From Halomicronema hongdechloris C2206 (GTDB lineage: Bacteria; Cyanobacteriota; Cyanobacteriia; Phormidesmidales; Phormidesmidaceae): DNA of 32,000 bases. Each line of letters opens with the position of its first letter. Positions within the stretch are counted from its first letter, which is position 1. The notes under the pieces were generated by a model. It ran no database searches. It saw only the letters and a list, made by a program, of their open reading frames with translations, and had not been told where the DNA came from. The stretch lies in assembly GCF_002075285.3 (NCBI RefSeq), contig NZ_CP021983.2, positions 2,640,001 to 2,672,000 of the forward strand, read 5' to 3'. Below, piece after piece: positions 1 through 32,000 of this stretch. A program made the translations under genes and the position numbers.

Positions 1-551
1 ATCGCAGAAGATAGGTTGGGGGCATGGCGGTCCATCATTACCTTGCCGGCAATCATGCAGAGGTGGCGGGCCTCGGCGGCCTCGAAGAAGGCCTCCACGG
101 ATTGGGGAAACACCGTGGCAAAGACCAGGGCGGTGGTGGTGCCGTGACTCAGCAGTTGATCGAGAAAGAACTCGGCCACCTCTTTGGCATAGGCTTTATC
201 TTGAAAGCGCTTCTCGGTGGGAAAGGTGTATTGGCTCAACCACTGCAGCAGCTGCTCGCCGTAGGCGGCCATCATGCCGGTCTGGGGATAGTGAATATGG
301 GTGTCGATGAAGCCGGGGGTGATCAGCCGGCCTAGGTAGGCAGTAACAGGGATATGGCCGTAGGTGCTCTCGAGGTCGTTGTAGGGGCCAAAGGCTTTGA
401 TAATGCCGGATTCGATCACCAGCAAGCCATCGGGGACGTAGCGCACACTCTCGGCTTCGGGAGCGTAGAAGGGATCCTCGATGAAGTCGAGGAAGGCACC
501 GCGAATGGCCTGGAGACGGGGGGCATCAGTTGAGGCAGGAGGAGAGGACAT
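1..551 (-). CDS. guaD: guanine deaminase, N-terminal about 183 codons (3-prime end lies outside the window)
   Basis: Absent from the ORF track because it runs off the window edge. Reverse-strand ATG at 551-549. My translation is MSSPPASTDAPRLQAIRGAFLDFIEDPFY...GRLITPGFIDTHIHYPQTGMMAAYGEQLLQWLSQYTFPTEKRF...GTTTALVFATVFPQSVEAFFEAA...MIAGKVMMDRHAP. It is collinear with E. coli GuaD, including the HxH metal motif and the MIAGKVMMDR block. The listed + strand ORF 24..335 is antisense to it. Confidence 0.85.
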   Translation of the reverse strand, partial: MSSPPASTDAPRLQAIRGAFLDFIEDPFYAPEAESVRYVPDGLLVIESGIIKAFGPYNDLESTYGHIPVTAYLGRLITPGFIDTHIHYPQTGMMAAYGEQLLQWLSQYTFPTEKRFQDKAYAKEVAEFFLDQLLSHGTTTALVFATVFPQSVEAFFEAAEARHLCMIAGKVMMDRHAPNLSSA

Positions 552-565
552 TTGGGGAAGACGGA

Positions 566-807
566 GGGGGGAGTGGGGGAGTGGGGGAGTAATGGGGTGT
601 AGGCGGAGCCTGCCCGGAGGGCTTAGGGGTGATGGGGAGGGCGGAGGACAGTGATGAGTTTTGAGTTTTGAATCCCCGCCTTGCTCCTGTGGAGCCGCTT
701 TGCGAACGCGAGGACAAGCTTTGAATTTTGAATTTTGGTTTGGTTCCCTGCCCAACGGTGGATGGGATAGGGTAGGGGCGTGGTTGCCGCGCCCAATGCA
801 GAAAACT
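566..807. repeat. Mosaic intergenic repeat element, copy A, containing STRR-like short tandem repeats
   Basis: G5-6AGT x3 at 566-590. GAGTTTT x2 at 656-669. GAATTTT x2 at 723-736. Modules AGGCGGAGCCTGCC (601-614), GGTTTGGTTCCCTG..ACGGTGGATGGG (738-766) and GGTTGCCGCGCCCAATGCAGAAAACT (782-807) recur in the same order in reverse complement at 14052-14266. Confidence 0.8.
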
Positions 808-987
808 CCTCTGCCGATGCGACGCGATCTGGAACGACCAACCAACAGGCCCTTCCGCAGGGTCCAGGGTAGTTCGGCTCTGTTGCTCCTGCGGAGCCGC
901 TGACGCGCTTGGCGAAGCCTGGCTGAAAGCCATACACTATAAGCGCTCTCTCCAGTCGTCTGTAGCGCCATCTCTCAGCCCTGATCT

Positions 988-1944
988 CTAACCGTTGGCT
1001 GGGCCTGGTTCTGAGGTCACTGTAGCCTCTGGGGCAGCCTTGGCGGCATTGACATTGAGGCTGCCACCGAAGCGCTCTAGTTCAAACAATTTCACCCCAA
1101 TCTGGTATTCATACTGGCTCAGCAGGCGGCCGTAAATATAGCCAGCCCGGCCATCCAGGAACCCCAGCTGAAACACATAAAACAGGCAGAACCGTAGCAA
1201 GGGTTTGAAGGGTAGCCGCACCCAGATGGTCTTCAGGAAGCGCTTGCGCTGGACCGCATCGCCAAATAGGTTAGCGCCGATGGTGCCGTCGTTGCCCATG
1301 CCGTGGAGCAGATTGTAGTAGACCCGGGCTTCCCAGTTGGAATAGCGGTTGTGGCGCTCTAGCCAATGGAAGAGGTCGCGGAAGTCTTCGTGCAACATGT
1401 CCTGCTGCAAATAGCCCACCGGGCCATCGATGATCACATGCTCGTGGACTTCGTTGTCGCCGGTGTTGCGGATGTCTTCGGTGTGGAGGTTTTCATAGCG
1501 CCCTTTGGCGTGGCGGAAGAGGCGCAGATTCCAGTCGGGATATTTGCCGCCGTGGCGAATCCAGGTGCCCAGGAAGAAGACGCGACGGTTGAGGTAGTAG
1601 CCGTCGTAGTCAGAGGATTGGATAGCTTCAGCGATTTCGTCCCACAGTTCTGGGGGAATGCGCTCGTCGCAGTCGACGATCAGCACCCAGTCATGGTGGA
1701 AGGGGAGGTTGTCTAAGGCCCAATTTTTTTTCTTAGGCCAGCGACCGTTGAAGTGGAACTGCACTACCTGAGCACCGTAGCGATCGCAAATCTCGCCGGA
1801 GCGATCCTCACTTTGGGAGTCGACCACGAAGACTTCGGCGGCGGCAGCCACACTCTCCAGGCAGGCGGGCAGGTTTTCTTCCTCGTTTTTGGCAGGAATC
1901 AGCACGGAAACGGGAATCTTACCGGCGGCGGTGGACATGGTCAT
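988..1944 (-). CDS. glycosyltransferase family 2
   Basis: 318 aa ORF. The N-terminal VSVLIPAKNEEENLPACLESV...VFVVDSQSEDRS...LIVDCDERIP is the GT-A fold signature with a DxD-like DCD. Confidence 0.8.
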   Translation of the reverse strand: MTMSTAAGKIPVSVLIPAKNEEENLPACLESVAAAAEVFVVDSQSEDRSGEICDRYGAQVVQFHFNGRWPKKKNWALDNLPFHHDWVLIVDCDERIPPELWDEIAEAIQSSDYDGYYLNRRVFFLGTWIRHGGKYPDWNLRLFRHAKGRYENLHTEDIRNTGDNEVHEHVIIDGPVGYLQQDMLHEDFRDLFHWLERHNRYSNWEARVYYNLLHGMGNDGTIGANLFGDAVQRKRFLKTIWVRLPFKPLLRFCLFYVFQLGFLDGRAGYIYGRLLSQYEYQIGVKLFELERFGGSLNVNAAKAAPEATVTSEPGPANG

Positions 1945-1977
1945 TCCTCAACGGCGATGGCAACGCAAGACAGACAA

Positions 1978-2955
1978 TTAGGAAGAGGGGTTCCCTTCCT
2001 TGAGGGCGAGGGAGGCCGCCTCCGGGGTAGGACGCTGTGAAGCCGCAGTCAGAGGCGCTTTCAGGACCTGACTGAGATACCCTAACTGGCCATAGACATA
2101 GGCGGCGTTCTCGAAGCGGGCGGCAGGCTGGAAGCTATATTTTAGAGTCTTGTAGAGGCCCCGCACCAGCCTTTCCCCCAGCTGGCGCCAACGGTGGCGG
2201 CGCTGCCCCGAGAGCCGTTCCCGATGGAATTCGCTGATGCCTTGCCACCAGCTGCGGCGCAGGAACCACCTGGGGTGTAGGCGCTCGGGGGCGACGTTGT
2301 GGGCCACCAGGGCAGTGGGCACGTAGGCTACCTGCCAGCCATCGGCCAGGGCCCGCTGGGTCATGTAGAGTTCTTCATTGGAGAGGAGGTTAGTGCCAAC
2401 CCGGGCTAGGGCGAGGTCGAAGCCGCCCATACTGTCTAGGAAGCTGCGGCGCAGAGAATAGTTGAGGCCTCGTGGGGTGAGACCGGGTTGGGTGATGTAG
2501 TGCAGCTCGTCCCCCAGGTCGTAGGCCCCCAAGTGGCCCATTAGGTTTTCGGAGAGCAGGCCGGGGCCGATTGGCCCGGCGGCCAGAGCAAGGGTGACCT
2601 TGCCCCCTGCGATCGCAACTCGCGGGTTAGCCGCATAGACCCGATAGAGGGCCTGCAGCCAATTGGCACTGGCCTCGGCATCGTCATCCAGATAGGCTAA
2701 AATCTGCCCCCGGGCCACAGTGGTCCCCCGGTTGCGGGCCGCCGATAACCCCAGAGTCGCCTCATAGACATAGTGCAAGCGGAGATGGGAACAGCGGGCC
2801 TGCACCACAGCCCGGGTGTCGTCGGTGCTGGCATTGTCCACCACGATCACCTCATAGTCGTCCCAGGTTTGGGCCAACAGGCTATCGATGGCGGCCCCCA
2901 AATAACCGGCCCGGTTGTGGGTACAGATAATGGCAGACAGAACAGGATCAGACAT
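1978..2955 (-). CDS. glycosyltransferase family 2
   Basis: 325 aa ORF. LSAIICTHNRAGYLGAAIDSLLAQTWDDYEVIVVDNASTDDT...ILAYLDDDAEA is a typical GT2 motif with DDD. Same strand as the preceding GT2 and 33 nt away, so probably one operon. Confidence 0.8.
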   Translation of the reverse strand: MSDPVLSAIICTHNRAGYLGAAIDSLLAQTWDDYEVIVVDNASTDDTRAVVQARCSHLRLHYVYEATLGLSAARNRGTTVARGQILAYLDDDAEASANWLQALYRVYAANPRVAIAGGKVTLALAAGPIGPGLLSENLMGHLGAYDLGDELHYITQPGLTPRGLNYSLRRSFLDSMGGFDLALARVGTNLLSNEELYMTQRALADGWQVAYVPTALVAHNVAPERLHPRWFLRRSWWQGISEFHRERLSGQRRHRWRQLGERLVRGLYKTLKYSFQPAARFENAAYVYGQLGYLSQVLKAPLTAASQRPTPEAASLALKEGNPSS

Positions 2956-3105
2956 AGATGATGGCCATAAATGCAGCAGCCCTGCTTCAGGGGTAACCGA
3001 GCCGGGCTGTGGCTAGGGTGCCCTGAGGCTCCCCATAAATTCCCAATAACTACTATGATGAGCCCCACAGTCTATGTAACGCCATGGAGGGTCGCGGCAA
3101 ACAAG

Positions 3106-4203
3106 CTAGTAGCTAGCATCAAATCTCTGGTTAAGCCGCCGTGAACTTCTTGGCCATAGGCCTGCGCGCAGCGTTTCGCCGTAGGAGGCCGCAAGATTCC
3201 GCGCTCGGTGATCAGCCCCCACCAGGGTATGGGGCGTGACGTCAAAGGCGGGGTTGCGCACTGCCATTCCTACCGGGGCGGTGCGACGCTGGCCGAGGTG
3301 GGTGACCTCGTCCTGCGCCCGTTCCTCGATCACGATGGCCTCGCCGCTGGGGTGTCGAAGTCGATGGTGGAGTAAGGGACAGGCGACGTAGAAGGGAATC
3401 TGAAAGTATTGGGCCAGAATCGCCACCCCCAGAGTGCCGATCTTATTGGCCACATCGCCGTTGGCGGCCACTCGGTCGGTGCCGACGATGACCATATCGA
3501 TGCAGTCCTGGGCCATGAGCGTGGCGGCCATGTTGTCGCAGATCAAGGTGACATCAATGCCGGCCTGCTGGAGTTCCCAGGTGGTGAGACGGGCCCCCTG
3601 CAGCAGGGGGCGGGTTTCGTCGGCATAGACCCGAAAGGATACCCCAGCCTCGTGGGCCAGATAGAGGGGGGCCAGGGCGGTGCCCAGTTCGGCGGTGGCC
3701 AGGGCCCCGGCATTGCAATGGGTGAGAATGCCCATGCCAGTCTTGATCAACGGACGGCCATGGTCACCGATGCGGCGGCAGAGCTGCCGGTCTTCCGCGT
3801 GGATTTGGATGGCAGTTTGCTCTAGGGCTTGATAGATCTCGGGTACAGGCTGCTGGTGCAGCTGCCGGGCCTGCCTCAGCAAGCGCTGTAAGGCCCAGTG
3901 TAGGTTCACTGCCGTGGGCCGGGCGCTGTCCAGGTAGGCGGCCTGGGTGTCTAATTGAGCCAGAAAGTCTTCATGGGTAAGATGCTGTTGCGATCGCATC
4001 GCCAGCACCAAGCCATAGGCCCCGGCAATGCCGATGGCGGGAGCTCCCCGCACCTTCAACCGCCGAATCGCGTCCCACACCTGCTCTACGGTGGTATAGG
4101 GGTCGATCACGGTCTCCAGGGGCAGGCGGGTCTGGTCCAGGAGGTAGAGGGTGCCATGGTCCCAGCGGACCGGTTGCGGCCGTTGCAGAGCAGTGTTTTT
4201 CAT
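3106..4203 (-). CDS. mtnA: S-methyl-5-thioribose-1-phosphate isomerase (methionine salvage), with two internal out-of-frame stretches
   Basis: VRWDHGTLYLLDQTRLP...KVRGAPAIGIAGAYGL...THCNAGALAT...GTDRVAANGDVANKIGT...NPAFDVTP are MtnA/eIF-2B family hallmarks. The likely start is the second Met (MKNTALQ, ATG at 4203-4201). See the finding on compensated frameshifts. Confidence 0.85.
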   Translation of the reverse strand: MKNTALQRPQPVRWDHGTLYLLDQTRLPLETVIDPYTTVEQVWDAIRRLKVRGAPAIGIAGAYGLVLAMRSQQHLTHEDFLAQLDTQAAYLDSARPTAVNLHWALQRLLRQARQLHQQPVPEIYQALEQTAIQIHAEDRQLCRRIGDHGRPLIKTGMGILTHCNAGALATAELGTALAPLYLAHEAGVSFRVYADETRPLLQGARLTTWELQQAGIDVTLICDNMAATLMAQDCIDMVIVGTDRVAANGDVANKIGTLGVAILAQYFQIPFYVACPLLHHRLRHPSGEAIVIEERAQDEVTHLGQRRTAPVGMAVRNPAFDVTPHTLVGADHRARNLAASYGETLRAGLWPRSSRRLNQRFDASY

Positions 4204-4288
4204 GAGTCTTGGGGAGCATGCCATACGGCCTATAGTCTACCGTCCTTAGCCAGCCGGCGACTGGCTTGCTCTTCCTAGTTGTCCTCGC

Positions 4289-4624
4289 TCATCCCACAGC
4301 GAAGCCATCATACTGACGCATAAACGGCGCGTGATAGGCCAAGACAATGTCACTTTTGGGGATTCCTAGGTTTACTAATTCATTGGCCACTCCAGTTTCT
4401 GTGCCGTCATATTGAATCCAGACTTTGTCATCAATCAAATCGATGTGAAGCAATGGTCCAAAAATACGTCGATGCTGATTCCAGCCCGCATGGAATACTT
4501 GATAGTGATGGTTCTTGCTGTCAACGCATATGCCGACCTGAATATCACCATTGGCAGGTTTAACTCGACCATATTCTTCCAGCACCTGCTGAATTATTTG
4601 TTGATAATTTGCTAATTTATCCAC
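4289..4624 (-). CDS. xisI: XisI family protein (fdxN-element excision controlling factor-like)
   Basis: 111 aa with a GTG start. MDKLANYQQIIQQVLEEY...HYQVFHAGWNQHRRIFGPLLHIDLIDDKVWIQYDGTE...LVNLGIPKSDIVLAYH matches the conserved cyanobacterial XisI architecture. Confidence 0.85.
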   Translation of the reverse strand: MDKLANYQQIIQQVLEEYGRVKPANGDIQVGICVDSKNHHYQVFHAGWNQHRRIFGPLLHIDLIDDKVWIQYDGTETGVANELVNLGIPKSDIVLAYHAPFMRQYDGFAVG

Positions 4625-4737
4625 TCTAAAATCACCTCCCCAGTTGGTTCGTAGACCAAGATACTCATCCGCAATTCCTGAACCACTTGAGATGCAAATC
4701 TAGCCAAACTGTCTGAATGAGAAGCTAATGCTGCCTT
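4612..4737 (-). pseudogene. xisH: XisH C-terminal remnant (last about 41 codons only)
   Basis: Reverse frame reads KAALASHSDSLARFASQVVQELRMSILVYEPTGEVILEWIN then a stop. The ...WIN-stop overlaps the xisI start in the usual xisH-xisI coupling. An in-frame TAG at 4740-4738 sits immediately upstream. The expected about 95 N-terminal codons are absent and are replaced by the 3-prime end of the neighbouring nuclease gene. Confidence 0.55.
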
Positions 4738-4742
4738 CTACC

Positions 4743-5462
4743 TTATATTAGTCCCCAGCGCTGGCGGTTCTGGTATTGCTGTAATCGCTGTTGAAACCCC
4801 TGCCAGTACTGCTCCAGGGCTTGGGGGGTGAGCCAGAAGGTCTGGGCGGGTTGATCGGCCAGGGCGATGGCGATCAGGGCATGCTCTACGCGGATGCCGT
4901 AATCGTCATAGACCTGGTTCACCGCCGCTCCATAGGCGGCTGCTACCTGCAGCCAATAGTCTTGCAGCCATTCGGGCTGCTTGGGTCGGCGGGCCGTCTT
5001 CCAATCGCAGAGGCAGAGCTGGCCCCGATACCTGACCAGGGCGTCGGGAATACCGGCAAACCCCTGATCATGCCAGACCGCCCCCTCTACCAGTAGCACC
5101 TCCTCGGTCTCTGCCAAGACCGGCTCTATGGAGGCCCAGTAGTCGTCGAGATCATTAGGCAGTGCCGTCGTCTCTCGGCGCAGGTGGGCGGCGATGTATT
5201 TGTGCAGCCGGGTGCCGGCAGAGGAGGCTTGGACGGTGATGCGGTGGGCCGTCTCGTGACCAACGGCTTGTCGCCACTTCTGCAGAGACACCCGCGCCTC
5301 TGGGGGTTTGGTGGCCGAAAGGATGGTAGTGACGCCGGGATAGGCACGGCCAGCAATGCTATAGAGGCGGCGCCGCTGCTGGCGCACGGTCTGGGCCTGG
5401 TAGTGGGGCAGCTGCATTGGCGAGGGAAAATGACCGGTATGGGTTGGATGTACGAGAGACAC
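4743..5462 (-). CDS. PD-(D/E)XK nuclease superfamily protein (RecB/Cas4-like exonuclease fold)
   Basis: 239 aa. GIPDALV ... LCLCDWKTARRPK gives the D...(D/E)xK arrangement. The overall length and pattern are typical of conserved cyanobacterial PD-(D/E)XK proteins. Confidence 0.55.
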   Translation of the reverse strand: MSLVHPTHTGHFPSPMQLPHYQAQTVRQQRRRLYSIAGRAYPGVTTILSATKPPEARVSLQKWRQAVGHETAHRITVQASSAGTRLHKYIAAHLRRETTALPNDLDDYWASIEPVLAETEEVLLVEGAVWHDQGFAGIPDALVRYRGQLCLCDWKTARRPKQPEWLQDYWLQVAAAYGAAVNQVYDDYGIRVEHALIAIALADQPAQTFWLTPQALEQYWQGFQQRLQQYQNRQRWGLI

Positions 5463-5774
5463 ATCCTCACGTTAACCGCTTTCACCGGTGACCATATGCC
5501 ACCCAAGCCCAGCGTCACCCCGAAAGCCACCGATCCTGAGGTTACCGAACCCATGGCTATAGGAGGAGGTTGGCCTTCGATTCCTGACTTTGCCGGAACT
5601 TATTTTAGATATGACCAAGCTTCACAAAATCTCTATCCATAGCTCCAACAATTGTTGTCCCAATGGCCTATTCTCGAGTAGATGGACGACTGTGATTTCA
5701 CTATGGGTCATCTCTACCTGGTAAAGTCCTTTATTCCAACACCCCAGGGCGATCCAGTGGGGAGGCCATAACAA

Positions 5775-6734
5775 ATGTGTTTGCAATACTGGGCTCAAGT
5801 GAATCCGTTGAGTACTGTCCCGCGTCCTAATCTGTTTATCATTGGTGCCATGAAGGCTGGCACCACGTCCCTCCATGGCTATCTCAACGCCCATCCTGAC
5901 ATTGTCATGTCAGAGCCGAAGGAACCTTGCTATTTTGTTCATCCCCAGGAACTTAATTGGCCTCAGATTGAGCAGCTGCAGCTATGGCAAAACGAGGCCA
6001 AGTATCTGGCACTATTTCCCGACGCCACTGAGGCCAAAGTGATCGGAGAGTCCAGCACGCCCTATGCCAAGTTTCCTGCCATTGGCCAGATTCCAGAGCG
6101 CATTGCTCGGTTTAATCCAGAGGCCCGCTTCATCTATGTCCTTCGCGATCCGATCGAACGCACCATCAGCCATTATCTTCACGAAGTGCGTCGGGGCAAT
6201 GAGCACCGAGATATGGTGACAGCGATTAGCCAAAATCCTCTGTACACCAGCGTTAGCGACTATGACCTACAGCTGCGTCAGTACTTGAATTACTTTGACT
6301 TGCGACAGTTTTTAGTCTTAACCTTCGAAGCCATGACGGCAGATACGCCTGGTACTATCGCCCAGGTCTTCGAGTGGTTAGGCGTTGATAGCTCCTTCCA
6401 GCCGCCTAATCTCACCAGTAAAGCCCACGTTACTCCTAAGACGTTCTATCAAAAAGGCAGGCTGTATCGGCTGAGATATTCCTGGCCCTGGAATCAAATA
6501 GCCGAGCTCTTGCCCAACCGAGTTAGAAAATTGGGACTCAAGACCCTGATTCGAGAGGTCGATCGTGATGCTGAGCTGGTACACAAGCAGGCGGTAACCG
6601 ACTATCTCAGGCCACTCCAGCAATCCCAGGTACGACGACTCAGCCAATTGCTCAACCGAGAGTTTCCGGAGTGGTCCGTGCTCTGGGGCCCCGATGCAGG
6701 TGCCAGACGGGCTCTACGGTCAGTGGGGGAATAA
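5775..6734 (+). CDS. sulfotransferase family protein (carbohydrate-type)
   Basis: PNLFIIGAMKAGTTSLHGYL (5-prime PSB loop), EPKEPCYF, and FIYVLRDPIERTISHY (3-prime PB motif). It is a paralogue of the ORFs at 19704 and 24397. The start is uncertain (ATG 5775 or GTG 5799). Confidence 0.8.
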   Translation: MCLQYWAQVNPLSTVPRPNLFIIGAMKAGTTSLHGYLNAHPDIVMSEPKEPCYFVHPQELNWPQIEQLQLWQNEAKYLALFPDATEAKVIGESSTPYAKFPAIGQIPERIARFNPEARFIYVLRDPIERTISHYLHEVRRGNEHRDMVTAISQNPLYTSVSDYDLQLRQYLNYFDLRQFLVLTFEAMTADTPGTIAQVFEWLGVDSSFQPPNLTSKAHVTPKTFYQKGRLYRLRYSWPWNQIAELLPNRVRKLGLKTLIREVDRDAELVHKQAVTDYLRPLQQSQVRRLSQLLNREFPEWSVLWGPDAGARRALRSVGE

Positions 6735-6831
6735 TAAAGTCATTGTATCGACCTATCTGCTCAAGTTGGGGGACCATGGTGTTCCCATGATTGATTTGAC
6801 AGCATAGGGTGATGGCGCTGAGGCTGAAGAA

Positions 6832-8064
6832 TCAGGGGGAACTGCGTATCGCCCGCCACAGCAGGTGACCGTGCCGGCCCACGGCTCCCATCAGCCCGAC
6901 CCGCACATCATTGGGAGCCCGACCAAATAGTCGCAGCATGGCCCGCACCAGCTGAGCTGGTGCCAGGGTATCGGCCAGGAACCCCGCCCAATCCCCCTGG
7001 GGCAGATGGAAGAAGGTATTGAAGAAATGGCGCAGTCGGGCCTCGTCAAAGGTCATCAGGGCCTGCAGGCCAAAGAGATAGAGATAGTGCTTACGCAGTC
7101 GATCGCTGGGCCAGAGGGCCTGCCAGGCTGCCTGGGCGACGGCGTGGGGAGTCGTGCAAGTATCCAGGCCAGTGGCAATGCCCTGAGCCAGGGTTGGGGC
7201 CCGCCGCAACATCGCCCCTAGGGTATAGCCTGTGGCCGGATGCACCATGCTGGCGGCGCCACCGAATCCCACCACCGGCTGGTCTAAACAGGGTAAGGGC
7301 AGATTCATCGGAAACAGGCAGTGCTCGATGTGATGCACCTCTGTGACCTGCACCTGCTGCCAGGCCAAGCGTTGCCGTAGGCGCTGCTCTAACGTCTTGA
7401 ACGAGATGGCAGGACAGTGGGCCAGGGAGGTCTCTTCCACGAAGAAGATGCCATCCCCCAGATCCATGGCATAGAGAAAGGTAGGAGGCTGGTGCCGCTG
7501 GTCAGCGGAGAGGTGATCACTGCGGTAGTCCATCAGGACAAATTGATGCGGCGCCACCGGTGGGGCTGAGAACCGACCCACGATGCCGTAGGCGGCTTGA
7601 TAGGCGACTGGCCAGGCCTGGGGACGGCGGACAAATATGGGCTTATGGCCACTGGCATCCACCACCACTCGAGCGTTGAGGGCTGCCCCGGCCTGGGTGG
7701 TAACCCGAGCCTGCTGAGAGTCATGCTCCAGGCTGTCAGCAAAGCCCTGGTGCCACACCACTCCTCCCCGTTGACACTGCGCCAGCAAATGGTCCTGTAG
7801 CTGAGCCTTATCGATTAGGCCGTAGACTCGGGGCAGGGCCAGCGCTTGGGAGCCAAAATAGGCAACACAGTTCTGCCAGCGATGGCCCAATAGGTGACTC
7901 AGACCTAGGGTCTCTAGCTCATCTTCCCAGATACCATAGGTATTGGGCCAAGGGGCCGAGGGCGGGTGAGGCGCTAGCCCTTGCACCTGGAGTCCGGCCC
8001 CACAGAGGGCGGCTGCCATACTCAGGGCGGCAGGCCCTCCCCCAATCACTAGTACATCAAACAC
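6832..8064 (-). CDS. crtL: lycopene beta-cyclase, cyanobacterial CrtL type
   Basis: FDVLVIGGGPAALSMAAAL (FAD Rossmann motif), PWPNTYGIWEDEL, FLYAMDL, FFVEETSL and GFGGAASMVHPATGY are CrtL hallmarks. I prefer the GTG at 8064 because AGGAGG lies 5 nt upstream. The ORF track begins at the GTG at 8085. Confidence 0.85.
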   Translation of the reverse strand: MFDVLVIGGGPAALSMAAALCGAGLQVQGLAPHPPSAPWPNTYGIWEDELETLGLSHLLGHRWQNCVAYFGSQALALPRVYGLIDKAQLQDHLLAQCQRGGVVWHQGFADSLEHDSQQARVTTQAGAALNARVVVDASGHKPIFVRRPQAWPVAYQAAYGIVGRFSAPPVAPHQFVLMDYRSDHLSADQRHQPPTFLYAMDLGDGIFFVEETSLAHCPAISFKTLEQRLRQRLAWQQVQVTEVHHIEHCLFPMNLPLPCLDQPVVGFGGAASMVHPATGYTLGAMLRRAPTLAQGIATGLDTCTTPHAVAQAAWQALWPSDRLRKHYLYLFGLQALMTFDEARLRHFFNTFFHLPQGDWAGFLADTLAPAQLVRAMLRLFGRAPNDVRVGLMGAVGRHGHLLWRAIRSSP

Positions 8065-8167
8065 CGGACCTCCTCTTGGGAACACATCGCCGTTGCCCCT
8101 CCCCCCAGCGCCGTCTTAGCATTATCCCAATCCACTGCACACCAATTAAAGACACAATCATTGGGTC

Positions 8168-9308
8168 TCAATGCCGGCTAGGGACGTAGGGCTGATTTTT
8201 CTCGGCCTGGGAAAGATCTGACCAGGTCAGGTCATGGCGGAGCAAACGACCATTGGGGCCGACGATTTGACGGGGCAGTTGTGGCAGCTCAATCACCTGG
8301 CGGGTGCCCATGTCATAGGTGGTGTAGACCGTGGTGGCTGGCCCGAAGTCAGGGAAAAACATATCGAGTACGGTCAAGGTCTGCATGGCGGCATCGGTGC
8401 GGCCTAGCCAGGTGCGCGGGCCGCTGCCGGCGGGATAGTAGGCGTGGTGATGGCCGCAGATATAGCTATGGACGTTATGGCGCTCCAGCAGCGTCTGCAG
8501 TCGATCGGCCTGGGATAAAAATTCGCCGGTGCGATCGCGTCCTTGGGAGACGGCATAGAGGGGTAAATGCCCCATGACGATTCGTCGCCGACATCGTTGG
8601 GCGGTGGTGCTAGCCAGACTGCGGTCAGCCCAGGCGATCTCTGGCGCCGAGACCGTCGCCGAGGAGGCATCCCAGACCAGATAGAAAATGTCATTTTGCT
8701 GGAAACTGTAATAGAAAGGGAATCCAGCTCGATCCACATAGGTCAGCCCTAGCCGATCTTGACGGGGCCTCCAGTAGGCCGCCGCTAGCTGCCGCTCTTG
8801 GGCGAAGGCATACTGGCCCTGCACCCGACTACTGGAGGCATCATGGTTACCCAGGGTAAAGCCAAAGGGAATGCCAGTGGCTTGCAGGGGAGCAAAGACC
8901 TTCTGATCAAAGGCCGCCCACATGGCTGTAATCTCGGCCTGGGTCAGGGAGAGGCTCTGCCCCGCCACCATATCGCCAGCACAGAGAATCAGATCGGGCT
9001 GCCAGTCTGTCATCACCTGCACCGCCTGTTCCACCTCGGCCCGATAGTGGGTAGACCCATAGCGGCTGTTGATATCGCTGAAGACCACCAACCGGACATC
9101 GCCGCGGCGAGGGGCAACAAAGCCTGGAGGAGCGATGGCAGCCGCCGCAGTTTGTGGGCCACCGGGGTACTGGGGAGACCATAGCAGCGGCTGGTACCAA
9201 CCCGGTTAGGGTCTCCGCCTGGCCCATGGCTCGACGGGTAACGGCGGCGGATGTCCCTGCTAGGGCAAGCCCTCCCCACCGTAGCAACTGACGCCGTTTC
9301 AGGCCCAT
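8168..9308 (-). CDS. calcineurin-like metallophosphoesterase with Tat signal peptide; signal and catalytic domain lie in different frames (apparent frameshift)
   Basis: Catalytic part (8168..9091 and its upstream in-frame extension PQTAAAAIAPPGFVAPRRGDVRLVVFSDIN): GDMVAGQ, GNHD, GHLP, CGHHH. The separate ORF 8907..9308 begins MGLKRRQLLRWGGLALAGTSAAV (twin-arginine signal), then degenerates. The main frame has a stop at 9208-9206. Confidence 0.7.
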
Positions 9309-9417
9309 GATTGTTGGTCCTCAGGTATCGTTCTCAGGCTACCACTCTCTGGGAGACCCCCAATAGACTGCAGCCCAGGATTGACGGCCATTGTATGTAT
9401 AGCATTGGCCAACCAGC

Positions 9418-10440
9418 TTAGGGCGCGGCGGACACCGCATCAGTGACCAGCTCCCGATCTAATGATTGCCAGACAGTCTGCAGCAAGGTGTCTAGGCCCG
9501 CCTGGGTCACGGCTGAGATGGTCTGGACTGGCTGGCCACTGGCGGCCTGCAACATTGGCAGCAGCTCGTCTAGGATCTCCTGGGGGACGGCATCGACTTT
9601 ATTTAGGGCCAGGATCTGGGGCCGCTCTACCAGGCCGCGGCCGTAGGCGGCTAACTCCTGCTGAATCGCCTGGTAATGGGCTACGGGATCGGCAGCAGTA
9701 GCATCGACCAGGTGCAATAACAGCCGGGTGCGCTCGATGTGGCGCAGAAACTCGTGGCCCAATCCGGCCCCCTGGTGGGCCCCCTGGATCAGGCCGGGGA
9801 TATCGGCGAAGACGGTACCGTCACCACTGGGCCGCCGCACTACCCCCAGATTGGGAATCAGTGTCGTGAAGGGATAGTCAGCAATCTTGGGGCGGGCGGC
9901 GGAGAGAGCGGCAATTAGGGTGGACTTACCGGCGTTGGGCAATCCAATGATGCCCACCTCGGCCAGCAATTTGAGTTCTAGCCGGAGTCGCCGTTCTTCT
10001 CCCGGCAGCCCGGGCAGGGCGGTTTCCGGGGCGCGGTTGCGGTTACTGAGGAAATGGCGGTTACCCAGCCCTCCCTTGCCGCCTGGGGCGACGCAGAGCC
10101 GTTGCTGGGGGGTGACTAGATCGCCCAAGTACTCATTGCTGTCGGCATCGTAGACGACGGTGCCACAGGGAACCTGCACTACGTAATCGGCACCGGAGGC
10201 CCCGGTGCGGTTCTTGGGGCCGCCCCGCTGGCCATTTTGGGCTTGGAAGCGATGGGCATAGCGCACATCCAGCAAGGTCTGGAGCTGGTCTACCGCTTCT
10301 AGATAGACAGAGCCACCATGACCACCGTTGCCGCCGGCGGGTCCCCCGGCGGGGACATATTTCTCGCGGCGAAAGGCGACTAGCCCATCACCACCATCCC
10401 CGGCTTTGACGCTGATTTCTGCCTGGTCGATGAACTGCAT
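9418..10440 (-). CDS. obg: GTPase Obg/CgtA
   Basis: [47 protein letters not shown] (Obg fold). GLPNAGKST (G1), DIPGLI (G3), NKVD (G4). Confidence 0.95.
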
Positions 10441-10456
10441 GGGGTAGGGGTAGGTC

Positions 10457-10984
10457 TTAATTACTGTTGTTGCAGCCGCATGAGGACGCGACGAATGCGA
10501 TTGGCCAGGGCCTCATCCTCGCGGTGAGCGTTGGTGATGGTATTGAAGCGATCTGGGGGGTGAGGCCGTTGGCTTCAACGATTTCCTGGGCGCGGTTGCA
10601 ATAGTTGACCAGGAGTTCCCGCACTTGCGATCGCAGCCGCCGCGGCACCCGATTTAGGTTACGAGTACTGGTACAGCTCATGTCGATCTGGTTAATGTCG
10701 ACATCGACCTGCATCAGCAAATCTTTGATCTCGGTGTAGGTAGTGGTGCGGGGGCCTTCCATCTGCAATACGGCCCGGGCATAGCTCATGACCTCGTCAT
10801 CGGACACCGTGGCCTGGGCCCAGGCCGTCGCCGGCACCATGGTCGGCAGAGAAGTGGAAGTGGGGGGCTGCCAGCTCAGGCCCGAGGCCACGGCCGCCAT
10901 GGCCACCGCGCTGGCTATCGTTACCGATCGCAGGGCAGCACCGTAGCGCCCCATCCTGTTGGTGAAATAATGCTGTATTACCAT
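10457..10984 (-). CDS. DUF4168-like secreted protein, C-terminus frameshifted at a homopolymer
   Basis: Signal-like [30 protein letters not shown], then [20 protein letters not shown]...[13 protein letters not shown]. After the G6 run at 10555-10560 the alternative frame reads [32 protein letters not shown] then a stop at 10463-10461. That is the expected DUF4168 tail. Start uncertain (10984, 10954 or 11080). Confidence 0.6.
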
Positions 10985-11091
10985 GATCCTGTATGGCTGA
11001 CTGTACTGTTGTGGTTGTCCAGTTATGTCATTTGATTCAGCTGCCATGAGGGGTGTTCCCCCCCAGGGTAAAATCTTCACGGTTGTGAGGG

Positions 11092-12074
11092 TTAGCCAAA
11101 TAACTGACTAATCTCAATGAGTGTTGTCTGTAGTGTCGCTTGCTGATCACGCCCCTGCTTCAAGCCAGTTTCTAACTCTAGCAGATGTGACAGGGTTTGT
11201 TTCAAGGCAACCAGGGAGAAAACCTGTACCTCTTTTTGCAAAAAGTAAATGCGCTTAGGATTGCCCACCTCTCGGCTGCCTGGGCAATGGTGCGAGCATC
11301 GCGTTCGCCGGCCTCGGTGAGCAGTTTTACCCAGAGCCAAGTGCGGAATTGGCTGACTAAGACCGCCACAATCCGCAGGGCTGGTTCATTGCGATTCAGC
11401 AGATCGTTCACCAGGGTCAAGGCCCGGCTGGTCTGCCCCTGTCCTAGGGCCTGGGCCAGCTGCAGGCTGTTCTGACTACTGGCGGTGACGAGATCGTGTA
11501 CTACGGCTGCCGGTAATGGCTGTGTCGACGGTTGCCAGTAAATCGCCAGTTTCTGCAACTCATTCCACAACTGGCGGGTGTCGTTGCCGATGGCAGTGGT
11601 TAGGGCAGTGGTGGCCTCTGGGCTAAGGCTGAGGCCAATTTTCTGGGCCATCTGGGTGACCTGCTGGGCCAGTTGCTCACGCTTCCAGGGGGGGATGGTG
11701 GCAAATTGGCGGAGTTCCCCATGGCGCTGTAACAGTTTGGTAAATTTGGCCCGGCCATCGGGTTTGTTGCGGCTGGTGAATAGCAGCACCGTCGACTCGG
11801 GCACCTGGGGCAGGGTCCGTTCTAGCTCTTGTAAGACCGCCTCGGGGCAGCGTTGGCCCAGGGCGGTATCTTGCAGCCAGACCAGCCGTTGGCCCAAGCC
11901 AAAGGGGGGGGTCATGGCCTGGTTCAGGGCCTGCAGGGGAGCATCGGGTGTCTCTGGCCCTAGCTTGTCGAAGTTAAAGCTGGCCCAGTCGGCCGCTAGG
12001 GTGCGATCGCACAGGTCCGCCACCGCTTGGCTGAGGCGAAATTCATCATCTCCCCAGTAAAAATAGATGGGCAT
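11092..12074 (-). CDS. holA: DNA polymerase III delta subunit, split by a frameshift near 11268-11276
   Basis: MPIYFYWGDDEFRLSQAV...VLLFTSRNKPDGRAKFTKLLQ...GNDTRQLWNELQKLAIY is HolA. The 290-aa ORF ends in the out-of-frame tail ERWAILSAFTFCKKRYRFSPWLP. ORF 11092..11340 carries the expected C-terminus VGNPKRIYFLQKEVQVFSLVALKQTLSHLLELETGLKQGRD... Confidence 0.85.
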
Positions 12075-12146
12075 ACTCGACAGGGGCTTAGGGCTATCTA
12101 TATCCTAAGTGAGCTAGCGCCCATCACTGCCGCGTCCCCGTCTCCT

Positions 12147-12764
12147 ATGGCCTCCCTGCCCCATCACCCGATCTTGGCCCAAAGCTTTGCGGTAATCGAC
12201 CAGGAAATGGGTGACCATGACTTGCCCCCGGCGGAATATGCGGTGCTACGGCGGGTGATTCACAGTACCGCCGATTTTGACTTCGCCCAGCTGCTGCGGT
12301 TTAGCCCCGATGCCATTGCCCAGGGGCTGGCGGCCCTGACCGCTAAGACCCCGATTGTGGTAGATGTGGGCATGGTGCGCCAGGGCGTGCAGGCTATGGT
12401 GCAACGCACCTTTGACAATCCATTGCTGGCAGCCATCGATCTGGTGGCAGCGCCCCGGCCAGGGTGTACCCGCAGCGAGACTGGCCTGTTGAGGGCCTGG
12501 CAGCAGTACCCCGAGGCTATCTTCGTGATTGGCAATGCCCCCACTGCCCTGGTGGCCCTGTGCGATCGCATCGCCACCAGCGAGGTCAAACCAGCCCTGG
12601 TCATCGGGGTGCCCGTCGGCTTCATTGGTGTCATTGCCGCCAAACAGGCCCTAGCCCAAACCCCAGTTCCCCAGATCCGCGTCGACGGTCGCAAGGGGGG
12701 CTCCAGCGTGGCCGCCGCCATCCTCAATGCCCTGTTGGTGCTGGCCTGGGAGGCCCAATCATGA
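12147..12764 (+). CDS. cobH: precorrin-8X / cobalt-precorrin-8 methylmutase
   Basis: MASLPHHPILAQSFAVIDQEMG...VLRRVIHSTADFDFAQLL...IVVDVGMVRQGV...IFVIGNAPTAL...VIGVPVGFIGV..AKQAL are CobH/CbiC motifs. I chose the internal ATG at 12147 because the longer ORF start overlaps holA. The stop overlaps the next gene's start (ATGA at 12761-12764). Confidence 0.85.
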   Translation: MASLPHHPILAQSFAVIDQEMGDHDLPPAEYAVLRRVIHSTADFDFAQLLRFSPDAIAQGLAALTAKTPIVVDVGMVRQGVQAMVQRTFDNPLLAAIDLVAAPRPGCTRSETGLLRAWQQYPEAIFVIGNAPTALVALCDRIATSEVKPALVIGVPVGFIGVIAAKQALAQTPVPQIRVDGRKGGSSVAAAILNALLVLAWEAQS

Positions 12765-14011
12765 TCCATGTGGTGGGGATCGGCCTCGACGGCTTGGCTG
12801 GACTATCGGCAAAAACCCAGGCCCTGGTGGCTCAGGCCCAGTTGCTGGTGGGGGCGCCGCGCCATCTAGCCCAGTTTGCTGACAGCCAGGCCGAGCGCTG
12901 GCCCCTGGATAATTTTCGCACCGCCATCGAGGGGCTGCGGCAACGGCTAGCCAGCCCCGATCCCGGCCTTATCGTGGTGCTGGCGTCAGGGGATCCCCTG
13001 TTCTTCGGCATTGGCCGGTTGTTGTTGGAGTCTTTCCCAGCGGAGCAACTCAGCTTCCATCCCCATCTCAGTGCCATCCAACTGGCCTTCAGCCGCATCA
13101 AGCGCCCCTGGCAGGGCGCCACCCTGGTCAGTGCCCATGGCCGCTCTCGCCAGACCTTGGTGCAGGCACTACAGCGAGGCGATTCCCTGATTGCGGTCCT
13201 CACCGATGGGGTGCACCGTCCCGATGCGATCGCACGGTTGCTGCTGGATATCGATTTGCCGGGGCATTACCATCTCTGGGTCTGCGAAAACCTGGGGGGC
13301 GAGGCCGAACGGGTCCAACGGCTGACCCCGTCGCAGGCAGTCCGGGGTGACTTTGCCCCCTTGAATGTGGTCATCCTGGAAAGACACCCTTCCCCACCCC
13401 CGACTACCATTCCAGATTTCGGCATCCCCGATGGAGACTTCCTCAGTTTCGAAGACCGCCCCGGCCTCATCACCAAGCGAGAAGTGCGGCTGCTGGTCTT
13501 GGGAGAACTGGCACCGCAGCCCCATCAGGTCATCTGGGACATCGGCGCCGGCACCGGCTCCGTCAGCATCGAGCTCGGGCGTTTAGTACCCACGGCTCGG
13601 ATCTATGCCATCGAAAAAACGGCCATGGGGGCTACCCTGATCCGGCAAAACCTTGACCGCTTCGGGGTCACCAATGTCACCATCATCCATGGCAAGGCCC
13701 CTACAGTCCTGGCCGATCTGCCTGCCCCCCATCGCATCTTCATCGGCGGCAGTGGCGGCCAGCTCACCCCCATCTTAGATACCTGCCGAGCTAAAATCGT
13801 GCCTCCCGGCCCCATGGTGCTGGCCCTCGCCACCCTAGAGAGTCAGGCCCAGGTGCTGCAATGGCAGGCGGAGCATGGAACCACCTGGCGCTCCCAACTG
13901 TTGCAAGTGAATTTGGCCCGCTCTACCTCGGTGGGTTGCCTGACCCGCTGGCATCCCCTGAATCCGGTGACCATCGTGACTCTGACGTCATCAGAGCCCC
14001 TACCTGCTTGA
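12761..14011 (+). CDS. cobL: bifunctional precorrin-6Y C5,15-methyltransferase (decarboxylating), CbiE/CbiT fusion
   Basis: MIHVVGIGLDGLAGLSAKTQALVAQAQLLVGAPRHL...ASGDPLFFGIG (CbiE). ITKREVRLLVLGELAPQPHQVIWDIGAGTGSVSIE (CbiT SAM motif). The ORF-track start at 12464 is an artefactual upstream extension in another frame of cobH. Confidence 0.85.
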   Translation: MIHVVGIGLDGLAGLSAKTQALVAQAQLLVGAPRHLAQFADSQAERWPLDNFRTAIEGLRQRLASPDPGLIVVLASGDPLFFGIGRLLLESFPAEQLSFHPHLSAIQLAFSRIKRPWQGATLVSAHGRSRQTLVQALQRGDSLIAVLTDGVHRPDAIARLLLDIDLPGHYHLWVCENLGGEAERVQRLTPSQAVRGDFAPLNVVILERHPSPPPTTIPDFGIPDGDFLSFEDRPGLITKREVRLLVLGELAPQPHQVIWDIGAGTGSVSIELGRLVPTARIYAIEKTAMGATLIRQNLDRFGVTNVTIIHGKAPTVLADLPAPHRIFIGGSGGQLTPILDTCRAKIVPPGPMVLALATLESQAQVLQWQAEHGTTWRSQLLQVNLARSTSVGCLTRWHPLNPVTIVTLTSSEPLPA

Positions 14012-14051
14012 GCTTCTTGCCTAGATAAGTCTAGTCTGTGGTGTAGGCTCT

Positions 14052-14266
14052 AGTTTTCTGCATTGGGCGCGGCAACCGCGCCCAATGCTGTCCCCTTACC
14101 CTCTATCCGCTATCGGCCTACTTGCCCGCCCATCCACCGTTTTGACAGGGAGCCAAACCATTCACTCAAAACTCAAAACTCAAAACTCAGCCCTGCAGGC
14201 AGGCTCCGCCTTTCTTGAATGCCGTTAGGCCATATACCCCATCACCCCATTACTCCCCCACTCCCC
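14052..14266. repeat. Mosaic intergenic repeat element, copy B (inverted relative to copy A)
   Basis: CTCAAAA x3 at 14165-14185. CACCCCATTACTCCCCCACTCCCC at 14243-14266. GGCAGGCTCCGCCT at 14198-14211. AGTTTTCTGCATTGGGCGCGGCAACC at 14052-14077. Each is the reverse complement of a module in 566-807, in collinear order. Confidence 0.8.
14060..14088. repeat. perfect 13-bp stem / 3-nt loop palindrome (possible RNA hairpin downstream of cobL)
   Basis: GCATTGGGCGCGG-CAA-CCGCGCCCAATGC. It lies 49 nt after the cobL stop. There is no U-tract on either strand, so it is not a canonical intrinsic terminator. Confidence 0.6.
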
Positions 14267-14301
14267 TACCCTTTCCCAGCCTGCCCTCAGAGAGCCCTTC
14301 C

Positions 14302-14925
14302 ATGTCCCAGCGTCCTCATTCCCTAGCTGATTTCGACCCTGCTATTGGTCTCGGGCCTCCTGCCCAAGTCGATCTGGGCCGCTACGATCAGTCCTGGTTT
14401 GAGCTGGGACGTCCCCGCTGGGTGATGTTGCTGTGGTGGCTACTGCAGGCCATCGTCTTTCCCCTAACCCCTCACCATGGCCATGGTCCTCGCCGGGCCC
14501 TGCTGCGACTATTCGGGGCTCGCATTGGCCGAGGCGTGATGATTCGCCCCACCGCCCGCTTCACCTACCCCTGGAAAGTGGCCATCGGTGATTACAGTTG
14601 GATCGGCGACGATGTAGTGTTCTATAGCCTCGACCACATTCAGGTGGGCTGCCACTGTGTGATCTCCCAGGAAAGCTACCTCTGCACCGGCAGCCATGAC
14701 TTTCAAGACCCGACGTTTAATCTCCGGACAGAGCCAATTTTCATCGAAAACGGAGTATGGGTGGCGGCTGACTGCTTCATCGGCCCCGGCGTATGTATTG
14801 GCGCCAACACAGTGGTGGGAGTACGCAGCAGTGTATTCAACGATCTACCAGCGGGTCAGATTTGTTGGGGAACTCCTTGCCGACCTCACCGTCCGAGAGA
14901 GGTAAGGGCGTCTACCAGAGAATAA
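14302..14925 (+). CDS. hexapeptide-repeat O-acetyltransferase, WcaF-like (colanic-acid-type polysaccharide acetyltransferase)
   Basis: LLRLFGARIGRGVMIRPTARFTYPWKVAIGDYSWIGDDVVFYSLDHIQVGCHCVISQESYLCTGSHDF...VWVAADCFIGPGVCIGANTVVGVRSSV is a left-handed beta-helix pattern. I chose ATG 14302 (MSQRPHS) because the upstream 29 codons of the ORF-track model lie in the repeat element. Confidence 0.8.
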   Translation: MSQRPHSLADFDPAIGLGPPAQVDLGRYDQSWFELGRPRWVMLLWWLLQAIVFPLTPHHGHGPRRALLRLFGARIGRGVMIRPTARFTYPWKVAIGDYSWIGDDVVFYSLDHIQVGCHCVISQESYLCTGSHDFQDPTFNLRTEPIFIENGVWVAADCFIGPGVCIGANTVVGVRSSVFNDLPAGQICWGTPCRPHRPREVRASTRE

Positions 14926-15430
14926 TCCCAGTCGAGTTCTCTCAGCATCGATGCTCATTGACTAGACCATTAGCCCCCACAGTCATGGTGCTATCTCCAG
15001 CACAGCTGCAGGCAATTGTAATCTTGATACCCGTTGTCAATGAGATCCAGACACCCTAGATATCAGACCTTGCAACCACATCTCACTCAACCGGAATTAC
15101 TCCCAGCAAACTATACGGCTAGGCCTACGAAGCCAACATCAAGCTAGGCAACAGCCCGCGACCTCAGGATTAAGTCTAAACGCGCCTTACGTCACCAATG
15201 GCCGGGTGATCTGTACAAAGCTCCACACTAGCGGATGTTGCGATTAATTTTTGATTGAATCCGCAACCATGACTGGGGTCATATCCCTGACCCTATCTAT
15301 GGGTATACACGTACGCAGTGGTCGTATGTATTGATTGTGGGCGTATAGATCGCCTGCCGCCCTGAATGGCGTGACACTGGTGCGGTGCTCTACCGGTTCT
15401 CGGCAACTCTATCATCAGGGCCTTTACAAC

Positions 15431-16255
15431 ATGACTGTAATCCAGCTCCTCAATATCACCCTGCACAATCTCACTCAGACCGATTTGCTGCACAGGCTAC
15501 ACCCCTATCGCGGCGGTGGCGTGGTGGTTACTCCCAATGTGGACCACTTGATAAAGCTGCAGTCGGATGAAGAGTTTTACCGGCTGTATCAAGCCGCCGA
15601 CTATCGCGTCTGCGACAGTCAGATCCTGTTCTATTTTTCCCGCATTCTAGGTACCCCGATTCGAGAGAAGATCACCGGCTCCGATTTACTGCCGGCCTTC
15701 TATCGCCATTATGGCCAAGACCCAGAAGTGCGGCTATTTCTGCTGGGGGGCTTGCCCGGCACTCCAGAGCAAGCCCAGGCCAAGATCAATGCCAAGGTGG
15801 GGCGCGCCATGGTGGTGGGGGCCTATTCCCCGCCCTTTGGCTTTGAGAAGGACCCGGCTGAATGTCGGGCCATCCTCGAGCGCATCCGACAGTCGGGGGC
15901 GACGGTGGTGGCAGTAGGCCTGGGGGCGCCCAAACAAGAAAAGTGGATCTTTCGGTACAAGGATCTACTGCCTCAGGTCAGCACCTTTCTGGCCGTCGGG
16001 GCCGCCATCGGCTTCGAGGCCGGCACCGTGGAGCGGGCTCCCCGTTGGATGAGTGATGTGGGTCTGGAGTGGTTCTATCGCTTGCTGTCAGAACCCCAAC
16101 GGCTATGGCGGCGCTATGTGCTCCAGGCCCTGCCCTTTCTGGGCCTGATTCTGGCTCAGAGATGTCGTCTCTATCGCAATCCGTTTACCGCTGGTGCCCA
16201 GCCGGCCTCGACGCCGCAGACCAAGCTGGTGCTCAGAGCCCTAAAGATCCTGTAA
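15431..16255 (+). CDS. WecB/TagA/CpsF family glycosyltransferase
   Basis: VVTPNVDHLIKL...DSQILFYFSRILGTPIREKITGSDL...RLFLLGG.PG...GLGAPKQEKWI...AVGAAIGFEAGTVERAPRWMSDVGLEWFYRLLSEPQRLWRRY is diagnostic of family GT26. Internal ATG at 15431 preferred. Confidence 0.85.
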   Translation: MTVIQLLNITLHNLTQTDLLHRLHPYRGGGVVVTPNVDHLIKLQSDEEFYRLYQAADYRVCDSQILFYFSRILGTPIREKITGSDLLPAFYRHYGQDPEVRLFLLGGLPGTPEQAQAKINAKVGRAMVVGAYSPPFGFEKDPAECRAILERIRQSGATVVAVGLGAPKQEKWIFRYKDLLPQVSTFLAVGAAIGFEAGTVERAPRWMSDVGLEWFYRLLSEPQRLWRRYVLQALPFLGLILAQRCRLYRNPFTAGAQPASTPQTKLVLRALKIL

Positions 16256-16369
16256 AGACCTGGTCAAGCGGGAGGATGGCACCGCCAGGGTCAGTAGATT
16301 TTAAGGAAAAGGCCACGGCATCCAACCCGATCACGGTCCCTCACAGGCAGAGGCTTCACCCCTAGAACT

Positions 16370-18613
16370 ATGGACGGCAAAACCTACCAGGATTACGTCG
16401 AAGAGATTGACCTGCAGCGCTACTGGCTAGTGCTGAAACGGCGCTGGTTGCCAGCTAGTCTGGTCTTTGCCGCCTGCGTAGTCGCCGCCGCCTTGGTGGG
16501 CCTGAGTCAGAAAGATACTTACCAGGCTAGTGGAAAACTGCTGTTTCAGGTGGATCGCTCCACCTCGCTGACCGGGGTGGGTGATGAAATTGGCGATCTG
16601 GAGGCAGTCAATCCCGTCAACAGTGACCCCCTCTCTACCCAAGCGGCCATCTTGAGTTCCTTACCAGTGCTCCAGGAGGCCGTCAATGCCCTAGACCTCC
16701 AGGATGCCAAGGGCAACTCGATCCCACCCGATGTGCTCAGACGGGGGCTGACCATTGCGCCCTTAGAGGGCACCGATGTCTTGAGGGTCGCCTATCAATC
16801 GCCCAACGGTGAACTATCGGCGGCGGTGGTGAATCAGGTGATGACCTCTTACATCGAGCGCAACATCACCATGAATCGCTCCGAGGCGACGGCCGCCCGG
16901 CAGTTTGTGCAAGAGCAGTTGCCTAAAGCCGAGGCCGAGGTGGAGCAGGCTGCCGAGGCGCTGCGCCAGTTCAAGGATCAAAACCAGATCATTGCCTTGG
17001 AAAGCGAAGCCAATGCCGCCGTCAGCATGATTAATAATTTAGAGACCCAGATTGGTCAGGCCCAAGCGCAATTGGCCAGTGCCATCACCCGCACAGGCGA
17101 ACTGCGGCGGCAGCTGGGCATTCCCCTGGCTCAGGCCCGTCAAGTCGATTCGTTGAGTCAGTCGCCGGGGGTGCAGCGGATCTTAGAAGACTTACAGGCG
17201 GTGCAGACCGAACTGGCCAGCCAGCGCAGCCGCTACACCGCTAGCCACCCTCTGATTGCCAACCTAGAGCGGGAACAGGCCTCCTTACAAACCCTATTGA
17301 ACCGGCGGGTGGGAGAAGTATTGGGCACCCAGGCCAATATTTCCCCTGGCGATCTGCAAATGAGTGAGTTGAGCCGTCAGCTCACCAGCCAGTTGACCGA
17401 GGCCGAGGTGAATCGCCTCAGTTTGGCCAGCCAAGTGCAGGCGTTGCTGGACTCGCGCCAGGCCTATATCGAATGGTCTCAGGCCTTTCCGGCCCTGGAG
17501 AAACGGCAATTGGAGCTAGAACAACGGCTATTGGCGGCCAAGACCAACTATGAAACCCTGCTGGTGCGACTGCAGGAAGCCCAACTGGCGGAAAACCAGA
17601 CCGTAGGCAGCGCCCAGATTCTAGAACCAGCGGCACCGCCTCGCTTTCCGGTGGGGACCAGCACCAAGAAATATATCGCCGCCGGTGGGGCCGTAGGATT
17701 GCTGCTGGGGGTGGCGATGGCCTTCTTCCTAGATTTAATTGATAAGTCCATTAAGACGGTCAAGGATGGCGAAGCCCTGCTGGGCTACACCCTGCTGGGG
17801 TTGATTCCAAAGTTTGGCCTACTTGGCAACGACGGTCCAGATCTGGAGTTACCTGCTGGTGAGGGCATTTCGCCCCGGGTCATCGCCTTCAGCCAGACCC
17901 AGCCCATGGTCACAGCAGCCTATCAGATGCTGCAGGCCAACCTGAAATTCATTAGCTCTGATACCCCTCGCCGGGCACTCACCCTCACCAGTTCTGTGCC
18001 TCAGGAGGGCAAATCAGAAGTGGCCGCCAACCTGGCCGCCACCATCGCCCAGACCGGCAAACAGGTGCTGCTGGTGGATGCCGACATGCGATCGCCCTGG
18101 CAACATCATCTCTGGAATGTCGTCAATCAGATTGGCCTCAGCCACGTGTTGGTAGGCGAAGGGCATTTAAACCAGGCCCTGCGCCCGGTGGCCAATAACC
18201 TCACCCTGCTCAGTGCCGGAGTGACGCCACCAAACCCCCTGGCTCTGATCGACTCGGAACGGATGGCGGCTTTGGTCAGGACCTTGGCCAAGCGCTATGA
18301 CTATGTCCTGTTCGATACGCCGCCGTTGATTGGAGCCGCCGATGCGGCAGTGTTAGGACGGGCCACAGATGGGGTATTGCTGGTGCTGCGGCCACGGCTA
18401 GTGGATTCCGCCAGCGCCCAAGCGGCCAAGTCCCTGCTGCAGCGCTCGGGGGCCGAGATCTTAGGGATGGTGGCCAATGGCGTTGATATTCGCCATGAGC
18501 ACGATGACTATGTCTCCCACGTCAAGGCGGGAGCCTATCCCTACGGTCAGCGGCGGGACGCATCTACGAGTAACCTATCGCCGATATCTACTGAGCTCTC
18601 TGACAAGACCTAA
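16370..18613 (+). CDS. wzc: polysaccharide co-polymerase / BY-kinase (Wzc-like: Wzz domain, coiled coil, C-terminal P-loop kinase)
   Basis: 747 aa. N-terminal TM plus the Wzz region, a long coiled-coil segment, and a PPRFPVGTSTKKY proline motif before TM2. Walker A SVPQEGKSEVAANLA, A-prime VLLVDADMR, Walker B YVLFDTPP. The C-terminal tail has three Tyr (DDYVSHVKAGAYPYG). Confidence 0.9.
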   Translation: MDGKTYQDYVEEIDLQRYWLVLKRRWLPASLVFAACVVAAALVGLSQKDTYQASGKLLFQVDRSTSLTGVGDEIGDLEAVNPVNSDPLSTQAAILSSLPVLQEAVNALDLQDAKGNSIPPDVLRRGLTIAPLEGTDVLRVAYQSPNGELSAAVVNQVMTSYIERNITMNRSEATAARQFVQEQLPKAEAEVEQAAEALRQFKDQNQIIALESEANAAVSMINNLETQIGQAQAQLASAITRTGELRRQLGIPLAQARQVDSLSQSPGVQRILEDLQAVQTELASQRSRYTASHPLIANLEREQASLQTLLNRRVGEVLGTQANISPGDLQMSELSRQLTSQLTEAEVNRLSLASQVQALLDSRQAYIEWSQAFPALEKRQLELEQRLLAAKTNYETLLVRLQEAQLAENQTVGSAQILEPAAPPRFPVGTSTKKYIAAGGAVGLLLGVAMAFFLDLIDKSIKTVKDGEALLGYTLLGLIPKFGLLGNDGPDLELPAGEGISPRVIAFSQTQPMVTAAYQMLQANLKFISSDTPRRALTLTSSVPQEGKSEVAANLAATIAQTGKQVLLVDADMRSPWQHHLWNVVNQIGLSHVLVGEGHLNQALRPVANNLTLLSAGVTPPNPLALIDSERMAALVRTLAKRYDYVLFDTPPLIGAADAAVLGRATDGVLLVLRPRLVDSASAQAAKSLLQRSGAEILGMVANGVDIRHEHDDYVSHVKAGAYPYGQRRDASTSNLSPISTELSDKT

Positions 18614-18616
18614 GCC

Positions 18617-19669
18617 ATGATCACGCGTTGGATTCCCCTGATGGCCGCGTCGGTAGGACTGTGGCTAACCTTTCCGATGGCCCCAACCCGGGCAGTGACC
18701 GAGGCGGTGGGTGCTCTCCCAGCCACGGCCCGAGCCGACTATGTCTTAGGTCCGGGAGACCAGGTGGCCATTTCCATCATTGGCTACGAGGAATTTACCG
18801 GCTCTCGGGTGATCTTGCCCGATGGCACCATCTCCATGCCATTAATCGGCTCGGTGGCGGCGGCAGGCCGCACTACGGAGGCATTGGCAGCGGAACTCAC
18901 GGCCCGGTTGGGGGTGTATTTGGTCAACCCGGTGGTGGATGTCAGCCTGACGGTGTTGCGGCCGGTGGTGGTCACAGTGGCAGGGGAGGTCTATCGCCCC
19001 GGCCCGGTGCAGTTAAGCAGCCTCACCCAGGCCGATACGCGGCTAGATACCAATTCTCGCATTACCTCGTCGACCAATACCCCGACCCTGGCCTCGGCCC
19101 TGACGGCGGCGGGAGGCGTGCAACGCACGGCAGATGTGCGCCAGGTGCGGGTGCAACGCACGTTGCCTACGGGGCAGGTGACTAGCTATACGGTCAATCT
19201 CTGGGAGGCGATCGTATCGGGTACTCAGGCGGACAATCTGGTGTTGCGGGATGGGGATGCCGTCTATGTGCCAGCAGCCGAACCAGGAGATGTGGACCCG
19301 CGGTTGGTGGCCAGTTCTAGTGTGGCCCCGTCAACGGTGCGGGTGCGAGTGATTGGGGAGGTGAACCGGCCGGGCCAGGTGGAGGTGCCACCCAATAGTT
19401 CGGTGTCGGGGGCGGTGGCGGTGGCCGGTGGCCCCACCGATGATGCCCGCCTCAAGGAGGTGGTGCTGGTGCGGTTGAATGACCAGGGCCAGGTGGAGGA
19501 AACGGTGTTGGACCTGCGCAATATGGTGGATGCGGAGCAGGTGCAGGACGGGGACGTGGTGCTGGTGGCGAAGCACGGGTATCTAAATGTGCTGGATGGC
19601 ATTGGTCGGGTGATTCAGGGGGTATTTCCGCCCCTGAGGCTGCTGGATGTGTTGGGGACGTTTGATTAA
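18617..19669 (+). CDS. wza: polysaccharide export outer-membrane protein (Wza-like; Poly_export plus SLBB domains)
   Basis: Signal peptide MITRWIPLMAASVGLWLTFPMAP. YVLGPGDQVAISIIGYEEFTGSRVILPDGTISMPLIGSVAAAGRTTEALAAELTARL is the PES motif. Repeated GDVV/GDAVYVP SLBB-like segments. It starts 3 nt after the wzc stop. Confidence 0.85.
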   Translation: MITRWIPLMAASVGLWLTFPMAPTRAVTEAVGALPATARADYVLGPGDQVAISIIGYEEFTGSRVILPDGTISMPLIGSVAAAGRTTEALAAELTARLGVYLVNPVVDVSLTVLRPVVVTVAGEVYRPGPVQLSSLTQADTRLDTNSRITSSTNTPTLASALTAAGGVQRTADVRQVRVQRTLPTGQVTSYTVNLWEAIVSGTQADNLVLRDGDAVYVPAAEPGDVDPRLVASSSVAPSTVRVRVIGEVNRPGQVEVPPNSSVSGAVAVAGGPTDDARLKEVVLVRLNDQGQVEETVLDLRNMVDAEQVQDGDVVLVAKHGYLNVLDGIGRVIQGVFPPLRLLDVLGTFD

Positions 19670-19703
19670 TGCTGATTCAAGTGCAGTCTATTGAGGGCTA
19701 TCC

Positions 19704-20618
19704 ATGTCTAAATCTCCTGATTTCATCATTATTGGCGCCATGAAATGCGCGACGACAACGCTTCATGAGCAACTTGTGGCTCAGCCCGGCATTTTTATGA
19801 CCGAACCCAAGGAGCCATATTTCTTTAGCAATGATGAGATTTATAGCAAGGGCTGGCAATGGTACCAATCTCTGTATGCAGGGGCACAGCCAGAGGATAT
19901 TTGTGGGGAATCGAGCACCCACTATACGAAATTGCCAACCTATCCGAAAACCGTTAAACGCCTGATCCGACATGTGCCCAATGCTAGGTTCATCTATGTC
20001 ATGAGAGATCCGGTTGATCGACTGGTATCTCAGTATATTCATGAGTGGACTCAGCGACGAATATCTAGTGATATTAACCAGGCAATTTACGAATTTCCAC
20101 CGCTGATTGAATACAGTCGCTATAGCATGCAATTAGCACCTTACTTTAGGGCATTCGGGCCAGAGAGGGTGCTACCGGTATTTCTGGAGAAACTCAAGTC
20201 GAATCCCCAGGCGGAATTAGAAAGGGTATGCCGGTTCATTGGCTACGGGCAACATCCCGTCTGGAACAGCGACTTGGATCAACGGCATGTCTCGTCTGAT
20301 CGAACCCGTAAGAGTGCCTGGCGGGATGCCCTCGTGGAAGCCCCTGGCTTACGTCAGATCCGAAGAGCAGTTGTACCCAAGCCTGTGCGCAATTGGGTCA
20401 GAAGCTGGTGGCAAATGAAGCAGAGGCCTGAGTTAAGTGAAAAAGCCTTAGTTTATATCAAAACAGTGCTGGATAAGGACCTAGACATTTTAGGGTCTTG
20501 GCTAGGGCTAGATTTGAATTGCGATAACTTCAAGCCAACGGTGCTGAACAGTCCAGAGCATTGGATTAATATACAGCACTTGGCTGAGCAGTTCTCGAGC
20601 AAAGAAATGGTCAGCTAG
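19704..20618 (+). CDS. sulfotransferase family protein (carbohydrate-type)
   Basis: SPDFIIIGAMKCATTTLHEQL, EPKEPYFF, FIYVMRDPVDRLVSQY. These match the motifs at 5775 and 24397. GC is noticeably lower than in wza, immediately upstream. Confidence 0.85.
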   Translation: MSKSPDFIIIGAMKCATTTLHEQLVAQPGIFMTEPKEPYFFSNDEIYSKGWQWYQSLYAGAQPEDICGESSTHYTKLPTYPKTVKRLIRHVPNARFIYVMRDPVDRLVSQYIHEWTQRRISSDINQAIYEFPPLIEYSRYSMQLAPYFRAFGPERVLPVFLEKLKSNPQAELERVCRFIGYGQHPVWNSDLDQRHVSSDRTRKSAWRDALVEAPGLRQIRRAVVPKPVRNWVRSWWQMKQRPELSEKALVYIKTVLDKDLDILGSWLGLDLNCDNFKPTVLNSPEHWINIQHLAEQFSSKEMVS

Positions 20619-21863
20619 TTGGCCGATGGCAGCCCTAAATGGCCTACCGAATTTTGGTGGAATGTTGTGATCTATTTACAGGTATTGGATGCCTTGCTCA
20701 TCGGAATATTCCTGGTTCTCAGTATTCCGGTGCTGATGCTAGCAATTGAGGTGATAGCGGCTACATGCGTGCCTCAGTCATTATCTACTAGCCAAGCTCC
20801 TAATCATGCTTTATCGGTAGCCGTCTTGATTCCGGCCCATGATGAGGAAGCCTGTATCGAGACGACTATTCAGACAGTTCAACCCCAACTCGGTCAGAAA
20901 GATCAACTGGTGGTGGTTGCCGATAACTGTACGGATAAGACGGCTCAAATGGCTAGGGATTTGGGAACCGTTGTCATTGAGCGAGTAGATACGCTGAAAC
21001 GCGGCAAAGGCTATGCCTTCGAGTTTGGCATAGGATATTTATTGGATAATCCGCCTGATGTGGTTATTTGCATTGATGCGGATTGTCATATGAGTCCAGG
21101 CAGCATCGCAGGCCTAGTGGCTCAAGCCCATGGGACTCAAAGGCCGGCTCAGGCAATCTATCTGATGGAAACACCGTCGGCCCCCAACTTGAAAAGCGCG
21201 GTTTCGGCCTTTGCATTTAAGGTTAAAAACCTGGTCAGACCCTTGGGATTGTATGGCTTAGGGCAGCCATGTCTGTTGACTGGTACAGGCATGGCGTTTC
21301 CCTGGAAGGCTATCCGTAGCATTGATCTGGCCACCAACTCCATTGTGGAGGATATGAAGATTGGGATCGACCTTGCGATCGCACATCACCCACCCCTGCT
21401 GTGCCCCCAGGCTAAGGTGCTGGGACGCTTACCGAGCCAGCAGGAAGTAGCCAGCCAGCAACGAACCCGCTGGGAACACGGTCATTTACAGGTAATTGCC
21501 AGTTATCTTCCCGTATTGCTGAAAGCAGCCTTCACCCAGGGGCGGTTTGATCTACTCATACTTGCTGTGGAACTAGCCATACCTCCCTTGACGCTGTTGG
21601 CCCTCATGCTAGTAGCCCCATGGGGACTGGCCATGGGGCTAGCCTGGGTGCACCACACGATCTGGGCACTGGCCGTCGGCTCAGCTAACATCCTCGTTTT
21701 CACGGTTGCATTAACCGTTGCCTGGTTGAGATATGGACAGGAGGATCTAAACCTCTGGGACATGGTGAAACTACCGGTTTATTTGTTGTGGAAGCTCCCC
21801 ATTTATTTGCGGTTTCTGACCAGTCCAGAGCGCGAATGGAAACGCACCAGCAGAGGGAATTAA
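20619..21863 (+). CDS. membrane-embedded processive GT2 (cellulose-synthase-like, D,D,D,QxxRW class)
   Basis: N-terminal TM segment. VAVLIPAHDEE, VVVADNCTDKT, ICIDADC (DxD), SIVEDMKIG (ED), QQRTRWEHG (QxxRW), then several C-terminal TM helices. The start is uncertain: a TTG directly abuts the upstream stop. Confidence 0.8.
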   Translation: MADGSPKWPTEFWWNVVIYLQVLDALLIGIFLVLSIPVLMLAIEVIAATCVPQSLSTSQAPNHALSVAVLIPAHDEEACIETTIQTVQPQLGQKDQLVVVADNCTDKTAQMARDLGTVVIERVDTLKRGKGYAFEFGIGYLLDNPPDVVICIDADCHMSPGSIAGLVAQAHGTQRPAQAIYLMETPSAPNLKSAVSAFAFKVKNLVRPLGLYGLGQPCLLTGTGMAFPWKAIRSIDLATNSIVEDMKIGIDLAIAHHPPLLCPQAKVLGRLPSQQEVASQQRTRWEHGHLQVIASYLPVLLKAAFTQGRFDLLILAVELAIPPLTLLALMLVAPWGLAMGLAWVHHTIWALAVGSANILVFTVALTVAWLRYGQEDLNLWDMVKLPVYLLWKLPIYLRFLTSPEREWKRTSRGN

Positions 21864-23134
21864 TAGTTTGGCTTACTCAGCGTCAGTGATCGAGGGAGGC
21901 TATGCTTTGATAACTGTTTCTCTGGTGAGCGGCGCTGATATAAATTCGTGGAGATAACGGTAGCGCAATACAATACCCAGAAGATATTTAGCAGAAACGT
22001 CAGCAGACTCTCAGTCATGTTATAGAGCAACAATAGACTTAATAATCCCAGAGGCCAGAAATCCTCTGGCTTACTGCCCTTGTAGGCAGTTTTTAAGGCA
22101 TGCCAGTAGGTCTTAACCAGAGAAACCAGAAATAGAGATAACCCGACGAAACCCACGAATAGGGTCATGTCTAGAAAGCCATTATGGGAGTGAGGTGGCA
22201 AGTAGCCCCGCCCTAGTCTGAGACCAATTTCGACTCGTTCAGTAGCGTCTGGTGCCCAAAACCCCATCTGCCCATAGCCTAAAATAGGTTGCTCCATAAT
22301 CTTTTGGATGACGCCCCCCCAAATTAAGGTCCTACCCGATAAGGTTGGATCCCTGCCGAGACTAGTAATTAACGGTGCCCAGTTACTCGCAATGACAGTA
22401 ACTATAGAGCCCAAAGTAAGCACTGTCAGATCTAAGAGCAGTAGCGTTGGTTTGCCTTTCCAAATAAACTTTTTATAGAGGGATAAAGAGACGAGCGCAA
22501 CTATAAAAATAATTAACCCCGACTTAGAGGTCGATAGAATAATCATGGCAATAGACAGCAGTAGCCCGGCTCTAGCCAATAAACTCTCCTGGGGATTCTT
22601 ATTCTTGCTGAGCAAACAGAAAAAGGCCACTAGCGTCAGGGTCATATAGGCTGAGAAGGTATTCTTGTGGCCATAGATTCCCTTCCAAGATCCGGCATGA
22701 ACTCCCCCTAGCTTGATCCCGACTCCAGGCATGGCGATCACCGCAAATAGACTTAAAAGGGCACCGATTCCTAATACCACAACGATTAATCGCAACTGCT
22801 GCTTAATCGTGAATCGCGACCCGAAATAGATGCCAAAGGCTGACATGGGGATAAACTCACCCCTGAGATTGTCGAATGTTTGCGCTGGATAAGCAGCCCA
22901 AGCTAACGACGCAATCACCAAAAATATTAATAGAGCGAGTACCCTACTGCGTTTCAGGGCACAAAGAGTAAGATGCAGGCGTTTAGCCAGTAGCCCTAAG
23001 GTGATCATTAAGATCGAATACCTCAGCAGCGTCATGCCTATAGACGGCAAAAAAACTGACAGCCCGTTGGTGAAGAAGAGGAGACTGAATATAGAGAAGG
23101 CTCGTTCAAAGGAAGGGGAGATGCGCATAGACAC
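21860..23134 (-). CDS. wzy: O-antigen ligase/polymerase family membrane protein (Wzy-like)
   Basis: 424 aa and highly hydrophobic, with about 10-12 predicted TM segments. A periplasmic-loop region ...GRGYLPPHSHNGFLDMTLFVGFVGL is typical of the Wzy_C/O-antigen ligase domain. The stop overlaps the stop of the convergent GT2 (TTAA at 21860-21863). Confidence 0.75.
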   Translation of the reverse strand: MSMRISPSFERAFSIFSLLFFTNGLSVFLPSIGMTLLRYSILMITLGLLAKRLHLTLCALKRSRVLALLIFLVIASLAWAAYPAQTFDNLRGEFIPMSAFGIYFGSRFTIKQQLRLIVVVLGIGALLSLFAVIAMPGVGIKLGGVHAGSWKGIYGHKNTFSAYMTLTLVAFFCLLSKNKNPQESLLARAGLLLSIAMIILSTSKSGLIIFIVALVSLSLYKKFIWKGKPTLLLLDLTVLTLGSIVTVIASNWAPLITSLGRDPTLSGRTLIWGGVIQKIMEQPILGYGQMGFWAPDATERVEIGLRLGRGYLPPHSHNGFLDMTLFVGFVGLSLFLVSLVKTYWHALKTAYKGSKPEDFWPLGLLSLLLLYNMTESLLTFLLNIFWVLYCATVISTNLYQRRSPEKQLSKHSLPRSLTLSKPNY

Positions 23135-23138
23135 TGGT

Positions 23139-24320
23139 TTAGTGGTCTTGGTTTACTGTAAGGCTGTGAGCCCGTAGCCATGCCTGGTTCACCTCTGAGG
23201 GGGTGAGCCACCGCTCAATAAACTCGGCCCACTTGACGGGAATTTGCAGCCGTTTCCAGACATCATAAGAGTTCAAGGAAAGCTTTTGATAGAGCTCATG
23301 GTAAGACAGCAATTTATGAATGCAGTTGGCTAAAGCCTTGCTGTCTTTTTGAGGAAAGATCATCGCGGTCTCCCCATGCTCTAAATACCCCCTAAACATG
23401 GGATGGTCCGAGGCGACAATGGGAGTTCTGGCACAGAGGGCCTCATAGAGGGTCAGCGGAAATCCCTCTGGATAACAATGACGGCTGGGCACCGCCACTA
23501 CATCTGACTCACGCATCAGCGGCACGATCGAGCTGTGGGGGATGCGCCCTAGGAAGGTGACCTGATCCTGTAGTTGCTGTTGGGCGACCCGTTGGGTAAA
23601 CGCCTCTAGGTTACCGTCCCCGGCGATTTTCAGGTGTACAGGGACATGTTGCTGCTTTAGCAGCGCCACTGCCTCGATCAAATCCCCAACTCCCTTAGCC
23701 TGGGAAACCGTACCCACATAGAGCAGTTGACCATCTCTACCCTGAGGCCCCTGCTTAGCTGGGAAGTCTTTTGGGGAAAGAGTATGAGGCCAATCCCAGG
23801 GGACAATTTTCTCGGGCTTCACCCCGATGGCTTGCAGGGAGCGGCAGGCATTACGGCCATGGTTGCCCACCCAGGCAATTTGGGAGTGATTTAATGCCCG
23901 AGCTAGGCGACGATGGCGCAGCCAGGGTTGGACCCCACGCCCCAAAAACGAGTCTGCTAGCAGGGTAATGGTCTCTATCCGGTGGCGAATGGCCCACTCT
24001 AGCACCTGGGGCATCGGAGATCTGACCACCAAGTGGGTGGGTCTAAAGGCTTCGATGATCTGCAGGAGCTTAGGCATATTGTCCTCGGGAATAAACCCGG
24101 TGCCGATGACCCGAAACCCAATATCTAGGATTTCGTCATAGGCTTCTGCAGATCGGCAGCAGAGGACGGCGGCTTCTTCGAGAGACTCGGCCATCTGGGC
24201 GATGGATTGAATTGCATAGCGATGGCCATGATAGATTTCACCATCCCCGGCAACCATGCGACAGTAGGCCTCTCGATAATCGCCTCCGTACAGCACAATC
24301 ATTAAGCGCCTAGGTTCCAT
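23139..24320 (-). CDS. glycosyltransferase family 4 (GT-B, group 1)
   Basis: LLYVGTVSQAKGVGDLIEAV...LKIAGDGN...VAVPSRHCYPEGFPLTLYEALCARTPIVASD carries the EX7E-type motif. ATG at 24320. It ends 4 nt upstream of the wzy start, so probably in one operon with it. Confidence 0.85.
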   Translation of the reverse strand: MEPRRLMIVLYGGDYREAYCRMVAGDGEIYHGHRYAIQSIAQMAESLEEAAVLCCRSAEAYDEILDIGFRVIGTGFIPEDNMPKLLQIIEAFRPTHLVVRSPMPQVLEWAIRHRIETITLLADSFLGRGVQPWLRHRRLARALNHSQIAWVGNHGRNACRSLQAIGVKPEKIVPWDWPHTLSPKDFPAKQGPQGRDGQLLYVGTVSQAKGVGDLIEAVALLKQQHVPVHLKIAGDGNLEAFTQRVAQQQLQDQVTFLGRIPHSSIVPLMRESDVVAVPSRHCYPEGFPLTLYEALCARTPIVASDHPMFRGYLEHGETAMIFPQKDSKALANCIHKLLSYHELYQKLSLNSYDVWKRLQIPVKWAEFIERWLTPSEVNQAWLRAHSLTVNQDH

Positions 24321-24396
24321 AATCAATGACTAGTAATCACGACAAACACGTGGGTGAGATGACTCAGCTGCTTAGAATTCCCTGAGGAACTAGCGC

Positions 24397-25266
24397 TTAA
24401 AGGTGCTGGATTGGGGAATAGGCAGGCTGAGAGAACGATGACCAGTAATCTAGAGGCTTACCGCAATAGTTCAAGAGAGCCTGGGTATCGTCAGCCAATT
24501 GCTCTAAGACCCATTGCTGGGTTTCTGGTTGCCATTGGGGACGTTCACTGACTGGCTTAAAGAACAGGCGTTTCTTCAATGGATCACGCAAATCCCTGGG
24601 CAAGACCTGCACACTGGCGCGATATAACGGATTAGCCCGCAGCTTGGATAAAACCGGAGACGGCATGGTCTTGGTGGCAGAGGGGTTCATCTGCAGTGTG
24701 GTGTCAATGGATATCTCCGGATCGACTCCGAGAAATTCAAAACAGGTGCGCAATACCCTATGCGGATTTGTCTTAAAGTCTTCAAAGAAGATGATTAGAA
24801 TTTGCTCATTGGAAAAGTAAGGGCGATAGGCATTGATTTGCTGCCAGTAGTTAGAGGCATCGATTAGCCAATCGCGATTCAGTTTAATAGCCGTATTAAA
24901 GTCATGGTGCACGACCTCGCCGCCATGGGAGCGAATTTCTAGCCAGTAAGATTCGATGCGGGTGAATGGATCTCGGACACAGTAGATTAGCTTTAAGTCA
25001 GTGGAATAGGCCCGAATGCGTTCAACTGCCTGGGGATAAATCTCCTGCATCGTGTAAATATTGCTGTTTTCTCCCTTGATCTGACCCAGCTGGGCCGCTG
25101 TAAACAGAGAACGGTACCAATCTATGCCCTTCGCATAAAGATCATCTCGGGCAAAGAAACTCACTTCATGGGGAGGAGTGAAAATATCAGGATGTTGATT
25201 TAAGAGAGCCGTAATTGTGGTGGTGGCGCACTTGGAGGCACCGATAAATAGAAAGTCAGGTGTCAT
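24397..25266 (-). CDS. sulfotransferase family protein (carbohydrate-type)
   Basis: MTPDFLFIGASKCATTTITALL, PPHEVSFF, LIYCVRDPFTRIESYW. ATG at 25266 preferred by analogy with MSKSPDFIIIG at 19704. Alternative starts are 25284 (ATG) and 25314 (TTG). Confidence 0.85.
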   Translation of the reverse strand: MTPDFLFIGASKCATTTITALLNQHPDIFTPPHEVSFFARDDLYAKGIDWYRSLFTAAQLGQIKGENSNIYTMQEIYPQAVERIRAYSTDLKLIYCVRDPFTRIESYWLEIRSHGGEVVHHDFNTAIKLNRDWLIDASNYWQQINAYRPYFSNEQILIIFFEDFKTNPHRVLRTCFEFLGVDPEISIDTTLQMNPSATKTMPSPVLSKLRANPLYRASVQVLPRDLRDPLKKRLFFKPVSERPQWQPETQQWVLEQLADDTQALLNYCGKPLDYWSSFSQPAYSPIQHL

Positions 25267-26055
25267 AGTAGTCAGAACGCCCATAGACTGGTTGTAGCTA
25301 CGAATAGCTCCCAAGGAAATTGGAGATGAGGCAGATGATGGAGTAATGGGATAAATAGTCTATTGGTATTATTCATCTTGATATAAATGCATCAGGATGG
25401 ATGGTCAGCTAACTTGCCAAAATAATTTTGACGATCTTTATTCCATTGCGGGCGGCACTTTATAGCAGCTTTATATCTAGACAGACAGTGTTAAAGACAC
25501 GGATATTTGAGCCTAAGTTCCGAGAGGGACCAGCGATAATCCTGTAATATACGGGCTGCTGATGGCTGCGCTGCAGATGTGCTAGAGAAAACGTCTAGTC
25601 AGTATTCTTATGAATATGGGAGAGGAGTGTCGGAACCTTAACCTGAATGACCGCGTCGGAGCGATATGAAATCCCACTAGGCAGGGGTGTGACCATCTTG
25701 AAGTTGTATACCAGCACACTTTTGACTGAATTTCGTTGAGGGCTTAGAGCCTCATAGATAAGCAGCAAGAGCGATTTTACCCTGACAGTTGTAAATTCTC
25801 CTGATCGATGCTGAAAACACTGAATGAACGGAAAGAACTATCCTTAAATTCTTAGGATGACCGTCGATGGATCTCATCGCCAGCATCAAACTCACTACAT
25901 TTATCCCAGCATTGAGATTGCCATTGCGGCACTTAGCCAGTAGGACTACGACTGTTTCTGATCATGCCCTTGCGAAACCATAAGAGACTGATGACGTCTT
26001 GGGGGTAAAGCAGCGGTTGCAGTCGGGTCCGCGTCTACCTTGCTCATCATTCGGG

Positions 26056-27270
26056 ATGGACACCATGACAATCGCCTACTTAGTCAATCAATATCCCAAA
26101 GTCAGCCATAGCTTTATCCGCCGGGAAATCGAGGCGGTAGCCGCCAGTGGTTTAACCGTGCACCGCTATGCCATTCGCTCTTTAGCAACGGAATTGGTAG
26201 ATGAGGCCGACCTGCGAGAGTTAGTCCAGACCCAATTTGTCTTAGATGTCGGCCCCTTGGGGCTATTGCTAACCTGGCTGTGGATAGGGCTGACTCGGCC
26301 CTGGCGCTTTGGTGTCGCCTTGAGGTTGGCCTTGGCCATAGGCCACTGTTCCGAGCGGGGCCGGTTGATTCATTTGATTTACCTGGCCGAAGCCTGTGTG
26401 TTGCTGCAGTGGTGTCGCCGGGATGGGGTGGCCCATATCCATGCCCACTTCGGCACTAACTCCACCACGGTGGCGATGCTGGTGCAGGAGTTGGGGGGGC
26501 CGTCCTATAGCTTTACGGTTCATGGCCCCGAAGAGTTTGATAAGGTGCAGGCCATTGCCCTGCCCCAGAAGATTGAACGGGCTGCCTTTGTGGTGGCCGT
26601 CAGTGACTTTGGCCGCAGCCAGCTCTGTCGCTGGTGTAGCCATGACCTGTGGGACAAGATTCAGGTGGTGCGCTGCGGGGTGGATGAGCTGTTCTTGCAA
26701 CAGGCCCCGTTGCCGCTCCCCCTGGCTCCTAGCTTTGTCTGTGTGGGGCGCCTCTGTGAGCAGAAGGGGCATTTGCTGCTGATAGAGGCAGCAGCGAAGC
26801 TAGCTAGCCAGGGCAGACATTTTCGCTTGGTGTTGGTGGGGGATGGCCCCCTGAGAGCCCCCATCGAAGCCATGATTGAGCGCTATGGCCTGGCGGAGCA
26901 GATCACGATCACCGGCTGGGCCAGTGGTGATGAGGTGCTGCGGCATCTGTTAGAGGCTCAGGTGATGGTGCTGCCCAGTTTTGCCGAGGGCTTGCCGGTG
27001 TCGCTGATGGAGGCCCTGGCTTTGGGGCGACCAGTGATTAGCACCTATGTAGCCGGGATTCCGGAGTTGGTGGAACCGGATATCTGTGGCTGGTTGGCGC
27101 CAGCGGGAGCCCTGGAACCCTTGGTGGCGGCGATGAAGTCGGCCTTGGCGACACCCGTAGCAGAACTAGAGGAAATGGGGCGACGCGGTGCTGAACGCGT
27201 GGCGCAGCGCCATAGTAGTGCCACTGAAGGGGCGAAGTTAGCGGCTCTGTTTCACAGGGAGCTGAAGTAA
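26056..27270 (+). CDS. glycosyltransferase family 4 (WcaL/AmsK-like)
   Basis: MDTMTIAYLVNQYPKVSHSFIRREI..., FVCVGRLCEQKGHLLLIEA...LVLVGDGPLR...VLPSFAEGLPVSLMEALALGRPVISTYVAGIPELV. High GC, like the native part of the window. Confidence 0.85.
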   Translation: MDTMTIAYLVNQYPKVSHSFIRREIEAVAASGLTVHRYAIRSLATELVDEADLRELVQTQFVLDVGPLGLLLTWLWIGLTRPWRFGVALRLALAIGHCSERGRLIHLIYLAEACVLLQWCRRDGVAHIHAHFGTNSTTVAMLVQELGGPSYSFTVHGPEEFDKVQAIALPQKIERAAFVVAVSDFGRSQLCRWCSHDLWDKIQVVRCGVDELFLQQAPLPLPLAPSFVCVGRLCEQKGHLLLIEAAAKLASQGRHFRLVLVGDGPLRAPIEAMIERYGLAEQITITGWASGDEVLRHLLEAQVMVLPSFAEGLPVSLMEALALGRPVISTYVAGIPELVEPDICGWLAPAGALEPLVAAMKSALATPVAELEEMGRRGAERVAQRHSSATEGAKLAALFHRELK

Positions 27271-27339
27271 TCCAAAATTCATGAGTCTTAGAGAAAGCCC
27301 TAATGAATATATCAGTAGATCACTACTAAGAAACATTCA

Positions 27340-28218
27340 ATGAAAAAGTTACGCATAAAACCCTCTAAAAGACAAACTGCAAGAGCCTTTTACTCTTCTC
27401 AGAGCCAGCTCCGACATCCAACGCAAATGTTGCAGTTACTGCGCCGGGATATTCTGGCCTCCCGAGAGTTAGCTTGGCAACTGCTAATTCGAGATATTAA
27501 AGCACAGTACCGACAGTCTTTGCTAGGCTTTGCTTGGGCTTTTATTCCACCTGTAATCACTGCAGTTGGCTTCATGTTTGCCAAGGGTAATGGCATTGTT
27601 AATATTGGAGAAACTGATATACCTTACCCTGCTTATGTGATGTTTAGCACAAGTCTATGGCAAACATTTTCAGAAGCGATTAGCTTACCTGTTCAACAGG
27701 TAACCAATGCCAAGATGATGCTGGCAAAGATCAATTTTCCTCGGGAAGCATTAGTACTTTCTGCCGTAGGGCAAGTATTCTTTAACTTTTTAATTAAACT
27801 GATTTTTATTATCGGACTATTTATCTGGTTCCGTATGCCTGTGACATGGAGTATTGTATTGGCTCCTGTGGCTTTACTTCACCTAATTATGCTAGGTACG
27901 ACTATCGGCACTGTCCTAGCCCCGATTGGTGCTCTCTATAAAGATGTCACAAAAGGGTTGACCTTCATTCTTAGTTTCTGGATGCTATTAACTCCAGTGG
28001 TATATCCTCCTCCTCAAGGAGGGAAACTTTCGCTGCTGATAAATCTCAATCCAGTTAGCCCATTACTGGTGACGACTCGGGAACTTTCTACAGTAGGAAT
28101 ATTGTCTAATCCTCAAGGTTTCTGGATGGCTAGTGGCGTCGCTTTCTTAGGTCTTCTCCTGGCATGGATGTTTTATCGCTTAGCCATGCCCTACGTTATT
28201 GAAAGGATGAGTTCTTAA
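27340..28218 (+). CDS. wzm: ABC-2 type polysaccharide export permease (Wzm/KpsM/TagG-like)
   Basis: ELAWQLLIRDIKAQYRQSLLGFAWAFIPPV is the ABC-2 signature, followed by six hydrophobic segments. Low GC. The stop overlaps the next start (TAATG). Confidence 0.85.
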   Translation: MKKLRIKPSKRQTARAFYSSQSQLRHPTQMLQLLRRDILASRELAWQLLIRDIKAQYRQSLLGFAWAFIPPVITAVGFMFAKGNGIVNIGETDIPYPAYVMFSTSLWQTFSEAISLPVQQVTNAKMMLAKINFPREALVLSAVGQVFFNFLIKLIFIIGLFIWFRMPVTWSIVLAPVALLHLIMLGTTIGTVLAPIGALYKDVTKGLTFILSFWMLLTPVVYPPPQGGKLSLLINLNPVSPLLVTTRELSTVGILSNPQGFWMASGVAFLGLLLAWMFYRLAMPYVIERMSS

Positions 28219-29540
28219 TGATGTCTGATTTATCCCTCTACTCAGCCAACAACCTCAAGGAGACGGATTTAAATGGACACGTTACAGCCAGTGATGATGT
28301 AGTGCTTTCTGTAAATAATGTTTCTAAGAAATTCTGCAGAGATCTCAAGCTCTCTCTGATGTATGGAATGCAAGATATTGTAGGGGAGATGGTTGGACTA
28401 CGCAAACAGAGTGAGCAGTTACGCAAGAAAGAATTTTGGGCATTAAAGGATATTAGTTTCCAACTGCGTCGAGGAGAGGCATTAGGGCTGGTTGGTAAAA
28501 ACGGCAGTGGCAAGTCTACCCTACTGAGGATTATTGCTGGACTGATTAAGCCTGATACAGGCAATGTAGAGATTAAAGGTCGTGTGGCTCCGCTTATTGC
28601 TCTAGGAGCAGGATTTAATGCAGTGTTGACTGGCAGAGAAAACATCTATGCCAATATGTCCATTCTGGGTCTGTCGAAAGAGGAAATTGATGAACGATTC
28701 GATGAGGTCGTAGAATTCGCAGAAATTGGAGAGGCAATTGATGCGCCTGTTCAAACCTACAGTTCTGGAATGCAGGCAAGATTAGGATTTTCGTGTGCGA
28801 TTCATACTAAGCCGGACATTCTTTTGATAGATGAAGTTCTCGCAGTTGGAGACATCAGATTCAGGTCGAAGTGTCATAAAAAGCTTCGAGAACTACGCCA
28901 TAATGGAACTTCTTTTATTCTTGTTAGTCATATTACTCAGTTGATATTAAACACTTGTGAACTCTCAATTTTTCTAAAGTATGGCAAGCTAATTAAACAG
29001 GGAAATTCTCAAGATGTTATGCAAATTTATGAACAAGATCTCTTCGAAATAAATAGTCAAGAAACCACAAAGAAAATTTTCAAGTTTGATTCTATGAAAA
29101 AACAGTTAATAGAAAACTCTGGAATCAAGATTAATGAAATTGCATTTAAAGATGAAAATGGGAATGAGATTTCTGAAATATTAACCGGAAACTTCTTAAA
29201 GATAGAAACACTAATTACTTCGGATAAAACATTTGAAGATGTAAACCTATTTATCAAAATCCAAGAGATAGGCGGGGAAGGAGAGCCAACATTGTTGCTA
29301 AACAGCTTTAATGATGGGAATTCTTTTCAGATTGAACCAGGATCTCACTGTATAACCATCGAGTTGCCTTATTTAGGGTTAAAGCCTGGAATATACAATT
29401 TTACTCTCTTGATAAAAGAGTCAGGACTATATATTGTTGACCTTGTTGAATCAATACAGATTATAGTTAAGGCAAATATTATCATGACGGATTGTCTTTT
29501 CTATCAGCCTAGGAAGTGGAAGAGTACACGAGTCGATTAG
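28218..29540 (+). CDS. wzt: polysaccharide ABC exporter ATPase with C-terminal carbohydrate-binding extension (Wzt/TagH-like)
   Basis: Walker A GKNGSGKST, signature YSSGMQARL, Walker B ILLIDEVLAVGD, H-loop SH. A further about 170 aa C-terminal domain (INEIAFKDENGNEISEIL...GIYNFTLLIKE...) resembles the Wzt_C beta-sandwich. Confidence 0.85.
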   Translation: MMSDLSLYSANNLKETDLNGHVTASDDVVLSVNNVSKKFCRDLKLSLMYGMQDIVGEMVGLRKQSEQLRKKEFWALKDISFQLRRGEALGLVGKNGSGKSTLLRIIAGLIKPDTGNVEIKGRVAPLIALGAGFNAVLTGRENIYANMSILGLSKEEIDERFDEVVEFAEIGEAIDAPVQTYSSGMQARLGFSCAIHTKPDILLIDEVLAVGDIRFRSKCHKKLRELRHNGTSFILVSHITQLILNTCELSIFLKYGKLIKQGNSQDVMQIYEQDLFEINSQETTKKIFKFDSMKKQLIENSGIKINEIAFKDENGNEISEILTGNFLKIETLITSDKTFEDVNLFIKIQEIGGEGEPTLLLNSFNDGNSFQIEPGSHCITIELPYLGLKPGIYNFTLLIKESGLYIVDLVESIQIIVKANIIMTDCLFYQPRKWKSTRVD

Positions 29541-29581
29541 AATAAATCGAAACAAATTTCTTTCTACCTGTAGTTTTTTTG

Positions 29582-30400
29582 ATGTCTAAAATGAGAAAGC
29601 ATATTAATCCTAAAATGAAAGACAATTCAAAGCAGAAAGATGAAAAATCAGGATTCTTCAGAGAAGACGACATATTTCTAGTTTCATACCCTAAGAGTGG
29701 TAACACCTGGGTTAGATTTTTAATTGCCAACCTAGTTCAGCCTAATAAGGAAGTAACATTCCTGAATATAGATGAATGCGTGCCAGACATTCATAAAAAT
29801 TCAATTGAAGAAATCAGCGTTAATGTTATTGAGAGGCCAAGAATTATCAAAAGCCATAATCTATATAATCCGACCTATAAAAGGGTTATTTACATAGTTA
29901 GAGATCCAAGAAGTGTTTCAGTATCTTTATATCACCACTTAATAAAATTTTTCAAAATTCCTGATCAATATCCATTCGAAGAATTTGTAGAAAATTTTAT
30001 TAAAGGAAATTATATGAGCTATTTTGGCTCTTGGGATAGTCATGTTCTTGGATGGATGAGCGGAACAAAGAATAATAATACTGATTTCATATGCTTAAAG
30101 TATGAAGATCTCAAAGATGAAACAGAAAAAGAGTTAACTAAAGTAGCTGACTTTTTAGGACTCAAGATTAACCAAGAACTATGTCAGAGAACTATTACTG
30201 CTAGTTCCTTTAATAAGATGAGACAATTAGAGTCTATGGATTGGGAGAAATCTAAGGCATTAAGCAATGGTAATCCTCATAAGCGATTTGTAAGAAGTGG
30301 GCAAGTAGATGAATGGAAATCGTATTTTAATCAAGAATCAGAGAGAAAATTACTGTCAAAATTTAGACCTGCAATGGAAGCACTTGGCTATACAGATTAG
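29582..30400 (+). CDS. sulfotransferase, PF00685-like (cytosolic-SULT-type motifs)
   Basis: FLVSYPKSGNTWVRFL (5-prime PSB), IIKSH, IYIVRDPRSVSVSLYHH (3-prime PB), YEDLKDETEKELTKVADFLGL, RSGQVDEWKSYF. Very low GC. Confidence 0.85.
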   Translation: MSKMRKHINPKMKDNSKQKDEKSGFFREDDIFLVSYPKSGNTWVRFLIANLVQPNKEVTFLNIDECVPDIHKNSIEEISVNVIERPRIIKSHNLYNPTYKRVIYIVRDPRSVSVSLYHHLIKFFKIPDQYPFEEFVENFIKGNYMSYFGSWDSHVLGWMSGTKNNNTDFICLKYEDLKDETEKELTKVADFLGLKINQELCQRTITASSFNKMRQLESMDWEKSKALSNGNPHKRFVRSGQVDEWKSYFNQESERKLLSKFRPAMEALGYTD

Positions 30401-30684
30401 TCTCTAATAAACTTTTGAAAAGTTCATTAGATAAATAAAAAATAAGCTAAACCATGAGACTAAAAAAATAGATGAGATCTAGCTATAGGGACAGAAGAAC
30501 AGTTGGTTTGTTGTAAAAATGTATTACCTTTAAATACCTATTCAGATGCAAAAGTCAAATCTAATTAGTCACCTCAATGGATGAAATGTGCACAATAAAT
30601 AAATGATATCTGAGGCAAAAAATTTGGAATTATATTTTTTACTACTTTATAATTCCATATAAAAAACAAGAGAAAATTAAAATC

Positions 30685-31512
30685 ATGATCAATATAACGT
30701 CTTTTTTTAGAAGCAGAAAAGAGTTTAATCTATTATTCTGCATTAACTCTGGAAGATCTGGTTCAAACTACCTTTCAAGTCTCTTAGGAACAACAAAAGA
30801 AGTATTTAGTCAGCATGAGGCTGAGCCTCCTATGATTGGTGGATATCTTGAAATGGTAAATAATTATCCCTTTTCTGAATCTTATCAATCTAGAAGAGTA
30901 AAAGTCGATGCTATAAAGCAAGCTATTAAAAGCATGCCAAAAAGTAAGAAGATTTACTGTGAAACAAATCACATGTTTATTAAAACATTCTTTGATGTCG
31001 TAATGGATGAATTTTCTGAGAAAGTGGAAATTATTATTCTAAGAAGAAACTTGGTGAGAGTTCTGAAGAGTTTCATAGAACTTGGTTATTTCTCGGAGCG
31101 CAATAAAGTTTGGTCTGAATGGATGTCTAGCCCCAACTCTATAACGGCTGTACTTCCCTGTATTGGTTTAGATAGTGAACTAGATCAATATGATCTATGC
31201 ATTGCATATCTTTTAGATATAGAAGCAAGAGCAGAAAAGTTTCAGAAGGATTATCCTTCAGCAAGGACATATGAGATCAAACTTGAGGATTTAAACGATT
31301 TTTCAAATATAAATAGAATGTTTAAGGCCATGAAAATAACACCTACACAAGAAACTTATAAAATATATAATAAAAAAATTAATAATAGAGAAATTAGAAA
31401 GAAAGAGATAGGAATTAGCTCTAGTTTAGACTATTGCGAGAAGAGATTGAAAGAATACATTGAAAAGGCTAATTACTTGGGGATAGAAATACCGCAAAAG
31501 GCGGCAACATAA
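30685..31512 (+). CDS. hypothetical protein, possible divergent sulfotransferase (P-loop-like GRSGS motif)
   Basis: 275 aa. LFCINSGRSGSNYLSSLLG resembles the PAPS-binding loop of Stf0/Sulfotransfer_3-type enzymes. IIILRRNLVRVLKSF resembles a 3-prime PB-like RR motif. There are no other recognisable motifs. The assignment is an inference. Confidence 0.4.
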   Translation: MINITSFFRSRKEFNLLFCINSGRSGSNYLSSLLGTTKEVFSQHEAEPPMIGGYLEMVNNYPFSESYQSRRVKVDAIKQAIKSMPKSKKIYCETNHMFIKTFFDVVMDEFSEKVEIIILRRNLVRVLKSFIELGYFSERNKVWSEWMSSPNSITAVLPCIGLDSELDQYDLCIAYLLDIEARAEKFQKDYPSARTYEIKLEDLNDFSNINRMFKAMKITPTQETYKIYNKKINNREIRKKEIGISSSLDYCEKRLKEYIEKANYLGIEIPQKAAT

Positions 31513-31580
31513 ATATCTCAGTCAAGCAAGGCTCTTAAACATTTTGCTTATTATCAGGCATTTAAATTGAAGGTAAAACC

Positions 31581-32000
31581 ATGGACCATAATCTCAATCC
31601 TAAAATTAGTGTAGTAATGATAGATGGTTCTTTTCGAGAAAACTTCTCTGCAATAAAGTACTTTGGAGATCAATCTCTTCCTTCTGAGAGTTATGAATTA
31701 ATTTGGGTAGAGTATTACAACAACGTAGATAAAAATTTGAGGAGAGAGATTGAAAAATTTCCAAATTTTAGAATTCTCACTTTAGGCAGAGAAGGAGAAT
31801 ACCATTCTTCCTATTGTTTTAATGCTGGGATTTCAGAAAGTATCGGTGATGTAATCGTAATTCCAGATGCAGACTTAGTTGTAGAAAACAATTTTCTAGA
31901 GGAAATTCTTTCCGAACATAGAAAAAATAACGAGCTGGCAATGTATATCTATAGGCTAAACGAGCCAAAAGAATTACATCAAGAGCCCATTACTCTAGAG
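31581..32000 (+). CDS. glycosyltransferase family 2-like, N-terminal 140 codons (continues beyond window)
   Basis: Absent from the ORF track because there is no stop within the window. ATG at 31581. MDHNLNPKISVVMIDGSFRENFSAIKYFGDQSLPSESYELIWVEYYNNVD...GDVIVIPDADLVVENNF shows a GT-A beginning with a DAD (DxD) motif. Confidence 0.6.
   Translation, partial: MDHNLNPKISVVMIDGSFRENFSAIKYFGDQSLPSESYELIWVEYYNNVDKNLRREIEKFPNFRILTLGREGEYHSSYCFNAGISESIGDVIVIPDADLVVENNFLEEILSEHRKNNELAMYIYRLNEPKELHQEPITLE

Follow-up and report, generated by a model that had tools for sequence, protein, structure and literature searches.

Polymer assembly and export genes

The window analysed here, a 32-kb stretch of the chromosome of the cyanobacterium Halomicronema hongdechloris C2206, carries between 14.3 and 27.3 kb a set of polysaccharide assembly and export genes, followed by an ABC-transporter block and interspersed with sulfotransferases. 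Families were assigned using Pfam and NCBIfam models with their cut-offs, and coordinates refer to the window, on the forward strand unless marked as minus. The acetyltransferase, GT26 enzyme, wzc, wza, GT2, wzy, two GT4 enzymes, wzm, wzt and further GT2 listed in an initial annotation were all found to be real open reading frames in the positions assigned to them, and matched the models expected.

The set begins with a WcaF/HpsU-type polysaccharide O-acetyltransferase (14302-14925; Hexapep), which scored 328.7 bits against the NCBIfam HpsU equivalog model (cut-off 305) and whose reading frame stays open back to a TTG at 14215, the added stretch overlapping a repeat element. The GT26 (WecG/TagA/CpsF) enzyme (15335-16255; PF03808, 3e-56), with a likely start at the ATG at about 15431, is an orthologue of XssN (slr5055) of the synechan (xss) cluster, with 59% identity over residues 33-273. 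Wzc (16370-18613), a PCP-2a co-polymerase and tyrosine autokinase (TIGR01007, 157 bits, cut-off 108; AAA_31), contains two hydrophobic segments, gave GNVR and Wzz matches slightly below the Pfam cut-offs, and is 25% identical to XssK and 93% identical to the homologue in the locus of a close relative (L033). It is followed by a Wza-type OPX protein for polysaccharide export at the outer membrane, of the short form (18617-19669, 350 aa; Poly_export 3e-22, SLBB 9e-17) resembling EpsY/pepcterm_export in NCBIfam. The membrane GT2 (20619-21863) was recognised by the Pfam GT2 models and belongs to an XssO/EpsU-like family; its best NCBIfam match was EpsU (1.4e-53), it is 46% identical to XssO (slr5056), and its QxxRW motif (QQRTRW) recurs in XssO and the L033 enzyme. 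This GT2 matched no solved synthase structure and is not accompanied by synthase partners.

On the minus strand, a Wzy_C-domain membrane protein with about nine hydrophobic segments (21860-23134; PF04932, 1.3e-16) is probably the Wzy polymerase, although it could be a WaaL-type ligase, and lies next to the glycosyltransferase GT4a (23139-24326, minus; PF00534, 2.8e-37), which shares 91% identity with its counterpart in L033 and 51% with that in a distant relative (L111). In both relatives the Wzy_C gene is syntenic with Wzc/Wza: L033, at about 90% amino acid identity, has the order Wzc-Wza-GT2-ST1-Wzy-GT4a-ST2, and the order in L111 is GT4b-Wzc-Wza-ST-Wzy-GT4a, in which the sulfotransferase position is taken by a non-orthologous enzyme. 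A 684-bp intergenic region (25315-25998, GC 0.44) separates the divergent ST2-GT4a-wzy and GT4b-wzm-wzt units; it contains no open reading frame of note, no Rfam match and no XssQ box, and presumably holds the promoters. GT4b (25999-27270; PF13692 and PF00534), likely to start at the ATG at 26053, is an XssI orthologue (55% identity to sll5050) and EpsE-like in NCBIfam (3e-60). As the initial annotation had noted, no Wzx flippase, priming transferase or PAPS-synthesis gene was found anywhere in the window, and the assembly gene set is thus incomplete as seen.

Sulfotransferases of three classes

Five sulfotransferases of three classes are encoded in the 32-kb window, all five devoid of hydrophobic segments and all retaining the PAPS-binding residues in alignments or motifs. 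The genes at 19704, 24397 and 29582, previously called unambiguous sulfotransferases, each exceeded the Pfam cut-offs and encode PAPS-binding motifs. The first, ST1 (19704-20618; PF13469 4e-21 and PF00685 1e-16, both above cut-off), is a PAPS-dependent carbohydrate sulfotransferase orthologous to XssA (64% identity to sll5042) and related to the heparan sulfate 3-O-sulfotransferases (HS 3-OST) and to 3rnl, with the motifs GAMKCATT and RDPVDRLVS. ST2 (24397-25314, minus; PF00685, 6.5e-20) is a second XssA-like, HS 3-OST-like enzyme, 32% identical to ST1 and 31% to XssA, which retains the Lys, Glu, Arg and Ser in alignment to 3-OST-5. Both are set in operon-like units with glycosyltransferases. 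Upstream of the region covered by the initial annotation lies a fifth gene, ST0 (5775-6734; PF13469 7.5e-20, PF00685 1.2e-13), encoding a protein 35% identical to ST1 with the motifs GAMKAGTT and RDPIERTIS; it is surrounded by housekeeping genes.

ST3 (29579-30400; PF00685, 4e-45) is of the SULT, or cytosolic-like, type, matching 1aqu at 1e-27 and conserving PKSGNTW, KSH, RDPRSVSVS and RSGQVDEWK. Its homologues at 44-48% identity occur in glycan clusters, the nearest in O-antigen-like clusters, one of which also holds an APS kinase and Wzx. ST0, ST1 and ST2 are like the HS 3-O-sulfotransferases and the bacterial 3rnl, and ST3 is like the cytosolic SULTs, in PAPS-binding loops and catalytic residues, identity to the known sulfotransferases being low (10-30%) for all the window's enzymes. 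The earlier proposal that a polysaccharide locus here contains several sulfotransferases of different classes was borne out, and its product is very probably a sulfated glycan.

The candidate at 30685 (orf30685, 30685-31512) fell below the Pfam cut-off (PF13469, E = 0.023) and its sequence matched nothing in Pfam or PDB. Its AlphaFold model (pLDDT 90.6) nevertheless upheld the candidacy with a confidently predicted sulfotransferase fold: the top 18 PDB matches were all PAPS sulfotransferases, the best in Foldseek being TPST, CurM-ST and 3-OST at probability 1.0, and the likeness to the tyrosylprotein and CurM sulfotransferases is one of fold (TM 0.45-0.53). G23, R24, G26, S27, R121 and S129 are invariant, and some relatives are fusions with GT2 or FkbM methyltransferase domains; the cyanobacterial homologues stand alone, outside glycan clusters. 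On the strength of the predicted structure, orf30685 represents a sulfotransferase-fold family outside Pfam coverage.

The ABC-transporter block and base composition

Downstream of GT4b lie the ABC-2 permease gene wzm (27340-28218; PF01061, ABC2_membrane, 2e-13) and, overlapping it, wzt (28218-29540; ABC_tran, 1e-23), encoding an ATPase with a C-terminal extension. Wzt_C gave only 23 bits, below its cut-off of 30.4, but residues 71-400 aligned at 1e-66 to the full-length Aquifex aeolicus Wzt (8dku/7k2t), past the ATPase domain and including part of the C-terminal domain; the extension is probably a carbohydrate-binding domain. This match is shared with the Aquifex Wzm-Wzt O-antigen exporters, whose Wzt is of the C-terminal binding-domain type, a type to which the E. 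coli O9a exporter also belongs. In contrast to such O-antigen systems, no known WbdD-type capping enzyme is found here, and two sulfotransferase-type genes, ST3 and orf30685, follow wzt instead. The block continues with a further GT2 (31590-32000; PF00535, 27.3 bits, cut-off 23.3), only the N-terminal part of which is seen as it runs off the window, whose end thus cuts the block.

Third-position GC content (GC3) divides the window into three strata. Values of 0.69-0.75 were obtained for host genes, GT26, wzc, wza and GT4b (0.69, host-like), 0.52-0.60 for ST0 (0.58), ST1 (0.52), the first GT2, wzy, GT4a and ST2, and 0.26-0.39 for wzm (0.39), wzt, ST3 (0.28), orf30685 and the last GT2 (0.26), the composition breaking sharply at 27.3 kb. 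The genes of the lowest stratum, foreign in composition when set against a value of about 0.70 for host genes, are best read as a second, putatively horizontally acquired, ABC transporter-dependent glycan module.

Relation to the synechan cluster and two probable adjacent pathways

The xss genes (sll5042-sll5060), carried on plasmid pSYSM of Synechocystis sp. PCC 6803, were shown genetically to make a sulfated exopolysaccharide (EPS) via a Wzx/Wzy-type route within which XssO acts (Maeda et al. 2021, PMC8205485). XssA is required for synechan accumulation. The suggestion that the present architecture is unlike xss was not supported, as four proteins are clear orthologues, of XssA (64%), XssN (59%), XssI (55%) and XssO (46%); a PCP-2a Wzc and a Wzy_C-type protein are common to both, and both systems are Wzx/Wzy-type with two sulfotransferases. 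The H. hongdechloris locus differs in being chromosomal, in having its OPX protein inside the cluster rather than elsewhere in the genome, and in an extra acetyltransferase, extra sulfotransferase classes and the abutting ABC-transporter module. It lacks an XssE-type sulfotransferase and orthologues of XssB, C, G, M or P and, within the window, Wzx, the XssS/R/Q regulators and any AAGTTNNAC box; with the XssQ box absent, regulation differs from that of xss.

Full-length matches were also obtained to the NCBIfam models EpsA, EpsU, EpsE and EpsY (GT26 2.7e-42, GT2 1.4e-53, GT4b 3e-60 and Wza 1e-25), the same glycosyltransferase trio and short OPX, at scores far under the equivalog cut-offs that make these proteins relatives and not orthologues. 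These models represent the Wzx/Wzy-dependent EPS system of Myxococcus xanthus, which is not known to have sulfotransferases.

From these observations we infer, with a probability of about 0.6, two adjacent surface-glycan modules, whose products would be sulfated. Module A (about 14.3-27.3 kb) would be a Wzx/Wzy-type heteropolysaccharide cluster related to xss, in which a repeat unit would be begun by a priming transferase whose gene would lie elsewhere, and built, on a lipid carrier on the cytoplasmic side of the membrane, by GT26/XssN, GT2/XssO, GT4a and GT4b/XssI. Decoration of this unit would be carried out by the soluble, PAPS-dependent ST1 and ST2 together with the WcaF/HpsU-type acetyltransferase. 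Transfer to the other side of the membrane would need a flippase encoded elsewhere, after which the Wzy_C protein would join the units into a polymer for export by Wzc and Wza. Module B, which starts at 27.3 kb and extends past the 32-kb end of the window, would be a horizontally acquired, low-GC cassette making a glycan via the ABC-transporter route. It would comprise Wzm, Wzt (with a binding domain at its C-terminus) and one or more GT2 enzymes, and its glycan would be sulfated by the SULT-like ST3 and probably also by orf30685.

It is unlikely that, instead of a released EPS, the locus makes a sulfated capsule or lipopolysaccharide O-antigen, with the Wzy_C protein as a WaaL-type ligase and Wzm/Wzt as the main exporter. 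PF04932 spans both Wzy and WaaL, which Pereira et al. (2015) treat together, Wzt is like the O-antigen exporters bearing a binding domain, and sulfated capsule from ABC-type clusters was suggested by Maeda et al.; however, three independent loci show tight synteny of the Wzy_C gene with Wzc/Wza, a pattern usual for EPS or capsule export that depends on a polymerase, and the gene belongs to another compositional stratum than wzm/wzt.

The initial annotation had proposed a sulfated EPS locus uniting three normally alternative assembly routes; the sulfotransferase-rich polysaccharide locus stands, whereas the fusion of routes is not supported. As an XssO orthologue, the GT2 is a component of the Wzx/Wzy-type pathway, giving no evidence for a synthase route, and since Wzm/Wzt are set apart in a block of low GC (GC3 0.35-0.39, compared with 0.69-0.74 for wzc, wza and GT4b), two adjacent pathways are the better reading. 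One hybrid pathway over 14.3-32 kb, with Wzy-dependent, synthase-type and ABC-transporter elements cooperating on a single sulfated EPS, is distinctly improbable. Pathway crosstalk has been proposed by workers on cyanobacterial EPS (PMC6562117), Pereira et al. (2015) placed slr5056 (XssO) among Alg8/BcsA-like proteins, and GT4b, wzm, wzt and ST3 all run in one direction, spaced by 69, -1 and 38 bp. On one metagenomic contig (L054), wzm-wzt likewise come after an XssI-like GT4. Against this stand the compositional break, the action of the XssO family in a genetically defined Wzx/Wzy-type system and the missing synthase partners and matches; moreover, the L033 contig carries the core with no sign of the ABC module, and wzm adjoins a GT4b homologue in only one of 80 XssI-anchored loci, L054, whose wzt is a partial match visible only without the coverage filter. 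Nevertheless, with only 69 bp between GT4b and the co-oriented wzm downstream of it, and with the L054 adjacency, modules A and B could be co-transcribed or functionally linked.

Least probable of all is that some or all of the sulfotransferases, above all ST0, ST3 and orf30685, act on glycolipids, peptides or small metabolites as mere neighbours of glycan genes, to which the closeness of ST3 to small-molecule SULTs, the fold and stand-alone cyanobacterial homologues of orf30685 and the housekeeping surroundings of ST0 would point, but which is countered by the orthology of ST1 to XssA, the glycan-cluster setting of the ST3 relatives, the GT2 fusions among orf30685 relatives and the embedding of ST1 and ST2 with glycosyltransferases.

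Cyanobacterial genomes contain up to 30 sulfotransferase genes of such kind, and loci of the same class, with canonical export machinery, at least one sulfotransferase and a usually incomplete cluster, were described in a 2026 survey whose table does not include H. hongdechloris (PMC13125312). The locus differs from those in that both machinery types adjoin and five sulfotransferases of three classes occur in 32 kb. Sulfated EPS loci of this kind are therefore not as rare as had been supposed and, because the cluster type is already catalogued in many cyanobacteria, the H. hongdechloris locus is a well-stocked but ordinary example of it and no new kind of pathway.

Gene content and relation to xss

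An ORF map combined with Pfam and NCBIfam scans recovered all of the genes that the initial annotation had listed, each at its assigned position. Module A, the xss-related, probably Wzx/Wzy-type part of the locus (~14.3-27.3 kb), opens with an O-acetyltransferase gene (14302-14925), whose product scored 328.7 bits against the NCBIfam HpsU equivalog (cut-off 305), followed by genes for a GT26 enzyme (15335-16255), Wzc (16370-18613), Wza (18617-19669), the sulfotransferase ST1 (19704-20618) and a membrane GT2 with a QQRTRW motif (20619-21863). A protein with a Wzy_C domain (21860-23134), the GT4 enzyme GT4a (23139-24326) and the sulfotransferase ST2 (24397-25314) are encoded on the minus strand, and a second GT4 enzyme, GT4b (25999-27270), completes the module. 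Module B, running from 27.3 kb to beyond 32 kb, carries wzm (27340-28218), wzt (28218-29540), the sulfotransferase gene ST3 (29579-30400), the candidate sulfotransferase gene orf30685 (30685-31512) and the start of a further GT2 gene (from 31590). Another sulfotransferase gene, ST0 (5775-6734, plus strand), lies outside the stretch delimited by the initial annotation.

The PCP-2a (Wzc) and OPX (Wza) pair characteristic of the Wzx/Wzy pathway is thus present. The Wzy_C model of Pfam also spans WaaL ligases, and the protein at 21860-23134 had no NCBIfam match; the folds of Wzy and WaaL are too similar for structure to tell them apart. Neither a Wzx flippase, nor a priming phosphoglycosyl transferase, nor genes for PAPS synthesis were found anywhere in the 32-kb window, in agreement with the initial annotation. 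Rfam and tRNA scans of the window revealed no RNA genes, and a promoter and terminator scan returned no more sites than expected by chance.

The upstream half of the window, from the 5.58-Mb chromosome of H. hongdechloris C2206, is occupied by housekeeping genes (mtnA, crtL, obg, holA, cbiC and cobL). Two more GT2 genes at its start (988-2955, minus strand), one HpsE/EpsD-like but under the cut-offs, may be members of another polysaccharide system. A 13-kb housekeeping block is flanked by inverted copies of a composite element of ~240 nt (568-807 and 14052-14269), which share the motifs GGGGAGTGGGGGAGTAATGGGGTG and GAGTTTTGAGTTTTGA and an arm of 32 nt with 97% complementarity. As the acetyltransferase gene, if extended to its TTG, would run into the right copy, the ATG at 14302 is the likely start.

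The window proteins were compared by tblastn with pSYSM, the Synechocystis sp. PCC 6803 plasmid that carries the synechan cluster xss (Maeda et al. 2021, PMC8205485). ST1 matched XssA (sll5042) with 64% identity over 286 aa, the GT26 enzyme matched XssN (59%), GT4b XssI (55%), GT2 XssO (46%) and Wzc XssK (25%), while ST2 was a distant match to XssA (31%). The xss set of eight glycosyltransferases includes the priming enzyme XssP, whereas the window has orthologues of XssI, XssN and XssO only, and counterparts of XssB, C, G, M and P and of the Wzx protein XssH are lacking from it. XssE had at most a weak local match among the window proteins, with no tblastn match at the xssE position. No genes for the regulators XssS, XssR and XssQ were present in the window, and the XssQ box AAGTTNNAC had 0 matches in the 32 kb, where chance would give 2.1, so that regulation of the xss type is not supported. 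The trio of glycosyltransferases (GT26, GT2 and GT4b) and the short OPX matched the NCBIfam models EpsA, EpsU, EpsE and EpsY, with scores under the respective cut-offs. The initial annotation had described the architecture as differing from that of xss, which the orthologues of XssA, XssN, XssI and XssO do not support. As judged from sequence, kinship with xss is partial: the locus does not copy that cluster, yet the two are related.

Synechocystis needs xssA and xssN for EPS accumulation and bloom formation, and little EPS accumulates in mutants of xssI or xssO (PMC8205485). Each synechan repeat has eight sugars and carries two sulfates, numbers that agree with those of the glycosyltransferases (eight) and sulfotransferases (two) (PMC8205485). 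Module A encodes four glycosyltransferases, two sulfotransferases and one acetyltransferase; by the same counting, its repeat would have about five sugars (four glycosyltransferases plus an unseen primer), at most two sulfates and an O-acetyl group.

A locus of this kind is expected, the genome being public and the cluster class already surveyed. Genomes with up to 30 genes of the surveyed sulfated-polysaccharide class have been listed (Maeda et al., PMC8205485), and numerous predicted clusters exist, with xss still the first cyanobacterial sulfated-polysaccharide system to be elucidated (Maeda et al. 2026, PMC13125312). H. hongdechloris has no entry in the table of Maeda et al., and our literature search found no paper on its locus. 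In another Halomicronema strain, MgSO4 was reported to be the sole additive to stimulate biofilm formation, with wza1 and wzt induced; this is compatible with a sulfated EPS in the genus and is no evidence for the locus in the window.

Composition strata and assembly routes

Three strata could be set apart by GC3, the composition measure used to separate host-like from foreign genes. The housekeeping genes, GT26, wzc, wza and GT4b are host-like (0.69-0.75), ST0, ST1, GT2, wzy, GT4a and ST2 are intermediate (0.52-0.60), and wzm, wzt, ST3, orf30685 and the last GT2 are low (0.26-0.39). The break is sharp, with GC at ~60% and GC3 at ~0.70 over 1-19700 and at 31-43% and 0.26-0.39 over 27270-32000, and the low GC3 from 27.3 kb on indicates that this block is a recent foreign insertion. 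With both the Wzm permease and the Wzt ATPase of the ABC-transporter pathway encoded there, we read the block as a second glycan module, dependent on that transporter.

The initial annotation had instead merged wzm and wzt with the rest of the locus into one pathway, a hybrid of three normally alternative routes. Such a machine would be in keeping with the arrangement of GT4b and wzm, which are co-directional and 69 bp apart, with the metagenomic contig L054, where an XssI-like GT4, wzm and wzt (1681-4415) follow the same order as at 25999-29540 in the window, and with the pathway crosstalk proposed for cyanobacteria (PMC6562117). However, the GC3 break separates the genes of module B from the host-like ones, and its Wzt resembles an O-antigen exporter: the Wzt_C domain scored 23.2 bits against a cut-off of 30.4, yet the match to the Aquifex O-antigen exporter covers most of the C-terminal extension, with the PDB alignment reaching residue 400 of 440. 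Likewise, the nearest relatives of ST3 (44-48% identity) belong to clusters of O-antigen-like type, and an APS kinase and a Wzx are present in one of these. A single hybrid pathway is therefore not supported, and the reading of module B as a separate glycan module is retained as the more likely. No chain-capping enzyme was recognisable in the window. It seems very improbable that sulfation caps the finished chain of module B in place of methyl, phosphate or Kdo, with ST3 or orf30685 sulfating the non-reducing end and the C-terminal domain of Wzt reading the sulfate as an export signal.

The synthase leg of the three-route proposal fails, and a synthase route of the BcsA, Alg8, PgaC or HAS type was rejected, since the best curated family of GT2 is EpsU (PgaC reached 46.6 bits, its cut-off being 422), GT2 had no match among solved synthases, genes for synthase partners (PilZ/BcsB, Alg44 or PgaABD) are lacking from the window, and XssO itself acts inside a genetically defined Wzx/Wzy-type system (PMC8205485). 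GT2 does have the QxxRW motif with flanking hydrophobic segments, and the motif is shared by XssO and by the corresponding GT2 of L033, a close metagenomic relative of the locus. On these alignments, QxxRW is a family feature of XssO-type GT2 enzymes. The synthase impression nevertheless has a precedent, as slr5056 (XssO) was placed among Alg8/BcsA-like proteins by Pereira et al. 2015.

Sulfotransferase-type genes

The window contains five sulfotransferase-type genes of three classes, namely XssA-like/3-OST-like (ST0, ST1 and ST2, with a mutual identity of 31-35%), SULT-like (ST3) and the orf30685 family. All five lie in strata of non-host composition. ST1, ST2 and ST3, which the initial annotation had called unambiguous, exceeded the cut-offs of PF00685 and PF13469. 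In each of ST0-ST3, a Pfam domain over the cut-off was accompanied by the 5'-phosphosulfate and 3'-phosphate binding motifs; with the models matched and the PAPS-binding residues kept, the proposal of several sulfotransferases was not refuted. The motifs G-A-x-K-x-x-T-T and R-D-P-x5-S are found in ST0, ST1 and ST2. Alignment of ST2 with human 3-OST-5 showed that the Lys, the Glu of "(Q/H)E(I/V)xFF", the Arg and the Ser are all kept; we take this Glu to be the catalytic base of heparan sulfate 3-O-sulfotransferases. In ST3, the PKSGxTW, KxH, RDPxxxxVS and RxGxxxxWK motifs of oestrogen sulfotransferase are kept. A metagenome scan with ST3 found no relative. ST0 (PF13469, 7.5e-20), which shares 35% identity with ST1, is located in an islet of lower GC amid housekeeping genes, adjoining an XisI gene (4289-4624, minus strand) and a PD-(D/E)XK ORF (4743-5462, minus strand).

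The product of orf30685 (30685-31512) stayed under the Pfam threshold (PF13469, E = 0.023, 15.4 bits with the cut-off at 27), 9 of 30 relatives gave weak Pfam matches only, and a sequence search of the PDB returned noise and no relative. A structure model built from 30 homologues had a pLDDT of 90.6, and its 18 best Foldseek matches in the PDB were all PAPS-dependent sulfotransferases (probability ~1.0). These included tyrosylprotein sulfotransferases, the CurM sulfotransferase domain, retinol dehydratase, a Schistosoma sulfotransferase and 3-OSTs, with TM-scores of 0.45-0.53 for the tyrosylprotein, CurM and 3-OST matches. Invariant residues include G23, R24, G26 and S27 of a conserved P-loop-like GRSGS (G23-R24-x-G26-S27), as well as R121 and, eight positions on, S129; their counterparts in TPST2 are presumably its 5'-PSB and 3'-PB motifs, and we take the R-to-S spacing there to be the same. 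The candidate of the initial annotation is thus borne out in fold though not in Pfam membership, and on the strength of the model we accept orf30685 as a predicted sulfotransferase-fold protein.

An exhaustive profile search put the orf30685 family at ~1,300 clusters at 50% identity. Its domain occurs fused to a GT2 (P0378), to a GT2 and an FkbM methyltransferase in a protein of 1,597 aa (P0423), and to a near-threshold NodZ-like domain (P0375); the GT2 and FkbM fusions point to glycan modification as the role. No similarity was seen between the GT2 domains of such fusions and the partial GT2 at 31590. Genomic context lends this role no support, as the homologues on the P0122 contigs (L035 and L036) and in Crocosphaera subtropica (Crocosphaera ATCC 51142, L037) are standalone, with no glycan genes there.

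Variable sulfotransferases on a widespread backbone

In L033 (~90% aa identity), the order is Wzc-Wza-GT2'-ST1-Wzy-GT4a-ST2. The gene GT2' (3800-4990) precedes ST1, while GT2 in the window (20619-21863) follows it, the rest of the cluster being collinear. GT2' shares no more than 46% identity with GT2, its GC is host-like and it is found on the other side of ST1; the GT2 gene has therefore been exchanged, by replacement or rearrangement. The distant relative L111 has the order GT2-GT4b-Wzc-Wza-ST-Wzy-GT4a-GT2, in which the slot between Wza and Wzy holds a sulfotransferase of another subfamily (6894-7922), a non-orthologous replacement. A second metagenome scan, with GT4b, found no close relative (best 66%).

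Of 80 loci that were anchored on homologues of XssI, many had an XssO-like GT2, an XssN-like GT26 and Wzc/Wza. An ST1- or ST2-like gene was detected in none of the 80 at the coverage filter used, and XssA and XssI as an obligate pair was accordingly rejected. Together with L111 and L033, these loci indicate that the glycosyltransferase trio with Wzc/Wza is a widespread backbone to which sulfotransferases are variable additions.

Among bacteria, sulfated polysaccharides have been described as limited wholly or largely to cyanobacteria (PMC8205485, PMC13125312). We observed XssA-family sulfotransferases (42-59% identity) outside this phylum (L008, L011-L015, L017-L026 and L028), in Planctomycetota/Phycisphaerae, Alphaproteobacteria (including the isolates Lutimaribacter saemankumensis DSM 28010 and Parvularcula lutaonensis), Spirochaetales, a Saccharibacteria MAG and an Olavius symbiont, often with an XssI-like GT4 gene nearby. 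A Planctomycetota MAG (L015, 2825-13888) carries a complete-looking xss-like cluster with Wzx, an unknown membrane ORF, a GT4, a GT2, an XssA-like sulfotransferase, a second GT2, an XssI-like GT4 and a 745-aa fusion of an XssO-like GT2 with an XssN-like GT26. Such a fusion speaks for joint action of XssN and XssO.

XssA, XssI, XssN and XssO thus form a widely recurring module, including outside cyanobacteria. Sulfated polysaccharides are valuable materials, and xss is the sole genetically defined bacterial pathway for them. With an XssA orthologue, two XssA-like paralogues, a SULT-like enzyme and a member of a sulfotransferase-fold family outside Pfam, the locus offers a compact set of parts, adjoining export machinery, with which to test what enzymes determine the pattern of sulfation, and heterologous expression as in Maeda et al. 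2026 (PMC13125312) would be applicable to its sulfotransferases. That the sulfotransferase genes all lie in laterally acquired strata suggests that sulfation is a swappable decoration, and the locus, sulfotransferase-dense and mosaic in origin, is useful as a parts list.

Follow-up and report, generated by a model that had tools for sequence, protein, structure and literature searches.

A probable exchangeable AT-rich cassette for an ABC-dependent, sulfated surface polysaccharide beside a cyanobacterial EPS locus

From 27271 to at least 32000, the window analysed here (the whole 32,000-nucleotide stretch of Halomicronema hongdechloris C2206 DNA) is likely to hold the beginning of an AT-rich, exchangeable cassette for an ABC-dependent, sulfated surface polysaccharide, of low-GC cyanobacterial origin and old. 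This extent is a lower bound, the right boundary lying beyond the window. The cassette would comprise wzm, wzt (whose product has a variable C-terminal domain), two sulfotransferase genes and at least one family-2 glycosyltransferase (GT2) gene. At its junction with the glycosyltransferase gene GT4_b at least one other arrangement exists, with a wzx flippase gene. Its kind is already known: low-GC, horizontally exchanged polysaccharide cassettes have long been described from O-antigen and capsule loci.

Composition of the window

In 1-kb windows GC is mostly 0.57–0.64 over 1–19.5 kb, 0.45–0.55 over 19.5–26 kb and 0.59 in the GT4 gene, then comes down to 0.42–0.47 over 27–28.5 kb and to 0.30–0.33 from 29 kb to the window end; host GC is about 60%. 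A two-segment likelihood fit over 25999–28900 puts the left change point at 27263 (LRT 84), where GC steps from 0.60 to 0.42 and GC3 from 0.69 to 0.39. Its support interval, 27210–27276 (all positions no more than 2 lnL units off), spans the GT4_b stop codon (27268–27270), at which an earlier, sequence-only reading of this DNA had placed the onset of a sharp low-GC block; the sliding-window GC and GC3 check proposed there, run on the window, finds the steps at the same codon.

Gene by gene, GC and GC3 are 0.594 and 0.691 for GT4_b (25999–27270), 0.427 and 0.386 for wzm (27340–28218), 0.377 and 0.351 for wzt (28218–29540), 0.322 and 0.277 for the sulfotransferase gene ST_c (29579–30400), and 0.321 and 0.283 for ORF5 (30685–31512), while the intergenic spacers of the island have GC 0.24–0.32. 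Codons in the island are A/T-ending, as had been claimed, with GC3 of 0.28–0.39 against 0.69–0.70 in GT4_b and the host (host GC3, 0.70).

The division into native DNA and island drawn by the sequence-only reading stands for the drop at the GT4 stop, but further steps lie at 19661, 26118 and 28900. Island GC is not uniform: a second composition step (change point 28900, interval 28816–28944, LRT 56) falls inside wzt at about codons 200–243, with GC going from 0.425 to 0.315 and pooled GC3 of 0.392 before it and 0.286 after. Nor is the native side uniform: a block of about 0.50 GC begins at the wza stop (change point 19661) and extends to about 26118, so that GT4_b is a gene of native composition flanked by two atypical blocks.

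The motif HIP1, GCGATCGC, has ten sites in the window, where 0.35 are expected from dinucleotide-preserving shuffles of the window, and all ten positions listed earlier were reproduced exactly. No site occurs in 27.3–32 kb (2.2 expected at native density; P(0) = 0.115), which taken alone is weak evidence for foreignness. Codon usage (RSCU) of the island correlates with that of the native genes of the window at r = −0.11 and −0.53 and with that of polysaccharide loci of low-GC Nostocales (Anabaena, Calothrix) at r = +0.64 to +0.70. The steps in GC and GC3 and the lack of positive correlation with native genes bear out the description of the block as compositionally foreign.

The left junction and its two arrangements

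GT4_b (25999–27270, + strand) encodes a conserved EpsE/WcaL-like family-4 glycosyltransferase (Pfam Glycos_transf_1, 1.2e-31; NCBIfam EpsE-like, 3e-60, under that model's cut-off), and the cassette is anchored on the left at its 3′ end. In the database the gene is called from about 26065. Between its stop and wzm lies an AT-rich spacer of 69 nt (27271–27339, + strand, GC 0.32). Orthologues of GT4_b in other cyanobacteria are 60–66% identical, and none of the 80 genome loci of other cyanobacteria that contain one has a close wzm-wzt after it.

The one close relative available, about 88% identical in DNA, comes from two JGI metagenomes and one Logan assembly; its GT4_b orthologue is 92% identical. 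Two of its contigs, L170 (JGI 3300023283) and L169 (JGI 3300023218), carry ST_b-GT4_b-spacer-wzm-wzt at 88–94% identity to the window, with 73% conservation of the 69-nt spacer; the L169 copy of wzm matches that of the window at 91% identity in DNA and 95.5% in protein. L169 stops at position 28627 of the window, and the comparison of the cassette with the relative covers 27271–28627. Two other contigs, L167 (JGI 3300023218) and L168 (Logan SRR23862444), are 99.6% identical to L170 over GT4_b and 1.6 kb of upstream sequence, and have a wzx flippase gene after GT4_b instead (Polysacc_synt_3, E 1.5e-95) with native-like GC (0.52). L167/L168 and L169 are identical through ...CAGTTAGAG, then continue as CAATCATGA... 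and TAATTCAAATTC..., respectively (alignment A1). The left junction (27263–27276) is thereby marked both by the composition change point and by the end of homology between the relative's two arrangements.

Since the wzx and wzm-wzt continuations split no more than 3 nt from the GT4 stop codon, the cassette appears swappable, with a precise recombination point; a native-like wzx alternative at the same junction is what a swapped cassette predicts. The two arrangements, which are on short metagenome contigs, may represent two strains or a pair of copies in a single genome. The sequence-only reading had said that orthologous islands at this site in all relatives, with congruent phylogeny, would count against it; the one available relative has such an island, but it has the wzx arrangement too. 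As to strain specificity, the island is shared over 27271–28627 alongside that alternative.

The contrast in composition between the two sides is very strong, as an assembly or scaffolding artefact fusing two organisms would make it. Such an artefact is extremely unlikely, however: L169 and L170, from independent metagenome assemblies, show this junction too, and the 5,577,845-bp NCBI contig that bears the native Wza is also where every island protein is on record.

An abrupt left boundary might also be left by a mobile element bearing polysaccharide genes (integrative element, prophage remnant or IS-flanked composite), and its right end, beyond the window, could hold an integrase or repeat. 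We consider this very unlikely. The window contains no tRNA gene, no direct or inverted repeats above chance-level 14–30-mers mark the left junction, and the ORFs of 25.2–32 kb, which include that junction, contain no integrase or transposase domain; the earlier statement that the left junction has none of these is thus confirmed. The genes, moreover, form a coherent glycan operon. The cassette would rather have been joined to the resident Wzy/Wzc/Wza-type EPS locus by recombination, with the left crossover in the last codons of GT4_b. That it adjoins this locus at the GT4_b end agrees with the graft onto a resident EPS locus proposed from the sequence only.

Inheritance without transfer, with AT-richness of local cause (selection for AT, or a relaxation of codon selection in surface-glycan genes that are weakly expressed and evolve fast), is unlikely in our view. 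In other cyanobacteria, wzm-wzt-led polysaccharide clusters are also lower in GC than their flanks (about 0.50 to 0.36–0.50 in Leptothermofonsia L083, with smaller dips in Anabaena L081 and Calothrix L082), and the Wzt family is pan-cyanobacterial. Vertical descent nevertheless sits badly with a GC3 drop of 30–40 points within about 70 nt, at the place where a second arrangement splits off base-precisely, with codon usage anticorrelated with that of the host, and with the cassette following none of the 80 other GT4_b orthologues.

Age and origin of the cassette

Between window and relative, dS is 0.385 for wzm, 0.26 for the 5′ part of wzt and 0.43 for the adjacent GT4_b, and 0.64–0.77 for Wzc, Wza, ST_a, Wzy and ST_b. 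Values of 0.26–0.39 in the island against 0.43 in GT4_b indicate that the cassette was in place before the lineages split, or spread soon after. About 0.3–0.4 synonymous substitutions per site have accrued in the two lineages, and the cassette is therefore an old variable one, not a recent strain-specific insertion. The word "recent" in the sequence-only reading has to be dropped on these values and on the presence of the same GT4-spacer-wzm-wzt junction in a relative of about 88% identity.

A recent acquisition, specific to the strain, from a distant donor of low GC and too young for amelioration to host composition, would fit island GC3 of 0.28–0.39 in a host of 0.70 and the lack of HIP1. 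It would also fit the 90% clusters of ST_c and ORF5, which hold only the source genome's own proteins, with no member at least 90% identical from any other source; the distal part may thus postdate the proximal one. We nonetheless find it improbable. For 27271–28627 it is contradicted by the junction and wzm-wzt in the relative, dS is 0.26–0.39 in the island and 0.43 in the flanking GT4_b, and 5.8 billion proteins include no near-identical donor, the best match being 61% identical.

For an old cassette the source would be the gene pool of low-GC cyanobacteria. A BLASTP-type taxonomic check of Wzt gave 120 closest homologues that are all cyanobacterial where named, and its best matches among those 5.8 billion proteins, 55–61% identical, come from diverse other cyanobacteria with no clear nearest clade. 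The nearest homologues of ORF5 are at most 52% identical, the sole named one being from a Desulfobacteraceae MAG.

Gene content and proposed function

The gene order wzm-wzt-sulfotransferase-sulfotransferase-GT2 read from the sequence only is upheld by Pfam domains and, for ORF5, by an AlphaFold2 model and Foldseek. By their domains and arrangement, wzm and wzt are a predicted ABC-transporter-dependent polysaccharide exporter pair of permease and cognate ATPase. The product of wzm (27340–28218, + strand) is an ABC-2 type permease (PF01061, 2.1e-13, 50.8 bits against a cut-off of 26.9; NCBIfam Wzm/RfbD, 3.1e-11, under cut-off). Directly downstream, with its start codon overlapping the wzm stop, wzt (28218–29540, + strand) encodes an ABC ATPase (PF00005, 9.7e-24) whose best NCBIfam matches, TagH (2.5e-61) and Wzt/RfbE (3.4e-50), are all under the equivalog cut-offs. 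Its variable C-terminal part resembles Wzt_C (PF14524, E 7.4e-05, 23.2 bits, under the Pfam cut-off of 30.4), a domain that most of the 120 closest homologues carry. Against the homologues the N-terminal 270 aa are 73–78% identical and the C-terminal 170 aa only 37–43%. Homologous wzm-wzt pairs in other cyanobacteria stand at the head of long operons of glycosyltransferases and modifying enzymes.

ST_c (29579–30400, + strand; database starts at 29582 or 29615) encodes a putative PAPS-dependent sulfotransferase of the cytosolic SULT type (PF00685, 4e-45; estrogen sulfotransferase at 1e-27, phmmer against PDB). ORF5 (30685–31512, + strand) encodes a divergent protein of a family for which there is no Pfam model: the only Pfam sulfotransferase match is a sub-threshold one to Sulfotransfer_3 (PF13469, E 0.023, 15.4 bits against a cut-off of 27), and NCBIfam gives no match. 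At E ≤ 1e-3 the family comprises 855 clusters, the best at 52% identity. The AlphaFold2 model of the ORF5 protein (pLDDT 94.7) has the PAPS-sulfotransferase fold; in PDB its first 38 Foldseek matches all show that fold (PAPS sulfotransferases and the related retinol dehydratase), with E from 1.7e-05 and TM of about 0.44–0.55. Residues G23, R24, G26, R121 and S129, invariant in 48 homologues, may be the 5′-PSB and 3′-PB motifs. The last gene, GT2_c (31581–32000, + strand), is a family-2 glycosyltransferase gene that continues past the window, which contains its 5′ 140 codons (PF00535, 4e-06, 27.3 bits against a cut-off of 23.3; GC3 0.22–0.28).

From what is known of these families, glycosyltransferases would assemble a carrier lipid-linked glycan on the cytoplasmic side of the membrane, the two cytoplasmic PAPS-dependent sulfotransferases would sulfate it on that side, and Wzm/Wzt would export the sulfated product. 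The C-terminal domain of Wzt is probably the substrate-recognition module.

The intermediate-GC block upstream (19661–26118, from change points and Pfam) is an older block within the same locus as the cassette, and holds ST_a, GT2_a, Wzy, GT4_a, ST_b and a 684-nt spacer. The relative shares it at 85–88% DNA identity and the same GC, but with the GT2 replaced. Three further sulfotransferases lie around the adjoining Wzy/Wzc/Wza block, one of them upstream at 5775–6734.

Comparison with known systems

Cyanobacterial EPS clusters of both Wzx/Wzy and ABC type carry sulfotransferase genes (PMC8205485). As in these, including the xss (synechan) cluster of Synechocystis PCC 6803, PAPS-type sulfotransferase genes here stand among glycosyltransferase and export genes. 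The window does not show the make-up of an xss/synechan-type cluster, in which sulfotransferases go with Wzx, Wzy, PCP and the XssQ/R/S regulators: Wzy, Wzc and Wza are present, but tblastn finds no wzx in the window and no regulator genes were identified among its scanned ORFs. The xss cluster is Wzx/Wzy-dependent, plasmid-borne and regulated by XssQ/R/S, whereas the cassette is predicted to be ABC-dependent, is chromosomal, and adjoins a Wzy/Wzc/Wza block with three further sulfotransferases.

The exporter pair may be set beside those of Escherichia coli O9a, Klebsiella O12 and Raoultella terrigena, described by Whitfield and co-workers, in which Wzt has a C-terminal carbohydrate-binding domain; Wzt_C on the ATPase is the mark of the terminus-recognising Wzm/Wzt subclass. 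Shared with them are an ABC-2 permease gene followed by an overlapping ATPase gene, an ATPase with an extra C-terminal domain of about 170 aa (here a weak Wzt_C match), and a conserved nucleotide-binding part next to a highly variable C-terminal part. Unlike in those exporters, the Wzt_C match is under the Pfam threshold (23.2 against 30.4 bits), and instead of a methyltransferase, kinase or Kdo-transferase terminator gene, of which none is seen in the window, sulfotransferase genes come next.

The closest parallel in organization is to the O-antigen and capsule clusters of Enterobacteriaceae, Burkholderia and Pseudomonas. O-antigen operons have classically been traced to low-GC species, and in a hybrid cluster GC drops sharply (PMC5462993). 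Those clusters and the cassette have in common that GC falls abruptly within a polysaccharide locus, that the junction lies where a conserved gene ends, that mobility genes are lacking and that alternative cassettes of wzx and wzm/wzt type occur at one site. The cassette differs in its cyanobacterial host of about 60% GC, in an unusually large drop (GC3 0.70 to 0.28), in its two sulfotransferases, and in its left anchor, a glycosyltransferase gene inside an EPS (Wzc/Wza) locus rather than a housekeeping gene of the galF/gnd type. Its product could be an O-antigen, a capsule or a released EPS.

Composition of the locus

In 1-kb windows, GC is 0.57-0.64 over most of 1-19.5 kb and 0.59 over GT4_b (25999-27270), a family-4 glycosyltransferase gene of EpsE/WcaL type; after GT4_b it is 0.42-0.47, and from ~29 kb it is 0.30-0.33. 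Third-position GC (GC3) is 0.69 in GT4_b, 0.39 in wzm, 0.35 in wzt and 0.28 in the two genes that follow, ST_c and ORF5. With two segments fitted by likelihood, the break lies at 27263, with positions within 2 lnL units at 27210-27276, an interval that spans the GT4_b stop codon (27268-27270). The abrupt low-GC island (27271-32000) that the sequence-only reading had described as starting at this stop codon is therefore real and correctly placed.

The break is one of several in a patchwork locus, whose composition changes at four points: 19661 at the wza stop (GC 0.59 to 0.50), 26118 at the GT4_b start (0.46 to 0.60), 27263 at the GT4_b stop (0.60 to 0.42), and 28900, located within 28816-28944 inside wzt (0.425 to 0.315). 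The step inside wzt is also visible at synonymous sites, where pooled GC3 is 0.39 over wzm and the first 200 codons of wzt, versus 0.29 for everything downstream.

The block at 19661-26118, whose left edge is precisely the wza stop, has intermediate GC (~0.50), GC3 of 0.52-0.60 and one HIP1 site. Within the housekeeping region, GC dips to 0.50-0.54 at 4289-6734, where a 111-aa ORF on the minus strand (4289-4624, GC 0.435) and a sulfotransferase gene (5775-6734, GC 0.524; PF13469 at 7.5e-20) are found.

The HIP1 octamer (GCGATCGC) occurs at ten sites in the window, each of which the sequence-only reading had positioned exactly; shuffles expect 0.35. HIP1 absence from the last 4.7 kb was rejected as independent evidence. 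It is weak alone because only 2.2 sites are expected there at native density (0 observed, P(0) = 0.115).

A chimeric window, hinted at by a missing Wzt self-match in the homology search, was rejected. In the 90% clustering, a 40-aa poly-glycine fragment labelled Rotaria magnacalcarata stands for the window's Wzt, and this clustering artefact hid the self-match; one NCBI contig of 5,577,845 bp carries Wzm, Wzt, ST_c and ORF5 as well as the native Wza.

Gene content

Housekeeping genes (MtnA-like isomerase, lycopene cyclase, Obg, DNA polymerase III delta, precorrin methylase) come first in the window, then WecG, Wzc and Wza, then the intermediate-GC block, which holds two further sulfotransferases (ST_a and ST_b), one GT2 (GT2_a), a Wzy-like polymerase and one GT4 (GT4_a). 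After GT4_b come wzm (27340-28218), an ABC-2 permease (PF01061, 2.1e-13); wzt (28218-29540), an ABC ATPase whose C-terminus scores 23.2 bits against Wzt_C, below the 30.4-bit threshold; ST_c (29579-30400), a SULT-type sulfotransferase (PF00685, 4e-45; PDB estrogen sulfotransferase, 1e-27); ORF5 (30685-31512); and GT2_c (31581-32000), the start of a GT2 that runs off the window. The gene labels of the sequence-only reading all hold, by domain matches and, for ORF5, by fold. Sulfotransferase-type genes number five in these 32 kb. Despite the presence of Wzy, Wzc and Wza, no wzx flippase is found anywhere in 1-32000, and near the left junction no repeats, tRNAs, promoter-like or terminator-like sites rise above chance.

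Against other cyanobacterial Wzt proteins, identity is 73-78% over the N-terminal 270 residues of Wzt and 37-43% over the C-terminal 170, and the composition step at ~28900 coincides with this change in conservation from the nucleotide-binding part to the variable C-terminal domain. The step (28816-28944) could mark a module swap inside wzt; weaker constraint there could account for it just as well.

ORF5 has no significant Pfam or NCBIfam match. Its family comprises at least 855 clusters at 50% identity (E<=1e-3), with G23, R24, G26, R121 and S129 invariant. The best PDB matches of its AlphaFold2 model (pLDDT 94.7) are all PAPS sulfotransferases (E from 1.7e-05, TM 0.44-0.55). These matches, the confident model and the invariant residues support the prediction of ORF5 as a sulfotransferase at the fold level, and it stands for a sizeable sulfotransferase-fold family that lacks a Pfam model. 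Its nearest homologues are at most 52% identical and are mostly metagenome proteins, plus one from a Desulfobacteraceae MAG. Among homologues P0371-P0520, some members carry the domain as part of fusion proteins of 450-1600 aa. The closest homologue on a long contig (L171) lies in a cluster with a DegT aminotransferase, methyltransferases, radical SAM and ATP-grasp proteins, a different sugar-modification cluster that has no synteny with the island.

Two arrangements at the junction in a close relative

A relative much closer to the host than other GT4_b carriers was found in metagenomes only. Its contig L084 (JGI 3300023218) carries Wzc-Wza-GT2-ST-Wzy-GT4-ST at 84.5-87.6% DNA identity to the window, and the corresponding genes share the window's intermediate GC. 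L170 (JGI 3300023283) overlaps L084 at 99.8% and, past GT4_b, extends 59 nt into the AT-rich spacer; L169 (JGI 3300023218) begins 105 nt before the GT4_b stop and continues through the spacer and wzm into wzt, aligning at 90% identity to window positions 27166-28627, where the contig ends. The relative therefore carries the same GT4_b-spacer-wzm-wzt junction as the window.

A second arrangement is found on L167 (JGI 3300023218) and L168 (Logan SRR23862444). Both share with L170, at 99.6% identity, a 1.6-kb stretch made up of the upstream spacer and the entire GT4_b; beyond it they encode a Polysacc_synt_3 flippase, wzx (E 1.5e-95), with GC 0.52 and GC3 0.58 (0.72 at its 5' end). The lineage thus has at least one alternative at this site, headed by wzx. 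Alignment A1 shows no difference between the two arrangements up to ...CAGTTAGAG; at the next base they part (TAA versus CAATCATGA), so the homology breakpoint falls together with the window's composition breakpoint. The window's wzm-wzt occupies the position held by wzx in this alternative.

The intermediate block (19661-26118) is also present in the relative, at 85-88% identity and with unchanged GC, and so appears to belong to an older layer of the mosaic. The GT2 adjoining wza has been replaced and moved (window 20619-21863 versus L084:3800-4990): the relative's gene has 60% GC and a HIP1 site and lies before ST_a, the window's has 52% GC and lies after it, and the two proteins are 46% identical versus 86-93% for neighbouring genes. 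The 684-nt spacer upstream of GT4_b (25315-25998, GC 0.44) aligns with L170:1439-2377 over only 209 nt, at 70%; identity of the genes on either side is 86-89%. In two assemblies of the relative, contigs break within this spacer. Two 72-aa ORFs upstream of the relative's GT4_b were considered as the cause and rejected; they are unrelated to each other and therefore do not explain the breaks.

Age of the cassette

Nei-Gojobori estimates of dS between window and relative are 0.65 for Wzc, 0.70 for Wza, 0.77 for ST_a, 0.64 for Wzy, 0.42 for GT4_a, 0.70 for ST_b and 0.43 for GT4_b. Those for wzm (0.385 ± 0.05) and the 5' part of wzt (0.26 ± 0.06) put the divergence of the island copies at about that of GT4_b, the conserved gene next to them. 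Island genes have dN/dS of 0.05-0.06 and are therefore under purifying selection in both lineages. The cassette predates the lineage split, or passed between the lineages not long after it. Since wzm GC3 is nearly equal in the two (0.39 in the window, 0.40 in the relative), low GC has persisted over this divergence.

The sequence-only reading had proposed a recent horizontal acquisition from a low-GC donor, grafted onto a resident EPS locus. Foreign origin and grafting are supported. Recency is not supported for 27271-28627, the part covered up to the end of L169, where the relative has the junction and dS is 0.26-0.385; nor is this part of the island strain-specific, the same junction and wzm-wzt being present in the relative.

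Relatives of the island genes

The best 120 Wzt matches are 55-61% identical and all cyanobacterial where named (Anabaena, Calothrix, Fischerella, Nostoc, Moorena, Pleurocapsales, Leptolyngbya). In three of these genomes the homologous wzm and wzt stand at the head of a long operon for glycosyltransferases and for modifying enzymes of pyruvyl, methyl or sialyl type, not sulfotransferases. These clusters have lower GC than their flanks, most clearly in Leptothermofonsia (~0.50 to 0.36-0.50). Island codon usage correlates with that of the Anabaena and Calothrix loci (r 0.64-0.70) versus r of -0.11 and -0.53 with native genes of the window. No close donor is found in the databases searched. An exact 40-mer from 31955-31994, used to look for sequence beyond the right end of the window, has no match among metagenome contigs.

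GT4_b has orthologues at 60-66% in many filamentous cyanobacteria. The locus-level GT4_b search covered genome and metagenome contigs and returned relatives at 53-66% among the matches listed, the 92% relative being found by protein search; in none of 80 genome loci among the matches listed does a close wzm-wzt follow the GT4_b orthologue. Three Coleofasciculus loci (L024, L029, L030) have, ~6-9 kb downstream of the orthologue, an ABC ATPase 26-28% identical to Wzt, followed in L029 and L030 by two sulfotransferase genes. This pairing is of similar function in another lineage, without close homology to the island.

Discussion

These results are read most simply as an exchangeable cassette for a sulfated, ABC-dependent surface glycan. 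Recombination at the 3' end of GT4_b, a conserved glycosyltransferase gene, would have joined this cassette to the resident EPS locus. From what is known of these families, assembly and PAPS-dependent sulfation of the glycan would take place in the cytoplasm, followed by export through Wzm/Wzt, with the C-terminal domain of Wzt as the probable recognition module. The cassette is thereby a candidate ABC-dependent route to sulfated polysaccharide.

A bolder proposal, which we consider improbable, is that sulfate caps the end of the glycan chain, one of the sulfotransferases after wzt acting as chain terminator and the divergent Wzt C-terminal domain reading the sulfated terminus. The ~28900 step would then mark a module swap, in which the recognition domain was exchanged with its matching modifying enzymes while wzm and the nucleotide-binding part were retained. 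We know of no description of sulfate as a chain terminator in ABC-dependent polysaccharides.

Under the preferred reading of an exchangeable cassette, an AT-rich segment can hold GC3 of ~0.3-0.4 in a host with GC3 of 0.70 across ~0.3-0.4 synonymous substitutions per site, which bears on reading 'recent' from composition alone.

Sulfotransferase genes have already been catalogued in cyanobacterial EPS clusters of both Wzx/Wzy and ABC type (PMC8205485), and hybrid O-antigen clusters show sharp GC drops (PMC5462993). O-antigen and capsule loci have long been known for the architecture seen in this cassette, including atypically low GC. The surface-polysaccharide loci of filamentous high-GC cyanobacteria appear to share the cassette-swapping logic of those pathogen loci, down to a junction exact to the base and the coexistence of alternatives of wzx and wzm/wzt type. 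These findings leave current concepts unchanged: the cassette is not a new kind of system but a clean and unusually steep instance, in an under-studied group, of a phenomenon already known.
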